Assembly (NCBI GenBank): GCA_963707215.1
Contig: CAVPPB010000003.1
Coordinates: 544,001 to 608,000, forward strand
DNA from: an uncultured Chloroflexia bacterium
GTDB taxonomy: Bacteria > Chloroflexota > Limnocylindria > Limnocylindrales > CSP1-4
DNA: 64,000 nt
Direction of reading: 5' to 3'
Under the pieces are notes generated by a model. The model had not been told where the DNA came from, made no database searches, and was given only the letters and a program-made list of their open reading frames with translations. Position numbers and translations under genes: made by a program. Positions 1 through 64,000 of this stretch are shown here, one piece after another; positions within the stretch are counted from its first letter, which is position 1, and every line of letters starts with the position of its first letter.

Positions 1-1967
1 ATGTCGTCCGCGCGGGGCAGGCTCGGTGGCAGGTGGAGCTCCCAGAGTCGACGGCGGTCACCCTCCTCGGGCATCGGGAAGTCGACGATCACGTCGAGGC
101 GACGCAGGAACGCTTCGTCGAGGTTGGCGCGGAGGTTGGTCGTCAGCACGGCCAGCCCGTCGAAGCGCTCCATCCGCTGGAGGAGGTAGGCGATCTCGAC
201 GTTGGCGTATCGGTCGCGGGCATCCTTGACCTCGGAGCGCTTGCCGAAGATCGCGTCGGCTTCGTCGAACAGGAGGACCCCGTTGATCCGATCGGCCTCG
301 GCGAAGATGCGGTCCAGGTTCTTCTCCGTCTCGCCGATGTACTTGTCCACGACCGTGGCCAGGTCGATGACGTAGAGATCGAGCCCGAGGGCCGCTGCCA
401 CGACCTCGGCCGAGAGGGTCTTGCCGGTCCCGGAGTCCCCGGCGAAGAGGGCCGTCACGCCGCTCCCACGGCCGCCGGACCCGGCCAGGCCCCAGCCGTT
501 CAGCACCCGCTCGCGATGGCGGACGCGGGCGGTCAGCTCGTGGAGCTGGCTCAGGGGGTCGGGCGGCAGGACGAGGCCGGTCCAAGCGGCTGTCGCCTGG
601 ACCCGCCGCGCAAGGCGCTCGAGGCCGCCGGCATTCTGTGCTCGGGCACCGGCGGTGAGGTCCGATGCGACGAGCGGTCGCCGCTCGCTCGATGCCGCCC
701 GCCGGGCCGCGATCGCTGCCCGGCGGATCTGCTCGGGATCGAGGCGGAAGCCGGCCGTCGCGGCCACCGGGTCGAGGTCTGCGACCGCCGCGGCGCCGCC
801 AGCCCGAGGCTCGTCATCGGGCGGTCCGATGTCGGCTCCGAGGGCGATGTCCCAGGCGGCGCGGCGCTCGGGCTCCGCCAACAGTGGGACCTCAACGACC
901 AGCGGCACCTCGCGGGACCAGCCGGGATCCCAGCCGCGTGTCCCGATGAGGACCACCTGGCAGGGAGCCTCGGCGAACGCCCGGACGGCGGCGGCGCCGC
1001 GCTCGGCCAGCGGATCGAGGGGCCCGGCCAGGACGACGGCGCCGCGGAGACGAGCCTCCCGGATCACCTCGGCCGCGATGACCGCCGGGTCGTCGCCGCC
1101 GAGTCGCTCCAGGTCGATGCCGAGGGCGGGCTGTCCGACTCCTCGGATGGCCGCGGCGGCGAAGGCGAGCCCGGCCGATCCGGGCCGCTCCCGGAGATAG
1201 CACAGCGGCGTGCCGTCCTCGAGCGACCGGGCCAGCGACTCCGTCCCGTCCGGGCCGGTCGGGCTCGCCTCGAGGGCCAGGGCCTGGAGCTCGGGCTCCG
1301 GCCGATCGTCGCCCAGGAGGTGCGCAGTGACCCGGTCGGGCACTCGCAGGGCCCGGGTAAGGAACGGTCGTGACGGCTCCTCGACGATGACCAGGCCGCC
1401 GCTCACGAGAACCGCTCCGGGGGCGAGCCGTCGTCGTCCGTCCAGGCCACCCGGCGGATCGCCGGCCAGCTCGAGCGCGAGGCCCGCGCTGGCCCGCCGG
1501 CGCGACACGTCGTCGTGGAGGTACGCGTAGAGGCGCTCAAAGCGAGCATCGAGGTCAGGGGCGATCGCCACCAGCAGGATCAGCGTGTCGGCCTCGTCGA
1601 GCCCGAAGGACCGGGCCAGGCGGCGCAGCCGAAGATCGGCGCCACTCCCTTCCGCGTCGGCGGCGCGGGCGTCGAGCCGGGCTCGAGCAGCGGTCGTGTC
1701 AACCGGGTCCGCGTCCGCGGTCCGGGCGGGCCCCTCGAGCAGTTCGTCCACCTGGGCGTCGGAGATGTAGAGCCCCCGGAAGCGGTCGTCGGGCTCTGCG
1801 TCGGCCGCCCGGCGACGGTCGACGGCGGCACGGACCCGGGCCTCGACCAGCGCGACGTGTCCGTACAGGTCGGCCAGCGACGGGTCGTGGCCGGCCGCGG
1901 CGCGCTCCAGGGCCCGCTCCGCGCCAGAGGTCCGGCCGTCCTGGTCGGTGCTCGCGAAGGCGGCCAC
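1..1967 (-). CDS. CIS-associated AAA+ ATPase (Afp15/Pvc15-like), 3' end runs off the window
   Basis: Hand translation (not in the ORF track because it has no stop). GTG start at 1967, N-terminal DDRFRGLYISD, Walker A GDSGTGKT, VVDKYIGETEKNL, Walker B LLFDEAD, RYANVEIAYLLQRME, NLDEAFLRR. The start codon and the edge residues are in the same frame. Confidence 0.93.
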   Translation of the reverse strand, partial: MAAFASTDQDGRTSGAERALERAAAGHDPSLADLYGHVALVEARVRAAVDRRRAADAEPDDRFRGLYISDAQVDELLEGPARTADADPVDTTAARARLDARAADAEGSGADLRLRRLARSFGLDEADTLILLVAIAPDLDARFERLYAYLHDDVSRRRASAGLALELAGDPPGGLDGRRRLAPGAVLVSGGLVIVEEPSRPFLTRALRVPDRVTAHLLGDDRPEPELQALALEASPTGPDGTESLARSLEDGTPLCYLRERPGSAGLAFAAAAIRGVGQPALGIDLERLGGDDPAVIAAEVIREARLRGAVVLAGPLDPLAERGAAAVRAFAEAPCQVVLIGTRGWDPGWSREVPLVVEVPLLAEPERRAAWDIALGADIGPPDDEPRAGGAAAVADLDPVAATAGFRLDPEQIRRAAIAARRAASSERRPLVASDLTAGARAQNAGGLERLARRVQATAAWTGLVLPPDPLSQLHELTARVRHRERVLNGWGLAGSGGRGSGVTALFAGDSGTGKTLSAEVVAAALGLDLYVIDLATVVDKYIGETEKNLDRIFAEADRINGVLLFDEADAIFGKRSEVKDARDRYANVEIAYLLQRMERFDGLAVLTTNLRANLDEAFLRRLDVIVDFPMPEEGDRRRLWELHLPPSLPRADD

Positions 1968-1969
1968 GG

Positions 1970-2845
1970 TCAGGGCCGCGAGATCCCGCGGACACGGACG
2001 ATGCGACCCTCGCCGAACCCAGCGATGTCCGGGGGCGTGCCGGCGACCGGCGGCTCGGCGTCGGCGTCCCTGGTGCCCTTCGTTCGGCGTCGTCGCCCCC
2101 CGGCCGCCTCGTGAGCCGTGGGCGATCCGTCGGTCGTGGTCGGGTGCCGCAAGCCGGTCGCGCCGCCCTGGACGATCTCCTCCTGGAGGGCCGCGTCGCC
2201 GGGCCCGAGCCGTCGAGCTGCCCGACGAGACGGTCGGCCGTGGTCGGAGCCGATCCGCTCGGACGCTCCGTCGGGGGAACCGATCCCGAGCATCGGGCCC
2301 TCGAGGACCGGCGCCGCGACCTCGGCGGTGACGTCCGGGTCGAGCGGCGCGATGGCGATCAGGTCGAGTGACGGCTTCAGCTCCCCGCCGAGCGCCGACC
2401 ACACGTCGGCGACGGAGCGGTCCTGGGGTGGGGGCTGACCGACCAGCAGGTAGACGGGGTATGGGGCGTCAGCGAGGGCCCCGCCAACCAGTTCGACCGG
2501 GATGAACTCGTGACGTACGAGGGTGGCGAGACATGCCGCGAGGAGGCGGTGCTCGTCCTCCGGACGCTGGGTCCATGCCGTGATCAGGTACGACAGCCGG
2601 AAGCGACGTGCCGGCCGGCGTCGTCCGCCGACCAGGCCGGTGGCCGGGTCCCGGACGTCCTCGCGGGCGATCTCGCGGCGGGGCAGGTCCTCACGGATGT
2701 CGTACAGGTACAGGTCGATCGTCGGCGCGTTGCGGCGCGCGACCCACTCCTTGGTCGGTGCATCGAACTGCAGCTCGACCCGGGAGCCGTCGAGCGCCTC
2801 GCGCCGGATGAGGGCCTCGAGCGCCGAATCCACGTCCGGGATCAT
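1970..2845 (-). CDS. Pvc16/DUF4255-family CIS cap/terminator protein
   Basis: MIPDVDSAL...FDAPTKEW..RRNAPTIDLYLYDIRED...LSYLITAW...EDEHRLL...WSALGGELKPSLDL. Lies next to the ATPase in a CIS locus. Confidence 0.85.
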   Translation of the reverse strand: MIPDVDSALEALIRREALDGSRVELQFDAPTKEWVARRNAPTIDLYLYDIREDLPRREIAREDVRDPATGLVGGRRRPARRFRLSYLITAWTQRPEDEHRLLAACLATLVRHEFIPVELVGGALADAPYPVYLLVGQPPPQDRSVADVWSALGGELKPSLDLIAIAPLDPDVTAEVAAPVLEGPMLGIGSPDGASERIGSDHGRPSRRAARRLGPGDAALQEEIVQGGATGLRHPTTTDGSPTAHEAAGGRRRRTKGTRDADAEPPVAGTPPDIAGFGEGRIVRVRGISRP

Positions 2846-3024
2846 CGCGTCCAGTCTCGTCCACGGCCCGGAGACGGGACCCTGGCCGGCGGGCAGCCGA
2901 TGGGGCCGCCGAGGCTGCCCGAACGGGCCAGGCCGGTCGCCCTCTCGCCCGTCCGGCAGGTCCTTGTCGTGCCTCGGCGGCGGTGGGAGCCTCGACCCGT
3001 ACGCACACCGCAAGGAGTCGTCAC

Positions 3025-4541
3025 ATGCCGAACTACCTGTCACCCGGCGTCTACGTGGAGGAGGTGCAGGCCGGATCACGACCCATCGAGGGTGTCGGGA
3101 CCGCGGTCGCGGCATTCGTCGGCCTCGCCGAGCAGGGCCCCTTCAACGAGCCGCGCCTCGTCACCAACTGGGGTCAGTTCACCGGCACCTTCGGCGAGTT
3201 CATCGAGGGGTCGTACCTCGCCCACGCTGTCTACGGGTACTTCCTCAACGGCGGTGGGGCGTGCTACGTCGTCCGCGTCGGCGCTGACGGCTCGATGCCC
3301 GTCGCGCGAGCGGAGCTGCCTTCGGACAAGGATCCAGCGACCGCCGCCATGCGGGTCGTCGCCCTGGAGCCCGGGCCCGCGGGCAACGACATCTCGGTCG
3401 AGGTGGCCGAGGCGAGCGAACCCGGCGAGGGCGTCTTCAAGCTCATCGTCAAGCAGGACGGCAAGCCCGTCGAGACATTCGACAACGTGACGACCGGCCG
3501 CGGCAAGCAGAGCGTCGCCACTGTCGTCAAGACCCAGTCCAAGCTGATCACGCTCGAGGAGGTCGGCAGCGTGGCCCCGGCGGTCGGCGCCAAGATGGCC
3601 CTCGCCGGGGGAGCGACGAGCGTTCCGGCCACGGTCAGCCCCGACGACTACGTCGGCAACGCCGCCGACCGGACCGGCTTCGCCGGCCTCGAGGCGATCG
3701 ACGAGGTCACGATGCTCTGCGTCCCCGACCTCATGGCCGTCTACGAGCAGGGCGGGATCGACCTGGAAGGTGTCCAGGCGGTCCAGATGGCCACGATCGC
3801 GCACTGCGAGCTGATGGGCGACCGGGTCGCCATCCTCGATGCCCCGCCCGGCCTGAACGCCATGCAGATCAAGGAGTGGCGCGAGGAGAAGGCCGGCTAC
3901 GACTCGAAGTACGCCGCCCTGTACTGGCCGTGGATCAAGGTCTTCGATCCGCTCGCTGGACAGGCCCGGTTCGTCCCGCCGTCGGGCCACATGGCCGGGA
4001 TCTGGGCGCGCAGCGATGACGATCGGGGCGTCCACAAGGCCCCGGCGAACGAGGCCGTCCGCGGCGCGATCTCACTGGAGCTCCAGATCACGAAGAGCGA
4101 GCACGACCAGCTCAACCCATCCGGGATCAACGCGATCCGATCCTTCCCCGGCCGCGGCATCCGCGTCTGGGGTGCCCGGACGCTGTCGTCCGACCCGGCC
4201 TGGCGCTACCTCAATGTGCGGCGGCTCTTCAACTACGTCGAGGAGTCCGATCCTCGAGGGGACGCAGTGGGTCGTCTTCGAGCCCAACGACCTGCGCCTC
4301 TGGGAACGGGTCAAGCGGACCATAAACGCATTCCTGCTCGGCGTGTGGCGGGATGGGGCGCTCTTCGGGGCCACGCCCAACGAAGCGTTCTACGTCAAGT
4401 GCGACGCCGAGACCAACCCACCCGACGTCGGTCGACCGCGGTCAGCTCGTCGTCGAGGTCGGGATCGCTCCGGTCAAGCCGGCCGAGTTCGTGATCTTCC
4501 GGATCGCGCAGTTCTCGGGCGGGGCCGCGCTGAGCGAGTAG
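3025..4541 (+). CDS. Contractile tail sheath protein, interrupted by two +1 frameshifts (about 4247 and about 4421-4431)
   Basis: MPNYLSPGVYVEEV..GSRPIEGVGT, YAALYWPW, PPSGHMAG, RGVHKAPAN, IRVWGARTLS, WRYLNVRRL. Continues in shifted frames as ILEGTQWVVFEPND and VEVGIAPVKPAEFVIFRI. AAGGAG RBS. Removing 2 bases gives a 504-aa ORF. Confidence 0.92.
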
Positions 4542-4581
4542 TCACGACGGTCGAGCCGACCCAGGGAAGGAGAGGCGGTCC

Positions 4582-5037
4582 ATGGCACGAGGTCTTCCGA
4601 GCCTGCCGAACGATGCGATCGGCGGCGCCAACTTCGCCCTCGAATGCGACGGCATCGAGATCAGCCAGTTCCAGGAGGTGACGGGCATCTCGCAGGAGCG
4701 AGAGGTCACCACGGTCAAAGAGAACGGGCCCGACGGCCAGCTCCTCATCAAGCAGCTGCCCGGACCACCCAAGCCGCCGACGATCACCCTCAAGCGGGCG
4801 GCCAACATGGACAAGGCGATCGCCGACTGGTACGAGGAGGCGCGGACCAAGATCGGATCGGCCCGGCGCAACGGCTCGGTCATCGCCTACGACTTCGAGT
4901 ACAACGAGGTGGCCCGCTGGAACTTCCTCGCCGGGTGGCCATCGAAGCTCGAGATCACCGGTCTCAAGGCCGCGGCCAATGAGCCCGCCATCGAGACGCT
5001 GACCATCACGGCGGAGTACATCGAGCGGGTGAAGTGA
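4582..5037 (+). CDS. Major tail tube protein (T4 gp19/Afp1-like)
   Basis: FQEVTGIS, ITLKRA, RRNGSVIAYD...VARWNFLAGWPSK...AIETLTI; follows the sheath gene; GGAAGGAGAGG RBS. Confidence 0.92.
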   Translation: MARGLPSLPNDAIGGANFALECDGIEISQFQEVTGISQEREVTTVKENGPDGQLLIKQLPGPPKPPTITLKRAANMDKAIADWYEEARTKIGSARRNGSVIAYDFEYNEVARWNFLAGWPSKLEITGLKAAANEPAIETLTITAEYIERVK

Positions 5038-5038
5038 C

Positions 5039-5446
5039 ATGCTCACGGCCGATGCTCCGGCCGCCGCGACGGCCGGGCTGACGACCGAGTTCCCGTTCGT
5101 CCTGCCGCGGGGCTTCGTCGATGACGAGGGGATCGTCCATCGGGACGGCACCATGCGTCTCGCGACCGCTCGCGACGAGATCCTGCCGCAGCGGGACCGC
5201 CGGGTCCAGGAGAACTCGGCCTACCTGACGGTCCTGCTGCTGTCCCGGGTCGTGACCCGGCTCGGCTCGGTCACCCAAGTGACCCCGGCCACGATCGAGA
5301 ACCTGTTCGCGTCGGACCTGGCCTTCCTCCAGGACCTCTATCGGCGCATCAACGCGGAGGGAACGAGCCAGGCGGCTGTCACCTGCCCGTCCTGCAAGCA
5401 CGAGTTCGCGATCGACCTGGCGGGTGGTCCGCCGGGGGGATCGTGA
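5039..5446 (+). CDS. Tail assembly chaperone-like protein (P2 gpE/lambda gpG position)
   Basis: TEFPFVLPRGFVD..G..HRDGTMRLATARDEI...LLSRVVTRLG...IENLFASDLAFLQDLYRRIN and a C-terminal CPSC; directly after the tube gene. Confidence 0.8.
   Translation: MLTADAPAAATAGLTTEFPFVLPRGFVDDEGIVHRDGTMRLATARDEILPQRDRRVQENSAYLTVLLLSRVVTRLGSVTQVTPATIENLFASDLAFLQDLYRRINAEGTSQAAVTCPSCKHEFAIDLAGGPPGGS
5434..5440 (+). promoter_or_regulatory. Candidate -1 programmed ribosomal frameshift heptamer G_GGG_GGA
   Basis: CCG GGG GGA TCG TGA in frame 0; the -1 frame reads GGG GGG ATC GTG ACG TAC into the 5443 ORF with no stop. Fits X_XXY_YYZ phasing. Confidence 0.5.
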
Positions 5447-5598
5447 CGTACGCGCCTGAGCGGCTCCTCGAGGAGGTCGCGTACGTCGCCTACCACCTGC
5501 ACTGGCCCCTCGAGGAGCTCCTCGACCTGGAGCACCCGGACCGCCGCCGCTTCATCGAGGAGATCGACCGGCTGAACCGACGAGCCGAGGAGGACTGA
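5443..5598 (+). CDS. Small CIS protein (DUF6760-like; resembles P2 GpE' segment), 51 aa
   Basis: Hand translation MTYAPERLLEEVAYVAYHLHWPLEELLDLEHPDRRRFIEEIDRLNRRAEED*. GTGA overlap with the upstream stop, in the -1 frame. Below the ORF-track size cutoff. Confidence 0.8.
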   Translation: MTYAPERLLEEVAYVAYHLHWPLEELLDLEHPDRRRFIEEIDRLNRRAEED

Positions 5599-5606
5599 TC
5601 GAGGCC

Positions 5607-7526
5607 ATGGACCTGGCTGGGATCTGGCATCGGCTCGTCGGCGGCGAGACCCCGCCTGCCGCCGCGGTCGAGCGACCGGCGGGCGACTCTTGGCGCCGCC
5701 TCGAGCCCATCCGGCCGGTGAGCCGACCGCCGCAGCTCGTCGGGCAGCGCCGCCTCCATGCCTCCGACCTGCCGTCGGTGCCGCCGCTCCGGACGGCGCT
5801 CCAGCCGCTCGGCCACGCCCGCTCGCTGGAGGTCCCCCCGGGCCTCGCCGAGGGGCTGGCCCGGCCAGCGGTCCTCGAGCCGGGCGAGCCGCTGCCCGCC
5901 TCGGTCGGATCCGCCGAGCCCTCGCGGGCCGTGGCAGCCGGGCACGCGACCCGCTGGTCGAGCGCCGTGGGGTCGACTGCCGAGCCCGTCGCAACGGCAG
6001 AGCCGTCGGTCGGACCAGAGGACCGGCCCGGACCCCCGGTCGGCGACGGCCCCGCCGCCCTCACGGTCGCCTCGGCTGGGTCGGTCCGCGAGCTGGAACG
6101 ACCGGTCGGCTTCATCGGCCATCCGAGGACGCCTGCGCCCGTCGCGGCGGCGTCGGCCGGGTCCGCCGCCGGCGCCCCCGCCGACCCGGAGGTGATCCCG
6201 GTCGCGGGGGCTGCGACGTCCGCCGACACGCGCGCTGACGCGTCCGTGCCGTCGCCGGACCCGGCAGCGGCTGCGGCGGCGCCGACCACCCGGGGCCGAG
6301 CTGGCCAGGCGAGCGTGCGAGCGGCCACTGCCGGAGCCGCGACCGTCCAGGAGAACCGGTCCGTGACCGAGCCGGCCAGCGCTGCGAAACGGGCTGCCCC
6401 CGGAGCGTCGGGAGCGCAGCCCGGCCCGACCGTCCGGCCCCGCCGGATCCGCATCGGGCTGCCGCTCGGGACCTCGCTCGAGTCGGTCGCAGCGACGGCT
6501 GCCTCGCCCGAGCCGGTCGCCCGCGCCACCGGTGGCGCCGTCCAGCGGCGGGCCGACCTGCCGGAGGTGCCCAGCCTCCGATGGACCGATCCGGGGCGGA
6601 CCATCGCCCCGCCGGAGCTCGAGGTCGTCCGGGGCCGCCTGCTGACAGTCGGCCCCGGCGTCATCAGGCCGCTCGTCGGCGGCCTCACCCCGACGATCGA
6701 CGGCCCGGCGGGCGGTGCACCGGACGCGGAGGGTGGGGCGCCCGACGAGGCGACCGAGCAGTCTCGTCCGCTCGAGGTCATCGGCATGCGCTTCGATCTC
6801 CCTGGGGTCGAAGGCTCCGCAGACCCGGCGACCGCAGCGGTCCGCCCAGGGGTAGCTGGGTGGTCGACCGGGGCCGGCTCTCGGCCAGCGGCTCTCATCG
6901 CTACCTCGACGTCGCAGACCACCCGACCATCCACCGCTGGCACCGGGCCGTTCGCCGGTGGGCCGGGCCCGACGACCGGCGGTGCCAGCAGCCAGCGGTC
7001 GGCCTCGCCTGGGCCGGACCCGATCAGACCACTCGCGGCGGCCGGGCTCCGGCGCTCGCCGGCCGGCCCAGGGCCGCGCCCGGTCCCGTCAACGACGCCT
7101 TTGGCGCCCCGGTCCCGCGCGAGTTCCGTGCGTGTCGGACCAGCGCTCACGGACCGACACGGGACGGCCTCCGTGCCGCCGGTCTCGGCGGGCAGCGCGC
7201 CCGGGACCGGGTCCCCGAGCGAGGTCACCGCGATCACCGGACAGCGTCGGATCGACGGTCCGATCGGGTCGGTCGAGGGTCACGGCGCAGCGGCGGTCGC
7301 GGACCGGACCACGCCTGTCGAGCCACCGGAGACACCGGTCCAGCGGCGCGACGGAGCGGACGCCGGGACGACGCTCTCGGCCGGCTCGGACGCCGGGCAG
7401 CCCGGCTCGGACAGCGAGCTCGACGCACTGGCCGGACGGCTCTACGAGCGGATGCGGCTGCGGCTGCGGTCGGAGCTCTTGGTGGATCGCGAGCGGGCAG
7501 GCGTCCTCATCGACACGGGGCGGTGA
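5607..7526 (+). CDS. Ala/Pro-rich low-complexity CIS protein in the tape-measure gene position
   Basis: 639-aa ORF between the chaperone genes and tube 2. N-terminal WRRLEPIRP..LQPLGHARS motif and C-terminal helix ELDALAGRLYERMRLRLRSELLVDRERAG. Confidence 0.7.
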   Translation: MDLAGIWHRLVGGETPPAAAVERPAGDSWRRLEPIRPVSRPPQLVGQRRLHASDLPSVPPLRTALQPLGHARSLEVPPGLAEGLARPAVLEPGEPLPASVGSAEPSRAVAAGHATRWSSAVGSTAEPVATAEPSVGPEDRPGPPVGDGPAALTVASAGSVRELERPVGFIGHPRTPAPVAAASAGSAAGAPADPEVIPVAGAATSADTRADASVPSPDPAAAAAAPTTRGRAGQASVRAATAGAATVQENRSVTEPASAAKRAAPGASGAQPGPTVRPRRIRIGLPLGTSLESVAATAASPEPVARATGGAVQRRADLPEVPSLRWTDPGRTIAPPELEVVRGRLLTVGPGVIRPLVGGLTPTIDGPAGGAPDAEGGAPDEATEQSRPLEVIGMRFDLPGVEGSADPATAAVRPGVAGWSTGAGSRPAALIATSTSQTTRPSTAGTGPFAGGPGPTTGGASSQRSASPGPDPIRPLAAAGLRRSPAGPGPRPVPSTTPLAPRSRASSVRVGPALTDRHGTASVPPVSAGSAPGTGSPSEVTAITGQRRIDGPIGSVEGHGAAAVADRTTPVEPPETPVQRRDGADAGTTLSAGSDAGQPGSDSELDALAGRLYERMRLRLRSELLVDRERAGVLIDTGR

Positions 7527-7547
7527 GGGAGGCAGCGGAGGACGACG

Positions 7548-7982
7548 ATGAGCGGGACGGCCGTCTCGACCCGGTTCTTGGTCGAGATCAACGGGACGGA
7601 GGAGGACTGGTCCCTCGGCGAGTGGAACAAGGTCGAGGGGATCGCCGTCGAACGCGACGTCCACGAGCAGCGCGAGGGCGGCCAGAACGACTTCGTCCAC
7701 CGGCTGCCGGGACGGGCCAAGTACCAGAACGTCAAGCTCAGCCGCCCCATCACCCAGGCGACCGCCGACGTGGCCGCCTGGGTGTCGCGGGTCCGAACCA
7801 TCGACCGGGCTACCACCGCCACGATCACCGTGCTCGACTCGGAGGGCGAGGAGGTCACCGCCTGGACGCTCCAGGCCGTCTTCCCGGCCCGATGGACCGG
7901 ACCGACCCTCGAGTCGGGAGCCAACCAGGTGGCCATCGAGGTCCTCGAGCTGGCTCACCACGGCTTCCTGCCGAGCGCCTGA
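7548..7982 (+). CDS. Second tail tube protein (gp19-like, Afp5-type)
   Basis: REGGQNDFVHRLPGRAKYQNVKLSRP...WTLQAVFPARWTGPTL...VAIEVLELAHHGF. Confidence 0.9.
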   Translation: MSGTAVSTRFLVEINGTEEDWSLGEWNKVEGIAVERDVHEQREGGQNDFVHRLPGRAKYQNVKLSRPITQATADVAAWVSRVRTIDRATTATITVLDSEGEEVTAWTLQAVFPARWTGPTLESGANQVAIEVLELAHHGFLPSA

Positions 7983-7985
7983 GCC

Positions 7986-8672
7986 ATGGGCGAGACGGCG
8001 CTCGAGCGCGCGTTCCTCCGGGTCGTCGAGGGTGACGTCCCGGTGACGGAGATCGAGTTCCAGTTCAACCCGGCCGAGTACACGGTCACGAAGAGCTCGA
8101 ACTGGACCCGGCCCCGGATGAAGGGCGGGAAGAAGACGGGCAAGCCGGAGTTCAACGGCTCGAACCCGCAGACACTCCAGATGGAGATCTTCCTTGACCA
8201 GTCAGCCGGCGGCGTGGACGGCGTCCAGGCGGCCGTCGCCACCCTCCTGACCTGGGTCCTCCCCACCCCGTCCTCGGTCGCCAAGAAGAAGCCGCAGCCA
8301 CCGCTCTGCGTCTTCGAGTGGGGGCACAACGTCGCTCTTGTCGGCTTCCGGGCCTATCTCAAGCAGGTCAACGCCAAGTACCTGATGTTCGACCAGGACG
8401 GCAACCCGACCCGGGCGACGGCGACGATCACGCTCGAGGAGGCGCCGGTCGAGCCCGCCAAGCAGAACCCCACGTCGGGCGCGATCCGGGGCCGCCGGAG
8501 CCATCTGCTGATCGAGGGCGAGGATCTCGCCGGGCTGGCCTGGCGCGAGTACGACGACCCGGGGCTGTGGCGCGGCATCGCCGCCTTCAACGGCATCGAC
8601 GACCCACTCCGGGTGCGGCCGGGTACGCGGATCCTCATCCCGACCGCCGACGAAGCCCGGCGGCTGGCGTAG
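7986..8672 (+). CDS. CIS tube initiator with C-terminal LysM-like domain (Afp7-like)
   Basis: FQFNPAEY, FEWG, YLMFDQDGNPTRATATITLEE, QNPTSG, LAGLAWREYDDPGLWRGIAAFNGIDDP. Confidence 0.9.
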   Translation: MGETALERAFLRVVEGDVPVTEIEFQFNPAEYTVTKSSNWTRPRMKGGKKTGKPEFNGSNPQTLQMEIFLDQSAGGVDGVQAAVATLLTWVLPTPSSVAKKKPQPPLCVFEWGHNVALVGFRAYLKQVNAKYLMFDQDGNPTRATATITLEEAPVEPAKQNPTSGAIRGRRSHLLIEGEDLAGLAWREYDDPGLWRGIAAFNGIDDPLRVRPGTRILIPTADEARRLA

Positions 8673-8682
8673 GACGGGCGCG

Positions 8683-10398
8683 ATGACCGAGGCCTTCTCC
8701 CAGCAGCTCGAGGTCGAGATCGACGGCGGGCCGCTCGATCCCGCGGCCGAGGCCCTGCTCGAGGCGGTCGTGACCGACGACAGCACCCACGTCCCCGACA
8801 TGGTCGTGCTGACCTTCCGTGACGTCGAGCGGACCGTCCTCGAAACGGCCCGTATCCGGATCGGCTCGACGATCCGCATCCGGGCGACGCCGATCGGCGG
8901 CTCGGAGCCGATGTCCATCTTCGACGGCGAGGTGACCAGCCTCGAGGGCGAGTACACCGAGGCCGGGACCCTCGCGATCGTCCGCGGCTACGACCCATCG
9001 CATCGGCTCTTCCGGGGCGGCCACACGACCACGTATCTCGGCATGAAGGACTCGGACATCGCCGGCGATGTCGCTCGGCGAGCCGGTCTACGGGTGGGCA
9101 CGATCGACGATTCCGGACCGGTCCACGATCACGTCTCGCAGCACAACCAGACCGACATGGCCTTCCTCCGCGGGCGCGCCGCGGAGATCGGCTTCGAGGT
9201 CGGGGTCCGTGATGGGACGTTCGAGTTCCGGCGGCCGCAGCGCTCGACCGAGGGTCCGGCCGAGGGCGACTTCGAGTCGGACGACCCGCTCCAGCTGGTC
9301 TTCGGCCGAGATCTCCTCGAGTTCCGGCCCCGGGTGACCTCGTCGGGCCAGGTGAGCCGGGTCCAGGTCCGCGGCTGGGATCCCGGCGCCAAGGAGGGCG
9401 TCGTCGGCGAGGCGGATGCGACCACGACCTCGACCGATGTCCGCGACACGCCGGCCGATCTCGCCGCCGTGTTCGGGAACCCGGTCCTCGTGGCCACCGA
9501 GCGACCGCTCCGGACCCAGGCCGCGGTCGATGCTGCCGCCCAAGCCCTGGCCGAGGTCGTCGGCGGCGTCGCCGTCGAGGCCGAGGGCATCGCCCGTGGC
9601 AACCCGCGGATCAAGCCCGACGCGGCGGTCAGCGTCTCGGTCGTCGGCGAGCCGTTTGCCGGCCGCTACCTCGTCACCGCCGCCACCCACCGCTTCGACC
9701 GCCAGGGCTACCGGACGCGGTTCGTCGTCTCGGGCCGCACGGAGCGCTCGCTGCTCGGCCTGACCGGCGGCAACGGCCACGACGGCCACCTCGGTCGGGT
9801 CGAGGGTGTGGTCTGCGCCCTGGTCACCAACAACGACGACCCCGATCGGCTCGGGCGGGTCAAGCTCAAGTTCCCCTGGCTGTCCGACGACTACGAGTCC
9901 GACTGGTCCCGCCTCGCGACGCCGGGCGCCGGCCCCGACTCCGGCGTGACCTTCCTGCCCCAGGTCAACGACGAGGTCCTCGTCGCGTTCGAGCAGGGCG
10001 AGATCCAGCGCCCGTACGTCCTTGGTGGTCTCTGGAATGGCGTGGACAAGCCACGCCTCGGGGACGGGCTCGTGGACAACGGAGCCATCAACCGCCGCGG
10101 GATCGTCTCCCGGCGCGGGCATCGGTTCGTCCTCTTCGACGGCCAGGGCGACTCGGGGATCGCGCTGCTGACGTCAGACGACCGGCTCAGCATCGCCCTC
10201 CACGAGACCGGGACCGAGATCCATGTCCGCTCCGACGGGACGATCCTCATCGAGGGCACCCGCGACATCACGGTCAAGAGCTCGGCCAACGTGAGCGTCG
10301 AGGCGAGCGGGACGCTGACGCTCAAGGGTCAGGGCGGCGTGACCATCACCTCGAGCGGCGTCGTCGACATCGACGGCTCGGTCATCCAGCTGAACTGA
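8683..10398 (+). CDS. VgrG-like hub/spike protein (gp27+gp5, Afp8-like)
   Basis: HVSQHNQTDMAFL, VQVRGWDP, OB-fold VTNNDDPDRLGRVKLKFPW...FLPQVNDEVLVAFEQG..RPYVLGGLWNG, beta-repeat C-terminus ending IQLN. Confidence 0.93.
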   Translation: MTEAFSQQLEVEIDGGPLDPAAEALLEAVVTDDSTHVPDMVVLTFRDVERTVLETARIRIGSTIRIRATPIGGSEPMSIFDGEVTSLEGEYTEAGTLAIVRGYDPSHRLFRGGHTTTYLGMKDSDIAGDVARRAGLRVGTIDDSGPVHDHVSQHNQTDMAFLRGRAAEIGFEVGVRDGTFEFRRPQRSTEGPAEGDFESDDPLQLVFGRDLLEFRPRVTSSGQVSRVQVRGWDPGAKEGVVGEADATTTSTDVRDTPADLAAVFGNPVLVATERPLRTQAAVDAAAQALAEVVGGVAVEAEGIARGNPRIKPDAAVSVSVVGEPFAGRYLVTAATHRFDRQGYRTRFVVSGRTERSLLGLTGGNGHDGHLGRVEGVVCALVTNNDDPDRLGRVKLKFPWLSDDYESDWSRLATPGAGPDSGVTFLPQVNDEVLVAFEQGEIQRPYVLGGLWNGVDKPRLGDGLVDNGAINRRGIVSRRGHRFVLFDGQGDSGIALLTSDDRLSIALHETGTEIHVRSDGTILIEGTRDITVKSSANVSVEASGTLTLKGQGGVTITSSGVVDIDGSVIQLN

Positions 10399-10407
10399 GG
10401 GTCCAAG

Positions 10408-10791
10408 GTGGGTTCGCCGGCGATCGTCATGAACGACCGGATCCAGGGGATGTGCGCCCACCAGATCCCCAACCCCGCCTCGGGCATCCCCCAGCCATCC
10501 GGCCCGTTGCCCTTCAGTGCCCCGGTCACCCTGGGAACCCAGGCGACGGTCCTCGTCGGCGGCAGACCCGCCGCCGTCATGGGCTCGTCGGGACTCAACA
10601 CGCCGCCGCACGTCGGTCTCCACGCCAGCGACCCGTACCTGGCCCCGCCGATGCAGGTCGGACGGATCGTCTCGGGCAGCCCGACGGTCCTGGTCGGCGG
10701 CCAGCCGGCCGCGACCGCCAGCTCGTCGGCGACCTGCTGCGCGACGCCGGGCAGCCTCGTCCCCACGGTCACGACCGTGCTCATCGGCTAG
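10408..10791 (+). CDS. PAAR-like spike tip protein
   Basis: Two TVLVGG(R/Q)PAA repeats and Cys/His residues; directly after VgrG. Confidence 0.85.
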   Translation: MGSPAIVMNDRIQGMCAHQIPNPASGIPQPSGPLPFSAPVTLGTQATVLVGGRPAAVMGSSGLNTPPHVGLHASDPYLAPPMQVGRIVSGSPTVLVGGQPAATASSSATCCATPGSLVPTVTTVLIG

Positions 10792-10803
10792 GAGGTGAAG
10801 GAC

Positions 10804-11202
10804 GTGAGCAGCGAGTTCGTCGGCTCGGGCTGGGGCTTCCCGGTCGATGTCGACGCCACTGGCGGGGTCCGCCTCGTCAGCGAGCAGGTCGAGATCGAGC
10901 AGAGCATCCGGCTCATCCTGTCCACCGCCCCCGGCGAGCGACCGATGCGGCCGGAGTTCGGCTGCTCCATCCACGACCACGTCTTCGACAGCGTCGACGG
11001 TCGGACGACCGGGCGCGTCGTCTACGCCGTCCGCGAAGCCCTCCGCCGCTGGGAGCCCCGGATCGACGTCCTCGACATCTCGGTCGGTCGCCATCCGACC
11101 GAGGCGGACGCCGTCCTGCTCGACATCCGCTACACGATCAGCGACTCGAACGATCCCCGGAACCTCGTGTTCCCCTTCTACATCATCCCGGGCGAGGGCT
11201 GA
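10804..11202 (+). CDS. Baseplate wedge gp25/GPW-family protein (Afp9-like)
   Basis: GSGWGFP, IEQSIRLILSTAPGERPMRPEFGC, WEPRI, NLVFPFY. AGGAGG RBS favours the GTG at 10804. Confidence 0.93.
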   Translation: MSSEFVGSGWGFPVDVDATGGVRLVSEQVEIEQSIRLILSTAPGERPMRPEFGCSIHDHVFDSVDGRTTGRVVYAVREALRRWEPRIDVLDISVGRHPTEADAVLLDIRYTISDSNDPRNLVFPFYIIPGEG

Positions 11203-11232
11203 CCCCGCCGGCCACAAGGGAGCGCAGCAACG

Positions 11233-13182
11233 ATGGCCCTGCCCGTCCCGAACCTCGACGATCGCCGCTTCCAGGACCTCGTCGACGACGCCAAGCGGCT
11301 GATCGCCCAGCGCTGCCCCGAGTGGACCGACCACAACGTCCACGACCCCGGCGTCACGCTGGTCGAGCTGTTCGCCTTCATGACCGACCAGCTGCTGTAC
11401 CGGCTGAACCGGGTCCCCGATCGTCAGTACGTCGCCTTCCTCGACCTGCTCGGCGTGCGCCTGTTCCCGCCGACCGCCGCCGGGACCGCGCTGACCTTCT
11501 GGCTGTCGGCCCCGCAGCCGGACACGATCCGGATCCCGACCGGGACCCAGGCGGCCACGATCCGGACGGAGACCGACGAGGCGATCATCTTCGAGACGAC
11601 CGACGACCTCGTGATCCCGAGGACCGAGCTGCGGGTGGTCCGCTCGAGCCTCGACGGCAAGGCCTACCGCGACCATGCCGAGGCGCTCGCTCGCCGCACG
11701 CCCTTCTACTGCTTCGACGACGTGCCGGCACCGGGCAACGCCCTGTACGTCGGCCTGTCCGAGCCGGCCCCGTCGAGCGCGGTGCTGCTCCGCTTCAGCT
11801 GTGACATCGAGGGCGTCGGCGTCGATCCCGAGCGACCGCCGCTGGCCTGGGAGGCCTGGGACGGCGACGAGTGGGTGGCCTGTGAGCTGGAGCGAGATGA
11901 GACCGGCGGGCTCAACCGCGACGGCGACGTCGTGCTCCACGTGCCGCGCGGCCACGCCGCCTCGATGGTCGACCGCGAGCGGGCCGGCTGGATCCGGGCC
12001 CGGGTCGTCGAGGCCGAGGCGGATCAGCCCACCTACAGCGCCTCGCCGTCGATCGGCGGGCTGACCGCGACGACGATCGGCGGGACGGTGACGGCGGTGA
12101 ACGCCCAGCTCGTCGACCTCGACGAGTTGGGCAGCTCCGAGGGGGTGCCCGGGCAGCGGTTCGAGGTCCGGCGTCGCCCGATCGTGCCGGCCGGCAGGCC
12201 CCCGGTCCTCGAGGTCGTCGGCGACGACGGCGAGCCCGTCGAGTGGATCCTCGTCGAGGACTTCGCCTCGTCGGGTCCGACCGATCCACACTTCGCCCTC
12301 GACCCGGTGACCGGCGAGGTCCGCCTGGGACCGGCCGTCCGCGATGTCGACGGCTCGCTCGTCCACTACGGCGCCGTCCCAGCGAAGAACGCGGTGCTGC
12401 GCCTCCGCGGCTACCGGAGCGGCGGCGGGGAGCGCGGCAACGTCGCCGCACGGGCGATCAGCGTCCTGCGCTCGTCGATCCCCTACGTCAGCCGGGTCGA
12501 GAACCGGCGGGCCGCGACGGGCGGCGTCGACGGCGAGCGGATCGAGAACGCGAAGGCCCGGGGACCGATGCTCCTGCGGACCCGCGGCCGGGCGGTGACA
12601 GCGGACGACTTCGAGCACCTCGCCAGGAGCGCCGCTCCCGAAGTGGCCCGGGTCAAGGCGGTGCCGGCCGCCGACCCGGCCGAGGCCGGGGCCGTCCGGG
12701 TGCTGGTCGTGCCGGCGGTCTCCGGCCCGGACGGCCGGCTGGCCTTCGAGCAGCTGGTCCCGCCTGAATCGACGATGCAGCGGATCACCGACCGCCTCGA
12801 GGGGGCCCGGGTCATCGGGACCAGGGTGGTGGTCGAGCCGCCTGTCTACCGCGGCGTGACCGTGGTCGCCAAGCTACGGGCCCGGCCGCGGACCAACCCG
12901 ACCCGCCTGTCCGATCATGCCCTCGAGACTCTCTACCGCTACCTGCACCCGATCGAGGGAGGCCCGGACGGCGACGGCTGGCCGTTCGGTCGGCCCGTCT
13001 CGGCGGCCGAGCTGCACGCGGTGCTGCAGCGGCTACGTGGGACGGAGCTCGTTGACGACCTGCGGCTCTTCGGCGCGGATCCGGTGACGGGGCAGCGCGG
13101 CCAGGCCACGACGCGCCTAGAGCTCGAGCCGACGGCGCTGGTCTTCTCGTACGAGCACCAGGTGCTCGTGGAGGCCGGTTGA
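11233..13182 (+). CDS. Baseplate J-like assembly protein (Afp11-like)
   Basis: MALPVPNLDDRRFQDLVDDAK..CPEWTDHNVHDPGVTL, YRSGGGERGNV, ATGGVDGE, RAVTADDFE, GWPFGR. Confidence 0.93.
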   Translation: MALPVPNLDDRRFQDLVDDAKRLIAQRCPEWTDHNVHDPGVTLVELFAFMTDQLLYRLNRVPDRQYVAFLDLLGVRLFPPTAAGTALTFWLSAPQPDTIRIPTGTQAATIRTETDEAIIFETTDDLVIPRTELRVVRSSLDGKAYRDHAEALARRTPFYCFDDVPAPGNALYVGLSEPAPSSAVLLRFSCDIEGVGVDPERPPLAWEAWDGDEWVACELERDETGGLNRDGDVVLHVPRGHAASMVDRERAGWIRARVVEAEADQPTYSASPSIGGLTATTIGGTVTAVNAQLVDLDELGSSEGVPGQRFEVRRRPIVPAGRPPVLEVVGDDGEPVEWILVEDFASSGPTDPHFALDPVTGEVRLGPAVRDVDGSLVHYGAVPAKNAVLRLRGYRSGGGERGNVAARAISVLRSSIPYVSRVENRRAATGGVDGERIENAKARGPMLLRTRGRAVTADDFEHLARSAAPEVARVKAVPAADPAEAGAVRVLVVPAVSGPDGRLAFEQLVPPESTMQRITDRLEGARVIGTRVVVEPPVYRGVTVVAKLRARPRTNPTRLSDHALETLYRYLHPIEGGPDGDGWPFGRPVSAAELHAVLQRLRGTELVDDLRLFGADPVTGQRGQATTRLELEPTALVFSYEHQVLVEAG

Positions 13183-13183
13183 G

Positions 13184-13831
13184 ATGCGCGGGATGGTGCC
13201 AGGGCTCATCAATCCCCATCCCCTGGGCCGGGGTCTCCCGGGCGTCTACCAGGAAGAGGATCCGTTCACCATGCGGATGACCGAGGCGCTGGACGAGGTG
13301 CTCGCCCCGGTGGTCTCGACGCTCGACAATCTGCCCGCGTACTTCGATCCGCATCTTGCGCCGGAGGACTTCGTGGGATGGCTGGCTGGGTGGGTGGCCT
13401 TCGAGCTCGACGAGACCTGGCCGATCGCGACGCGCCGAGAGGCGGTGGCCCGCGCGGTCGACCTCCTGCAACGTCGCGGCACGGCCGGTGGGCTGGCCGA
13501 CGAGATCACCCTCGTCACCGGTGGCGAGGCCGAGATCGTCGAGAACGGGGGGACCGCCTGGTCCCTCGACCCTGGCAGCGAGATGGTCGGCTCCCGGAAG
13601 CCGTCGCTTCTCGTGCGGGTACGGGTCAAGGATGCGGCCGCGGTCGATGCCGAGCGCCTCGACCGCATCGTCCGGGCGGCCAAGCCCGCCCACGTACCGC
13701 ACCGGGTCGAGGTCATCGGCGGCGATGCCGAGCCGAAGGCCAGGCGCAAGCCGACACCGGACGCGTCGTCGGGCCAGCATGCCAAGGCCGAGCCGACAGC
13801 TCCTCCGCCAGAGGAGGGTGCCGATGGCTGA
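13184..13831 (+). CDS. Phage tail protein I-like baseplate protein
   Basis: LPGVYQE..F....DEVLAP..STLDNL.AYFDP.LAPEDF..WLAGWV, RRGTAGGL, AKPAH. Confidence 0.88.
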   Translation: MRGMVPGLINPHPLGRGLPGVYQEEDPFTMRMTEALDEVLAPVVSTLDNLPAYFDPHLAPEDFVGWLAGWVAFELDETWPIATRREAVARAVDLLQRRGTAGGLADEITLVTGGEAEIVENGGTAWSLDPGSEMVGSRKPSLLVRVRVKDAAAVDAERLDRIVRAAKPAHVPHRVEVIGGDAEPKARRKPTPDASSGQHAKAEPTAPPPEEGADG

Positions 13832-13964
13832 TGAAGCTGACGGAACGGCAGGCACGCGTCGAGGGCCGCGCTGACGGCGAGGTGCAACGCGTACGCCGGA
13901 CGCCATCGGTGCCCGCACCGATGCGGCTCGGTCACCGTATCCTTGACAGCGACCTCGTGACCGA

Positions 13965-15323
13965 GTGGAGCCAGCCGAGTTGATCGTCTGCGGGAACTGC
14001 GGCCATCGCAACGAGGAGTCCGATGCATTCTGCGGGAGCTGCGGCCAGTTCCTGGAGTGGGTCGGGCGACGTGAAGCTGCCGGCGGGGAGCTGACCGGCC
14101 CGGAGCCGGAGCCGGAGCTAGCGCCCGAGCCGGAGCCTGAACCGGAGCCGGAGCCGGAGCCGGAGCTAGCGCCCGAGCCGGAGCCCGCGCCCGCGCCCGA
14201 GCCGGAGCCTGAACCGGTGCCGGTGCCGGAGCCGGAGCCTGAACCGGAGCCGGAGCCGGAGCCGGAGCCTGAACCGGAGCCGGAGCCGGAGCCGGAGTCG
14301 GCTCTCCGACGCGGGCGGCCCGCCACGGCCGTCGCTATCACGCGTGGTCCAGAGCTTGCGCCCTCGACGGCGCCCCCACCTCCGCCGGACCGCGAGCCTG
14401 GTCTGGTCCGCGAGACGTCCGTCCAGCCGGGCCCTGTCCAGCCCGCCGCCCGTCGCCCCGAGCCGGCGGCCCAGGCGCCGGATCAGCCGGAAGCCCGCAA
14501 GCCGACCGCAGCCGTCGCTGCCCCACCGCGGCCCCGCCCATCGGCGGCGGCGCCCCGCCGCGAGGCGAAGCCCGGCGACCTCATCTGCTCTTCGTGCGCC
14601 GAGCCGAACGACCCGAGCCGCAAGTTCTGCCGGCGCTGCGGGACCAGCCTCGCGACCGCGATCGTCGAGAAGCCGCTGCCGTGGTGGCGGCGGATCTTCC
14701 GTCGCCAGCCGAAGGTGTACGCGGCCGGCGAGCGGACTGGTCGGATGCAGCGCGGCGAACGTCGGTCGGGTCGCCTCGCCACGAGGTCGATCGTCGGGCT
14801 GCTCTTCATCGTCCTGGTCGGTGCCGGCGTCATCGGATTCGTCGCCGTCCCGTCGTTCCGTCAGATGGTCACTGACGCTGTGTCGCCCGCCCTCGATCAG
14901 GTGCGCCGGATCGTGGCGCCTGAGCTCGCGATCGAGCGCCCCGTCTCCGTGGCCAGCGACGACCAGCTGCCCGACCATCCCGTCAGCCTGCTCTTCGACT
15001 CGTTCACGAACACCGATTGGCGGGCAGCTGGCAGCGCTCCGACCGTGGTGGTCGAGTTCGACGAACCGGTCGATCTCGGTGCGATCATCGTCCACTCAGG
15101 CTCATCCGACGGCTTCGTGGACCTTCGCCGACCCGCCGTCTTGACCATCGTGTTGCCCGATGGCGCGACCACCTCTCTGCAGCTCGAGGACGTCCATGAT
15201 CCGCAACGGTTCGACCTGTCGGGCTCGGCGGTCGACCGGCTGGAGATCCGGGTCAGCGAGACGAATGGACCCGCCGGCGCGGCCGTTGCGCTGTCCGAGA
15301 TCGAGTTGTTCGCGCAGCGCTGA
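13965..15323 (+). CDS. Bitopic membrane protein with two Zn ribbons, (PE)n spacer, one TM helix and C-terminal beta-sandwich domain (CisA-like CIS membrane adaptor)
   Basis: CGNC..FCGSCG and [18 protein letters not shown], hydrophobic [21 protein letters not shown]-terminal [10 protein letters not shown]...VALSEIELF. Last gene of the CIS operon. Confidence 0.75.
14100..14297 (+). repeat. Coding hexamer tandem repeat (CCGGAG)n encoding a Pro-Glu tract
   Basis: About 200 bp of CCGGAG units with recurring variants CTAGCG and CCTGAA, indicating higher-order duplication. Confidence 0.95.
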
Positions 15324-18300
15324 TCAGGAGGCCCCGAGCACGGCATCGGAGACGCCGAGCGCGGCCAGGATCGCCAGGTACTCCTCACGGTCACGACGGG
15401 CGGCCCCGACGTCGCCGGCCTGCTCTCGTGCCTGGATCAGCAACCGCCACAGCCGGTCGTCGTAGCGGTCGTGCTGCAGGCCGATGCGACATGTGCGGAT
15501 GGCATCGGCTGGCTCGTCGCGCAGGAGGGCGTCCTCGGCCAGGCTTCGGGCGGCCTCGACCACGTCGGCGCGGTACCGCTCGCGCCGCTCGACCACCCAG
15601 TCGGCCGGACCGTCCTCGGGCAGGAGCTCGCCCTGGTAGAGCTGGATCGCCCGCTCGAACCCCTCGCGAGGATCCCGTCCGGCCGCCAGCGCCGCCCGGC
15701 CGCGCTCCATCGCATCGTCGAAGCGGACGAGGTCGATGACCGCGATCGGCAGGGCGAGACGGTAGGCATCGCCCTCGCGGATGAGCGACCTGGTCCCCTC
15801 GCCATCGCCGAGCTCGCCGAACCAGGCCCGAAGGCTGGAGACGGCCACGTGCAGGCTGTGGGCCGCCGTGCGCGGATCGACGTCGTGCCAGAGCGCCTCG
15901 AGGATCACGTCGCGATGGACCGGGACGCCGGCCTGGACCGCCAGCAGCCGGAGCAGCGCCCTCGCACGCGGCTTGACCGCGTCAAGCGCGACGGGTCGGC
16001 CGTCCCGCTCGATCGCGAAGCCGCCGAGCGTCCGGATCCGGATCGCCTCGGCGTGTCCCGGCGGTCCGGCTCGCTCCGCGGCCGGGATCGCCCGATGTGG
16101 CGAGTTGCCGCTGCAGACGGTGTCGCCCTGGTCCGGGCATGCCGCGGCGGGTGCCACCAGCCCCGTCTCGTGGGCGACGGCCTCAGCAAGCTCCTCGAAC
16201 TCGATCCGCCGCGACGGGTCCGTGACCGCCAGGGCGCGATAGGCGATAGCCCTGACCCCGGGCGTCCCGGTCGTACGGGCGAAGCTCTCGGCGGCGAAGG
16301 CGGCTTCGCGGGCTCCGTCGAGCCCGGCCTCGGCCTGCCCGAGCGCCAGCAGGCCTCGAGCCCAGGCCTCGAGGACGCCGGTCCCGAGCCGCCGGAACCC
16401 TGCAACGGCACGGCTTGCCGCGTCGATCCGTCGACCGGCACCCGAAGTACCACCGTCGGTCGTTGGCGACCAAGCCTCGAGCAATTCGAGCAGGGCCACA
16501 CCCCACGGATCCTCGTCGATCAGCATCGCCGGCCCGGCGGTCTCCCCTCCCGATCGCGGGGACACCGAGCGGGCGCGGCTGCCGGCGGCAAGGCGGCCCG
16601 TGGCGACTGCCAACCGAGCCAGCCAGGGTGACCCAGATCGCTCTGCCGCGGCGGCGGCCGCGTCGATGAGGGCGGATCCCGTCGGGTCGCCCGACAGGAC
16701 CGCCGCGACCCCGTCGGCCAGGGCGGCCGCCACGGGCAGCGGGCCGGACGCTCGGGCGTCTTCGGCGGCTGCCCCGAGGAGCTCGCGGGCCAGGACCGGC
16801 TCGCCGGCGGCGAGGCGGAGGAGTCCGGCTACGAGCCGAGCCGACGGGTCGTCGTCGCGGGCCGTGACGCGGGCCACCGCAAGGGGCTCGCGCATGAGTC
16901 CCACCCGGAGATCGCGGGTCCGATCGGCCGGGGCCACCGCGAGCGGGTCGAGCCAGGCGGCAAGGACCAGCCGCTCGTGGCGACAGGCGGCCGCGGTCGG
17001 CGCGTCACCGAAGGCAGCCTCGGCCCGGGCGAAGCCCGCGATCGCTGCCGACCAGCGGCCCGAGGCCCGGGCCTGCCGAGCTGCCGCCAGCGCAAGCCAC
17101 GGCTCGTCACGCAGGAGGGACGCGGGCACCGACTCGAGCGCGGTCGATCCACCCGAGGCGAGCCGCTCGCCGTGGCCGCCGGCCAGTCGGCGCACGGCAT
17201 CCCAGTCCTCGGCCCGGCAGTAGGAGGTGAGCGCCTCGGCGATGGCGCCGGCCTCCTCGAGCAGGGAGCCGGCACGGACGTAGCGGTCGCGGGCCGCCGC
17301 CTCTCCGAGTGCCTCGACCAGGCGCCGATCGAGGTACGAGCGGAAGATCTCGTGGAAGCGGTAGCCGCCTTCGTCGTCGTCGATCTCAACGGTGAAGATC
17401 TGGCGCCTGACCAACTCCTCGAGAAGGGCGCTGCTGCCGTGGCGACCCAGCAGACGGTCACACAGGCTCCCGGTCAGGCGGCCGAGCACGCAGGCCTCGA
17501 CCAGGAAGCCGCGCAACTCTTCTGGCAGCTCGGCCATGACATTGGCAGCGAGGTACTCGCGGACGAGACGCCCACTCGGTCCGACCCCGGACAGGATCCG
17601 CCGGCGTTCGTCGGCCGACTTGCCTCGGGTCGCCAGGTGATAGAGCTGCAATCCGGCTGCCCAGCCCTCGGTCCGACGGGCGAGGACGGCCAGGTCGCTC
17701 GGCGGGACCGGGTCGTGGTAGTGATCGCGGAAGAGCTGCTCGACCTCCCATGCTCGGAACCGAAGGTCGTCGGCGCCGACCTCGACCAGATCGTCGGCGA
17801 CGCGAAGTCGGGATACGTTGAAGCCGGGGGCCACCCGGGACCCGACAAGGATCGCCAGCCAGCCGGGTGCGTAGTCGATGAAGCGGGCGAGGACTGCCTC
17901 CGCGTCCGTCCCTTCGAGGGCGTGCAGGTCGTCGACCACCAGCAGGGCCGGTCCGGCCCCGCGAGCATCGAGGGCGGCCGCCGCATCCTCGACCCGAGGC
18001 CACCCGCTCGCGAGGTCCGGCATCGCCGCGCGCAAGGCTCCCTCCAGATGCCGAACGAGCGCAGTCTCGTCGGCGTCCCAGGGCTCCGCCCGGTACCAGG
18101 CGACCGGCGCGGCGCTCGCCGCCGCGAAGTCGGCGAGGAGAGTCGTCTTGCCCGAGCCAGCTGGAGCGACGATGACGCCCAGCCGACGGCCCCAGATGGC
18201 CTCGAGTCGGCGATGGAGTCGTTCGCGACGCAGTCCATCGGCGGACGGGGGCCGGACCTTCGCGGGAACGACCGCGACCAGCGGGCGAGAAGCCCCACCC

Positions 18301-18353
18301 GGCGCGAGCCTCCGACCCCCCGTCGCTCCCTCGCTCGGCACTGTCGGTCCCAC
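15324..18353 (-). CDS. MalT-like STAND NTPase fused to C-terminal wHTH+BTAD (SARP-type) transcriptional regulator; start approximate
   Basis: PAKVRPP, APAGSGKTTL, LVVDDLH, LRFRAWE, RTEGWAAGLQL, YRFHEIFR, then IRTLGGF..KPRARALLRLL...LYQGELLPED..ADWV..RRE. Confidence 0.88.
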   Translation of the reverse strand: MGPTVPSEGATGGRRLAPGGASRPLVAVVPAKVRPPSADGLRRERLHRRLEAIWGRRLGVIVAPAGSGKTTLLADFAAASAAPVAWYRAEPWDADETALVRHLEGALRAAMPDLASGWPRVEDAAAALDARGAGPALLVVDDLHALEGTDAEAVLARFIDYAPGWLAILVGSRVAPGFNVSRLRVADDLVEVGADDLRFRAWEVEQLFRDHYHDPVPPSDLAVLARRTEGWAAGLQLYHLATRGKSADERRRILSGVGPSGRLVREYLAANVMAELPEELRGFLVEACVLGRLTGSLCDRLLGRHGSSALLEELVRRQIFTVEIDDDEGGYRFHEIFRSYLDRRLVEALGEAAARDRYVRAGSLLEEAGAIAEALTSYCRAEDWDAVRRLAGGHGERLASGGSTALESVPASLLRDEPWLALAAARQARASGRWSAAIAGFARAEAAFGDAPTAAACRHERLVLAAWLDPLAVAPADRTRDLRVGLMREPLAVARVTARDDDPSARLVAGLLRLAAGEPVLARELLGAAAEDARASGPLPVAAALADGVAAVLSGDPTGSALIDAAAAAAERSGSPWLARLAVATGRLAAGSRARSVSPRSGGETAGPAMLIDEDPWGVALLELLEAWSPTTDGGTSGAGRRIDAASRAVAGFRRLGTGVLEAWARGLLALGQAEAGLDGAREAAFAAESFARTTGTPGVRAIAYRALAVTDPSRRIEFEELAEAVAHETGLVAPAAACPDQGDTVCSGNSPHRAIPAAERAGPPGHAEAIRIRTLGGFAIERDGRPVALDAVKPRARALLRLLAVQAGVPVHRDVILEALWHDVDPRTAAHSLHVAVSSLRAWFGELGDGEGTRSLIREGDAYRLALPIAVIDLVRFDDAMERGRAALAAGRDPREGFERAIQLYQGELLPEDGPADWVVERRERYRADVVEAARSLAEDALLRDEPADAIRTCRIGLQHDRYDDRLWRLLIQAREQAGDVGAARRDREEYLAILAALGVSDAVLGAS

Positions 18354-18596
18354 TATGGTGACGAACCAGGACGGTAATCGTCCCACCGACGATCCGGCGC
18401 GTCCATCCGCCCGACCGTCTCGTGGGCCGAGTCTCCCTCGCGGTCCATCGGATCGCCAGTGCCGGGCGGCTGGGCTGACGTCCCCATCGACCCGAACGAC
18501 CCTTGCCGGGGGGTGGCAGACGGTGCCACCATGCCGCCATCCAGCGGCTGCCCAGCGGCCCACGGGGCCGCAGCCGCGTCACCAAGGAGGGATCCG

Positions 18597-19010
18597 TTGG
18601 CCAAGCCGTTCGGCGCCATCATCCTGGCCGCTTTCTCCTTCGTCCAGGGCCTCTACCAGGCCTACATCGCCGCGGTCTACATGGGCTGGGCGACCTTCGA
18701 GATCATCGGCGTGGACCTGAAGTTCACCGAGCCCCAGTGGGGCAAGGTCATCATGACCGTGGCCGTCGCCCTGATCTACTTCTGGGTCAGCTACGGCTTC
18801 TGGACCGTCCGTCTGTGGGCCTGGCTGTACGGGGTGATCATCTCCGGCTTCAACGTCTTCTGGCTCCTGCTCCTGGTGCTGGGTGACGTCACCCTGGAGG
18901 CGGTCATCGTGCCGGTCCTGATCTCGGGCGGCGTGCTCCTGTACCTGCTCTACCCGGGCACCCGTGACGCCTTCGCGGCCTCCGAGGTTGAGCGGGCCAC
19001 CGGGATCTGA
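18597..19010 (+). CDS. Small multi-pass membrane protein of unknown function
   Basis: AAGGAGG RBS before a TTG start; about 4 hydrophobic helices; strongly GC3-biased codons. Confidence 0.8.
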   Translation: MAKPFGAIILAAFSFVQGLYQAYIAAVYMGWATFEIIGVDLKFTEPQWGKVIMTVAVALIYFWVSYGFWTVRLWAWLYGVIISGFNVFWLLLLVLGDVTLEAVIVPVLISGGVLLYLLYPGTRDAFAASEVERATGI

Positions 19011-19127
19011 CCCCGGACACAGAGCCTGTCGGCCCGCCCATCGTCGAGCCAGGGCAGCTCTGGTCCCACCGCCGTCGCCCCGGGTCCATCGGGCCGCCCG
19101 TCCCGTGAGCCGGGCAGTGCCCCGGCG

Positions 19128-20540
19128 TCAGGCGGAGGCCGCGGGCGTCCCGACCGATGGCTCGGTCGTCCCCGCCGAAGGCTCGGTGGTCCCGGCCGTC
19201 TGCATCTCCTCGTCGGGCTCGGAGCCGGCCGTTGGCTCCTCGAGCGGCGGTACCAGCGGGGTCCCCGTGATCAGCCTCGTGCCTCGGCCGCTCGTGACGA
19301 AGCTCCAGGCCCAGCGGACGAGGACGATGATCCGGTTGGCGAAGCCGATCAGGTAGAAGATGTGGATGCCGAGCCACAGCGCCCAGGCGATGAAGCCGGA
19401 CCGGCGACCGAGCGGACCGAGCCACGAGATGTTCGTCACGCCCGACAGGCGCCCGATCACCGCCACGTCGCCCTTGTCGCTGTAGCGGAACGGCGGCGTC
19501 GGCCGCCCGTGGACGCGCCGCAGGATGGTCCGGGCGGCGTAGCGACCACCCTGGATGCCGCCCTGGGCCACTCCGGGGACCGGCCGATCCTCGTGCCAGG
19601 GCATCACCGCAGCGTCCCCAACGACGAACAGCTCCGAGAGGCCCGGGATCGTGAGGTCCGGCCCGACGATGACCCTGCCGGCCCGGTCGGTGGCGGCCCC
19701 GGTGGCGGCGGCGACCGTCCGGACGAAGCTCGAGGCCTGGACGCCGGCCGCCCAGAGGACCGTGCGGGCCGGCAGCCGCTCCTCGAGGTCACCGACCCGG
19801 ACCCCGACGCCGCGATCGTCGATCGAAGTGACCAGGGTCCCGGTCCGCACGACGACCCCGAGGCGCTCGAGCTGGCGGCGAGCCGATGCGGACCGGTCGG
19901 GCGGGTAGGTCTGCAGCACGCGGTCGACCGCCTCGATGAGGACGATCCTGGCATCGGGCGGGTTGATCGAGCGGAAGTCGCGGCGGAGCGTGTCGTTGGC
20001 GATCTCGCCCAGGGCGCCGGCCAGCTCGACCCCGGTGGGGCCGCCACCGACGACCACGAACGTCATCCACTCCTCGCGTCGTTCGGGGTCGCCCTCGCGC
20101 TCGGCCGCCTCGAAGGCGATGAGGATCCGGCGCCGGATCTCCGTGGCATCCTCGATGGACTTGAGGCCCGGCGCGACGGCTGCCCAGTCGTCCCGGCCGA
20201 AGTACGAGTGACGGGCCCCCGTCGCGACGACCAGCGTGTCGTACGGGACCGTCGCCCCGTCGCTGAGCCGGACCTCGCGAGCGTCGGGGTCCAGCCCGAC
20301 CGCCTCGCCGAGCAGGACCGTGACGTTGCGCTGGCGACGGAAGATCGAGCGCAGCGGCTGGGCGATGTCGCCCGGCGACACGGCCCCGGTGGCGACCTGG
20401 TACAGGATCGGCTGGAAGAGGTGGAAGTTGCGCCGATCGACGAGGCTGACCGCGACGGCCGGGTCGCGCAGGGTGCGGGCGGCGTAAAGGCCGGCGAAAC
20501 CGCCGCCGACGATGACCACCCGGTGGGGACGCTGGGTCAT
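19128..20540 (-). CDS. ndh: Type II NADH dehydrogenase
   Basis: VVIVGGGFAG, HLFQPILYQVATG, APGLKSIEDA, VVVGGGPTGVELAG, FRYSDKG. Confidence 0.93.
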   Translation of the reverse strand: MTQRPHRVVIVGGGFAGLYAARTLRDPAVAVSLVDRRNFHLFQPILYQVATGAVSPGDIAQPLRSIFRRQRNVTVLLGEAVGLDPDAREVRLSDGATVPYDTLVVATGARHSYFGRDDWAAVAPGLKSIEDATEIRRRILIAFEAAEREGDPERREEWMTFVVVGGGPTGVELAGALGEIANDTLRRDFRSINPPDARIVLIEAVDRVLQTYPPDRSASARRQLERLGVVVRTGTLVTSIDDRGVGVRVGDLEERLPARTVLWAAGVQASSFVRTVAAATGAATDRAGRVIVGPDLTIPGLSELFVVGDAAVMPWHEDRPVPGVAQGGIQGGRYAARTILRRVHGRPTPPFRYSDKGDVAVIGRLSGVTNISWLGPLGRRSGFIAWALWLGIHIFYLIGFANRIIVLVRWAWSFVTSGRGTRLITGTPLVPPLEEPTAGSEPDEEMQTAGTTEPSAGTTEPSVGTPAASA

Positions 20541-20644
20541 GGCCCGATGATGGCATCCCGGCCGCCGACGGTCCACGGCGAGCAGGCTTCGAAGCGGTAG
20601 CCGCGGGGTTCGTCCGTCTGCCCGAGGCCGGCGCAGCCCGATGG

Positions 20645-23095
20645 TCAGCGCCCGGCAAGCTCCGTCAGGACCTCGTCCATCTGCTCGACGAGCAGGTCGG
20701 CGTGCTCGCGGCGGAAGACGAGCGGCGGCCGGATCTTGATGACGTTGCCATCGCGTCCGGTCGTCCCGACCAGCACCCCCCGATCCCGGAGCGCTTCGGC
20801 GACGTCGGTGGCGAGCCGCCCGGCCGGCTCCCGACTCGAGCGGTCCGCGACCAGCTCGACGCCGATGAGCAGCCCGGTCCCCCGCACGTCACCGACCGGC
20901 TCGTGGTGCCCGGCGAGCTCGCCGAGCCGTCCCAGGAGGTAGGTCCCGACCGCGGCGGCATTTGCCACCAATCCTTCGTCCTCGATCACGTCGAGCACCG
21001 CCAGGGCGGCCGCGCAGGCCACCGGGTTGCCGCCGAAGGTGCTGAACCACTCGGTCCGCTTGGCCAGGCGGTCGACGATCTCGCCCCGCGTGATGACCGC
21101 GGCCACGGGGAAGCCATTGCCCATCGGCTTCCCGGTCGTGACGATGTCAGGCACGGCGCCGGCCGCGGCGAAGGCCCAGAGGTGCGACCCCGTCCGGCCG
21201 TGCCCCGCCTGGACCTCGTCGGCAACGAACAGCCCACCGGCGACGTGGGTCCGCTCGACGAGTCCGCGGGCGTAGGCGGGAGGCGGCGCCAGGACCCCGT
21301 CGCTCGTCAGCCCACCGTCGAGATAGGCGGCTGCCAGCCGGTGTCCCCGCCCACCGAGTGTCTGCGCCACGTCGTCCAGCGTCGCGGCGTAGCGCTCGGC
21401 CCATCCCGGCTCCTCGCGCCGGTACGGGCCGCGGTAGCCATCGGGCGCGGGGATCGTCTCGATGTGGTCCGGCCGGGTGGCCTCGACCCATTCCTCGGGC
21501 GAGAGGTCGGCGGTCACGGTCGTCACGCCGTGGTAGGCATGCTCGGTCACGACGGCGCCCGACCCGTCGGTCGCCGCGACGGCCAGCCGCCAGGCCAGGT
21601 CGTTCGCCTCGCTGCCCGAGTTGACGAACAGGCAGGTGTCGAGCCCGGGCGGCATCGCCGCGACCAGGCGCTCGGCCAGCTCGACGATGGGCTCGTACAG
21701 GTAGCGGGCGTTCGTGTTGAGCCGGGCCGCTTGGCGAGCGATCGCCTCGACGACCTGGGGATGGCCGTGGCCGACGACCGGCACGTTGTTGTAGACGTCC
21801 AGGTACCGCCGGCCGTCGACGTCGAACAGCCAGACACCCTCACCGCGGTCGAGATGGAGCGGGGTCCGGTAGGTCAGGGGCGAGATCGCCGAGCCCAGCA
21901 CCGTCCGCCGGCGACGGACCAGGTCGGCGGTGGCCGCTCCCGAGGTACCGCGGTCGGTCGCCGACCCGACCGGCCGCCTCCCGAGCTCCATGGCACGCTC
22001 GAACGAGGCCCGGACGCCGCCCGGCCCGAGGGCGTCGAACCGCTCCAGGAGGGGCCAGCCCTCGTCGTCCGAGATCTGGATGTAGGCCGCGTTCTCCGGG
22101 TACATGCGGACTCGCCAGGTCGAGATCGCGACGAGCGCTGTCAGCCGGGTGGCGATGAGGTCCGGCAGCAGATCGAGCTCTTCCGGTTCGAGCCTGGTGA
22201 CCCCGTCGTAGCCTCGGACGATCGCCGCGGCGGCCTCGAACGGATCCCGGCGCCCGCCCATCTGCGATGCCGCGCTGACCGCCAGGTCGATCACCAGGGC
22301 GGTCTGGGCCATGTCCCCGAAGTCGAGGATGCCGACGACCCGCCGCCGTTCGTCGACCAGGACGTTGTCGCACGTCAGGTCGTTGTGGATGACCTGGGCA
22401 CGGAGGCCGGCGAGGGCCGCCTCCACGTGGTCGTCGAACCGGTCGACCACCCGCTCCACCATCGCCCGACGGGCCGGATCGTCGATCTCGGCCAGGAGCG
22501 GGCGGAGATCGCTGCCGTGGCGAACGTCCCAGAGCAGCGCGTTCGAGGCCGCCGGGTGGATCAGTCCGCGGAGCGCACGCCCGGTGCGGGCCACGATCGC
22601 GCCGAAGCCGGGCAGCGCGGTCAGGGGCAGGACACAGACGTGCGGCTGGCCACCCTCCAGGTAGCTCAGCAGGCGGACCGGGTGGGTGAGGCCGTCGGAC
22701 GTCGCCACGGGGACCCAGGACCGGCCATCCGCGGCCGCCATGACGCGGGGGATGGGGAGGCCCGGATCGACCCGGGCGATGTGCTCGAGCGCGGCGACCT
22801 GGAGGTCGATGAAGGCCTCGTCCTCGGCGCTGTTGGCGATCTTGAGGACGTAGGCGTTCCCGTCTGCGATCCGGATCCGGAAGTTGCGGTCGCGCTCGCT
22901 GTCGAGGAGCGCCATGTCCCCACGGATCCCGAACCAACGCTCGGCGATAGCGCCTGCCTCGGCGAGGTCGACGTCGGGCGGGGTCGCGGCGAGCGCCCGC
23001 AGCGACGGGCGCAGCGCGGCGGTCGGTCCATCGGCCTCGCTCCGGACCGTCCGCTCGGGCTGTGGCGCCTCGGCGCTGGTGCCGGACTCGCTCAC
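20645..23095 (-). CDS. Aminoglycoside-phosphotransferase-like kinase fused to class III aminotransferase (hydroxylysine kinase/phospho-lyase type)
   Basis: SERDRNF, VIHNDL..DN, ILDFGD in the N-terminal half; YLDVYNNV..VGH, NSGSEAND, ADEVQAG.GRTG, GKPMGNG in the C-terminal half. AGGAGGG RBS. Confidence 0.88.
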   Translation of the reverse strand: MSESGTSAEAPQPERTVRSEADGPTAALRPSLRALAATPPDVDLAEAGAIAERWFGIRGDMALLDSERDRNFRIRIADGNAYVLKIANSAEDEAFIDLQVAALEHIARVDPGLPIPRVMAAADGRSWVPVATSDGLTHPVRLLSYLEGGQPHVCVLPLTALPGFGAIVARTGRALRGLIHPAASNALLWDVRHGSDLRPLLAEIDDPARRAMVERVVDRFDDHVEAALAGLRAQVIHNDLTCDNVLVDERRRVVGILDFGDMAQTALVIDLAVSAASQMGGRRDPFEAAAAIVRGYDGVTRLEPEELDLLPDLIATRLTALVAISTWRVRMYPENAAYIQISDDEGWPLLERFDALGPGGVRASFERAMELGRRPVGSATDRGTSGAATADLVRRRRTVLGSAISPLTYRTPLHLDRGEGVWLFDVDGRRYLDVYNNVPVVGHGHPQVVEAIARQAARLNTNARYLYEPIVELAERLVAAMPPGLDTCLFVNSGSEANDLAWRLAVAATDGSGAVVTEHAYHGVTTVTADLSPEEWVEATRPDHIETIPAPDGYRGPYRREEPGWAERYAATLDDVAQTLGGRGHRLAAAYLDGGLTSDGVLAPPPAYARGLVERTHVAGGLFVADEVQAGHGRTGSHLWAFAAAGAVPDIVTTGKPMGNGFPVAAVITRGEIVDRLAKRTEWFSTFGGNPVACAAALAVLDVIEDEGLVANAAAVGTYLLGRLGELAGHHEPVGDVRGTGLLIGVELVADRSSREPAGRLATDVAEALRDRGVLVGTTGRDGNVIKIRPPLVFRREHADLLVEQMDEVLTELAGR

Positions 23096-23141
23096 GCCAT
23101 CCCTCCTGGCTGAGGCGGTCGTCGTGTCGCCCCGGACGATG

Positions 23142-23765
23142 CTAGCCCGTGACCGCCATCCGGGTCAGCCGGTCCAGGCGGTCGACGAAGATCAGCAGCC
23201 AGGCGCCGGCGATCCCGAACCCGGCAAGCTCCATCGGGGCATAGGCGACGAGATCCACGACGGCCGCCGCGTAGAGCAGCAGGATCGCGGCGATGGCCGC
23301 CAGGGACGCCCGGCCGAACCGGTCTCCCAGAGCGGGGACGGCCAGGCGGGCCGTCAGCATCATGACCAGGAGCGAGATCGGGATGGCATAGGCGGCGGTG
23401 CCGTGGGCGAGCTCGACGAGGGGAGCGACGCCGAGCGGGAAGACCGCGACGCCCGCGAACCCCAGGCCGATCGCCCAGAAGCCGACCCGGTCCAGGACGA
23501 CCCAGCGAGGCCCCATGAGGCCGGTCCGGCCCAGGGACCGCAGCACGGCCCCCATCGCCACCGCCAGCAGGCAGCCGATGATGCCGCAGGCCAGCATCGT
23601 CGCCCGGAACCAGGCGCCGGCGGCCGGATCGGCGCTCAGCTCGCTGACCGTGAGCTGGGTCCAGCCGCTCCCGGACGCCAGCAGCATCGCGCCGGCCGTC
23701 CCTACCCCGCCGACGAGGGCCAGGGCGATCGCGACCCCGGTGGGCCGGAGGATCGGGGCGGTCAT
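23142..23765 (-). CDS. Membrane protein, DUF998-like
   Basis: MTAPILRP..., several TM helices, TVSELSA, GVAVFP..H; ATGA overlap with the upstream gene. Confidence 0.65.
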   Translation of the reverse strand: MTAPILRPTGVAIALALVGGVGTAGAMLLASGSGWTQLTVSELSADPAAGAWFRATMLACGIIGCLLAVAMGAVLRSLGRTGLMGPRWVVLDRVGFWAIGLGFAGVAVFPLGVAPLVELAHGTAAYAIPISLLVMMLTARLAVPALGDRFGRASLAAIAAILLLYAAAVVDLVAYAPMELAGFGIAGAWLLIFVDRLDRLTRMAVTG

Positions 23766-24430
23766 CCGCCGGTCGGCTGCTGGACCCCGGGCCCGGCCAG
23801 CGACCGGTCGAGGTGCCGAGCGAGCGCCAGGAGCCAGCCCCAGCAGATCGCGAAGGCCAGCATCTCCATCAGCGCGTAGGACATGATCCCGGTCACGGAG
23901 AGGACGAACATCCCGACGATCGCCGCGAGGATGACGACCGTCCGTCGCGAGAAGCGCGGGTAGGCTCGCACGGTCCCGGGGCCGATGGTGAGCATCATCG
24001 CCATCACGACCAGCGGGACCAGGAAGCCGGCCACGGTGTGGATGTTCGCGGCCCGCTGGCCCTCGTCGATGCTGAAGAGCCCGACAAGGGCGAAGGCGAG
24101 CGGGATCACGGCCAGCCCGGCGCGGGCCGCGATCGACCACCAGCGGACGGCGAGCCCGGCGGCCGTCGCGTCGCGCAGGAGCTCGTTCATGACGATGGCG
24201 ATCGGGACGAAGCCGATCCCCAGCAGCACCATCGTGACGTTGAAGGCGCGACCGCCGGCGATGTCCGTGCCCAGCGCGCTGGCGCTGACGTCCCACCACC
24301 AGAAGCTGGTAGCCATGGCCATGGCGACGGCCATCCCCAGGAGTCCGACGACCGCCTCGATGGCGAAGGCGTCGCGGATCAGGCGCCCGCGAGACCCGGC
24401 CGAGGGTCCCGCTGGGTCGGACCGGCTCAC
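23762..24430 (-). CDS. Membrane protein, DUF998-like
   Basis: WW..SASALGT, FNVTMVLLG, LVGLF...IHTVA, MEMLAFAI; 6-7 TM helices. Confidence 0.7.
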   Translation of the reverse strand: MSRSDPAGPSAGSRGRLIRDAFAIEAVVGLLGMAVAMAMATSFWWWDVSASALGTDIAGGRAFNVTMVLLGIGFVPIAIVMNELLRDATAAGLAVRWWSIAARAGLAVIPLAFALVGLFSIDEGQRAANIHTVAGFLVPLVVMAMMLTIGPGTVRAYPRFSRRTVVILAAIVGMFVLSVTGIMSYALMEMLAFAICWGWLLALARHLDRSLAGPGVQQPTGG

Positions 24431-24446
24431 GTCCGGCTCGGTCCGC

Positions 24447-27230
24447 CTACTTGTCCCGCTCGGCGGCGCCCGTCAGGACGGCCTGGGCCGCCGCAAGGCG
24501 GGCCACCGGGACGCGGAACGGGGAACAGGAGACGTAGTCGAGGCCCAGCCGCTCACACTTGGTGATCGACTCGGGATCGCCGCCGTGCTCCCCGCAGATG
24601 CCGAGCTCGATGGTCGGCTTGGTGGACCGCCCGCGCTCGACGGCGATGCCCATGAGGCCGGCGACCGCGTCGTCCAGGGTCTGGAACGGGTTGACCGGCA
24701 GGATCTGGTCCTCGACGTACTTGAGGAGGAATCCGCCCTCGGCGTCGTCACGGCTGTAGCCGAACGTCAGCTGGGTGAGATCGTTCGTCCCGAAGCTGAA
24801 GAAGTCGGCCTCGCGGGCGATCTCATCGGCGGTCAGCGCCCCGCGCGGGATCTCGATCATCGTCCCGAACTTGTAGTCGACCTCGACGCCGGCGGCAGCC
24901 TCGACCGCCTTGGCCTCGGCCTCCAGGAGGGCACGGGTCGCAGCGAGCTCGTTCACGTGGCCGACGAGCGGGATCATGATCTTGGCGATCGGGTGCCCAC
25001 CGGCCCGCTTGACGGCGATCTGGGCGTTCAGGATCGCCCGGGTCTGGATCTTCACGAAGTCGGGGATCATCAGGCCCAGGCGGCAGCCGCGCAGCCCCAG
25101 CATCGGGTTCTGCTCGTGCATCGACTGGATCGTGGCCAGCAGCTCGCGGTCCTCCTCGCTGGCGGCATCGCCCGCCTTCGTGACCTTGACCAGCTGCTCC
25201 TCCAGGTTCGGGAGGAACTCATGGAGCGGCGGGTCGATGAGCCGGATGACGACGGGGAGGCCGTCCATGGCCCGGAAGATGCCCTCGAAGTCGCCCTGCT
25301 GGAGCCGCTCGAGCTGGGCCATCGCGGCGTCGAAACGAGCGACGATCTCCTGCTCCTCGGCGTCGAGCGAGCCCCCGGACACGGCCCTGGCCTTGGCCCG
25401 GGTGGCGGCGTTGGCGACGAGGATCGCTCCGCGGACGATCTCGAGGCGCTCGCCCTCCCGGAACATGTGCTCGGTCCGGCAGAGCCCGATCCCCTCGGCG
25501 CCATAGGACCGGGCCTGGGCCGCTTCCTCGGGCTTGTCGGCGTTCGTCCAGACGCCCATCCGGCGGATGTCGTCGGCCATCCCGAGGACGCGCTGCAGGT
25601 CGGGCTGCTCCTCGAACCGTGCGGAGACGGTGGGCAAGGCTCCCACGAAGACTTCGCCGGTCGAACCGTCGAGGCTGATCCAGTCGCCCTCGGCGAAGCG
25701 CAGGCCTGACTCGCTGCTCCGGGCGGATCCCGAGGCGTAGTCGACGATCAGCTCGGCGCAGCCGGCCACGCAGGGCTTGCCGATCTGGCGAGCCACGACG
25801 GCGGCATGGGACGTCGCCCCGCCGCGGGCCGTCAGGATGCCCTGGGCGACCGCCATCCCGTGGAAGTCGTCGGGCGAGGTCTCGATCCGCACGAGGACCA
25901 CGCGCTCGCCCCGGTCGACCCACTCGACCGCGCTGTCGGCGGAGAAGACGGCCCGGCCCACGGCCGCGCCAGGCGAGGCGTTGAGGCCCTTGGCGATCCG
26001 TTCCGCGCTGGCACGCGCCTCCGGGTCGAACTGGTCGCGGAGGAGCTGGTCCACCTGGGCCGGCTCGATCCGGGCGACCGCCTCCTCGGGGGAGATGATC
26101 CCCTCGTCCACCATGTCCGAGGCGATCTTCACGGCGGCAGCTGCGGTCCGCTTGGCCGAGCGCGTCTGGAGCATGTAGAGCTTGCCCCGCTCGATCGTGA
26201 ACTCGAGGTCCTGGACGTCGCGGTAGTGGTGCTCGAGACGATCGGCGATGGCCTGGAACTCGGCGTAGACGGCCGGCATCGCCACTTCGAGATGGGCGAT
26301 CTTCTCGGGCGTCCGGATGCCGGCGACCACGTCCTCGCCCTGCGCGTTGGTCAGGTACTCGCCGTAGAGGACCTTCTCGCCGGTGTTGGGGTCGCGGGTG
26401 AAGGCGACGCCCGTGCCGGAGTCATCGCCCATGTTGCCGAAGACCATCGTCACGACGTTGACCGCCGTGCCGAGGTCGTGGGCGATCTTGTTGTAGTCGC
26501 GGTAGTCGCGGGCCCGCTTGCCGAACCAGCTGGCGAAGACCGCCTTGATGGCCAGATCGAGCTGCTCTGCCGGGTCCTCGGGGAACTCGCGGCCTGTGTC
26601 CTCGCGAACGATCCGCCGGTACTCGCCGGCGACCTCGGCCAGGGCCGTCGCGTCGAGCTCGGTGTCGGCATGGACGCCGCGGGCGTGCTTGGCCGCATCG
26701 AAGGCACGGTCGAAGCGCTCCGCGTCGACGCCCATGACGATCCGGCCGAACATCTGGATGAAGCGACGGTAGGCATCCCAGCCGAAGCGGCTGTTGCCGG
26801 TCAGGCGGATCAGGCCCTCGAGCGTCCGTTCGTTGAGGCCCAGGTTGAGGACGGTGTCCATCATCCCGGGCATCGAGAACTTGGCCCCGGAACGGACCGA
26901 CACCAGCAGCGGGTTCTCCGGGTCCCCGAAGCCCTTGCCGGTCTGGACCTCGACGACCCGGACGGCCGCGAGGACGTCCTGCCAGAGGCCCTCCGGCAAC
27001 TGCTCACCGGCGGCGAAGTAGTCGTTGCAGGCCTCGGTCGTGATCGTGAAGCCCGGTGGCACCGGCAGCCCGGCGTTCGTCATCTCGGCCAGCCCGGCCC
27101 CCTTCCCGCCGAGCAGGTCGCGCATCGTCGCGTCGCCATCGGCGCGGCCGTCACCCCAGGCGTAGGTGTAGCGCTTCGACGCGAGATGGGTGGAGCCGGA
27201 CGTGGTCGCGGGGCCGCTGGTATCGGTCAT
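24447..27230 (-). CDS. ppdK: Pyruvate, phosphate dikinase
   Basis: LLGGKGAGLAEM, PLLVSVRSGA, GGATSHAAVVAR, GIGLCRTEHMF, SFGTNDLTQ, GICGEHGG. Confidence 0.98.
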   Translation of the reverse strand: MTDTSGPATTSGSTHLASKRYTYAWGDGRADGDATMRDLLGGKGAGLAEMTNAGLPVPPGFTITTEACNDYFAAGEQLPEGLWQDVLAAVRVVEVQTGKGFGDPENPLLVSVRSGAKFSMPGMMDTVLNLGLNERTLEGLIRLTGNSRFGWDAYRRFIQMFGRIVMGVDAERFDRAFDAAKHARGVHADTELDATALAEVAGEYRRIVREDTGREFPEDPAEQLDLAIKAVFASWFGKRARDYRDYNKIAHDLGTAVNVVTMVFGNMGDDSGTGVAFTRDPNTGEKVLYGEYLTNAQGEDVVAGIRTPEKIAHLEVAMPAVYAEFQAIADRLEHHYRDVQDLEFTIERGKLYMLQTRSAKRTAAAAVKIASDMVDEGIISPEEAVARIEPAQVDQLLRDQFDPEARASAERIAKGLNASPGAAVGRAVFSADSAVEWVDRGERVVLVRIETSPDDFHGMAVAQGILTARGGATSHAAVVARQIGKPCVAGCAELIVDYASGSARSSESGLRFAEGDWISLDGSTGEVFVGALPTVSARFEEQPDLQRVLGMADDIRRMGVWTNADKPEEAAQARSYGAEGIGLCRTEHMFREGERLEIVRGAILVANAATRAKARAVSGGSLDAEEQEIVARFDAAMAQLERLQQGDFEGIFRAMDGLPVVIRLIDPPLHEFLPNLEEQLVKVTKAGDAASEEDRELLATIQSMHEQNPMLGLRGCRLGLMIPDFVKIQTRAILNAQIAVKRAGGHPIAKIMIPLVGHVNELAATRALLEAEAKAVEAAAGVEVDYKFGTMIEIPRGALTADEIAREADFFSFGTNDLTQLTFGYSRDDAEGGFLLKYVEDQILPVNPFQTLDDAVAGLMGIAVERGRSTKPTIELGICGEHGGDPESITKCERLGLDYVSCSPFRVPVARLAAAQAVLTGAAERDK

Positions 27231-27458
27231 CTGGGGGTCGGTCCTCCGGGGCGTGACGCGCGGTCGGCAGGCCCCGACCGCGGGGATGCACGAGGGGTGC
27301 CGGCTGATTGTAGGCGAGGTCACCCGACGACGACTCGCGTGGGCGGCTCGCGTGGGCGGCTCGCGGCGTGCAGCCGCTCGACCGGGTCCGGCAGCGCCCT
27401 GGGTCGCGGACGACGACCGCGGGCATCGGGGCGCCCGCTGCGTCGCTAGACTGCGGCA

Positions 27459-27650
27459 ATGGATACACCGACGCTCATCGGCACCGGGTTCGTCGTCCTC
27501 GGCCTGGTCGTCTGGCTCGTCTGCGCCTACCTCGCCTACCGTTCCGCGCCGCGGTACCACCGCCGGCCGTGGGTCTGGGGCGTGCTGGGGGTCATCTTCG
27601 GCCCGTTCGCCCTGTTCGCCCTCACGCTGCTCCCCAAGCGCCAGGGCTAG
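27459..27650 (+). CDS. Small two-TM membrane protein
   Basis: 63 aa with two hydrophobic segments (W..LG..FGP motif); TAGACT -10-like box 6 nt before the ATG. Confidence 0.7.
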   Translation: MDTPTLIGTGFVVLGLVVWLVCAYLAYRSAPRYHRRPWVWGVLGVIFGPFALFALTLLPKRQG

Positions 27651-27778
27651 CCTCGGACGACGACGGCGCCGAGGAGCTCGGTCCGTCGGTCGTACACTGG
27701 GAGCCGGCGCTCCCGGCTGCCGCGTGCCGGGTCCGTGCGCCGACAACGAAGCCACCTGCGACCCTGCGAGGCCAGCCC

Positions 27779-28600
27779 ATGACCCAGCTGCCAGAGGACT
27801 CCCGCGTCATCGCCGAGGACGCCGAGCAGTACAACGCGTCGCTGGTCCGGCGCGTCGACCTGTCCAACGACCTCGCCTACCTGTGGGTCCGCTTCGACGG
27901 GCCCCCGGTCCACTTCGAGCCCGGTCAGTACATGACGATCGGGATCGTCGCCGACGACAAGATGCTCCAGCGGCCGTACTCGGTGGCCTCGGCCCCCAGC
28001 GTGGCCGGGACGGAGGGCTACGAGTTCTTCGTCCGGCTCGTGCCGATCATCCGGTTCACGACGGCGCTGTGGCGCCTGCCGGTGGGTCAGCGGATGCGGA
28101 TGATCGGGCCCAAGGGACGCTTCATGCTCGAGCCGGAGGACGACCGGACGCACCTCTACGTCTCGACCGGGACCGGCATCGCGCCGTTCATCTCGATGAT
28201 CCGCGAGACCCGGGGCCAGGGTCGGCCGCGCAAGACGGTCGTCGTCAACGGGGTCTCGTACGCCGACGAGCTCGGCTACCGCGACGAGCTGGAGGCGTTC
28301 GAGGAGTACGGCGGCTATCCGCTGGCCTACGTGCCGACCGTGTCGCGGCCCGCCGACCCCCGCAACGCTGGCTGGACGGGCCGGACCGGGCGCGTCGAGG
28401 GGGTCATCCGGGACGTCTGCCGCGACCTGAAGCTCCGCCCCGAGAAGACGGTCGTCTACATCTGCGGCAACCCGGAGATGATCCTCAACGTCGAGTCGGT
28501 CCTGATGGACGCCGGCTTCCCCGAGTTCCACGTCAAGAAGGAGCTCTACTGGCCGAAGGGGAAGGCCCCGGCCAAGGCCCCGGCCCCGACCGCCGGCTAG
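27779..28600 (+). CDS. fpr: Ferredoxin/flavodoxin-NADP+ reductase
   Basis: FEPGQY, QRPYSVAS, STGTGIAPF, VSR, VYICGNPEMI, ELYW. Confidence 0.88.
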   Translation: MTQLPEDSRVIAEDAEQYNASLVRRVDLSNDLAYLWVRFDGPPVHFEPGQYMTIGIVADDKMLQRPYSVASAPSVAGTEGYEFFVRLVPIIRFTTALWRLPVGQRMRMIGPKGRFMLEPEDDRTHLYVSTGTGIAPFISMIRETRGQGRPRKTVVVNGVSYADELGYRDELEAFEEYGGYPLAYVPTVSRPADPRNAGWTGRTGRVEGVIRDVCRDLKLRPEKTVVYICGNPEMILNVESVLMDAGFPEFHVKKELYWPKGKAPAKAPAPTAG

Positions 28601-28618
28601 CCGGAATGGGCCGGCGCG

Positions 28619-29557
28619 TCAGGCGCCCGCGCCCCACCAGTCGAGCACCCGCAGCGCGCGAAGGGTGTTCCAGCGGCTCGGGGAGCCGACGCCGCCCTCG
28701 AGGTCGAAGTGGACCTGCCCGGGGTGGACCCGGTCGAGCAGCCAGCGGCCGTCGGGCTGCCGCTTCGATCGCACGACCTCTACGGCCTCGGCCATCCTGG
28801 GGTCACGGTCGGCGCCCGCGGCTCGGAAGTAGTCGAGCGCGCGCAGCAGGTCGTAGTGCCAGTAGTAGGGGAACGCGAAGTCGAGATAGGCGGGATCGGC
28901 GACCTCGCCGGTGCTCCTGCGCCGGAAGAGGCCGCGCTCGAGGAGGTACGCCTCACCGCCATGGCGGGCAGCGCGCACCTCCGCTGACCCGCCGGTCGCC
29001 CGCTCGAACGCCAGCAGTCCGTCGAGCACGTTGATCGTCGTGTCGAAGGACGACCGGACCGAGCCGTTCTCGACCTCGCAGTTCCAGCCGCCGTCGTCGA
29101 GCCGCTCAGCGAGGATCCGCTCGACGATCGGAGCGACGTCCACCCCGAAGACGGCCCCGATCTCGATCGTCCGGCCGTTGATGCACGGCTCCACCTCGCC
29201 GTCGAAGTAGCGCTGCCCGGCGTGCTCCCAGCGCCCGTTCTCGGCGACGAGCCCGATCGCCCGGCGGGCGGACGTCGACGCCGGGTCGAGCCCGCAGAGC
29301 TGCAGCGTCTGGAGCGTGTGCATCGTGGCCGTCCAGGGCTGGCCCGGTCCCCCGCCGTCGAAGTCGGCCGGGAAGCAGGCACCGCCCGCCCAGAGCCCGT
29401 CGGGTCCCTCCAGCGCCAGCAGCCGGGCAGCCCAGCCGTCGCGCTCGACCCGGGCTCGTGCGGCCGCCACGTCCTCCGACGACGCGCGCTCCAGATCGCG
29501 GAGCACCTGCCAACGGATGGCGGGGTCGCCGTCGAGGAGCCAGCCGATGACGTCCAT
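28619..29557 (-). CDS. Prenyltransferase/squalene-cyclase-like (alpha/alpha toroid) protein of unknown function
   Basis: WLLDGDPAIRWQV, EPCING, DGGWNCE, FPYYWHYDLLRALDYF, QPDGRW, SRWNTLRALRVL. Confidence 0.75.
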   Translation of the reverse strand: MDVIGWLLDGDPAIRWQVLRDLERASSEDVAAARARVERDGWAARLLALEGPDGLWAGGACFPADFDGGGPGQPWTATMHTLQTLQLCGLDPASTSARRAIGLVAENGRWEHAGQRYFDGEVEPCINGRTIEIGAVFGVDVAPIVERILAERLDDGGWNCEVENGSVRSSFDTTINVLDGLLAFERATGGSAEVRAARHGGEAYLLERGLFRRRSTGEVADPAYLDFAFPYYWHYDLLRALDYFRAAGADRDPRMAEAVEVVRSKRQPDGRWLLDRVHPGQVHFDLEGGVGSPSRWNTLRALRVLDWWGAGA

Positions 29558-29655
29558 CGCGGCAGGGTACCGCGCCGGGCCCGCGGTCCGGGGCGCCCGC
29601 GTGGCGGGACTCCCAGACGCTACCCTCTTGGGGTGAGCGACCGGACCGCGCCCCG

Positions 29656-32600
29656 ATGAGCATCCCTGCTACCCAGAACGGCCGCCTCGTCCCGTACCTC
29701 CCGCGCCTGGCGATCCAGTGGGCGGCAGAGGACCCGGACGCCCGGGTGCGCGAGGAGGACGGGTCCCTCGTCTTCGTGGACATCTCGGGCTTCACGAAGA
29801 TGTCCGAGCGCCTGGCCCGGCACGGCAGGGTCGGCGCCGAGGAGGTCACCGACGTCCTGGGGGCGGTCTTCACCCGGCTGCTCGCGGTCGCCTACGCCGA
29901 GGGTGCCGGGCTCCTGAAGTTCGGCGGCGACGCGCTGCTCCTCTGGTTCGCCGGGGACGACCACCCGGCGCGGGCCGTCCGAGCCGCCCACGGCATGCGG
30001 GCCACGCTCCGCTCCATCGGCGCCGTCGAGACGACGGCCGGCAAGGTCACCCTCCGGATGTCGATCGGGGTCAACAGCGGGCGCTTCCACTTCTTCCTCG
30101 TGGGCGGGTCCCATCGCGAGATGCTGGTGACCGGCCCCGCCGCTACCGAGACGGTCCGCATGGAATCGGCGGCGACGGCCGGGGAGATCCTCCTGAGCCC
30201 GGCGACGGCGGCCCACCTGCCGGAGCGGCTCGTCGGACAGGCCAAGGGACCCGGCCGACTCCTGCGGTCGGCGCCGCCGGGCCTCAGCCGCGAGGGCGCC
30301 GGCTCCGAGATCCTGGCGGGCCTGCCGGACCTGGCGACCTACGTCCCGCTGGCCCTCCGCGAGCCGATCCTGGCCGGGACCGAGCCCGAGCATCGCTCCG
30401 CGACCGTCGCCTTCGTCCACTTCGACGGGACCGACGAGCTCATCGATCGGGAAGGACCGGAGGCGACGGCCGATGCCCTCGACGAGCTGGTCCGCGCCGT
30501 CCAGGAGGCCGTGGACGAGCAGGGCGTCGGCTTCCTGGCCTCGGACATCGACGCCGACGGGGGCAAGCTGATCCTGACCGCCGGCGTGCCCCGGATGGTC
30601 GGCGACGACGAGGAACGGATGCTCCTGGCGCTGCGGCGGATCGTCGAGGTCGAGCGTCGGCTGCCGGTCCGCGTCGGCGTGAACCGCGGTCCGGTCTTCT
30701 CGGGCGACGTCGGACCGAGCTATCGGCGGACCTACACGGTCATGGGCGACCCGGTGAACCTCGCCGCCCGACTCATGGCCAAGGCGGGTCCCGGCCAGGT
30801 CTTCGCGACCGCGGCCGTCCTGGAGAGCTCGGCGACCCGCTTCGAGACGACCGAGCTCGAGCCGTTCATGGTCAAGGGCAAGGCTCGGCCGGTCCAGGCC
30901 TGGGCCGTCGGGCCTCGGATCGGGCGACCGAAGCGAACCGCGGCCGAAGACCTCCCGCTCACGGGGCGCGACGACGAGCTCGGCCTGCTCTCCGAGGCCC
31001 AGGACACGGCCCGGGCCGGACGCCGCCGGACGGTCGTCCTCCAGGGCGAGGCCGGCCTCGGCAAGACGCGGCTCCTCGATGCGCTGCTCGAGCGTGGCGC
31101 GGACTTCGAGGTCTTCGGGGCGACGGGCGAGACATTCACCTCGACGACCCCGTACGTGGCCTGGCGCGACGTGCTCCGCGAGATGATGGGCGTGTCCTGG
31201 GACGACCCGTCCCCGGTCGTGGTCGGCCGGCTGCGCGAGCTGGTCGAGGCGCACGACACCGGCCTCCTGCCGTGGGTTCCACTCATCGCGACCGCCGCGG
31301 ACGCGGACGCGGAGCCGACGCCCGAGGTCGCTGCGCTGGCCCCCGAGTACCGTCGCCCTCGCCTCCACCAGGCGGTCGTCGACCTCCTGCGGGGCCTCCG
31401 GACATCGCCGACCCTGTTCGCCTTCGAGGACGCCCACCTGATGGACGAGGCGTCCGCCGACCTGCTGCGAGCGATCGCCGAGGACCCACGGGAGGACCGG
31501 CCATGGCTCGTCCTCGCCCTCCGGAGGCCCGAGGGCCAGGGCTTCGCTCCGTCCGAGTCGCCCGCGGTCCGGACCCTGGACCTCTCGCCGCTGGGACCGG
31601 AGGCCACCACGGCCCTCGCCCGGATCGTGACCGACGACGCACCGCTCCCCGAGCGGGTCCTGCTCGAGACGATCGACCGATCGGCCGGCAACCCGCAGCT
31701 GCTCCTCGACCTCGTCCACGCAGCACGCTCGGGCGACGGGTCCCTGCCCGAATCGGTCGAGGCCGCGGCGACCGTCCGGATCGACGCCCTCGCCCCGCAC
31801 GACCGACAGCTCGTCCGCCGGGTCTCGGTCTTCGGCCTCGCCTTCCACCCGCGCTTCCTGCCCGACGTCCTCGACGAGGAGGCGCCCCGGCCGACCCGGC
31901 GCACCTGGGACCGCCTGGCCGACTTCTTCGAGGCCGAGGCGGACGGCTACCTGCGCTTCCGGCGGGCGGTCGTCCGGGACGCGGCCTACGCCGGCCTTCC
32001 CTTCCGCCTCCGCCAGCGCCTCCACGTGGCCATCGGCGCCCACTTCGAGCGCGAGGCGGCCGATCCCGACGACATCGCCGGCCTGCTCAGCCTCCACTTC
32101 TCCCTCGGCAGCGACCACGAACGGGCCTGGCGCTACGCCCGGAGCGCCGGTGACCGGGCGGCGCGGATCTTCGCCAACGCCGAGGCGGCCACCCTCTTCC
32201 GCCGGGCGCTCGACGCGGCACGGGTCTCGGGAACGGTGCCGCCCGTCGAGGTGGCGGCGGTGGCGGAGGCCCGCAGCGACGTGCTCGTCATGGCCGGGGA
32301 GTTCCGCGATGCCGGCGAGGCGCTCGACCTGGCCCGGAAGGTGCTCGGCGGCGACGCACTCGCCCAGGCGCGACTCCTCCTCAAGCGCTCGCGGATCGAG
32401 GAGAAGCTCGGGCGGTTCTCGAGTGCCCTCCGGTGGGCCACCCGGGCCCGTCGGATGCTCGAGGGCCTCGACGGCCCCGAGGTCGCCCGCGAGCGGGCCC
32501 AGCAGAGCGCCTGGACGGCCACTGTCCTCCAGGCCGAGGGTCGGTCGCACGAGGCGGTCGCCTGGGCCGAGCGGGCGGCGGCCGAGGCCGAGGCGGCGGG

Positions 32601-33462
32601 CGACCCGGAGGCCCTGGCCCGCGCCTTCAACGCCCTTGATTGGGCCAGGCTCCAGATGGGCGAGCGGACCGGCGAGGCCTGGAGCCGAGCCCTGGGGATC
32701 TACCGCGACCTCGGCGATCTCGCTGGCCAGGCCCGGATCCTGAGCAACCTGGGGATGGGCGCCTTCTACGCCGGCGCCTGGGACGAGGCACTGGGGTACG
32801 CGGAGCAGGGCCGTGAGCTGGAGCTGCGGATCGGCAACTACGTCGGCGCCGCGGTCGACGCGACGAACATGGCCGAGCTCAAGTCGGAGCAGGGCGCCTA
32901 CGAGGAAGCGGAGGGGCTGCTTCGAGACGCGCTCCGCGTGTCCCGGGCCGCGGGCCATCGCTGGGGCGTCGGCCTGTCGCTGAGCGTGCTGGCGCTGCTG
33001 CTGGCCCGGACCGGCCGCTTCGACGAGGCGCTGGGCCTGTTCGACGAGGCGCGCTCGGAATGGGACCACGTGGGAGCTGGCGAGGACCTGGCGCTCAACG
33101 AGGTTCGCCGCGCCGAGTGCCACGTCCTGACGGGCGACGGCGTGAGCGCCCTGGCGGCCCTCGAGGCGTTGCTGGCGGCCGGCTCGGAGGCCGTCGAGCC
33201 GATCCTGCCGCAGCTGGAGCGGGTCCGCGGCTATGCGCTCGTCCAGACCGAGGATCCCCTCGAGGCGCGCGCGGCGCTGGAGCGCAGCCTTGCGGCCGCG
33301 CGGGACAGGGACGACCTCCTCCAGGCCGCGCTGACGCTCACGGCGCTGAGCCGCCTCGATGGCCGCGAGGGGCGGTCTCCGTCGCCCACCGCCAACGCCG
33401 AGGCCGTCGCGACGCTCGCGAAGCTCGGCGTCAGGGTCGTCCCCGAGGTCCCCCTGCCCTAG
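29656..33462 (+). CDS. Class III nucleotide cyclase with two cyclase domains + STAND NTPase + TPR repeats
   Basis: FVDISGFT..KFGGDA (domain 1), TYTVMGDPVNLAARL (domain 2), GEAGLGKT, FEDAH, GNP, then TPR-like helices. Confidence 0.9.
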   Translation: MSIPATQNGRLVPYLPRLAIQWAAEDPDARVREEDGSLVFVDISGFTKMSERLARHGRVGAEEVTDVLGAVFTRLLAVAYAEGAGLLKFGGDALLLWFAGDDHPARAVRAAHGMRATLRSIGAVETTAGKVTLRMSIGVNSGRFHFFLVGGSHREMLVTGPAATETVRMESAATAGEILLSPATAAHLPERLVGQAKGPGRLLRSAPPGLSREGAGSEILAGLPDLATYVPLALREPILAGTEPEHRSATVAFVHFDGTDELIDREGPEATADALDELVRAVQEAVDEQGVGFLASDIDADGGKLILTAGVPRMVGDDEERMLLALRRIVEVERRLPVRVGVNRGPVFSGDVGPSYRRTYTVMGDPVNLAARLMAKAGPGQVFATAAVLESSATRFETTELEPFMVKGKARPVQAWAVGPRIGRPKRTAAEDLPLTGRDDELGLLSEAQDTARAGRRRTVVLQGEAGLGKTRLLDALLERGADFEVFGATGETFTSTTPYVAWRDVLREMMGVSWDDPSPVVVGRLRELVEAHDTGLLPWVPLIATAADADAEPTPEVAALAPEYRRPRLHQAVVDLLRGLRTSPTLFAFEDAHLMDEASADLLRAIAEDPREDRPWLVLALRRPEGQGFAPSESPAVRTLDLSPLGPEATTALARIVTDDAPLPERVLLETIDRSAGNPQLLLDLVHAARSGDGSLPESVEAAATVRIDALAPHDRQLVRRVSVFGLAFHPRFLPDVLDEEAPRPTRRTWDRLADFFEAEADGYLRFRRAVVRDAAYAGLPFRLRQRLHVAIGAHFEREAADPDDIAGLLSLHFSLGSDHERAWRYARSAGDRAARIFANAEAATLFRRALDAARVSGTVPPVEVAAVAEARSDVLVMAGEFRDAGEALDLARKVLGGDALAQARLLLKRSRIEEKLGRFSSALRWATRARRMLEGLDGPEVARERAQQSAWTATVLQAEGRSHEAVAWAERAAAEAEAAGDPEALARAFNALDWARLQMGERTGEAWSRALGIYRDLGDLAGQARILSNLGMGAFYAGAWDEALGYAEQGRELELRIGNYVGAAVDATNMAELKSEQGAYEEAEGLLRDALRVSRAAGHRWGVGLSLSVLALLLARTGRFDEALGLFDEARSEWDHVGAGEDLALNEVRRAECHVLTGDGVSALAALEALLAAGSEAVEPILPQLERVRGYALVQTEDPLEARAALERSLAAARDRDDLLQAALTLTALSRLDGREGRSPSPTANAEAVATLAKLGVRVVPEVPLP

Positions 33463-33480
33463 CCCGTCGCCTGGGACGTG

Positions 33481-33511
33481 AACGAGCGGCCCCGGTCCGG
33501 GGCCGCTCGTT
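33481..33511. terminator. Perfect inverted repeat between convergent genes, probable bidirectional terminator
   Basis: AACGAGCGGCCCCGG-T-CCGGGGCCGCTCGTT. Confidence 0.75.
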
Positions 33512-33537
33512 GAGCGCGGGGTGGGAAGGGGCGAGCG

Positions 33538-34500
33538 CTAGCCGCGCTTGGCACCCCAGTCGCCGGTCAGGTAGATGACCTCGGTGACCTGGATCAGCTG
33601 GCCCTCGTACGCCGGCACCCAGTCCGGGCTGGAGGTGCCATCACCGTCGGGCCCGTAGATCTCGGACGACTGGGAGATGAGGCACGAGACCTCGCTACCG
33701 GGCATCGCAGGAGCGCCCGTCGTCCCGTCGCACCACTCGATGTCGTGGAACCCGCCCGGCGTGTCCACCTCGGTCCATCGCGCCAGTGGCACGGGGGCGT
33801 CCGCCGGCTCGGGATCCCAGGCGTTGATCTCGACCATGAACTCGAGGCTCGGGTCCTCTGGCTTCCAGACATTCACGAGGTTGCCGTTCCGATCGAGCGT
33901 CACGGGCGAGCAGGCGGTCCCGATGTTCGTCAGGGTGACCCCATCGAACGTGATCGAGCTGCCCGGGGCAAGGAGCGTGCCGACGGTGGTCGTCGGCGGC
34001 GGCGGCTGGAGCTCGAAGAGGTTGCCGCCCGTGTTCGAGCCGGTCCAGGCCGAGGTCAACCAGGTCCCCACGGCGCCGGCGCAGGTCGTGGCCGTGATCG
34101 CGACGGTCGCGTTGAAGGTCAATTCGACCCACTCGTCGTACGACACCGGATAGAGGCCGGTGACCTCGATGTCGGCAGACTCGAGACCCGTCGCCACGGT
34201 GAAGCTGGTGTTCCCGCTGCTCGTCGTGACATCGACGCTTTCGTAGTCGATGACGAAGCCGGCGGGGGCGGTGAGAGCCAGCGAGTTGAACGAGGCGATG
34301 CCGCCGGGTGTCGTGTTCGTGTACGTGAGGGTGAACATCGCGGGCGCGCCGGTGGGCACGAACGGAACGCTCGTGGGAGACACGGTGACGTCATAGGTCT
34401 TCTTGGTCGGCTTCGCGGCAGACAGCGGCGCCGCCGTCAGCCCCACCAATAGGGCCGCTGCAACTGCGACGACCACCATCCTTCGGAACGCCCTGGACAT
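33538..34500 (-). CDS. Secreted Thr/Ser-rich beta-strand protein of unknown function
   Basis: AGGAGGG RBS; signal peptide MSRAFRRMVVVAVAAALLVGLTAAPLSA; Ig-like strand pattern; four Cys residues. Confidence 0.8.
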   Translation of the reverse strand: MSRAFRRMVVVAVAAALLVGLTAAPLSAAKPTKKTYDVTVSPTSVPFVPTGAPAMFTLTYTNTTPGGIASFNSLALTAPAGFVIDYESVDVTTSSGNTSFTVATGLESADIEVTGLYPVSYDEWVELTFNATVAITATTCAGAVGTWLTSAWTGSNTGGNLFELQPPPPTTTVGTLLAPGSSITFDGVTLTNIGTACSPVTLDRNGNLVNVWKPEDPSLEFMVEINAWDPEPADAPVPLARWTEVDTPGGFHDIEWCDGTTGAPAMPGSEVSCLISQSSEIYGPDGDGTSSPDWVPAYEGQLIQVTEVIYLTGDWGAKRG

Positions 34501-34757
34501 GTTCCCTCCTGCTACATCGATCCGCCCGCCCCGCCGCGGAGTGCTCGTGACTAGTAGTCCCCGACCATAGGGACGATCGCCGTGGAGGCAAGGGACCTTC
34601 GGCCCATGCCTGACCTCGGCCAATCGTAGCGCCCGTCAGCTGCGCCGTCATCTCGGTGCATCGGTGCACCGGCGCCGGTCAAGGAGGTCGTGGGGGCCCG
34701 TCCGCGCTCTCGCCGCCCATCCTTGCCTGCGGCCGCCGTCGAGGGTAGGGTGAGCTC

Positions 34758-35252
34758 GTGGTCAGCGCCCTGGTCGTCCCCGTCGACCTGCCACGTCGGT
34801 TCGAGCGAGTCCGCCGCAGCCGCGTCGCCAGCGCCGCGCTCGGCGTGCCCGCCCACGTGACCCTGCTCTACCCGTTCAAGTCACCAGAGGAGCTCCGTGA
34901 GGCGGACCGCCGCCGGATCGCGAGCATCCTCGCCGCCGATGGACCGCTCCGGTTCCGACTCGCCCGGGTCCTCGACTGGGACGCGGTCCGCTACCTGGAG
35001 GTCGAGCCCCGGGCGCCCTTCACCCGGCTGGTCGAGCGGCTCGTCGGGGCCTACCCGACCTGGGCTCCCTACGGTGGGGCCTTCCCGTACGTGCCCCACG
35101 TGACCCTCTCCGATGGCTCGCCAGGGGAGCACCCACCGATCGCGGAGCCCAGGAGGCCGCTCGAGCGAGTCGCGGGCCGGGCCGTCCTGATCGCGGAGGG
35201 CGCCGACGGCCGCTGGACGACCCGCTGGCGGTTCCGCATCGGCCGGGACTGA
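34758..35252 (+). CDS. 2H phosphoesterase (2'-5' RNA ligase family)
   Basis: Two HVTL motifs (PAHVTLLYPF, VPHVTL); TAGGGT 6 nt before the GTG. Confidence 0.85.
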   Translation: MVSALVVPVDLPRRFERVRRSRVASAALGVPAHVTLLYPFKSPEELREADRRRIASILAADGPLRFRLARVLDWDAVRYLEVEPRAPFTRLVERLVGAYPTWAPYGGAFPYVPHVTLSDGSPGEHPPIAEPRRPLERVAGRAVLIAEGADGRWTTRWRFRIGRD

Positions 35253-35495
35253 GCGCGCCCGCGCCGGTCGGGTCGGCAGCCGGCCGCCGCCAGCCCCCGC
35301 GGGTCGGGCCTGCGGGCTAGGATGGAGACGGACCGGACGAGCCGACGCGTTGCCGCGGACCGGGACCCGTCCCGTGGCGTCGGTGACCTTCGGCCCACCG
35401 GAACGGGTCGCCTGTAGGGTGGGCCGTCCATTCGCATACCTGCACGATGCATGAAGCGGCCCATGGCCGACCATGTCCGCAAGACTGGGAGTCGC

Positions 35496-36392
35496 ATGCA
35501 CCCGATCGTCGAACGAGAGCAGCTCTCGCCGAACGTCTACCGCCTCGTCGTCGAGGCCCCCCGGATCGCCGAGATCCGCAAGCCCGGCCAGTTCGTCATC
35601 GTTCGGCGGGGCCCGGGAGCCGAGCGCATCCCCCTGACGATCGCCGACAATGACCCGGCCGCCGGCACCATCACCCTGATCATCCAGGCGATCGGCAAGA
35701 GCACGACCGACCTGGTGGAGCTCCAGCCGGGCGACGCCATCACCGACGTCGCCGGCCCCCTGGGTCGCGAGACCGAGCTCATCGAGTCCGGCCATGCCGT
35801 CTGCGTCGGCGGCGGGGTCGGCACGGCGGTGATCCTGCCGATCGCCCAGGAGCTGAAGCGCCGCGGCGTGAAGGTCACCAGCATCATCGGCGGCCGCTCG
35901 GAGGAGTGGGTCATCCTCGAGCGTGAGCTGGCCGCGGCGGGAGACGTCATCGCCTGCACGGACGACGGCAGCTACGGTCGCCATGGCTTCGTGACCGAGG
36001 CCCTCAAGGACGTCCTCGACGCCGGCGGGGTCGACGCGATCTACGCCGTCGGCCCGGTCCCGATGATGCGCGCCGTCAGCAGCCTCACCCAGCCCTACGG
36101 CGTCCCGACGACGGTCTCGCTCAACGCGATCATGGTCGACGGCACCGGGATGTGCGGGGGCTGCCGGGTGACGATCGACGGGGTGACGAAGTACGCCTGC
36201 GTCGACGGGCCCGAGTTCGACGGCCATGCGGTCGACTTCGGCGAGCTCGTCGACCGGCTCTCCACGTACCGCCCCTTCGAGAGCGCGGCCGTCGAGCGCC
36301 GCGAGGCCTGCAAGATCCCGGCCATGGCCGCGGCCGCAGACAAGGAGGCCGCCGCCGAAGCGCCGAGCCCCACCAGCGGAGCGTCCCGATGA
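35496..36392 (+). CDS. nfnA: NfnA/SudB-type FAD/[2Fe-2S] subunit
   Basis: KPGQFVI, ERIPLTIAD, GGGVG, CTDDGSYG, MVDGTGMCGGCRV..ACVDGPEF. Confidence 0.88.
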   Translation: MHPIVEREQLSPNVYRLVVEAPRIAEIRKPGQFVIVRRGPGAERIPLTIADNDPAAGTITLIIQAIGKSTTDLVELQPGDAITDVAGPLGRETELIESGHAVCVGGGVGTAVILPIAQELKRRGVKVTSIIGGRSEEWVILERELAAAGDVIACTDDGSYGRHGFVTEALKDVLDAGGVDAIYAVGPVPMMRAVSSLTQPYGVPTTVSLNAIMVDGTGMCGGCRVTIDGVTKYACVDGPEFDGHAVDFGELVDRLSTYRPFESAAVERREACKIPAMAAAADKEAAAEAPSPTSGASR

Positions 36393-37946
36393 GCGACGAC
36401 CCCACCCGGTCCGGGGACGGCCGCGGCCCGGCCGGCCAGGACTCATCCCCCGCCGCCGACCTGGTCCGCCGCATCCTGGAGGGTGAGGATCCCGAGATCA
36501 GCCCCAAGGAGCGGATGCTCCTCGATCGCGTCGGCATGCCCGAGCAGGACGCCGAGCAGCGCTCCGACAGCTTCACCGAGGTCAACCTGGGCTTCACTCA
36601 CCAGCTGGCCGTCCTGGAGGCCGAGCGCTGCCTCCAGTGCAAGAACGCCAAGTGCATCGACGGCTGCCCGGTCCGGGTCGACATCCCGCGCTTCATCGAG
36701 CGGCTCCGCGAGGGCGACATGGCCGGCGCGGCCGACTCGCTCCTCGGCGACAACGCCCTGCCGTGCGTCACCGGCCGGGTCTGCCCCCAGGAGACCCAGT
36801 GCGAGGAGCTGTGCGTCCGGGCCAAGAAGGGCTCCCCGGTCGCCATCGGCTACCTGGAGCGCTACGTCGCCGACTGGGCCCAGGCCCACCCGGAGGCGGT
36901 CCCGGTGGTGCCGGCCGCCGGCCAGCGGCAGGTCGGTCGGCATCGTCGGCTCCGGTCCGGCCGGCCTGACGGCCGCCGGCGAGCTGGCCAAGCTCGGCCA
37001 CGAGGTCACCGTCTTCGAGGCCTTCCACACGGCCGGCGGCGTGCTCATCTACGGCATCCCCGAGTTCCGGCTGCCGAAGGACATCGTCCAGCGCGAGGTC
37101 GATCGGCTGGTCGAGGCCGGCGTCGAGATCGAACCGAACTCGATCATCGGCAAGACCTACACCCTGGCCGAGCTGCGGGAGCGCTTCGACGCCGTCTTCC
37201 TGGCGGTCGGCGCCGGCCTGCCGGTCTTCATGAATGTGCCGGGCGAGAACTACAAGGGCGTCTACAGCGCCAACGAGTACCTGACCCGGGTCAACCTGAT
37301 GGGCGCCTGGAACCCCGAGAGCGACACGCCGATCCTCCACGGCCAGCGGGTCGTGGTCGTCGGCGGCGGCAATGTCGCCATGGATTCGGTGCGGACGGCC
37401 CGCCGCCTGGGCGCAGCCGTCGCGAAGATCGTCTACCGCCGCAGCCGCGACGAGCTGCCCGCGCGGGTCGAGGAGGTCCACCACGCTGAGCAGGAGGGCG
37501 TCGAGTTCGACTTCCTGGTCGCCCCGCTCGAGGTCCTCGGTGACGACGAGCGCTGGGTCACCGGCCTGCGCTGCATCCGCATGGAGCTCGGCGAGCCCGA
37601 CGACTCGGGCCGGCGACGCCCGGTCCCGATCGAGGGCTCCGAGTTCGTCGTCGACTGCGACATGGTCGTGGTGGCGATCGGCACCCGCTCGAACCCCATC
37701 CTGACGGCAAGCGCGCCCGAGCTGGCCGTCAACCAGTGGGGCTACATCACGATCGACGACTTCGGGATGACGAACCTGCCCGGCGTCTTCGCCGGCGGCG
37801 ACATCGTCCGGGGCGCGGCGACCGTCATCCTGGCCATGGGCGACGGCAAGCGGGCCGCGTCGGCCATCGACAGCTGGCTCAACGGCGTCTGGCCGCCGGT
37901 CCGCGAGGGCGAGGCCGAGCCTGCCAGGGAGAGCGCGACGGCTTGA
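36389..37946 (+). CDS. nfnB: NfnB/SudA (GltD-like) large subunit, +1 frameshift near 36915
   Basis: EAERCLQCK..CIDGCPV, GRVCPQETQCE, then in the shifted frame VGSGPAGL, YGIPEFRLPK, GGGNVAMD, YRR, FAGGDIVRGAATVILAMG. ATGA overlap with nfnA. Confidence 0.88.
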
Positions 37947-38045
37947 GGCGCCCGCATCCTGCATCGGCGCCAGTCGGGCAGGGAAGCGCGAGCCCGCGGA
38001 CACGGTCAGGGGTGCATGCCCGTCCCACTGGCCGGGTCGCGCCAC

Positions 38046-38924
38046 TCAGCGATGGCCGTGCTCTTCGGTAGCGAGCGGATCGACCGCGACACCGGACGCC
38101 AGGGCCGCTACGTCCTGCTCGTGCGTGGCAGATCCCCCGCGAGGGCGCGACACTCGCTGCGGGGCCACCGAGTCACGTCGAACAGCACGCAGGCTGCTGG
38201 ATGACACGAGCCAGAGGCCGTCGAGTGGCCCGGCCGGATCGGAGATCCATCGGCGGATCTCCCAGGCCCTCGCGGGGATGGCCGCCTCGAGGACGTCGGC
38301 CGCGGCACGCGTCCGACGCACGACCGTGCTGTCAGCCGGGGCCACGACCAGCCGACCGATCGCCGAGGGTCGCGCACCGAACCTCGCCGCGACGAGCTCG
38401 GGCGCGAGGCGGACCTTCACATCGAGGGTCCGAAGCATCGCCTCGACGGACGTGAGCTCGGTCTTGACCTCGACGACCAGCGCGGTCGTTCGACCGTGTC
38501 CATGGCTGGGCGGGCCGCGCCGACCATGGGGCCCCTTGTGCCGATCGCCGGCCTGGGTGGCCTGCCGGATCGCCAGCACGTCGATCGCTCCGCGCTCGCC
38601 GTAGACCGCGAACGTGACCTCGACGGCCGTCTCCCACCCACTGGCCCGCAGGTGCCGAACCACGAAGCCGACCAGCGCCGCGTGGCGCTCATCCAGGAGA
38701 CGATCCAGCGCGCCGCCGCGCCATCGTGGCTCGAGATCGACCCACGCATCGAGCGCCCCGAAGACGCGACGCAGGGTCGCCAGCGACGTCCCTTCGAGGT
38801 GACCGCGCTCGATGAGTGACACGGTGGTCTGGCCGATGCCCGCTCGGCTGGCCAGGTCGGCCTGGCGCCACCGCCTTCGGCGCCGGAGCGCCCGGACGAT
38901 CCGCCCGGCCCGAGCATCATGCAT
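38046..38924 (-). CDS. XRE-type HTH fused to a PD-(D/E)xK nuclease-like domain
   Basis: LRRRRRWRQADLASRAGIGQTTVSLIERG (HTH); VEVTF...GAIDVLA...LVVEVKT (E..D..ExK). Confidence 0.72.
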   Translation of the reverse strand: MHDARAGRIVRALRRRRRWRQADLASRAGIGQTTVSLIERGHLEGTSLATLRRVFGALDAWVDLEPRWRGGALDRLLDERHAALVGFVVRHLRASGWETAVEVTFAVYGERGAIDVLAIRQATQAGDRHKGPHGRRGPPSHGHGRTTALVVEVKTELTSVEAMLRTLDVKVRLAPELVAARFGARPSAIGRLVVAPADSTVVRRTRAAADVLEAAIPARAWEIRRWISDPAGPLDGLWLVSSSSLRAVRRDSVAPQRVSRPRGGSATHEQDVAALASGVAVDPLATEEHGHR

Positions 38925-39024
38925 CGTGCCAGTGTCGGGGCCGACGCTGCACGGAGACTGACCTGCCGCATCGCGCTGTGAGGCATCGATGACCGGTCCC
39001 GGCCGCGGTGGGCGCGACCCACGC

Positions 39025-40455
39025 CTAGGGTCGGGCCGCCTCGAGCTTGTCGAGGATGGCCCGGGTGATGCCCTCGAGGGGGATCCGCTCCTGGGTCATC
39101 GTATCGCGGTCACGGACGGTGGCCGCGCCGTCCTCGAGCGAGTCCACGTCGACCGTCACGCACCAGGGCGTGCCGATCTCGTCCTGGCGGCGGTAGAGCT
39201 TGCCGATCGCCGCGGTGTCGTCGTAGACGGCCATCGTGTGGCGCTGGAGCTCGGCCTTGAGCCGATGGCAGAGCTCGACGATCTCGGGGCGCTTCTTGAG
39301 CAGCGGCAGGACGGCGACCTTGTACGGAGCGAGCTCGGGATGGAGCCCCAGGACGACCCGCTTCTCGCCGCGGACCTCCTCCTCGCGGTAGGCGTCGATG
39401 AGGAAGGTGAAGGCGGCCCGGTCGGCGCCGGCCGAGGTCTCGACGATCCAGGGGATGTAGCGCTCCTCGGTCGCCGGGTCGAAGTACTCGAGGTTCTCGC
39501 CCGACGCCTGCGCGTGGCGACCGAGGTCCCAATCGCCCCGGTTGTGGATGCCCTCGAGCTCCTTCCAGCCGAAGGGGAAGCGGTACTCCACGTCGATGGC
39601 CTTCTTGGCGTAGTGGGCCAGCTCTGTCGGGCCGTGCTCGCGGAGGCGCAGCCGCTGGGGTGCCACGCCGTAGGCCTCGTACCAGGCCCGGCGGCGGGGC
39701 AGCCAGGCCTCGAAGTTCTCGGCCGCCGCGTCGGGCTTGACGAAGTACTGCATCTCCATCTGCTCGAACTCGCGCATCCGGAAGACGAAGTTGCCGGGGC
39801 TGATCTCGTTGCGGAAGGCCTTGCCGACCTGGGCGATCCCGAAGGGCAGCTTCTTGCGGGCCGTGTCGCGGACGTTCCGGTAGTTGACGTAGATGCCCTG
39901 GGCCGTCTCGGGGCGGAGGTAGACGACCGCTGCGTCCTCCTCGACGGGGCCGAGGAACGTCTTGAGCATGAGGTTGAACCGCCGCGGCGCGCCCAGCCGG
40001 GTGCCGTCGTTGGGACAGTCGAGGCCCAGGCGCTCGGCGATGCCGGGGTCGAGCAGCTCGTCGGGCGGCAGGTCCTCTGCCCCGGGCAGCTCGTCGACCC
40101 GGTAGCGCCGCTTGCACTCGGGGCACTCGACCATGGGGTCGTTGAACTCGGCGACGTGGCCCGAGGTGACCCAGACCTGCGGGGCCATGAGGATCCCGGC
40201 GTCGAGGCCCACGATGTCGTCGCGCTCCTGGACCATGGAGCGCCACCAGGCCCGCTTGACGTTGTTCTTGAGCTCGACGCCGAGGGGCCCGTAGTCCCAG
40301 ACGGCGTTGATGCCACCGTAGATCTCCGAGGACGGGAAGACGAAGCCGCGGCGCTTGGCCAGGCTGACGATGACGTCGAGGTCGGCGACGGTCGACCCGG
40401 GGTCGATGTCCCCGGTCTCCGGGGCGCGCTCGGCCGGGGTGGTCGGTTCGGTCAC
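39025..40455 (-). CDS. glyQS: Glycine--tRNA ligase (alpha2 type)
   Basis: AKRRGFVFPSSEIYGG, YLRPETAQG, GKAFRNEISP, FRMREFEQME, IGKLYRRQDEIGTP. Confidence 0.97.
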   Translation of the reverse strand: MTEPTTPAERAPETGDIDPGSTVADLDVIVSLAKRRGFVFPSSEIYGGINAVWDYGPLGVELKNNVKRAWWRSMVQERDDIVGLDAGILMAPQVWVTSGHVAEFNDPMVECPECKRRYRVDELPGAEDLPPDELLDPGIAERLGLDCPNDGTRLGAPRRFNLMLKTFLGPVEEDAAVVYLRPETAQGIYVNYRNVRDTARKKLPFGIAQVGKAFRNEISPGNFVFRMREFEQMEMQYFVKPDAAAENFEAWLPRRRAWYEAYGVAPQRLRLREHGPTELAHYAKKAIDVEYRFPFGWKELEGIHNRGDWDLGRHAQASGENLEYFDPATEERYIPWIVETSAGADRAAFTFLIDAYREEEVRGEKRVVLGLHPELAPYKVAVLPLLKKRPEIVELCHRLKAELQRHTMAVYDDTAAIGKLYRRQDEIGTPWCVTVDVDSLEDGAATVRDRDTMTQERIPLEGITRAILDKLEAARP

Positions 40456-40535
40456 GGGGTGGGCTCCACTGGGCGGCCGGCCGTGGCAGGGACGGCCGCG
40501 GGCTGGGGTCGGTGCCGTGATGCTAGCAGAGGCGC

Positions 40536-41726
40536 TCAGCCGGCCCCGGGCAGCGTCCCGGCCAGCAGCCGCAGGACGTTGCCGCCCATCACGGCGGCGA
40601 TCGCGTCGCGACCGAGGCCGACCGCCATCAGCGCCTGGGTGAGCTGCGGCAGCCCCGTCGCGTCGAAGGGGATCGCGACCGCCCCGTCGAAGTCCGAGCC
40701 AAGCGCGACATGGCCGATCCCGGCGACCTCGATGGCCCGGACGATGGCCCTGGCGATCGACGGGACGTCGCCGCCGCCGGTGACCGCGGGCCAGAAGCCG
40801 ACCCCGACCAGGCCACCCGTGGCGGCGATCCCGCGGACCTGGGTGTCGGGCAGGTTGCGGACCGAGTCGTGGACCGAGCGCAGCCCGCCATGCGAGACGA
40901 CGACGGGCCGACTCGCCATGCCCAGCACGTCGTCGACGGTGGCCGACGAGGCGTGGGCCAGGTCGATCAGCACGCCCCGCTCCTCGGCCCGGCGGACCAG
41001 CTCCTGCCCTGCCCCGGTCAGGCCGCCCTTGGCGGCCCCATGCGCCGAGCCGCAGAACGGCGTGTCGACGAAGTGGGCCGGACCCAGCATCCGGAAGCCG
41101 GCGTCGGCGAGGACGTCGAGGTTCGCGGGATCGCCCTCGAGCGGGGCGGCGCCCTCGATCGTGAGGATCGCCGCCGTGATGCCCGGGTCCTCCGCCCGAC
41201 GACCCAGGTACGAGACCAGCTCCTGGCGCGAGCCGACGATGGTCAGCCGACCGCCCGACCGAGTCGCCATGGCATCGGCCCGGGCGGCCAGGTACAGCGC
41301 CCGCTGCAGCGGGCTCCGCCAGGTCCGCACGGGCCAGCCGCCGGCGATCGCGACGAACAGCACGTCGTCGCTGGTGTCCGCGTTCCGGTCCAGGTCGAGG
41401 TGGCGGGGCACCCGGACCGCAGCGCTGAGCGCCTGGAGAGCGACTCCGCCCTCGATGAGCCGCGGGACGTCCACGTGGCCGCGGTCGCCCCGGACCAGAA
41501 GATCGCGGCCCCAGAGCAGCGCATCGGAATGGAGATCGGCCACCAGGAGCGAGGCGTGCAGCGCCCGTGCCTCGGCCGACGCCGGGTAGGGCCGCGGTCG
41601 GGTCGGGGCGTTCATCCGGGCCTCCGTCCGGGCGACCAGGCGCCGACCAGCGGCACGCGAGCCGGCCAGGGCGGCGACGCCGAGCGCCATCCCCAGCGCG
41701 GCCGCGGCGATCCCGCGACCGATCAC
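40536..41726 (-). CDS. Membrane dipeptidase (peptidase M19) with N-terminal anchor
   Basis: ADLHSD, GHVDVPRLIEGG, TIEGA, IDLAHAS, VVSH, HVALGSDFDG, MGGN. GTGA overlap with the recO stop. Confidence 0.9.
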   Translation of the reverse strand: MIGRGIAAAALGMALGVAALAGSRAAGRRLVARTEARMNAPTRPRPYPASAEARALHASLLVADLHSDALLWGRDLLVRGDRGHVDVPRLIEGGVALQALSAAVRVPRHLDLDRNADTSDDVLFVAIAGGWPVRTWRSPLQRALYLAARADAMATRSGGRLTIVGSRQELVSYLGRRAEDPGITAAILTIEGAAPLEGDPANLDVLADAGFRMLGPAHFVDTPFCGSAHGAAKGGLTGAGQELVRRAEERGVLIDLAHASSATVDDVLGMASRPVVVSHGGLRSVHDSVRNLPDTQVRGIAATGGLVGVGFWPAVTGGGDVPSIARAIVRAIEVAGIGHVALGSDFDGAVAIPFDATGLPQLTQALMAVGLGRDAIAAVMGGNVLRLLAGTLPGAG

Positions 41727-42583
41727 GGGGTCGTGGCCGGGTCGGGATCGGCGGCCGGGGACCCCGTCGTCGGCGCCTCCAGCGTCGGCACCTCCAGCGG
41801 CGGGCTCAGGGTCGCCCTGGCGTGGCCGGCCCGGACCTCGTCGAGGAAGCCGAGCGAGCGGGCCTCGCGCTCCAGGACGTAGCGGGCGAAGGAGCGCATG
41901 GCCTCCTCGACCTCCCGCTCCACGGCCGCCGGGATGCGAACGCTCGCCAGCGCCTCCACGTCGAGTCGCTGGTAGGCCTTGAGCACCTTGAGCGCCTCCA
42001 GGGAGAGCCCGGCGACCGATGCCGGGGGACCGGGGCAGCGCTCGCAGAGCGCCCCGCCCAGCGGCGGGACCCAGCGGAAGGAGCCCTCGGCCTCCAGCAT
42101 CCGGTCGCACTCCACGCAGCGGTCGACCTCGGGTCGGAGCCCCAGCTCATCGAGGAGGCGCATCTCGTACCAGCGGGCGACCCGGGCGGGGGCCATCCCG
42201 CCGTCGAGCAGTTCATAGGCCCGGCGCAGGAGGAGATAGACGGGCTCGGAGGCGTGGCGTTCCTCGAGGGATCGATCGGCCAGCTCGGCCAGGTACCAGG
42301 CCGTCGCCGCTGACTCGAGCTCGTCGCGCAGCCGGAGGAAGGCCCGACGGATGGCGACGCCCGTCACGACGTCGAAGGTGCGGCCGCGGATCAGATCGAG
42401 GTGGAGCTCGGCGAACGGCTCCACCGACCCGCCCAGGCGCGACTTCGGCCGGCGGACGCCCTTGGCGATGACCTTGAGCTTGCCGAGCTGGGGAGTGATG
42501 ACCGTCAGGACGCGGTCCGCCTCGCCAAGGTCGAAGCGGAACAGGACGATGGCGTCGGTCGCGTGGATCCGGGGCGTCGGCAC
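41723..42583 (-). CDS. recO: DNA repair protein RecO
   Basis: AIVL...LGEADRVL, IAKGVRRPKSRLGG..EPF, Zn finger CVEC...CERC. Confidence 0.93.
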   Translation of the reverse strand: MPTPRIHATDAIVLFRFDLGEADRVLTVITPQLGKLKVIAKGVRRPKSRLGGSVEPFAELHLDLIRGRTFDVVTGVAIRRAFLRLRDELESAATAWYLAELADRSLEERHASEPVYLLLRRAYELLDGGMAPARVARWYEMRLLDELGLRPEVDRCVECDRMLEAEGSFRWVPPLGGALCERCPGPPASVAGLSLEALKVLKAYQRLDVEALASVRIPAAVEREVEEAMRSFARYVLEREARSLGFLDEVRAGHARATLSPPLEVPTLEAPTTGSPAADPDPATTP

Positions 42584-42708
42584 GCTGCGACGGTAGCACC
42601 CGTCGAGCCGGGCGGCACCCGCCCCGCGAGCCCGGCGGCGACGCTCCGAGCACAACCGGCTACCCCGGATGGACACGTATCCAGCGAGCGGCGCTACACT
42701 TCGGCGCG

Positions 42709-43734
42709 ATGGCCTCGACGATCCCCGCCCTCGACCCGGCCCAGCTCCTCGCGGACACCGAGGCGGAGATCCTCCGCCTGGTCAGCGACCGCGACCCCTC
42801 CACCGCCGGGGTCTACGAGATGTGCCGGTACCACTTGGGCCTCGACGGCGACGGGGGTCGAGCCGGCAAGCGGATGCGACCGCTCCTGGGCCTGCTGGCC
42901 TACGCCTCGATCGCCGGTGATCATCGGCCGGCCCTGCCCGGCGCCGCGGCGGTCGAGCTGGGGCACAACTTCAGTCTCGTCCACGATGACATCGAGGACG
43001 GCGACGTCGAGCGCCGCCACCGGCCGTCGCTCTGGACGGTCCACGGCATCCCCCAGGCCATCAACACCGGCGACACGCTGTTCACCCTGTCGCGGATCGC
43101 CCTCCATCGCCTCTCGGACCTGGGCTTCAGCGATGCCAAGGTCCTCCGCCTGATGCGCCTCTACGACGAGACCTGCCTGCGCCTGTGCGAGGGCCAGTAC
43201 ATCGACATCTGGACCTCCGAGCACGACGAGACGATGTCGGTCGAGCTGTACTTCGACATGATCGGCCGCAAGACCGCCTCCCTCATCTCGGCCTCGATCG
43301 AGGCCGGCGCGCTCCTCGCGACCGACGACGAGACGGTCATCGCCCGCTACCGGGATTTCGGCTGGGCGCTCGGGCTCGCCTTCCAGCTCAACGACGACCT
43401 CCTGGGGATCTGGGGGGCCGAGCAGACGACCGGCAAGGAGCCCACGGACCTCGCCCGCCACAAGAAGACGCTGCCGGTCCTGTACGCCTTCGAGCACGCT
43501 GATGAGGCCGACCGGGCCCGACTCGAGGCGCTCTACCACGATCCGGATCCCAACCCCGAGGAGGTCGCCGAGGGGATGGCGATCCTGGAGCGGACCGGCG
43601 CCCGTGAGTACACCCGAGACGCGGCTCGCCGCTACCGGGACGAGGCGATCGCCGCGCTCGACGCCGCCGGGGTCGTCCAGCCGGCCGCCCGCGCCCGGAT
43701 CGAGGAGATCATCGTCTCCGTCATCAGCGCCTGA
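42709..43734 (+). CDS. Polyprenyl diphosphate synthase (GGPP-synthase-like)
   Basis: GKRMRP, NFSLVHDDIED..RR, EGQ..D, KTA, FQLNDD, KKTLP. Confidence 0.92.
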   Translation: MASTIPALDPAQLLADTEAEILRLVSDRDPSTAGVYEMCRYHLGLDGDGGRAGKRMRPLLGLLAYASIAGDHRPALPGAAAVELGHNFSLVHDDIEDGDVERRHRPSLWTVHGIPQAINTGDTLFTLSRIALHRLSDLGFSDAKVLRLMRLYDETCLRLCEGQYIDIWTSEHDETMSVELYFDMIGRKTASLISASIEAGALLATDDETVIARYRDFGWALGLAFQLNDDLLGIWGAEQTTGKEPTDLARHKKTLPVLYAFEHADEADRARLEALYHDPDPNPEEVAEGMAILERTGAREYTRDAARRYRDEAIAALDAAGVVQPAARARIEEIIVSVISA

Positions 43735-43740
43735 CGGCGA

Positions 43741-45073
43741 TCAGCGGCCGTTCGCCTCGACGTCCTCGTCGGCCGACGGGGACCGCACCGCCCGGACCTT
43801 GCCGACCCGCCGGCCATCGGTCGTCTCGACGGTCAGGGTGAGCCCGTCGACCGCGACCGTGTCGCCGGGGCTGGGCACGTCGCCGAGACGGTGGAAGATG
43901 AGGCCGCCGATGGTGTCGTACTCGTCCTCGTCCTCGAGGTCGAGCTCGATGTCGAACGCCTCCGCCAGGTCGTCGATGTCGGCCCGGCCGTCGATGCGGA
44001 CCTCGTCGTCGGACAGCCGGACGACGATGGGCTCCTCGACGTCGTACTCGTCCTGGATCTCGCCGACGATCTCCTCGAGGAGGTCCTCGATCGTCACCAG
44101 GCCGGCCGTCCCGCCGTACTCGTCCAGGACGATGGCGATGTGGACCTTGCGCCGCTGGAACTCGTGGAGGAGGTCGTCGATCGACATCGACTCGGGGACG
44201 AACACGGGCGTCCGGAGCAGCGTCCGGAGCGCCGGCCGGGCCTGGTCGTTCGCCAGCACGGGCAGGAGGTCCTTGGCATAGAGGAGGCCGACGATGGCAT
44301 CGACGGTGTCCTCGTAGACCGGGATCCGCGAGTGACCACCCTCGACGATCGTGGTCGATGGCCTGGTCGAGGGTCGCGTCGGCGGGCAGGGCGACCATCG
44401 CGGTCCGGGGGACCATGACCTCGTGGAGACGACGCTCGCCGAGCTCGATGACCGCGTGGATCATCTGCTCCTCCTCCGCCTCCAGGATGCCCTGTTCCCC
44501 TCCGCGCTCGACGATCAGCTTGAGCTCCTCGGCGCTGATGCGGGCCGCGTTCGAGACGTCCGCCCCCAGGGCGGTCGAGATGCGGCGAGTGATCCACGTC
44601 AGCGCCGACACCAGCGGGCCCAGGAGCCGGCCCATGACGTCGACTGGGCCGGCCAGCACGAGCGAGAAGCGGTCGGGATGAGCAAGCGCGAGGGACTTCG
44701 GGACGAGCTCGCCGAAGACGATCGTGAACAGGGCGACGAGGGCCGTGACGACGATCAAGGAGATCGGGCCAGCCAGATCGTCGGTCAGGCCGAACGAGAC
44801 CAGCGCGTCCTGGAGGACGACGACCAGGCTGATGGCGGCGAAGGCGGAGGCAAGGAAGCCGATGAAGGTGATCCCCAGCTGGATGACCGCCAGGAAGCGG
44901 CCGGGGTCGTCGACCAGGCGGCGGACCCGCAGGGCACCCCTGCTGCCTTCGTCGATGAGCTGCTCGATGCGGCTGCGGCGGATCGTCACCAGGGCGATCT
45001 CGGCCGCCACGAAGACGCCGTTGAGGAGGACGAGCAGGCCGATGATCGCCAACTCGAACCAGATCGAGCTCAT
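43741..45073 (-). CDS. Hemolysin-family CNNM(DUF21)/CBS/CorC membrane protein, +1 frameshift near 44353
   Basis: LNGVFVAAEIAL, QLGIT, FGELVPK, EVMVPR, then shifted HSRIPVY, AIVLDEYGGTAGLVTIEDLLEEIVGEIQDEYD. Confidence 0.88.
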
Positions 45074-46521
45074 CCGCCGGTCGACCCCCCTCCGCCGGGA
45101 GGCTCCGCGGATGGGGCGGCATCACCCGGGTCGGGCGCAGGCTCGACGGGGCGTGGGGGCCGCGGCTCGCGGATCCGGGCGGGGATGCCGACGGCCAGCT
45201 TGCCGGGCGGGACGTCGCGGGTGACCACAGCGCTTGCCCCCGTCCTGGAACCGTCGCCGAGGGTGACCGGCGCCCGGAGCATCGTGTCGACGCCGAGGAA
45301 GACCCGCTCCCCGATCGTGGTCCGGTGCTTGCTCACACCGTCGTAATTGGCCGTGATCGTGCCGGCGCCCACGTTCGTGCCGGCGCCGACCTCGGCATCG
45401 CCAAGGTAGCTCATGTGGTGCTGCTTCACGCCCCGCCCGAGACGGCTCTTCTTGAGCTCGGCGTAGTTGCCGATCTCGGCGTCGTCGCCGACCACCACTC
45501 CGGGTCGCAGGTGGGCGAACGGCCCGACCGTGACCCGGTCACCGACCTCCGACGACTCGAGGACGCTCGCCCAGACGACGCAGTCGCGGCCCACGACCGT
45601 GTCGACGACCTGGGAGCCGGTCCGGATGATGGTCCCCTCCCCCACCCTCGTCGTGCCACGGAGGACGACCCCGGGCTCGAGGGTGACATCCGCGGCCAGG
45701 TCGACCGTGGCATCGACGTAGACCGTGGACGGGTCGACCATCGTCACGCCGCGGCGCATCAACTCGAGGTTCAGCTCGGTCCGCATGTCCCACTCGGCCT
45801 GGGCCAGCTGGGCACGGTCGTTGATGCCGGTGAGTCGCCCGTCGTCCTCGACATCGACCGCGGTCACCAGCCGGCCGTCGGCGCGGGCCAGGCCGACGAG
45901 CTCGGTGAGGTACAGCTCGCCCGTCGCCGCCGAGGGCGTGAGGTCGTCGATGTGCTCCCGCAGCCAGCCGGCGTCGAAGGCATACACGCCGCCGTTGACC
46001 TCACCGATCTCCCGCTCATCGTCGGTGGCGTCCTTCTCCTCCACGATCCGGTCGACCGAGCCGGCGGTCGTTCGGACCACCCGTCCGAGCCCGGTCGGAT
46101 CGAAGGTCTCGACCGCCACCAGGGTCAGGACGGCCTCGTCGAGTCGGCGGGCTTCGAGGACGGCCGCCAGCAGCTCGGCCTGGACCCTCGGGATGTCACC
46201 CGAGACGACCAGGACCTCGTCGACCTGGGCCGGAACGGCCTCCAGGCCGGCGCGCAGCGCGTCTCCCGTCCCGAGGGGCTCGGCCTGGAGGGCGAACCCG
46301 GCCACGTCAGCGAAGCGCTCGGTCACCGCCTCGGTCGCCGGTGAGTAGACCACGATGGGCAGCTCCTCCGTCACGGCGGCCGCCGCGTCGATGACGTAGG
46401 CCAGCATCGGCCGGCCCAGGAGCGGGTGGAGGATCTTCGGCAGCCGTGAGCGCATCCGGGTCCCCAGCCCTCCGGCCATGACGACGGCCACGGTGCGACG
46501 CTCGCCGCTCGGCAGGGTCAC
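45070..46521 (-). CDS. glmU: Bifunctional UDP-GlcNAc pyrophosphorylase/glucosamine-1-P acetyltransferase
   Basis: MAGGLGTRMRS..PKILH, GTGDA, IVEEKDA, GELYLT, GPFAHLRPG, SYLGDA, GAGTITANYDG. Confidence 0.96.
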   Translation of the reverse strand: MTLPSGERRTVAVVMAGGLGTRMRSRLPKILHPLLGRPMLAYVIDAAAAVTEELPIVVYSPATEAVTERFADVAGFALQAEPLGTGDALRAGLEAVPAQVDEVLVVSGDIPRVQAELLAAVLEARRLDEAVLTLVAVETFDPTGLGRVVRTTAGSVDRIVEEKDATDDEREIGEVNGGVYAFDAGWLREHIDDLTPSAATGELYLTELVGLARADGRLVTAVDVEDDGRLTGINDRAQLAQAEWDMRTELNLELMRRGVTMVDPSTVYVDATVDLAADVTLEPGVVLRGTTRVGEGTIIRTGSQVVDTVVGRDCVVWASVLESSEVGDRVTVGPFAHLRPGVVVGDDAEIGNYAELKKSRLGRGVKQHHMSYLGDAEVGAGTNVGAGTITANYDGVSKHRTTIGERVFLGVDTMLRAPVTLGDGSRTGASAVVTRDVPPGKLAVGIPARIREPRPPRPVEPAPDPGDAAPSAEPPGGGGSTGG

Positions 46522-46618
46522 GGGGAAGGTCGCCGGATCGAGGCGCCGCGTCGGGTAGCCTGGTCGCCAGGGGCGCCGTCCGGCGATGGAGGTTCTGAGG
46601 TCATCGAAGGTGGGCGGT

Positions 46619-46648
46619 AGCGTAGGGGCGTCGACCGGAGGGTGTCAA
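46619..46648 (-). promoter_or_regulatory. Sigma70-type promoter upstream of glmU
   Basis: Minus strand TTGACA (46648-46643), 18-nt spacer, TACGCT (46624-46619). Confidence 0.7.
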
Positions 46649-46674
46649 CCGAGCCCGGCCGATCGTCGCCGGCC

Positions 46675-47067
46675 TCACGCCGGCTCCGGGCGCACGGCGA
46701 TCGCCTCGATCTCGACCCGGGCGCCCTTGGGCAGGGCGGCGACGGCCACCGTGGAGCGGGCCGGCGGCGGGTCGGGCATGAACCGGCCGTAGACCTCGTT
46801 GAAGACCGCGAACTCGGCCATGTCCACCAGGAAGCAGGTCGTCTTGACGACGTCGGCGAACCCGAGGCCGGCAGCATCGAGTACCGCGCCGAGGTTCCGG
46901 AGGGCCCGCTCGGCCTGCTCGGCGACGCCGCCATCCACCAGCTCGCCGGTCGCCGGCTCGAGCCCGACCTGGCCCGAGCACATCAGCAGCCGACCGGCGC
47001 CTATGGCCTGGCTGTACGGCCCGATGGCGCCGGGCGCCCCGGCCGTCGAGATCGAGTGGCGGTCCAT
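46675..47067 (-). CDS. ridA: RidA/YjgF enamine deaminase
   Basis: APGAIGPYSQAI, SGQ, VVKTT.FL, NEVY, PARSTV.V..LP..ARVEIE. Confidence 0.93.
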   Translation of the reverse strand: MDRHSISTAGAPGAIGPYSQAIGAGRLLMCSGQVGLEPATGELVDGGVAEQAERALRNLGAVLDAAGLGFADVVKTTCFLVDMAEFAVFNEVYGRFMPDPPPARSTVAVAALPKGARVEIEAIAVRPEPA

Positions 47068-47076
47068 GCGTCCCTC

Positions 47077-48054
47077 CTAGCCGATGATCGTGGTCGCCAG
47101 GATCGAGGCCGGGCTGTCGCCCGGGCTGACGATCCGACCCCCCCGCAGCGCGTCGTCGACCTGGCCTGCGGCCTCCTCGGCCGTGCCGAGAGAAGGATAG
47201 AGCGCCCAGAGGGTCGGGCCGGAGCCGGATTGGCCGATCGGGCGGCGGAGCAGGCGGGCCAGGGCGCGTCGGAAGCCCACCAGGTCGGGCACGACGGCGG
47301 CCGTCGCCGGCAGGAGATCGTTGGCGACCGCCAGGATCCCGGCGCGATCGAGGAGCGCCGAGGCGGTCAGGCCCCGCTCGAGCTCGGCGGCCAGGTGTTC
47401 GGACGAGGCCCGAGCGCTCCCCGCGACGGCCGGTCTGGCCCCGGCCGCGAAGGCAGCGAAGACAGCCGGTGTCGGCACGGACACGGCGGGCGTCACGAGG
47501 AGCAGCCCGACCGGCCCGCCGATCGGGCCGGGGAGCGTCCGGACGATCTCACCGCGGCCCTCGACGAGCGCCGGCCCCCCGGCCAGGAAGAACGGGACGT
47601 CCGACCCGAGCCCGGCGGCGACCCGGTGCCGGGCTCCGCGGTCCAGTTCGGCGCCCCAGGCCTCGAGGACCGCATCGATCGTCGCGGCCGCGTCGGAGCT
47701 GCCGCCGGCAAGCCCCGCGGCAACGGGGATCCGTTTCTCCAGGCGCGCGGCGAGGTGTGCCGGCATCCGCCCGGTCGGTCCGCCGATGCGACCGACCGCG
47801 ACCCGGGTCGCCACGATGGCTCGCAGGACCAGGTTCTCGGCGGCCGGGCCGCAGTCGGCGCCGGTCACGTGAAGGGTGTCGGCCTCGCCGACGGCGGGCG
47901 CCACGCTCAGCCGATCGGCGAGGCCGAGGGGCACCATCACCGAGTGCAGGGCGTGGTAGCCGTCCGGACGGCGTCCGACGACGGCGAGGGTCAGGTTCAG
48001 CTTGGCAGGAGCCAGGCGGACGATCGGATCCAGCCGGCCCGCAGGGTCGGTCAC
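47077..48054 (-). CDS. ispE: 4-diphosphocytidyl-2-C-methyl-D-erythritol kinase
   Basis: APAKLNL.L, DGYHAL.S, KRIPVAAGLAGGSSDAA, GSDVPFF, SGSGPT. Confidence 0.94.
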   Translation of the reverse strand: MTDPAGRLDPIVRLAPAKLNLTLAVVGRRPDGYHALHSVMVPLGLADRLSVAPAVGEADTLHVTGADCGPAAENLVLRAIVATRVAVGRIGGPTGRMPAHLAARLEKRIPVAAGLAGGSSDAAATIDAVLEAWGAELDRGARHRVAAGLGSDVPFFLAGGPALVEGRGEIVRTLPGPIGGPVGLLLVTPAVSVPTPAVFAAFAAGARPAVAGSARASSEHLAAELERGLTASALLDRAGILAVANDLLPATAAVVPDLVGFRRALARLLRRPIGQSGSGPTLWALYPSLGTAEEAAGQVDDALRGGRIVSPGDSPASILATTIIG

Positions 48055-48968
48055 GAGCGTCCTCGACGCTGGTCGGCCGGCTCATACAGGGCGTCGAGCA
48101 ACCGGATCCACTCGCCGACCGAGAGCGTCTGCGGGCGTCGCTCGCCGTCGATGTCGGACTCGGCCAGCGCTGCCGGAACGCGCGCGGCGAGCGCCGGCAG
48201 CTGGCGGCGAAGGACGTTATGGAGCATCTTGCGGCGCTCCCGGAAGCCGGCCATCACGAGCCGCCAGAGCTCTCCCTCCCGCACCATCCCCAGGCGGGGC
48301 GGCGCGTCGGGATCGCCCTGGCCATACGGCTCCAGGACGACGATCGCCGAGTCCACGGACGGCGCCGGCTCGAACGCGATCGGCGGCACGATCATCCCCA
48401 TCCGGACCCGGGCGTGGTACTGGCAGAAGACGGCCAGGTAGCTCATCGCGCCCGGCCCGGCGGCGATCCGCTCGGCGACCTCGCGCTGGACCATGAGGAC
48501 GATCCGGCGGGGCCGCGGCGGTGCCTCGAGGAGGCGGTGGAGGATCGGGCTCGTCACGTGGTACGGGATGTTGGCGACCACGTCGCTGGCGGACCCGGCG
48601 AGCGAGCGAAGGTCCTGGTCGAGCGCGTCGCCCTGGATGAGCCGCAGGCCACCGGCGGCCTCGGGATCGCGGCCCGTCTCGAGCGCGTCGGCCAACCGTT
48701 CGCGCAGGAACGCGACCATCCCCGGGTCGAGCTCGATGGCGATGACGGCGGCTCCCTCCCCGAGCAGCGCCTCGGTCAGGACCCCGAGCCCGGGGCCGAT
48801 CTCGACGATCCTCCCACCCGGTCGCGGCCGGGCCTCGGCAAGGATGGCCTCGAGGACGTCGACATCGACAAGGAAGTTCTGGGACATCGAGCGCCGTGCC
48901 CGCAGGCCGGCGGCCTTGAGCGTCCGGCGGACCGCAGCCGGGTCGAGCCGGCCACCAGCCTGGGTCAT
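48051..48968 (-). CDS. rsmA: 16S rRNA adenine dimethyltransferase
   Basis: SQNFL, EIGPGLG.LT, ELD, VANIPYHVTSP, MVQREVAERI, F.PAPSVDS, RRKML. Confidence 0.94.
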   Translation of the reverse strand: MTQAGGRLDPAAVRRTLKAAGLRARRSMSQNFLVDVDVLEAILAEARPRPGGRIVEIGPGLGVLTEALLGEGAAVIAIELDPGMVAFLRERLADALETGRDPEAAGGLRLIQGDALDQDLRSLAGSASDVVANIPYHVTSPILHRLLEAPPRPRRIVLMVQREVAERIAAGPGAMSYLAVFCQYHARVRMGMIVPPIAFEPAPSVDSAIVVLEPYGQGDPDAPPRLGMVREGELWRLVMAGFRERRKMLHNVLRRQLPALAARVPAALAESDIDGERRPQTLSVGEWIRLLDALYEPADQRRGRS

Positions 48969-50023
48969 GAGGCGAGCGGCATGGAGGCCCGGGCCGACAG
49001 GTCGAGGCCCGCCCTAGCCCCGGCGAGGAAGCGGACCGTCCCGGCCGCCCCGATCATCGCCCCGTTGTCCGTGCACAGGGCCGGTCTCGGGATGACGACC
49101 CGCACGCCGGCTGGGGCGCCTTCGACGATCCGCTGACGGAGCGCCGCGTTCGCAGCGACGCCCCCACCCAGGACGATCGACCTGGCGCCGATCGCCCCGG
49201 CAGCCCGCAGGGTCTTGGTCGCCAGCACGTCCACGATCGCGTCCTGGGCCGCCCAGGCGAGCTCGGCGACCTCCTCGTCGGGCAGCCGGGCCGCCGGGTC
49301 GGTCGGGTCCAGGCCCCGCGCCTCGAGGGCCGTGGCGACCGTCCGTCGGGCGGCCGTCTTGAGGCCACTGAAGCTGAAGTCGAGGGACTCGCCGAGCCAG
49401 GCACGCGGCAGCCGCGCCCTCCGGCTGGTCGCCCGCAGGGCCGCGACCTGGATCGCCGGACCACCCGGGTACGGCAGGCCCAGCAGCCGTCCGATCTTGT
49501 CGAAGGCCTCGCCCGCCGCATCATCCTGGGTGCCCCCGAGCCGTCGATACTCGAGCTCGTCGCGCATCTCGACGATGAAGGTATGCCCGCCCGAAACGAC
49601 GAGGACGACCGCGGGGAGTTCGGGTGGGGGCTCGTCGGCATCGCCCTCGAGGAGCCAGGCGGCACGCACGTGGCCCTCGAGATGGTTCACGGCCACGAGC
49701 GGTCGGTCATGGGCCCAGGCAAGCCCCTTGGCGAGGCTGACGCCGACCAGCAGGGAGCCGATGAGGCCGGGCCCGCTGGTGACGGCCACGGCATCGACGT
49801 CGGCGACCCGGACGCCGGCGTCGACGAGGGCTGCGTCGAGGACCGGCACGATCCAGCGCAGGTGGGCCCGAGCGGCCACCTCCGGCACGATGCCCCCGGT
49901 CGGTGCGTGGAGAGAGACCTGGCTGGCGACGACGTTCGCCAGGACCCGCCGGCCCCCCTCGACGACGGCGACCGCCGTCTCGTCGCAGCTCGTCTCGATC
50001 GCCAGGACCACGGGACCGCTCAC
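48965..50023 (-). CDS. tsaD: tRNA t6A synthesis protein TsaD
   Basis: LAIETSCDET, GGIVPEVAARAH, NHLEGH, VSGGHT, DDAAGEAFDK, CTDNGAMIG. Confidence 0.97.
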   Translation of the reverse strand: MSGPVVLAIETSCDETAVAVVEGGRRVLANVVASQVSLHAPTGGIVPEVAARAHLRWIVPVLDAALVDAGVRVADVDAVAVTSGPGLIGSLLVGVSLAKGLAWAHDRPLVAVNHLEGHVRAAWLLEGDADEPPPELPAVVLVVSGGHTFIVEMRDELEYRRLGGTQDDAAGEAFDKIGRLLGLPYPGGPAIQVAALRATSRRARLPRAWLGESLDFSFSGLKTAARRTVATALEARGLDPTDPAARLPDEEVAELAWAAQDAIVDVLATKTLRAAGAIGARSIVLGGGVAANAALRQRIVEGAPAGVRVVIPRPALCTDNGAMIGAAGTVRFLAGARAGLDLSARASMPLAS

Positions 50024-50649
50024 GGTGCGTCCCCGGGCCCAGCGGATCCCATCGACGGCGGCGCGGGTGACGCCGGCTCGAGCGTGGATGGAGTCGCCTC
50101 GGGCGGATCGGTCCGGCGCTCGGGAGGCGGCGCGGCGTCGAGCGCGGCCCGCAGCCGGTCCAGGCGGGACCGCATCGAAGGGCCGTCGAGCGCCTCGGTC
50201 GTCATGACGAGGGCGTCCTCGTTGTCGTCGGAGTAGTAGCGGGGCCGCAGGCCGACCGGCCGGAACCCGTACTTCTCGTACAGTCGCCGGGCGGGCAGGT
50301 TCGAGAGCCGCACCTCGAGGGTCGCCTCCCGGGCGCCGCGCGCGGCGGCGACGTCGAGGATGGCGACCAGAAGCCGCTCGCCGATCCGCCGGCGCCGCCA
50401 GGCCGGGTCGACCGCGAAGGTCGTGATGTGGGCCTCGTCGACCATCAGCCAGACGCCGCCGAAGCCGACGACGCGGCCATCGAACCGGGCCACCAGGTAC
50501 GTGGCCAGGCGGTTCGTCTCGAGCTCCGCGCGATAGGCCTGCGGTGGCCAGGGCGTCGTGAACGAAGCCCTCTCGATCGCCTGGACGGCCGGGATGTCGT
50601 CGAGGCGCATGGCCTCGATCCGAAGCGACCGCGGCGGGGACGCCACCAT
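50020..50649 (-). CDS. rimI: Ribosomal-protein N-acetyltransferase
   Basis: IERASF..PW, EAHITT.AV, TLEVRLSN, LYEKYGF..VG.RPRYYSD..EDA. Confidence 0.92.
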   Translation of the reverse strand: MVASPPRSLRIEAMRLDDIPAVQAIERASFTTPWPPQAYRAELETNRLATYLVARFDGRVVGFGGVWLMVDEAHITTFAVDPAWRRRRIGERLLVAILDVAAARGAREATLEVRLSNLPARRLYEKYGFRPVGLRPRYYSDDNEDALVMTTEALDGPSMRSRLDRLRAALDAAPPPERRTDPPEATPSTLEPASPAPPSMGSAGPGDAP

Positions 50650-51353
50650 CAGGAGCGCGCCAGGATCACGCCGCCGGCCTCCCGGTCGACACCGCGGGGA
50701 AGGCTGACGTACTCAGGCACGAGGGCGGCCAGGTCGTCGCCACCGACGTCGCCCAGGCGACGGCGGCCGAGGCGAAGCAACGCGGCCGGAAGCCCCGCGA
50801 CGGCCCGGCGCCCCAGCTCGGCCTCGGCGGCCGAGGCACGGTCACCGAGGTCGATCGCCAGGATCGTCGTTCCGGCTGGAAGCTCCGGGCGCTCGGCTCC
50901 CGGCAGCCTGGCGGCCGGGTCGGACCGGCCGTCCATCGCGGACGCTACGAGGACCGCATCGGACGGTCCGGCGGGCAGGAGCAGGGCCAGCGGCCCGGCC
51001 GCTCCGGCAGTGCGGACCGCTTCGAGGAGCGCGGCCGACGTCGCGATGCCGGCCAGGGGCAGCTCGAGTCCGTGGGCCAGGGCCTTGGCGGTGGCGATGC
51101 CGACGCGCAGGCCGGTGAAGGCACCGGGGCCGGTCCCGACGACGATGCCGGCGAGGTCCGCCCGACCCACACCGGCCTGCTGGAGGGTCCCGTCGATCCG
51201 GAGCAGCAGCTCCTCGCCGTGACGGTGTCGCGCGGACCAGGTCGCGACGGCACGTGGCTCGGCGTGCCCATCCCCCAGCGCGACGAGGGCCGTGTCGATG
51301 GCCGTGTCGATGGCCAGGAGCAGACGTCCGCGTCCCGGTCGAGGGTGACTCAC
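50649..51353 (-). CDS. tsaB: tRNA t6A synthesis protein TsaB
   Basis: LLAIDTA, H.E.L, GTGPGAFTGLRVGIATAKAL. Confidence 0.92.
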   Translation of the reverse strand: MSHPRPGRGRLLLAIDTAIDTALVALGDGHAEPRAVATWSARHRHGEELLLRIDGTLQQAGVGRADLAGIVVGTGPGAFTGLRVGIATAKALAHGLELPLAGIATSAALLEAVRTAGAAGPLALLLPAGPSDAVLVASAMDGRSDPAARLPGAERPELPAGTTILAIDLGDRASAAEAELGRRAVAGLPAALLRLGRRRLGDVGGDDLAALVPEYVSLPRGVDREAGGVILARS

Positions 51354-51820
51354 CGGAGCGCCTCGAGATAGCTCCGGTGACGCTCGTCGGTCGCCGACAG
51401 GCGGATGGAACGAGGCTCATCGCCGCTTCCGTCGATCCGCACGTCGAGGCGAGACGGGGGCGTGGCCGCCCCGAGCCGGTCGGCCCACTCGATGAGGGTC
51501 ACCCCATCGACCTCGCGCTCGTCGAGGAGCCCGCCCTCGAACGCCTCGGCAGCGTCGTGGAGACGATAGAGATCGAGGTGGAACAAGGGCAGGCGACCCT
51601 CGTACTCGGCCATCAGGATGAAGCTCGGCGACGTGATCGCGTCGCGGACGCCGAGGCCAGCCCCGAACCCCTTCGCGAAGACGGTCTTGCCCACGCCGAG
51701 GTCACCATGGAGGCAGATGAGATCGCCGGCCCGGGCGTGCGCGGCAAGTCGGGCAGCCAGGTCGCGCGTGGCACCCGGGCCGTCGCTCCGGACGGTCTGC
51801 TCATCGATCGCGGAGAGCAT
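51350..51820 (-). CDS. tsaE: tRNA t6A synthesis ATPase TsaE
   Basis: GDLGVGKT, ITSPSF, HLDLYRL, IEWA. Confidence 0.95.
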   Translation of the reverse strand: MLSAIDEQTVRSDGPGATRDLAARLAAHARAGDLICLHGDLGVGKTVFAKGFGAGLGVRDAITSPSFILMAEYEGRLPLFHLDLYRLHDAAEAFEGGLLDEREVDGVTLIEWADRLGAATPPSRLDVRIDGSGDEPRSIRLSATDERHRSYLEALR

Positions 51821-51862
51821 GGCCCGAGGGTAGCCGAAGGGGAACCGAGCCGCCCGCGCGGA

Positions 51863-53002
51863 TCAGGCCCAGCGTTCCAGGTCGGCCAGTGGCACGGCGA
51901 CCTCGGATCCGTCGTCAAGACGGACCAGGCCCGACTCGAGCCGGACGCCCGGGCGGTAGCGCCGGATCCCGAGCGGCCGGAGCCAGCGACCCTCGCGCCC
52001 GGCCAGGGGGCCATGGCGCAGGCGGACCCAGTCGGGCGCCGGTCGAGGCGGCTCGGGGAGGTCGGGGTCGAGCACCAGGGCCGGCGGGTCGACGACGATC
52101 CCGACCCCAGTGCCGGCGAGCGTCAGCAGCACCTCGAGGAGCGGCGTCGCCAGCGGTCGCCGAACGACCCCGTCGAGGACGAAGACCGCGAACGCCGGGA
52201 GACGATGGAGGGCGGCCCGCTGGCGCGCCTCGGAAGCGGCGAAGTCGCGCGCCTCCTTGCCGGCCATGGACGCCACGACGACACCACGGACGCCCATCGC
52301 CCGGGCACGGGTCAGGGTCTCGGCGTCGACCCTCGAACCGACGACGAGGATCGATCCGGCGAGTCCGACGTCGAGCATCGCCGGGTGGAGGTCGCCCCCG
52401 GGGTCGGCGGACACCCGGAGCACGCCGCGCGACGGCACGCCGACGGCGAACGCGCCGGGGATCGCCCGGCCGGCAAGGTCCAGCCGCAGACCGATACCGG
52501 TCCGGACCTCGCGGACGATGCCGGCCGCCGGTGCCTCGACGAGGTCGCTCACGTCCCCGGTGGCGACGCGCCAGCGCCGTCCGCTCCGGAAGACGATCTC
52601 GCCGGCGGCCGATGCGGCTCGTCGCAGCGGACCTCCGCCGGGCGCAGCCGCCAGCCGATCGCCCGGCCGACGCGGATCCCGCTCAGCGATGGCCGGCACC
52701 TCACCGAGGCGTCGATCGCGGAGCCGCTCGGCGATCGGCATGCTGGGGGTGACCACCTCGCCTTCGCCGACGAGGGCTCGATCCCCGGGAGCCAACTCGA
52801 CCCAGGCGGAGAAGGGCTCGACGAGCCATCTGCGGCCCACCACCAGATCGAAGCCGGCCGCCGGCGCGGGATCGGCCGCCGAACGTGCGCGCAGAGGACC
52901 CCCAGTGCGCACGGATCGGGGGTCGGATGGACCAGCGGGTGATCGCTCGCGCCCCGCTCCCTCGATCACGGTTCGTATCCGGGCCAGAGGGCCCGCTGCC
53001 AC
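51863..53002 (-). CDS. Hypothetical protein with barrel-sandwich-hybrid-like motifs and C-terminal KOW-like domain; start uncertain
   Basis: LVGEGEVV...IA, VEAPAAGIVREV, RAMGVRGVVVAS, VRLRHGPLAGREG...VRLDDGSEVAVPLADLE. Confidence 0.65.
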   Translation of the reverse strand: MAAGPLARIRTVIEGAGRERSPAGPSDPRSVRTGGPLRARSAADPAPAAGFDLVVGRRWLVEPFSAWVELAPGDRALVGEGEVVTPSMPIAERLRDRRLGEVPAIAERDPRRPGDRLAAAPGGGPLRRAASAAGEIVFRSGRRWRVATGDVSDLVEAPAAGIVREVRTGIGLRLDLAGRAIPGAFAVGVPSRGVLRVSADPGGDLHPAMLDVGLAGSILVVGSRVDAETLTRARAMGVRGVVVASMAGKEARDFAASEARQRAALHRLPAFAVFVLDGVVRRPLATPLLEVLLTLAGTGVGIVVDPPALVLDPDLPEPPRPAPDWVRLRHGPLAGREGRWLRPLGIRRYRPGVRLESGLVRLDDGSEVAVPLADLERWA

Positions 53003-54712
53003 GCGTCGAGGAGCTCCCGACGACGCTCGCTGCGCTCCGGCAGGCGCAGGGGCACGTCCCGGAGGTCGACGAGCAGGCCGCTCAGTCCGCCCCCGACCTC
53101 GACCGCGAAACGCCGACCCTGGGCGCCACCGAGCGTGACCCGGTCACGGAACCACAGGTCGACGAGCGCCGATTCGCCGGGCGGCAGGTCGACCAGCTCG
53201 AGGCCGCCGGGCACGAGGTCGAGCTCGGTCTGGCCCGTCGATCCCTGGATGACGAGGCGACCAGCGGTCCGACCCGGCCGGACCCCGGCAGGCATGACCA
53301 CGGCGCCAAGCGGGACCACCAGGTCATCGACCAGGTCGGCGATGACCTGCCGGCGCAGGACCGGGTCGGCGATCGTGCCGAGGGGACCGAGGAGGCGGGG
53401 CAGGTCGACGGCGAGCTGGGTGGCACCGGGTCGGCGGAGGACGTCGGCCAGCGCGAGCGCGATGACCGGGCCAGGTGCCTGCGCCCAGACACCGCCGGTG
53501 GCGATGACGAGATCGGGTGTCGGCCGGTCGAGTTCCGGGGTCAGCGCCACGAGCCTTGCGATGCGCCGCCCTGGCAGCCGCCAGGCGGAAGGCTGCCACG
53601 TCCCCTTGCGCCCCCGTCCAGGGCATCGCCCGGAGCTCGGCAAGGCGGTCCCGGATGCGGTAGCGGTCCAGGGCGAGCGGGACCCAGCGGTCGATCCCGT
53701 CGACGACACCATCGTCGATCGGGTCCGGGACGAGCGCCCCGGCCGGCGAGATGGCCCACGTCGAACGGGTCGCCGGCCCGGCGCCGATGGGTTCCGCGAC
53801 GGCCCGAAGGCCACCATCCTGGCCGACGCCGACGACCTCGATCCGCCGCTCCAGGATTCCGGCAAGGTCGGCGACGGCCCGGACGATCGCCCGCCGCCCG
53901 TCGGCCGGGGTCGTCCGCAGGTCGTCGAGCAGGGCCCGGAGCGGTTCCCCGGGCGGCTCGCCGAGGTAGGGCGATGGAGCGAGCAGCAGGGCGGCCGGGA
54001 CCGCCCGTCCCGGCGACGCGGGCCCGGACGCCGCACCAGGCTCCGCGGGCGCCCCAGGCCGGTCCACCCCCTCGTCCGCAGTCAGGGGCTCGGGCGACGG
54101 CTCCAGGATCGGTGGCTCGGCGGGATCGCGGCCCGATCGGCTCGCCGTTCGGGCGTCGAAGCGGTCGGCTCGGTCCGAGAGCGCCCCGGCCAGCACGACC
54201 GTGAGCTCCGAGCGTCGGCCGGCGGCCGCGGCGACGAGGGCCCCGATGTCATCGAGGACGCCGCGCTCGTCGGCGCCCGGCGGATCGGCCGATCCGGCCA
54301 GCACCGCGTCGACGTCGCGGCGCAGGAGGAGGTTCGACATGGCCAGCGGGTCGACGCGGCTGGCGCTGGCCCCGGCCGCCTGCCAGCCGGCCCGCCGGGC
54401 GACGGTCAGCAGCCGCTCCAAGGTGCGATCCGAACCGGCCAGGACGGCCATCCGCGGCAGCGGGGCGGTCCGGGCCTCCAGCCGCGGCCAGGCCGTCAGG
54501 GCAGCGTCGGCCCCGAGCTCGTCGGCCAGGTTCGGATCGGCTGCTCGGAGCCGGTCGGACAGGACCCCGACGACGGCATCGATCGGCACCGATGCGGGGA
54601 AGGCAACACCACCGAGGAACCGCCAGCGGCCCTCGAGCCGGGCCAGCAGCGAGGCGGCCGACGTGACGGCCCCCAGGTCGAGGGCAAGGCAGGTCCGATC
54701 GTCGGGTCTCAC
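52966..54712 (-). CDS. GlmL/glutamate-mutase-L-like (ASKHA-fold) protein, +1 frameshift near 53563
   Basis: LALDLGAVTS at the N-terminus; after the shift LVIATGGVWAQAP...LALADVLRRPG and GGLSGLLVDLRDVPL.LP. Removing one base gives a 581-aa ORF. Confidence 0.65.
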
Positions 54713-54793
54713 GGAGGCGATGCTACCGCCTCCACGGCCTAGGCTCCGGGGAGGGGGCCGGCCGACCCGCGCAGGTCGGCGTGCCGATCCCGG

Positions 54794-55096
54794 TCAGGCG
54801 TCCCAGCCGAGCTCGCCGTCCTCGAGGTCCTCTTCCTCGAGGCGCTCGATGAGCAGCTCGATCCCTGCGTCGTCCGCGAGCAGCTCGCTCGCCGGCACCA
54901 GATCGCCACCGAAGAGCGATCGAAGGACCGGATCGAAGAAGAGCATCGCGTTCGCGCCGAGGGGCCGGTACGGCCGGCTGGCGAGGAGGAAGTGGACCGC
55001 CGGCGCGGTCAGCCCTCGGAGCTCGATCTCGCGAGCCACCTGCTCGACGAGCTCGTCGCGCTGTTCGTCGGTGCGCTCGTAGCCGGGGAAGCTCAC
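54794..55096 (-). CDS. Hypothetical protein
   Basis: 100 aa, GLTAPAVHFLLASRPYRPLG; GTGA overlap with the macro-domain gene. Confidence 0.7.
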   Translation of the reverse strand: MSFPGYERTDEQRDELVEQVAREIELRGLTAPAVHFLLASRPYRPLGANAMLFFDPVLRSLFGGDLVPASELLADDAGIELLIERLEEEDLEDGELGWDA

Positions 55097-55665
55097 GCCG
55101 GGCCCTCCTCCTGGTGCGGCACAGCGGCACCGTCCGGTCCCACGCCCTCGCCGGTGGGAGCCGTGGCGGCCAGCGCCTCTTCGAACGCATGGTACGCCGA
55201 GGCGCCCCGCAACGCGAACACGATCTCCTCGATCGAGCCGGGGTCGCGGGCGAGCTCATCGCGGACCGTCAGGACGGTGATCCTGGCGGCCTCGTCGAGA
55301 GGGAAGCCGCCGACGCCCGTCCCGAGGGCGGGAATGGCGACCGACCGCACGTCGTACTCCCGGGCTCGGGTCAGGGCGCTGCGGACGGCCGTCTCGATCG
55401 CCGTCGCGCTGGTTCGCCGGTCCTGGTCGAGCGAGATCGCGTGGATGACCAGCCGGGCGGCCAGCGTCCCGCCAGCGGTGACGACAGCCGCCCCGATCGG
55501 GACCGGCCCCTGGCGCACCGCGGCGAACTCGATCGCATCGCCCCCGGCCCGCTTGAGCGCGCCGCCGACCCCGGTCGACATCCACAGCGTGGGATTGGCC
55601 GGGTTCACGATGGCGTCGACCTCGAGGTCGCAGATATCGCCGTTCCAGAGCTCGATCCGGGCCAC
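55093..55665 (-). CDS. Macro-domain protein (ADP-ribose/O-acetyl-ADP-ribose hydrolase-like)
   Basis: GDI..LEVDAIVNPAN..L.M..GVGGALKRAGG, VIHA, SVAIPALGTGVGGFP. Confidence 0.9.
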   Translation of the reverse strand: MARIELWNGDICDLEVDAIVNPANPTLWMSTGVGGALKRAGGDAIEFAAVRQGPVPIGAAVVTAGGTLAARLVIHAISLDQDRRTSATAIETAVRSALTRAREYDVRSVAIPALGTGVGGFPLDEAARITVLTVRDELARDPGSIEEIVFALRGASAYHAFEEALAATAPTGEGVGPDGAAVPHQEEGPA

Positions 55666-56855
55666 GGATCCCCCTGATCGATGAGGGTGCGGGTACCGAT
55701 CGGAACCCCGGCGGCATGGTACACCCGAGGTAGTCGTGCGGCCATCGCGGTGACCACCTCGTACGAGATGGTGGTGCGGGCCCGCGCCACTTCCAGGGCG
55801 TCGATCTCGTCGTCGCCCTGGCGGCCGATGAGGACGAACTCGTCGTCGAGGTCGACCGGCCTGCCGGGCACGTCCGTCACGTCGACCATGACGCCGTCCA
55901 TCGCGATGGTGCCGACCAGAGGCACGCGGCGACCCCGGACGAGCGCCCAGGAGCGGCCGCCGCCGACGCGCGGCCAACCGTCCCCGTAGCCCAGCGGCAG
56001 CGTCGCGATCCGGCTGGGTCGCCCGGTCACGAAGGCCGGGCCGTAGCCGACCCCGCTGCCGGTCGGCAGGTCGGCCACCCGGGTCGGTCGAGCGTGGAGC
56101 GACAGGACGGGTCGCAGCCCCGCCGCCACCCCGCGGAACGGCCCGGCGACGGCCAGGCCGTCCGGGACCAGGCCGTAGACGGCGAGGCCGGGTCGCACGC
56201 TGTCGTACGCCTGGACCGTGCCACCGAGGAGAGCGCCGCTGGCACCCACGTGCCGCACGACTCGCTCATCGAGCGTCCCGGTGACGGCCGAGTAGAGCTC
56301 GTCCTGGGCGGCCGACAGGTCCGGGTCTGCGGCGTTGGCGAGGTGGGTCCAGGCTCCGGTGAGCCGCAGCAGCGGGGAGCGCTCGATCCGGGGCAGGGTC
56401 GCGGCGACGGCCTGCACCGGGAAGCCGCCCCGACCGAGGCCGGTCTCGATCTCCATCTGGACGGCCAGCGGCGGGACGCTCTCCGGTCCGCCTGCGGCCC
56501 GCAGGGCGACCTCCGTCCGGTCGATCGTGATCTCGTCACCGACGCTCACAGCGATCCTGCGTCGGGCGGCCTCGCCGACCGCGCCGGGCGGGACCGGATA
56601 GAGGACCAGGATGGACACCGAGACGCCGGCCAGCCGCAAACGGATGGCCTCGTCGAGCGTCGCCACGCAGAAGCCGTCGGCACCACCGTCCTCGAGCGCC
56701 CGGGCGACGGGCACGATGCCGTGGCCGTAGGCGTCGGCCTTCACCACGGGCTCCACGCGGGTCGATGGCGGCAGCGCCTGCCGGACCTGCCGGAGGTTCG
56801 CGACGAGGCGGTCGAGGTCGATCTCGAGCCAGGCCAGGCGCGGCAGCGGCGACAA
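55605..56855 (-). CDS. alr: Alanine racemase (start may extend to a CTG at 56906)
   Basis: AWLEIDL, PVVKADAYGHG, VATLDEA, ETGLGRGG, VRPGLAVYG, GYGDG, VGTIAMD, TISYEV. Confidence 0.95.
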   Translation of the reverse strand: MSPLPRLAWLEIDLDRLVANLRQVRQALPPSTRVEPVVKADAYGHGIVPVARALEDGGADGFCVATLDEAIRLRLAGVSVSILVLYPVPPGAVGEAARRRIAVSVGDEITIDRTEVALRAAGGPESVPPLAVQMEIETGLGRGGFPVQAVAATLPRIERSPLLRLTGAWTHLANAADPDLSAAQDELYSAVTGTLDERVVRHVGASGALLGGTVQAYDSVRPGLAVYGLVPDGLAVAGPFRGVAAGLRPVLSLHARPTRVADLPTGSGVGYGPAFVTGRPSRIATLPLGYGDGWPRVGGGRSWALVRGRRVPLVGTIAMDGVMVDVTDVPGRPVDLDDEFVLIGRQGDDEIDALEVARARTTISYEVVTAMAARLPRVYHAAGVPIGTRTLIDQGDPWPGSSSGTAISATSRSTPS

Positions 56856-56902
56856 CCCAGCGGCAGCCAGGCGGGCCTCGATCGCCGGGCGGGCGGTCGT
56901 GC

Positions 56903-57979
56903 TCAGGCTTCGGATCCCCCGTTCTGCTCCTCGTCCCCGGCGGGGCTCGTCCCCTCGGCCGACCGGCCGAAGCCGAGCCTCGAGCCAGCCCTGCTCCGCT
57001 CGGCGATGGCGGCAAGGCGACGGCGGACCAGCGGGATCAGGTCGGGGAGATCGGCGGCCAGCAGCCCGGCATCGCCGATCCGCTCGCGGACAGCATCGCC
57101 GGCCAGGCCGTGGAGGTAGACCCCCAGCACCGCCGCATCGAACGTCCCGAGCCCCTGGGCGAGGAGGGCCCCGAGCGTCCCGGCCAGCACGTCACCGGTC
57201 CCGCCGGTCGCGAGGGCCGGGTTCTCGAACGGAGCGGTAGCGACACGGCCGTCGGGGTCGGCGATGACGGTCCGGGCGCCCTTGAGGACGACGACCTGAC
57301 TCCAGGCCGCCGCGGCGGCGAGCGCCGCCTGGGCGCGGGCAGCATCGTCGTCGGCAAGGTCACCATCATCGGCCGGGTCGACCCCGCTCCCGGCCCGCAG
57401 GCGGGCGAACTCGCCGGGGTGCGGTGTCAGGATGCAGCGGCGCCCCACGGCGCGCCACCAGCCGTCGATGCTGGCCAGGGACCGTAGCGCCTCGGCGTCC
57501 AGGACCGCCGGGGCGGGCTCCGGCTCATCCGGGACCGAGACCAGGGCCCGGACGAGCTCGGCCGTGGCGAGGCCGGGTCGAAGGCCCGGACCGACGACCA
57601 TGGCGTCGTGGTCGTGGTCGAGGACCCGGGCCAGGGCAGGTTCGGGATCGACCTCCTCGACGTCGTCCTCGGGCAGCGCCATCGTCGTCGCCTCGACGAC
57701 CTTGGCGGCGAACAGCGGCTGGAGCGACTCGGGGACCGCCAGCGTCACGAGCCCGGCGCCGGCGCGCCCGGCCGCCCGACAGACGAGCAGGGCCGCGCCG
57801 GCGTAGTCGATCGACCCGGCGATCACCAGGAGCTTCCCGAAGGTGCCCTTGTGGCCGCGTGCCGGGCGCTCGGGGAGGAGCCCCGCGGCGACGTCGTCGT
57901 CGATCACCAGCGCTCCCGGGATCGGCGGCTCGCTGGGGGTCCCGCTCCGGCCGAAGCCGACGGGGCGTCGCTCGGTCAC
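56903..57979 (-). CDS. nnrD: ADP-dependent NAD(P)H-hydrate dehydratase
   Basis: HKGTFG, GS.DYAGAA, GAGLV, GPGL, DAEAL, LTPHPGEF, VLKG, LATGGTGDVLAG. Confidence 0.93.
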   Translation of the reverse strand: MTERRPVGFGRSGTPSEPPIPGALVIDDDVAAGLLPERPARGHKGTFGKLLVIAGSIDYAGAALLVCRAAGRAGAGLVTLAVPESLQPLFAAKVVEATTMALPEDDVEEVDPEPALARVLDHDHDAMVVGPGLRPGLATAELVRALVSVPDEPEPAPAVLDAEALRSLASIDGWWRAVGRRCILTPHPGEFARLRAGSGVDPADDGDLADDDAARAQAALAAAAAWSQVVVLKGARTVIADPDGRVATAPFENPALATGGTGDVLAGTLGALLAQGLGTFDAAVLGVYLHGLAGDAVRERIGDAGLLAADLPDLIPLVRRRLAAIAERSRAGSRLGFGRSAEGTSPAGDEEQNGGSEA

Positions 57980-58545
57980 GCCGGCTCTCCCGGCTCTTCG
58001 GGCGGTCCCCCCGCTGCGAGCGCACGGAGGCGCTCCAGGCGGGCGAGGATCCGGGCCTCGCGCTCGTCGAGGCGCTGATCGATGTCGAGCGGGAACACGT
58101 AGCGACCGCCGGTCGCCCGGATGCCGAAGGCGATCGCGACGGCGTAGTCCGACTCGTGGCTGATCGAGACGGCGACACGGTCCATGCCCAGCTGGTCGGC
58201 CCGCTCGGAGGCCCGACCGTGGAGACGCACCGCAGGCTGCCCGGTCGGCAGGCGCTGGATCTCTATGTCCCGCCAGCCGATGCCCCGGACACCGAGCCCG
58301 AGCACCTTGGACACGGCCTCCTTGGCCGCCCAGCGGCCGGCGAACGTCTCGGGACGACCCCGCACGTAGCGACGCTCGGCGGGCGTCAGGACCCGCTGGG
58401 CGAACCGGTCACCGAACCGGGCCAGGGTGGCCTCGATCCGGGCGACCTTGATGATGTCGATCCCCAGCTCGGTGGTGCCGGCCGGCACCGCGGCACCCGG
58501 CACCGCAGCGGGCTGCCCTCGGCCATCGGACCCGCTCGCCGGCAT
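57976..58545 (-). CDS. acpS: Holo-ACP synthase
   Basis: GIDII, AGRWAAKEAVSK.LG.G, GQP, VSISHE..YAVA. Confidence 0.93.
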   Translation of the reverse strand: MPASGSDGRGQPAAVPGAAVPAGTTELGIDIIKVARIEATLARFGDRFAQRVLTPAERRYVRGRPETFAGRWAAKEAVSKVLGLGVRGIGWRDIEIQRLPTGQPAVRLHGRASERADQLGMDRVAVSISHESDYAVAIAFGIRATGGRYVFPLDIDQRLDEREARILARLERLRALAAGGPPEEPGEPA

Positions 58546-58548
58546 CGG

Positions 58549-60381
<1,833 letters not shown>

Positions 60382-60427
60382 CCGTCCAGGGCTCCTCCAC
60401 CTCGGCCCCGGAGGTGCCGAGGCCCGG

Positions 60428-61762
60428 CTAGTGTAGTCGCTCGTCGGCGAGAGCCGCGAGCGCGTCGGCCAGCTCAGCGACGACCTGGGGATCCGGTCCC
60501 TCCACCATGACCCGCAGGGCTGGCTCGGTGCCCGAGGGGCGGACCAGGACCCGCCCACCGTCGCCGAGTCGGGCCCGGGCCTCGCGGATGGCGGCCCCAA
60601 GAACGGGGTCGCCTTCCCACTGGTCCTTGTGACGCACCCGGATCGCCCGTTGCTGCTGGGGCAGCATGGGGATCCGCTCGGCCAGCTCGGCGAGCGACCG
60701 ACCGGAGCGGGACATCACACCCAGGACCTCGAGGGCCGTCACGATCCCGTCGCCCGACGTCGTGTACTCGCGGATGATGACGTGACCGCTCTTCTCGCCG
60801 CCCAGCCCGGCTCCGTTGACCTCCATCCCGTCGAGGATGTGCTTGTCGCCGACCGGGGTCCGGATGACCCGACCGCCGGCCGCCTCGACCGCCACGGCAA
60901 GGCCGCCGTTCGAAAGGACCGAGACGACGAGCGCCCCGCCGGGCAGCGCGTCCCGCTCGAGGCGGTCGAGCGCCAGGATCCCGAGGACCTGGTCACCGTC
61001 CACGACTCGCCCGGTCGCGTCGATGGCGATGAGGCGATCGGCGTCGCCGTCGAGCGCGAAGCCGACGTCGGCACCGTGCTCGGCGACCGCGGCCGAGAGC
61101 GCTTCGGGGGCCGTCGCCCCGGCCGCCCGATTGATGTTCGTGCCGTCGGGCTCGTTGTGGATGACGGTCACCCGGGCCCCGGTCGCGTCGAGGATCCGCG
61201 GACCCACCACCCCGCCAGACCCGTTGGCGCAATCGAGGACGATCCCAAGCCCCTCAGCCGGCACTCGACCGGCCAGGGCGATCCGGTGAGCCAGGTAGTC
61301 GCCCACCAGGACGGTCGCGTCGACCAGCAGGCCGAGGCGGTCGGCCGGGACGCCATCGAGCTCGTCGGCGCTCCAGATGACGCGCTCGAGCTCGTCCTCG
61401 ACGGCGTCGTCCAGCTTCAGGCCCTGGGAGTCGAGCACCTTGAGCCCGTTGTCCTCGGCCGGGTTGTGCGACGCCGACACCATGATCCCTGCCGCGAAGG
61501 GCCCCAGCCCCGCCAGGTACGCGAGGGCCGGCGTCGGCACGACCCCGACCCGGTGGACGTCCACGCCGAGGCTCGTCGCCCCGGCGGCGATCGCGGCGAC
61601 GAACATGTCCCCGGACCGGCGCGTGTCCTGGCCCACGATCAGGGCGCCACCGGGCCCGATGAGCTGATGGGCGGTCGCCCGGCCGAGGGCATACGCGAGG
61701 GTCGGCTTGAGGTCGACGTTGGCGACGCCGCGGATGCCGTCGGTGCCGAAGAGGCGGGGCAT
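60428..61762 (-). CDS. glmM: Phosphoglucosamine mutase
   Basis: LFGTDGIRG, SASHNP..DNG.K, DGDADR, GGEKSGH, RPSGTEP..RVMVE. Confidence 0.96.
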   Translation of the reverse strand: MPRLFGTDGIRGVANVDLKPTLAYALGRATAHQLIGPGGALIVGQDTRRSGDMFVAAIAAGATSLGVDVHRVGVVPTPALAYLAGLGPFAAGIMVSASHNPAEDNGLKVLDSQGLKLDDAVEDELERVIWSADELDGVPADRLGLLVDATVLVGDYLAHRIALAGRVPAEGLGIVLDCANGSGGVVGPRILDATGARVTVIHNEPDGTNINRAAGATAPEALSAAVAEHGADVGFALDGDADRLIAIDATGRVVDGDQVLGILALDRLERDALPGGALVVSVLSNGGLAVAVEAAGGRVIRTPVGDKHILDGMEVNGAGLGGEKSGHVIIREYTTSGDGIVTALEVLGVMSRSGRSLAELAERIPMLPQQQRAIRVRHKDQWEGDPVLGAAIREARARLGDGGRVLVRPSGTEPALRVMVEGPDPQVVAELADALAALADERLH

Positions 61763-61793
61763 GCTGGTCCGGTCTCCTCTCGCGGTGGTGACG

Positions 61794-63059
61794 TCAGCCG
61801 GACGGCGACGGCGACGGGGTCGGCGACGGGGTCGGGGTCGGGCTCGGCTGGACCCTCTCGACCTCGACGGTCACCGTCGGCGGACTGATCGACGAGACCT
61901 TGAGGCTCGCCGCCAGGTTCAGGACGGTCACCTCGACCGTGTGCGTTCCGGGCTGCAGGGTGGTCACGTCGACGGTCGCCGCGAAGGTCGTCGGGTCCAG
62001 GCGGTTGAGGTCCGCCTCGTTACCGCCGATGACGACCTGGACCTGGCTCGTCGAAAGCCGGTAGATGCGGTCGTCGCGAGCGCCGACGAGGACGAGCCCG
62101 GACGCGAAGCTGCGGCTGGCCTGGACCGGCTCGATGGTGACGGTGACCGTGACCTCCGCCGCCCCGAGGAGCTCGACGTCGACCGGAGGCGCCAGGGGCA
62201 CGGAGGTCGTCACCCGGGCCCGGGCCCCCGCGATCGAGACGGGGGCCGTCTCCACGGCGGCCAGCTCGGCCAGGGCATCCGCGTCCCCGGACACCGTGAC
62301 GGTGGCCGGCTCGACCAGGATCGAAGTGACCACGAAGCCGCTGGCCGGTGTGCCGGTCGTCACCGGGCTGACCGGCAGCGACCGGCTGTCGATCGAGGTG
62401 CCTACCCGGACTCGCACTCGGACGACCTCTGGATCGAGGTCCGCCGGGCTCAGCGCGTTGCCGAGGGCGTCGACCGGGACGAGCCGGACGTCCTCGTCGA
62501 TGTCCAGGCCCGACGGTTGGATGGTCACCCGGGCGACGGCCCGATCGATGAGCCGCACGACCGACTCGGGACCAGACGCCACGGCCTCCTCGGCCGAGAC
62601 GATGGGGTCGCCGATCTGAAGGTCCGGCGGGACCTCGCCCAAGTCGACCTCGACCGGGACGGTCCGGGTCACCAGGGGATCGAGGGTCACCCGGACGGTC
62701 GTCGGCTGGAAGTCGAGGATGGTGATCCGCGGGTCGTTGGCCGTGACCTCGACGCGGGCGAAGGTCTCGCCGGCCGCCGGGTCGACACCCGTGAGGTCGG
62801 CGACCGCCGTGAACGTCGCGCTCGAGACTCGCGCCGCGACCTCGGCCGGGGCGAAGAAGCGGACCTCGGTCACGTCGGCCGGCTGCATGCTCAGCAGGAC
62901 CGCCTCCACCGGTTGGCCGCGCGGGACGATCGGCACCCGTCCGTCCCAGCGCTGGGCGTTCTGGGCGAGGACGAGCCCGGCGTAGAGAAGGACCGCGACG
63001 CCGATCGCCGCCAGCTTGAGGGGCCAGTTGTGGACGATGGCGGCGGCGAGGCGTCTCAT
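61794..63059 (-). CDS. cdaR: YbbR-domain diadenylate cyclase regulator
   Basis: HNWPLKLAAI TM anchor and repeated beta-rich YbbR-like domains (V.VSG); lies between cdaA and glmM. Confidence 0.85.
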   Translation of the reverse strand: MRRLAAAIVHNWPLKLAAIGVAVLLYAGLVLAQNAQRWDGRVPIVPRGQPVEAVLLSMQPADVTEVRFFAPAEVAARVSSATFTAVADLTGVDPAAGETFARVEVTANDPRITILDFQPTTVRVTLDPLVTRTVPVEVDLGEVPPDLQIGDPIVSAEEAVASGPESVVRLIDRAVARVTIQPSGLDIDEDVRLVPVDALGNALSPADLDPEVVRVRVRVGTSIDSRSLPVSPVTTGTPASGFVVTSILVEPATVTVSGDADALAELAAVETAPVSIAGARARVTTSVPLAPPVDVELLGAAEVTVTVTIEPVQASRSFASGLVLVGARDDRIYRLSTSQVQVVIGGNEADLNRLDPTTFAATVDVTTLQPGTHTVEVTVLNLAASLKVSSISPPTVTVEVERVQPSPTPTPSPTPSPSPSG

Positions 63060-63931
63060 CGAGGTGCCGCGGTCGGGGCAGGCTCGTCGTCGGGCGTCCG
63101 ACCGCCCGAACGACCCGGGACGCCGCTCCAGCTCAGTCGCCCGCGACGGTCGGCGCTGGGGTCCAGGGCAGCCCGCAGAGCCCGCTCCAGCTGGCTCTCC
63201 GACAGGGCCCGGACGATCCGGCCGCGCTCGACCAGGCTGATCTGGCGGTTCTCCTCCGACACGACGACCACGACGGCGTCGGTCTCCTCCGTGATGCCGA
63301 GAGCGGCCCGGTGACGGGTCCCGAAGCGCTCGGCGTTGCCGTTCGCCTCGGCCAGGGGCAGCACCGCCCCTGCGGCAAGGATCGACTCACCCCGGACGAT
63401 CACGGCTCCGTCATGGAGGGCCGTCTTGGGCATGAAGATGGTCAGCAGGAGGTCGACCGAGATATCGCCGTCGATCGCGACACCCGTCTCGGCGATCTCA
63501 CCGAGGCCGGTCTCGCGCTCCAGCACGATCAGGGCGCCGTGACCCTCGGCCGAGAGGAGGGCTGCCGCCCGGGAGACCTCGCGGGCGACGTGCTCGACGG
63601 CCCGGCGATCGGCCGGGTTCCACAACCAGGCGAAGGACCCGAAGCGGCCGAGCCGCTCGAGGCCGCGGCGGAGCTCCGGCTGGAAGATGACGACGAGGGC
63701 GAAGATGCCGACGACGGCGCCGGCCTGCATGATCTGGGTGAGCAGGCGCAGGCCCAGCAGCTGGGCCACGGCGTACACGAGGAACAGCACCGACACGCCG
63801 ATCACCAGGGTCACGGCCCTCGTCCCCCGGATGAGGAGGAGGAGCCAGTAGATGAGCACCGCGACCACGGCGACGTCGAGCAGGGTCGTCAGCCGGACCT
63901 GGTCGAGGAGCGACTCGATGATCGGCGACAT
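63056..63931 (-). CDS. cdaA: Membrane diadenylate cyclase
   Basis: Three TM helices, IFQPELRRGLE.LG, LHDGA, GTRHRAALG, VVSEE. Confidence 0.95.
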   Translation of the reverse strand: MSPIIESLLDQVRLTTLLDVAVVAVLIYWLLLLIRGTRAVTLVIGVSVLFLVYAVAQLLGLRLLTQIMQAGAVVGIFALVVIFQPELRRGLERLGRFGSFAWLWNPADRRAVEHVAREVSRAAALLSAEGHGALIVLERETGLGEIAETGVAIDGDISVDLLLTIFMPKTALHDGAVIVRGESILAAGAVLPLAEANGNAERFGTRHRAALGITEETDAVVVVVSEENRQISLVERGRIVRALSESQLERALRAALDPSADRRGRLSWSGVPGRSGGRTPDDEPAPTAAPR

Positions 63932-64000
63932 CCAGACGAGTGTAGCGCGGGCACGGGAAGGAACGAACCCGGAGCGCGATCAGCCGCTCGTGGGCGGAGA

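Follow-up and report, generated by a model that had tools for sequence, protein, structure and literature searches.

A Streptomyces-type contractile injection system gene cluster with a CisA-family membrane protein in a Limnocylindrales-like Chloroflexota genome

Does an uncultured Chloroflexota bacterium carry a contractile injection system (CIS) of the kind that Streptomyces uses inside its own cells, and would it work in the same way? Free-floating particles and self-directed death are reported for the Streptomyces CIS in the accessible text of PMC10066040, and a cytoplasmic CIS in Chloroflexota, proposed to be intracellular and kin to the Streptomyces system, was published in 2026 (Gaisin et al., PMC12998442). 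We analyzed a stretch of 64,000 nucleotides, here referred to as the window, from contig CAVPPB010000003.1 (positions 544,001 to 608,000). Judged by sequence, window positions 1-15323 are a genuine CIS gene cluster of the Streptomyces intracellular kind, CisA partner included. The genome measures 3.3 Mb in 5 contigs at 84.8% completeness and holds a single sheath locus. None of the indexed sequencing runs contains the strain, the best run holding 0.26 of the sampled words.

The first-pass annotation had argued for a non-streptomycete host, and the housekeeping protein GlmM of the window agrees: all six organism-named close relatives belong to Chloroflexota/Limnocylindrales. In two genomes that belong to the family of the window, the Cis11 rows are identical to rows of Chloroflexota-titled records. 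By this protein kinship, the host is an uncultured, soil-type, Limnocylindrales-like member of the Chloroflexota. The cluster and its right-hand neighbor are laid out as follows, with the matches that identify each part.

1..1975 (ORF 3..2402), minus strand: AAA+ ATPase (Cis15/Afp15-like) with winged-helix domain; Pfam WHD 1.4e-26, AAA 1.1e-22
1970..2845 (approximate), minus strand: Pvc16/Cis16 cap (tail terminator); Pfam Pvc16_N 4.3e-35
2846..2982, no strand: intergenic region from which the cap/ATPase and sheath arms diverge; coding signal switches strand
2983..4541, plus strand: sheath (Cis2), interrupted as assembled; Pfam Phage_sheath_1 8.5e-24; 8bky_A/9gtp 3.7e-153
4582..5037, plus strand: inner tube (Cis1a-like); Pfam T4_gp19 1.2e-25; 8bl4_v/9gtp 3.3e-17
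5039..5446, plus strand: conserved 135-aa protein; 53-79% identity in 63 of 80 related loci, Streptomyces included
5607..7526, plus strand: 639-aa Ala/Pro/Gly-rich, low-complexity ORF in the tape-measure position; placed by position
7548..7982, plus strand: second tube (Cis1b-like tube initiator layer); Pfam T4_gp19 2.9e-30; 9gtp_a 3e-31
7986..8672, plus strand: tube initiator/spike hub (Cis7-like); Pfam CIS_tube 6.8e-24; 9gtp_P 1e-43
8683..10398, plus strand: VgrG-like spike (Cis8); Pfam Phage_base_V 7e-27; 9gtr_q 1.5e-87
10408..10791, plus strand: PAAR tip; Pfam PAAR_motif 3.6e-09
10795..11202, plus strand: gp25-like sheath initiator (Cis9); Pfam GPW_gp25 2.1e-24
11233..13182, plus strand: baseplate wedge J (Cis11); Pfam Baseplate_J 2.6e-15
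13184..13831, plus strand: baseplate wedge I (Cis12); Pfam Tail_P2_I 1.9e-12; 9gtp_E 3e-37
13965..15323, plus strand: CisA/SCO4242-family membrane adaptor; sequence, Pfam, NCBIfam, blastp and model
15324..18563, minus strand: SARP/AfsR-like regulator (AAA + winged helix + BTAD), convergent with cisA; Pfam BTAD, Trans_reg_C, AAA_22

Every part of the full structural set that had been claimed at first pass (ATPase, Pvc16, sheath, tubes, initiator, VgrG, PAAR, gp25, J, and I) was recovered by Pfam. Its count of two tubes stands for the two T4_gp19 genes, but the initiator, whose top solved match is a 9gtp chain deposited as “LysM domain-containing protein,” is not unrelated to them, so that tube-family genes in the window number three. 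For all eight structural proteins compared with PDB sequences (sheath, Cis11, Cis12, Cis16, Cis7, Cis1a, Cis1b, and Cis8), the solved structure that matches best is a chain from the Streptomyces coelicolor system, CIS-Sc; gp25 and PAAR were typed by Pfam alone. The Cis11 match to 9gtp_1K (4.6e-219) aligns residues 1-646 with 1-647, and that of the cap to 9gts_0A (4e-52) aligns ORF residues 91-303 with chain residues 1-212. The ATPase, 54% identical over 800 aa to that of a related locus (G007), has its true start between 1975 and 2402, and its ORF passes the left edge of the window to end about 216 nt outside. The 135-aa protein had no match in Pfam, NCBIfam, or PDB. Searches of Pfam and NCBIfam likewise gave nothing for the 639-aa ORF, in which conservation among relatives is limited to the last ∼40 to 70 residues; from its position, it would be the tape measure.

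The layout sets a divergent cap/ATPase arm against a sheath-to-baseplate arm, with no fibre gene found behind the wedge genes in the Pfam scan. The region between the arms presumably holds promoters, as the S. coelicolor cluster likewise has divergent promoter regions in the text seen of PMC10020575. No capsid, terminase, fibre, holin/endolysin, or type VI secretion system (T6SS) membrane-complex family was matched among the ORFs scanned, which span the window and 20 kb leftward with some small ORFs outside the scan; the absence of such genes reported at first pass thus holds for that scope.

The gene directly downstream of Cis12, which had been read as a terminal bitopic membrane protein, indeed encodes one membrane helix (residues ∼288 to 308) and is, by sequence homology, a homologue of CisA/SCO4242. 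Its product runs from a zinc ribbon (residues 7-28) through a proline-rich PE-repeat linker to a second zinc ribbon (208-229, both by Pfam), a basic stretch, the helix, and an outer domain that is discoidin-like. It matches NCBIfam NF047619 at 43.3 bits (cutoff, 38), and by blastp, its residues 281-452 match 12 of 12 proteins from Streptomyces/Streptomycetaceae loci (E, 1.2e-17 to 2.9e-07), the reference being proteins picked by their gene position at cisA and not SCO4242 itself. In the model (pLDDT, 94.1), a beta-sandwich comes after the helix, and its fold matches CBM32/DOC/F5-8C; D78 and W85 are invariant in a 36-sequence alignment. The accessible text of PMC12237407 places SCO4242 directly after the baseplate wedge genes, and that of PMC10020575 describes a Zn domain rich in Cys ahead of the helix, plus a carbohydrate-module-like C-terminal domain of ∼150 aa. 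The window protein fits this build, with a single helix, a long and largely disordered N-terminal arm, and a C-terminal domain of ∼150 aa that is conserved. The basic stretch before the helix suggests that the N terminus is cytoplasmic and the C terminus outside. Cis12 was matched in 78 related loci, with a complete ORF behind it in 66. Among these ORFs, 48 combine a zinc ribbon with a membrane helix, and 44 match the C-terminal domain of the window protein at E ≤ 1e-5; in Streptomyces, both hold for 12 of 12.

The locus belongs to an already described kind, and what sets it apart, on the protein comparisons, is that Cis11 groups with actinomycetes and not with other Chloroflexota. In the Cis11 tree, the window falls within a clade of 50 rows that holds 29 actinomycete rows (SH-aLRT, 100), whereas 10 rows from other Chloroflexota families fall outside it. 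Window Cis11 is 52 to 63% identical to actinomycete versions (55 to 58% for Streptomyces loci), compared with 40 to 48% for other Chloroflexota families. The label dbeCIS class IId-like would follow from this placement beside loci of Streptomyces and other actinomycetes that papers assign to IId. The published Chloroflexota/Deinococcota lineage (Roseiflexus, Thermogemmatispora, Deinococcus; PMC12998442) shares the phylum and the broad class IId kinship, but its authors report no close cisA homologue for Roseiflexus, whereas the window has one; a zinc-ribbon ORF after cis12 was absent from all five loci examined of the other Chloroflexota lineage.

The closest known systems are CIS-Sc (sco4242-sco4263; PDB 8bky, 9gtp, 9gtr, and 9gts) and SLP of Streptomyces lividans, with the same gene content and order. 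The first-pass assignment to the layout of the Streptomyces cytoplasmic CIS is supported by the divergent arms and the eight best matches, and the checks that could have refuted it, on host, sheath type, and left flank (among the ORFs scanned), all went its way. The sco4242-4263 cluster is described with divergent arms and without a fibre gene in the available text of PMC10020575 and PMC12237407, and the locus here shares these traits. A CisA-family gene directly after cis12 is common to both, as are a LuxR regulator, a small protein with DUF4157, and apparently a single-pass membrane protein whose N terminus is pilus-chaperone-like. The window differs in its Chloroflexota host with a 3.3-Mb genome, in the PE-repeat linker in the cytoplasmic arm of its CisA homologue, and in its PAAR gene and its long ORF of low complexity at the tape-measure position, where CIS-Sc, in the part seen of Casu et al. 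2025, has no tape-measure gene. Behind DUF4157 stands DUF922 in place of a Sle1-type protein, the island also holds another CisA-like gene along with one for a PD40 protein, and the sheath is broken as assembled. Against the analogy stands the mycelial life cycle to which this role is bound in S. coelicolor, a cycle that Limnocylindrales-like bacteria of ∼3 Mb are not known to have.

To the left of the window, where a check for DUF4157, fibre, and lysis genes had been proposed, the locus continues with DUF4157, DUF922, LuxR, and a membrane module of three genes, and fibre, lysis, and capsid genes are absent among the ORFs scanned. One left-flank gene (L010, about 16500-15257 in the flank, minus strand) encodes a Cep192_D3/PapD-like domain (8.5e-09), one helix, and a C-terminal domain, and its relatives adjoin CIS loci, one Streptomyces locus among them. 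The CIS effectors Sco4256-4258 share a pilus-chaperone-like N-terminal domain, one membrane helix, and a variable C-terminal domain. The left-flank single-pass membrane protein appears to be built like them, a likeness of architecture and not of comparison with the Sco4256 sequence; its gene is out of frame once. On the right, the SARP/AfsR-like protein is a conserved neighbor and a candidate cluster regulator, found at the same place with 44 to 53% identity in all four related clusters of the window's clade that were fetched and also in many of the 80 related loci. The leftward extension had been overlooked at first pass, as had the third tube-family gene and a double frame change in the sheath.

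That frame change bears on whether the strain still makes particles. GC3 frame switches place two +1 frame changes within 180 nt, near 4250 and near 4430, which is why the annotated 503-aa ORF (2983-4494) ends out of frame. The three sheath pieces are contiguous and in the same frame in four relatives (G007, G020, G002, and G021), whose contigs have one base fewer at each site. The changes may be assembly error or decay, either, and the present-day capability of the strain's CIS depends on whether both are real. As assembled, the core genes are not all intact, the sheath being the failure, and intactness is needed for function, not for kinship. It is unlikely, in our estimate, that the locus is decaying, a pseudogene cluster from which particles of whatever type are no longer made. 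Three frame changes within about 20 kb, two of them in the sheath and the third in the Sco4256-like gene, would fit such decay, as would the unbroken frame in the four relatives and the finding that ten other neighboring ORFs checked in the window are each a gene of their own, no family being divided over two ORFs. The remaining CIS genes, however, are all full length, and unexplained same-strand frame switches run at ∼9.6 per 100 kb genome-wide, compared with 3.0 to 4.6 in loci from isolates and other metagenome-assembled genomes (MAGs), by a GC3 detector of our own calibrated only by comparison with those loci. This pattern, together with the contig number and the completeness, fits consensus indel errors.

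How would intact particles act? The explanation that we favor, and regard as somewhat probable, is a Streptomyces-type (dbeCIS class IId-like) CIS in a Limnocylindrales-like Chloroflexota, acting by a Streptomyces-like, self-directed mechanism and, by analogy, intracellularly. Particles would assemble unattached in the cytoplasm. When the cell is stressed, CisA, whose outer discoidin domain would lie in the wall, would use its cytoplasmic arm to draw the baseplate, through Cis11, to the cell's own membrane. Sheath contraction would follow and release membrane-active cargo, and the producer, or part of the population, would be killed or lysed.

A comparison of sheaths, suggested at first pass, gives 513 bits for the S. 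coelicolor CIS sheath and far less for Pvc2 (115) and Afp2/Afp3 (92 to 94). The second-best solved match is the sheath of Halogeometricum borinquense (9ezm_A, 292.7 bits), whose system is membrane-anchored and mediates contact-dependent antagonism, as far as the accessible text of PMC11566945 describes it. This match lends something to a T6SS-like reading, in which the CisA-like protein anchors the particle permanently and outward firing through a single-membrane envelope kills contacting neighbors, as in the haloarchaeal “archaeal T6SS.” The haloarchaeal CIS (PDB 9ezm) pairs a cytoplasmic particle with its own membrane anchor in a single-membrane organism, as would the system described here; the dedicated bitopic adaptor with its outward glycan-binding-type domain, the PAAR tip, and DUF4157 together with DUF922, which may be secreted as cargo, would also suit outward firing. 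Yet sequence kinship to the haloarchaeal system is much weaker than to CIS-Sc, the Streptomyces systems being closest by far (513 versus 293 bits), and those relatives show free-floating particles and self-directed death (PMC10066040, in the text seen). With no toxin-immunity pair recognized in the window, we judge permanent anchoring to be distinctly improbable.

Release by lysis, after which particles would bind other cells with the carbohydrate-module-like domain of the terminal protein as a fibre, is very improbable. Released systems (Afp of Serratia, PVC of Photorhabdus, and AlgoCIS) do have the phage-tail-like core in common with the window, along with an AAA ATPase and a Pvc16 cap. The terminal gene stands where a fibre gene would be expected, the C-terminal domain of its product is similar to sugar-binding modules of the CBM32/discoidin type, and a fibre was the first role put forward for Sco4242 (Vladimirov et al., PMC10020575, in the accessible text). 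But the window has a membrane protein where an Afp13-equivalent fibre gene would be, with a strong helix and a basic cytoplasmic side, and the Streptomyces homologue is a membrane protein absent from purified particles in the part of PMC12237407 available. The ORFs scanned included no lysis cassette, the sheath scores just 92 to 115 bits against Afp/PVC, and window Cis11 has the short form, 650 aa, of CIS-Sc.

Beyond the favored self-directed mechanism, we tentatively propose, as possible though doubtful, that the whole Streptomyces death machine has moved as one module, comprising the particle, the CisA adaptor, the Sco4256-like membrane cargo, and the SARP-type regulator, between the Actinomycetota and soil Chloroflexota with small genomes (lineages named Limnocylindria and Dormibacteria), where it might still serve CisA-triggered, self-directed killing. 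If this is true, CIS-mediated regulated cell death would not be confined to mycelial, developmentally complex bacteria.

The injection cluster is built of two divergent arms, as judged from codon-position G+C and Pfam matches, and holds the only sheath locus in the genome. By the same two lines of evidence, the parts list of a contractile injection system (CIS) drawn up in the first-pass annotation is correct. The contig carrying it, of which the window covers 544001-608000, is 1.73 Mb long and also bears the 16S rRNA gene; the assembly comprises 3.26 Mb in 5 contigs at 84.8% completeness.

Genes of the injection cluster and its right border (window positions)
~2845-1970, minus: Pvc16/cap (Pfam)
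After the cap, past the left edge and ending 216 nt outside the window, minus: AAA ATPase with winged-helix domain (Pfam)
2983 onward, plus, first half of the arm: sheath (2983-4541), tube, conserved 135-aa ORF, 639-aa low-complexity ORF, second tube, tube initiator
To 15323, plus, second half of the arm: VgrG, PAAR, gp25, baseplate J (Cis11, 11233-13182), tail I (Cis12, 13184-13831), 452-aa membrane protein (13965-15323)
15324-18563, minus: SARP/AfsR-like regulator, 1079 aa, convergent with the membrane protein gene with zero spacer between stop codons

The 135-aa and 639-aa ORFs had no match in Pfam, NCBIfam, or PDB. The order Cis11, Cis12, CisA-like protein, and convergent SARP regulator is kept in 4/4 fetched loci of the window's clade, with the regulator at the same place in each. 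Two unusual genes lie farther right: an 839-aa APH-type phosphotransferase fused to a class-III aminotransferase (20645-23164, minus) and an adenylate/guanylate cyclase of 1303 aa that also carries AAA_16 and TPR domains (29551-33462, plus).

The minus arm continues into the 20 kb left of the window (L010), where the first-pass annotation had advised looking for DUF4157, fiber, and lysis genes. A DUF4157 gene is present, and no capsid, terminase, fiber, or lysis genes were found among the left-flank ORFs scanned.

Genes of the left flank (L010 positions where given)
Continuing the minus arm, minus: 93-aa ORF
Left flank, minus: DUF4157 (eCIS core) protein, 278 aa, HExxH motif and acidic repeats
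17392-18258, minus, directly behind the DUF4157 gene: DUF922 protein, 288 aa, HExxH-like motif
After DUF922, plus: LuxR-type regulator
15257-16500, minus: protein with a PapD-like (Cep192_D3) domain at the N terminus, a single membrane helix, and a beta-rich C-terminal domain
12112-13179 and 13192-15297, minus: second CisA-like protein and adjoining signal-peptide PD40 beta-propeller protein

The DUF4157 protein has acidic repeats only, and no additional toxin domain was found in its sequence. DUF922 is missing at the same place in a relative's genome (G007), where the gap between the DUF4157 and LuxR genes is only 144 nt, which fits a variable cargo slot. The PapD-like membrane gene, which lies 3.5 to 4.7 kb beyond the window's left edge, resembles the CIS effectors Sco4256-4258 in their published architecture, and its relatives adjoin CIS loci in numerous actinomycetes and Chloroflexota. 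The second CisA-like protein contains two zinc ribbons, a membrane helix, and a NADase_transloc/discoidin-like domain; together with the PD40 protein, it is possibly an extra membrane module of the island. Farther left are housekeeping-type genes.

For all eight structural proteins searched, the top solved-structure match was a chain of the Streptomyces coelicolor CIS (CIS-Sc), for which 9GTP, 9GTR, and 9GTS are models from Casu et al. 2025 (PMC12237407) and 8BKY is cited in Casu et al. 2023 (PMC10066040).

Best-matching solved chain for each structural protein, with match value
Sheath: 8bky_A/9gtp, 3.7e-153, 513.5 bits
Cis11: 9gtp_1K, 4.6e-219, full length
Cis12: 9gtp_E, 3e-37
Cap (Cis16): 9gts_0A, 4e-52
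Cis7: 9gtp_P, 1e-43
Tube (Cis1a): 8bl4_v, 3.3e-17
Cis1b: 9gtp_a, 3e-31
Spike (Cis8): 9gtr_q, 1.5e-87

The runner-up for the sheath was the haloarchaeal 9ezm at 292.7 bits (PMC11566945), followed by Pvc2 (114.9), Anabaena All3325 (97.5), AlgoCIS 7adz (93.7), and Afp2 (93.5); T4 gp18 (44) and R-pyocin (41) were the weakest of the matches listed. Given this ranking, the window sheath does not cluster with released Afp/PVC types, a grouping that the first-pass annotation had named as a point against its own reading. At the level of sequence, both the parts list and the kinship to CIS-Sc are established.

The operon ends, as had been noticed at first pass, in a bitopic membrane protein. From its N terminus, this protein comprises two zinc ribbons separated by a PE-repeat linker (the second ribbon at residues 208 to 229), a basic stretch, one hydrophobic helix (approximately residues 288 to 308), and a 145-aa C-terminal domain. 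Streptomyces CisA, too, is described as a bitopic protein whose long cytoplasmic arm is unstructured and whose outer domain spans ∼150 aa (PMC12237407); in the account of Vladimirov et al., a putative Zn domain rich in Cys precedes the helix, and the C-terminal domain resembles a carbohydrate module (PMC10020575). Of 80 loci compared around Cis11 homologues, 78 had a Cis12 match; the ORF that follows Cis12 was cut off by the locus end in 12 and complete in 66. A zinc-ribbon motif and a hydrophobic helix, scored by simple criteria of our own, were found in 48/66, and 44/66 matched window residues 281 to 452 at an E value of ≤1e-5. All 12 ORFs from Streptomyces/Streptomycetaceae had both the zinc ribbon with helix and the residue 281 to 452 match (E value of 1.2e-17 in S. 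hoynatensis and, in the majority of the other Streptomyces, 1e-12 to 1e-15). Motifs are common to CisA-like proteins from Chloroflexota through Streptomyces in a 36-sequence alignment, and a structure model from that alignment (pLDDT of 94.1) consists of a long helix and then a beta-sandwich, with DOC/APC10, CBM32, and F5/8 type C domains as top fold matches. The NCBIfam “NADase-type glycan-binding domain” scored 43.3 bits on the terminal protein against a cutoff of 38. Judged by its sequence, the terminal gene is a CisA homologue, the comparison being with the proteins that Streptomyces loci encode at the position of cisA (SCO4242). A complex prediction run without controls for Cis11 (8-row alignment) and residues 1 to 290 of the CisA homologue gave a median of 0.30 against a mark of 0.32 and is neutral on binding.

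The first-pass assignment to a probable Chloroflexota host was right. An actinomycete host, suggested by the G+C of 72% across the whole window and by the SARP regulator, is ruled out by the relatives of Cis11 and of the housekeeping protein GlmM, and by two genomes from the same family as the window (G296 and G288) whose Cis11 is identical to Cis11 in public Chloroflexota records. The best 120 Cis11 matches listed are 68 to 83% identical to the window's Cis11, and all five organism-named rows among them are “Candidatus Limnocylindrales bacterium”; among the best 120 GlmM matches, all six organism-named rows are Chloroflexota (three Limnocylindrales, two Chloroflexota, and one Chloroflexi).

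A sheath was found in 8/41 genomes of a near-relative sample, made up of the window's own genome, 7/24 other genomes of the family, and 0/16 of a small-genome sister family. Across the phylum, Cis11 was found in 65 of 401 sampled genomes (the window's own genome and the unpublished G262 counted), including 5/23 in the window's own family, 7/8 in family f18, and 11/28 in family f24. Cis11 identity to the window is 59 to 75% in the window's own family, f18, and family f8; 52 to 63% in Actinomycetota, including Streptomyces (55 to 58%); and 40 to 48% in other Chloroflexota families. By record label, the best 80 public loci are 56 Actinomycetota, 20 Chloroflexota, and 4 Dormibacterota.

In a quick IQ-TREE phylogeny of Cis11 (LG+C20; 61 rows), the window falls in an 18-row Limnocylindria/Dormibacteria-type clade (SH-aLRT 93) that pairs with one actinomycete MAG (96), and both lie within a 50-row clade containing 29/29 actinomycete rows (100; branch length, 0.38). 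Ten rows of other Chloroflexota are outside the 50-row clade, and two Dormibacteraeota rows and one f8 genome branch separately within another actinomycete subclade (99). Forcing all Chloroflexota rows together cost 57.4 log-likelihood units (p-AU 0.007; LG+G4 on 29 of the 61 rows, with the group taxonomy-defined but named after the tree was seen). By the tree and the AU test, the CIS module has crossed between Chloroflexota and Actinomycetota; with the other-Chloroflexota rows setting the root, the transfer could have run either way. One genome of the window's family (G021, locus L012) has a far more divergent CIS, with a Cis11 47% identical and branching outside the actinomycete/Limnocylindria clade; there, cis12 is followed by a CisA-like gene and then by a gene similar to the PapD-like N-terminal portion of the PD40 ORF.

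This kind of system is already known. Vladimirov et al. 2023 mention Chloroflexi among the carriers of class IId CIS (PMC10020575), and Gaisin et al. 2026 imaged an intracellular CIS in Roseiflexus and reported related clusters in other Chloroflexota and Deinococcota, of class IId and outside the Streptomyces clade (PMC12998442). The published Chloroflexota examples, Roseiflexus by those authors' own account, are without a close cisA homologue, whereas the window locus has one. No zinc-ribbon ORF follows cis12 in the five inspected loci (5/5) of the lineage with 40 to 48% Cis11 identity; in three of the five (L129, L130, and L134, from genomes G307, G329, and G244), the next gene encodes a protein of ∼1,080 aa whose N terminus looks protein-kinase-like by eye and precedes a PapD-like segment and a helix. 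In L133 and L134, the ORF ending at the end of the cis12 match starts with a stretch that appears FHA-like by eye. A full-text literature search returned no paper on contractile injection with Limnocylindr- or Dormibacter- names; lists of Sco4242 and Sco4256 homologues may include Chloroflexota.

Whether the machine is intact bears on any proposed function. By codon-position G+C, the coding frame of the sheath shifts twice within 180 nt, by +1 each time, at about 4250 and about 4430, and the sequence has one extra base at each site. The three sheath pieces are contiguous and in a single frame in four relatives (G007, G020, G002, and G021). In public sequencing runs, contigs of related organisms are without one base at 4250 (two in X3 and one in X6) and at 4427-4431 (several in X1, X3, and X6), wherever covered. 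The source strain was found in none of the indexed runs (best share of sampled words, 0.26), and since contigs from X1, X2, X3, and X6 derive from relatives only, they give no verdict on assembly error at the frame changes. The PapD-like left-flank gene is broken by a single frame change immediately past the membrane helix, and its relatives are in frame. Our codon-position (GC3) hidden-Markov detector, which counts same-strand switches without a nearby stop, found ∼9.6 frame switches per 100 kb in the window's own genome, compared with control rates of 3.9 (23 isolate loci), 4.6 (15 long-contig MAG loci), and 3.0 (18 other MAG loci). This high rate, with 5 contigs and a completeness of 84.8%, points to consensus indel errors in the assembly; pseudogenes are also conceivable, and we consider it unlikely that the locus is truly dead in the source strain. 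Rampant frameshifting was rejected separately: in the window's right half, the ten sets of two or three overlapping ORFs examined are all distinct, whole genes (RecO, M19 dipeptidase, GHMP kinase, KsgA-like, GNAT, TsaB-like, TsaE, GlmM, YbbR, and CdaA).

CIS-Sc is reported to assemble freely in the cytoplasm, to contract on stress in a CisA-dependent manner, to carry the single-pass membrane proteins Sco4256-4258 in its tube, and to cause cell death, with CisA-Cis11 binding predicted only (PMC12237407, PMC10020575, PMC10066040). By analogy, we propose that the system here would follow the same cycle of cytoplasmic assembly, stress- and CisA-dependent contraction, and death. The CisA homologue would have its discoidin-like outer domain in the wall, and the DUF4157 protein may serve as an adaptor for cargo, the role that Sle2 has in S. 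lividans (PMC13277306); two candidates for that cargo are the DUF922 protein and the membrane protein with the PapD-like domain. An outward-firing, T6SS-like mode, as in haloarchaea, the source of the second-ranked sheath match, is a less probable reading. Release of particles, the mode of the Afp/PVC types from which the ranking separates the window's sheath, is less probable still. What makes the locus modestly interesting is that it has a CisA homologue, that its module shows affinity to actinomycetes, and that additional membrane genes accompany it.

The Streptomyces cytoplasmic CIS is the best-studied phage-tail machine directed at its own producer, and its firing needs CisA. The many Cis11 relatives, both among the best 120 matches listed and by family (7/8 and 5/23), place a CisA-equipped, actinomycete-type CIS in abundant uncultured soil Chloroflexota. 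The locus documents module exchange between phyla and offers a second phylum for testing the generality of CisA-dependent firing and regulated cell death.

Follow-up and report, generated by a model that had tools for sequence, protein, structure and literature searches.

The closest described counterparts of the arrangement considered here are the tail assembly chaperone genes of tailed phages. The slippery site of lambda G/GT is G_GGA_AAG, and among cellular genes dnaX is the textbook case of -1 frameshifting, which is, to our knowledge, seldom conserved in operons that are cellular and non-mobile. In the record of P2 the genes follow in the order FII, E, E+E', T, the slippery site is T_TTT_TTG, and the segment added by the frameshift, E', is modelled in Pfam by Phage_P2_GpE (PF06528). 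G-run sites are found in the chaperone genes of actinophages: in the excerpted text of the PRFect study, GGGGGAA is present in all of the roughly one thousand 'fivetwo' motifs of annotated actinophage chaperone frameshifts, and it is explained there by re-pairing of tRNA-Glu from GAA to GGA through a G:U pair (PMC10885494). A GGGGGAA frameshift is likewise proposed, in an excerpt of the report on corynephage phi16, for that phage (PMC5506516). G_GGG_GAA is not a strict X_XXY_YYZ site, and its support in phages, as far as these excerpts go, rests on annotation.

Among injection systems, the closest studied counterpart is the cytoplasmic contractile injection system of Streptomyces (CIS-Sc; Casu 2023; eLife 2025). 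The nearest solved chain to the tube protein discussed below is 8bl4_v (E 3.3e-17), 8BL4 being the Streptomyces model of Casu 2023, and a Streptomyces tube gene that adjoins a homologue of our chaperone-like gene matches the same chain at 184 bits. According to the excerpted texts on these particles, the systems have no tape measure gene although particle length is uniform (PMC10066040, PMC12237407), and within those excerpts there is no mention of a chaperone or a frameshift. SCO4251, a 'putative secreted protein' that excerpts of two further reports place in particle preparations (PMC2000904, PMC10020575), was not used here as a chaperone homologue. Text searches of the literature, judged on title and abstract, returned no published report of a frameshift of this type in contractile injection systems or tailocins.

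We analysed a 64,000-nt stretch of a contig from an uncultured Chloroflexia bacterium (CAVPPB010000003.1, positions 544,001 to 608,000; 'the window'), in which a chromosomal contractile injection system very probably makes use of programmed -1 ribosomal frameshifting that is conserved and of the same kind as lambda G/GT and P2 E/E+E', as judged from comparison of homologous sequences. The kind of recoding is known; its setting in an injection system is new and apparently undescribed.

The chaperone junction and its gene neighbourhood

A contractile injection system module occupies positions 2983-13831 of the + strand, where Pfam matches place sheath, tube, spike, PAAR, gp25, Baseplate_J and P2_I in one operon-like row. 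Its features, and those of the junction within it, are the following.

2983-4494, + strand: sheath (Pfam)
4582-5037, + strand: tube protein gene, directly 5' of the chaperone-like gene (Pfam Phage_T4_gp19, E 1.2e-25)
5039-5446, + strand: tail-assembly-chaperone-like gene, zero frame, 135 aa, the short product (phrog_508)
5434-5440, + strand: putative slippery heptamer G_GGG_GGA, P site GGG 5435-5437, A site GGA 5438-5440 (sequence)
5440-5598, + strand: -1 frame extension (DUF6760), 52 codons and stop, proposed C-terminal domain of a 186-aa product (PF20546)
5443-5489, + strand: predicted stimulatory hairpin, 5' arm 5443-5454, 3' arm 5478-5489 (single-sequence fold and covariation)
5443-5598, + strand: listed ORF with GTG start, 51 aa, in the same frame as the -1 extension (ORF list)
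5444-5446, + strand: zero-frame stop TGA, 3 nt past the heptamer (sequence)
5607-7526, + strand: Ala/Pro/Gly-rich protein of 639 aa, of low complexity over most of its length, placed where phages have the tape measure gene (sequence)
7548-7982, + strand: second tube protein (Pfam)
7986-8672, + strand: CIS_tube protein (Pfam)
8683-10398, + strand: spike with Phage_base_V (Pfam)
3' of the spike, within 2983-13831, + strand: PAAR, gp25, Baseplate_J and Tail_P2_I (Pfam)

The zero frame of 5039-5446 finishes CCG GGG GGA TCG TGA. Its G-run covers 5434-5439 and is followed by A at 5440, which gives G_GGG_GGA in the X_XXY_YYZ phase of the zero frame, so that the window variant is a strict site of this class. 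An earlier sequence-only reading of the locus had proposed this heptamer as the place of a -1 slip into the 51-aa ORF, and its coordinates and phase were recovered when the sequence was re-read: the -1 frame reads GGG GGG ATC GTG ACG TAC and is open from the heptamer as far as TGA 5596-5598. The fusion of about 186 aa that it had predicted also agrees with the codon count, 134 + 52 = 186 aa, with the junction ...GGPPGG-IVTYAPER.

On the mechanism that we favour, most ribosomes would read the chaperone-like gene to the stop at 5444-5446 and yield the 135-aa protein. A fraction would pause over G_GGG_GGA, held by the hairpin that begins 5 nt downstream, whereupon the P-site tRNA-Gly and the A-site tRNA would both slip back by one base and translation would run on in the -1 frame through DUF6760, yielding the long product of 186 aa. 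If this is how the junction works, DUF6760 would be mainly a C-terminal domain reached by recoding, a homologue of what E' is in P2 gpE+E', rather than an independent gene.

The parallel with P2 extends to the neighbourhood. In both cases the genes belong to a contractile-tail module, and the order here of sheath, tube, chaperone, extension, long gene and baseplate genes matches FI-FII-E-E'-T; in both, a short chaperone is followed by a -1 extension of about 52-57 residues, and E' and DUF6760 each have a hydrophobic-H-W-P core. The differences are as plain. P2 slips on a T-run and the site here is a G-run; the chaperone here has an extra C-terminal segment resembling a CxxC ribbon, and falls below the threshold of the Phage_TAC_7 family; and the host element is a chromosomal injection system rather than a virus, with a downstream gene that is unrecognisable as a tape measure.

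Conservation of frame and heptamer

Homologous loci were collected from several sources: six from relatives of the source genome (found in six of 41 relatives), 80 from named genomes of Actinomycetota, Chloroflexota and Dormibacterota and one Verrucomicrobiia bin, eight from IMG/VR, and 80 from metagenomes by way of distant alignment. Two alignments that were too diverse for the locus search were replaced by others. A further 30 loci, which overlap the first set in part, were added later from the genus of the Streptomyces locus L013. The main set comprises 168 non-redundant loci, 165 of them anchored on the invariant Trp of the H-W motif of DUF6760 and three (L019, L038 and L044, all GGGGGAA), which are without the Trp motif, anchored on the heptamer itself. 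Left out of the counts were L005 (a noisy contig with several frame breaks), L010 (a duplicate of L002), L125 (whose contig stops at the junction), L175 (the window itself) and L152 (mis-anchored, and by eye a normal G_GGG_GAA TGA junction). The loci are related to one another, and the counts that follow are thus not independent.

A tblastn match to DUF6760 was obtained in 84 of 85 listed loci and lay in the -1 frame in 84 of 84, and DUF6760 is in the -1 frame, the sole frame that our scripts searched, in 168/168 non-redundant loci. An in-phase slippery heptamer is present in 165/168, across Actinomycetota, Chloroflexota, Dormibacterota and mixed metagenome contigs, and in 158/168 (the three heptamer-anchored loci included) it sits at one fixed position. 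Among the Trp-anchored loci that position, occupied in 155/165, has the first base of the heptamer exactly 23 codons ahead of the H-W Trp, and the sequences found there are GGGGGAA (103 loci, to which the three heptamer-anchored loci are additional), GGGGGGA (19 loci, the variant of the window), GGGGGGG (18 loci), GGGGGAG (12 loci), GGGAAAA (two loci) and GGAAAAG (one locus). Of the 19,324 other codon positions in these chaperone genes, 49 (0.25%) carry an in-phase slippery heptamer, and the heptamer is thus at the fixed position far more often than chance would give. The check put forward in the earlier reading, whether a G-run heptamer and the -1 phase are conserved across homologous injection-system loci, thus turns out in favour of its interpretation.

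Most of the loci share GGGGGAA, in the same phase, with the actinophage chaperone frameshifts as these appear in the excerpts cited above, and they too come from high-GC hosts; the difference is that the actinophage sites lie in phage genes. Heptamers of the lambda type are rare here, with GGGAAAA in two loci and GGAAAAG in one, all at the fixed position, and the likeness to gpG/gpGT is drawn from the kind of recoding and not from sequence similarity.

Seven loci have their heptamer off the fixed position. In three of them it is a G-run heptamer displaced by one to three codons; the other four have lost the G-run and have instead another canonical XXXYYYZ heptamer two to five codons upstream, namely CCCGGGG (L093), CCCTTTC (L128), TTTTTTA (L135) and AAATTTT (L174). 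The heptamer stays equally far from the DUF6760 core, and its spacing to the zero-frame stop takes values of 0, 3, 6, 9, 15, 21, 36 and 39 nt. Within the genus of L013 the pattern was replicated, with GGGGGAA at the same place in 29 of 30 Streptomyces loci, three of the 29 lacking a start codon. The Streptomyces locus L201 is short of one G, so that its DUF6760 falls in the +1 frame; this is either an assembly error or a mutant.

It could be supposed that there is no recoding at all, that the G-rich codons are kept for the Gly-Gly or Gly-Glu that they encode, and that the frame relationship is an accident of descent. The C-terminal L/P-G-G/E-S motif of the chaperone is indeed conserved at the protein level, as such an account would have it. 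The choice of codon speaks otherwise: where the P-site codon encodes Gly it is GGG 155 times out of 157, and over the rest of these genes GGG accounts for 23.8% of Gly codons. The account would also leave unexplained the replacement heptamers, as well as the missing start codons and the hairpin covariation described below, and we regard it as extremely improbable.

Start codons and the downstream hairpin

The GTG at 5443 that opens the listed 51-aa ORF overlaps the zero-frame stop as GTGA, and this overlap makes translational coupling the obvious rival: ribosomes that terminate at TGA 5444-5446 would reinitiate at GTG 5443 and produce a free 51-aa DUF6760, with the G-run serving as a weak Shine-Dalgarno sequence or merely encoding Gly-Gly. 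A start codon is present at the junction in 101/165 heptamer-bearing loci, as it is in the window, and GGGGG could conceivably pair with the anti-Shine-Dalgarno sequence through G:U pairs. In the remaining 64/165, however, no ATG, GTG or TTG lies between the heptamer and the DUF6760 core, and in 38 of those 64 there is none even as far back as the previous stop in the -1 frame. Where start codons do occur they track nothing other than the use of TGA. An overlapping TGA gives a -1 frame codon GTG (70), CTG (14) or ATG (3), and an overlapping TAA or TAG gives GTA, CTA, TTA or ATA; the start codons at the junction are a by-product of the TGA stop. Because the codon at the overlap is always one of these, the residue there is always hydrophobic and aliphatic, as expected for an internal residue.

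Coupling also fares poorly against the geometry of the site. The heptamer keeps its place relative to DUF6760 even in loci where it lies 15-39 nt before the stop, too far for a Shine-Dalgarno sequence or for reinitiation; non-G canonical heptamers can replace the G-run; and in the window the spacing from G-run to GTG is only 3 nt. The three loci that are without any heptamer (L119, L145 and L167) speak on its side, as all three keep a GTG at the junction, in L119 with a GGAGGG Shine-Dalgarno sequence upstream of it. This suggests an occasional switch to separate expression, and that DUF6760 can work as a separate chain. Taken as the general explanation, coupling appears unlikely to us; in the window, and in the 101 loci with a start codon at the junction, a free DUF6760 made by reinitiation (51 aa from GTG 5443 in the window) may nevertheless exist as a second product alongside a frameshifted fusion. 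Proteins in which the two parts are joined in a single ORF are nearly absent: a weak search for longer proteins containing DUF6760 found three, of which one is cleanly fused in frame and the others have frame breaks earlier on, which would fit selection for both the short and the long form.

The frameshift reading gains further from what lies 3' of the heptamer. In the window, 5443-5454 can pair with 5478-5489, and the conserved core of this stem, 5446-5454 with 5478-5486, begins 5 nt past the heptamer; taken alone, the region folds no better than its shuffles (z -1.05). Across loci, the sequences were split into two groups by the codons that follow the heptamer, one with 'TYA' (n=88, including the window) and one with 'S/G-Y-P' (n=59). 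In the TYA group columns 10-21 pair with columns 45-56, 92.2% of cells are paired, and there are 24 double-change cells against 2.5 in shuffles, with a covariation score of 0.101 against 0.038 in shuffles and none of 500 shuffles reaching 0.101. The S/G-Y-P group has a different hairpin, in which columns 13-25 pair with columns 36-48 with 93.1% of cells paired, 32 double-change cells against 12.2 in shuffles, and a covariation score of 0.218 against 0.137, again reached by 0/500 shuffles. Controls in which the pairing was slid gave 11-56% paired cells in the TYA group, a comparison that favours the proposed hairpins to some degree, as they were derived from the same, related sequences. In both groups the well-kept core of the stem begins 5 nt 3' of the heptamer. 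The codon choice follows the pairing: in 52 of the 59 S/G-Y-P sequences the Val of the E-E-V motif has a codon with A in third place, which makes a U-A pair between columns 16 and 45. A Shine-Dalgarno-like stimulator upstream of the heptamer was looked for as well and was set aside, as GGTGG at -11 occurs in 54 of 155 loci and nothing there is consistent.

The hairpin also bears on the possibility that the slip occurs not on the ribosome but during transcription, with RNA polymerase adding one G in the G-run such that some mRNAs encode the fusion in one frame. This would yield the same protein product, and a homopolymer of 5-7 G stands at the site in 155/165 Trp-anchored loci if every G-led heptamer is counted, or in 152 without GGGAAAA and GGAAAAG. 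Yet the runs in GGGAAAA, GGAAAAG, CCCTTTC, AAATTTT and CCCGGGG are just 3-4 bases long, which agrees instead with slippage of tRNAs in tandem, and a conserved hairpin at 5 nt is what would be looked for in a ribosomal stimulator. One Logan contig from an RNA library spans 5395-5545 without a gap, which weighs lightly against transcriptional slippage given that contigs drop rare variants and that DNA may have been present in the library; Logan contigs of two DNA runs gave relatives only, or nothing. We consider transcriptional slippage very unlikely, and programmed ribosomal frameshifting remains the reading that we adopt in what follows.

The chaperone, its proposed extension and the long downstream gene

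The 135-aa protein has no Pfam family. It matches phrog_508, 'tail assembly chaperone' (E 2.6e-8), in keeping with the earlier assignment of the upstream ORF as tail-chaperone-like. When its AF2 model (pLDDT 77.9) is compared with PDB folds, 2ob9, the tail assembly chaperone of HK97, comes first (E 0.086, prob 0.94); in BFVD it matches, among others, Mu FS-gp41 (E 6.7e-4) and gp26-like proteins of T4-like phages annotated as 'baseplate hub assembly' (E 1.6e-7 to 1.5e-5). As modelled, the chaperone part thus appears to fold like the tail chaperones of phages, the likeness to Mu gp41/FS-gp41 and to the T4-like gp26-like proteins being one of predicted structures at the level of the fold, with 13-29% identity. 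Sequence comparison gives fainter signals. The window protein has no match to Phage_TAC_7 (PF10109, the gpE and Mu gp41 chaperones; gathering threshold 25 bits), eight of 41 members of its family match below that threshold (best E 0.012), and five of 41 match Gp41_Mu below threshold. The family profile found nothing among PDB sequences at E <= 1, and a tblastn search of 50,697 phage records with the chaperone as query gave no match.

The 51-aa ORF belongs to DUF6760 (PF20546, 47.6 bits against a cut-off of 27), as do 46 of 46 relatives by the same threshold, and no PF20546 match was seen in 14 control genomes. It is modelled as three helices (pLDDT 92.2). The hydrophobic-H-W-P motif that the earlier reading had ascribed to P2 E' is there, as ...VIFHWPPSEL... 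in the E' segment of AF063097, and hhalign aligns P2 E' with the profile of DUF6760 at E 6.7e-5 and a probability of 63.8%. PF06528 is matched below its threshold (23 bits) by 25 of 46 DUF6760 members (best E 0.0022), the next family being matched by two of 46, and BLASTP of P2 E' against the DUF6760 of the window returned no alignment. Since the matches to PF06528 all lie below threshold and BLASTP is empty, DUF6760 is best described as a distant relative of E' and not as a member of its Pfam family. The three-helix model has no BFVD match at E <= 0.001, the weak rows including a few tail or tape-measure chaperones that we did not count. A complex prediction for the tube protein with DUF6760, both entered as alignments, gave a score of 0.00 and 'no answer', and is uninformative on binding. 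Taken together with the loci surveyed above, the comparative evidence gives strong support to the central idea of the sequence-only reading, namely that this injection system retains recoding of the phage type and that DUF6760 would be a C-terminal extension of the chaperone.

What the two forms might do can be framed by analogy with lambda, using the model that is set out in an excerpt of the Atkins 2016 review (PMC5009743). The chaperone part common to both forms would bind or coat the long disordered product of the next gene, a three-helix E'-like domain present in the rare long form would recruit tube subunits, and the two forms would be needed in a fixed ratio for assembly of the tube. 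The candidate for the coated protein, the 639-aa product of 5607-7526, has short, conserved ends and is otherwise mostly Ala/Pro/Gly-rich; it has no match in Pfam, NCBIfam or PHROG, and no tape measure family was matched. A long ORF lies close 3' of DUF6760 in the 115 loci examined. The idea that the downstream gene encodes a DUF4157/eCIS_core (Tme-type) effector, as in Streptomyces davawensis, was rejected as a general account, the domain being found in one of 60 N-termini; FHA was found in five of 60.

It is tempting to speculate that the 'missing' system that determines length and primes the tube in machines of the Streptomyces type is made up of the chaperone with its frameshift extension and of the long disordered protein, a suggestion that we put forward tentatively and would hold to be somewhat doubtful at present. 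Were it true, a widespread chromosomal operon would depend for its correct assembly on a ratio fixed by ribosomal frameshifting. In any event, a phage-style chaperone pair directly 5' of a long disordered protein offers a testable candidate for the setting of length and for tube assembly, and if such machines are to be engineered as delivery tools the frameshift signal would need to be kept intact.

There are consequences for annotation as well. DUF6760, for which a text search of the literature found no paper, is filed as a free-standing family of small proteins, and the real product is probably a fusion; as it lacks a start codon in about four of ten loci, gene callers must either give it a wrong start or miss it. 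The recoding spans several phyla, and among its loci nature has varied the heptamer repeatedly and used two distinct hairpins. The chaperone family to which the window protein belongs is large: grouping at 90% identity gives at least 7,947 clusters, and at 50% identity there are 1,232 representatives. In the genus of the Streptomyces locus L013 the chaperone is present in 97 of 201 sampled genomes.

Variation and predicted pairing of the slippery G-run

Two relatives, the Streptomyces locus L201 and the chaperone-family protein P0136, have a G-run that is shorter by one base, as a result of which the chaperone frame continues in the third frame (…G-N-R-D-V-R…). The base could have been lost through misassembly of the homopolymer, or the slippery run could have undergone a natural on/off mutation. 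In the lower-GC group (alignment A6), the G-run is able to pair with a C/U-rich stretch ~60 nt downstream in 93–100% of sequences, the predicted pairing joining alignment columns 1–5 to columns 63–67. Such a putative interaction would enclose the predicted stimulatory hairpin that follows the slippery heptamer, and a larger structure could be formed.

Alternative architectures of the chaperone family

Some long representatives of the family (P0123–P0128, P0131 and P0140; 210–417 aa) contain two or three family-matched stretches, indicating tandem duplicated chaperone domains within one ORF. A sister branch (P0158, P0175, P0190, P0192, P0241 and P0244) lacks the CxxC segment and has in its place a long acidic linker that ends in a conserved basic-hydrophobic tail, R-R-x-x-I-E-E-V-like. 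Here chaperone, linker and tail lie within a single ORF, without DUF6760 (the proposed C-terminal extension of the chaperone), and the linker and tail may be an alternative means of partner tethering.

Proteins in the tape-measure position and after the baseplate genes

5607–7526, + strand: ~640-aa protein (639 aa) in the tape-measure position, directly after DUF6760; Ala/Pro/Gly-rich low-complexity sequence
13965–15323: 452-aa protein with two zinc-ribbon/DZR matches and a Pro-rich repeat region

Two parts of the 639-aa protein are conserved, an N-terminal stretch of ~90 aa and a C-terminal helix (…LYERMRLRLRSELLVDRER…); among relatives, five of 60 N-termini of such proteins carry an FHA domain. 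The zinc-ribbon/DZR protein is encoded immediately downstream of the baseplate genes.
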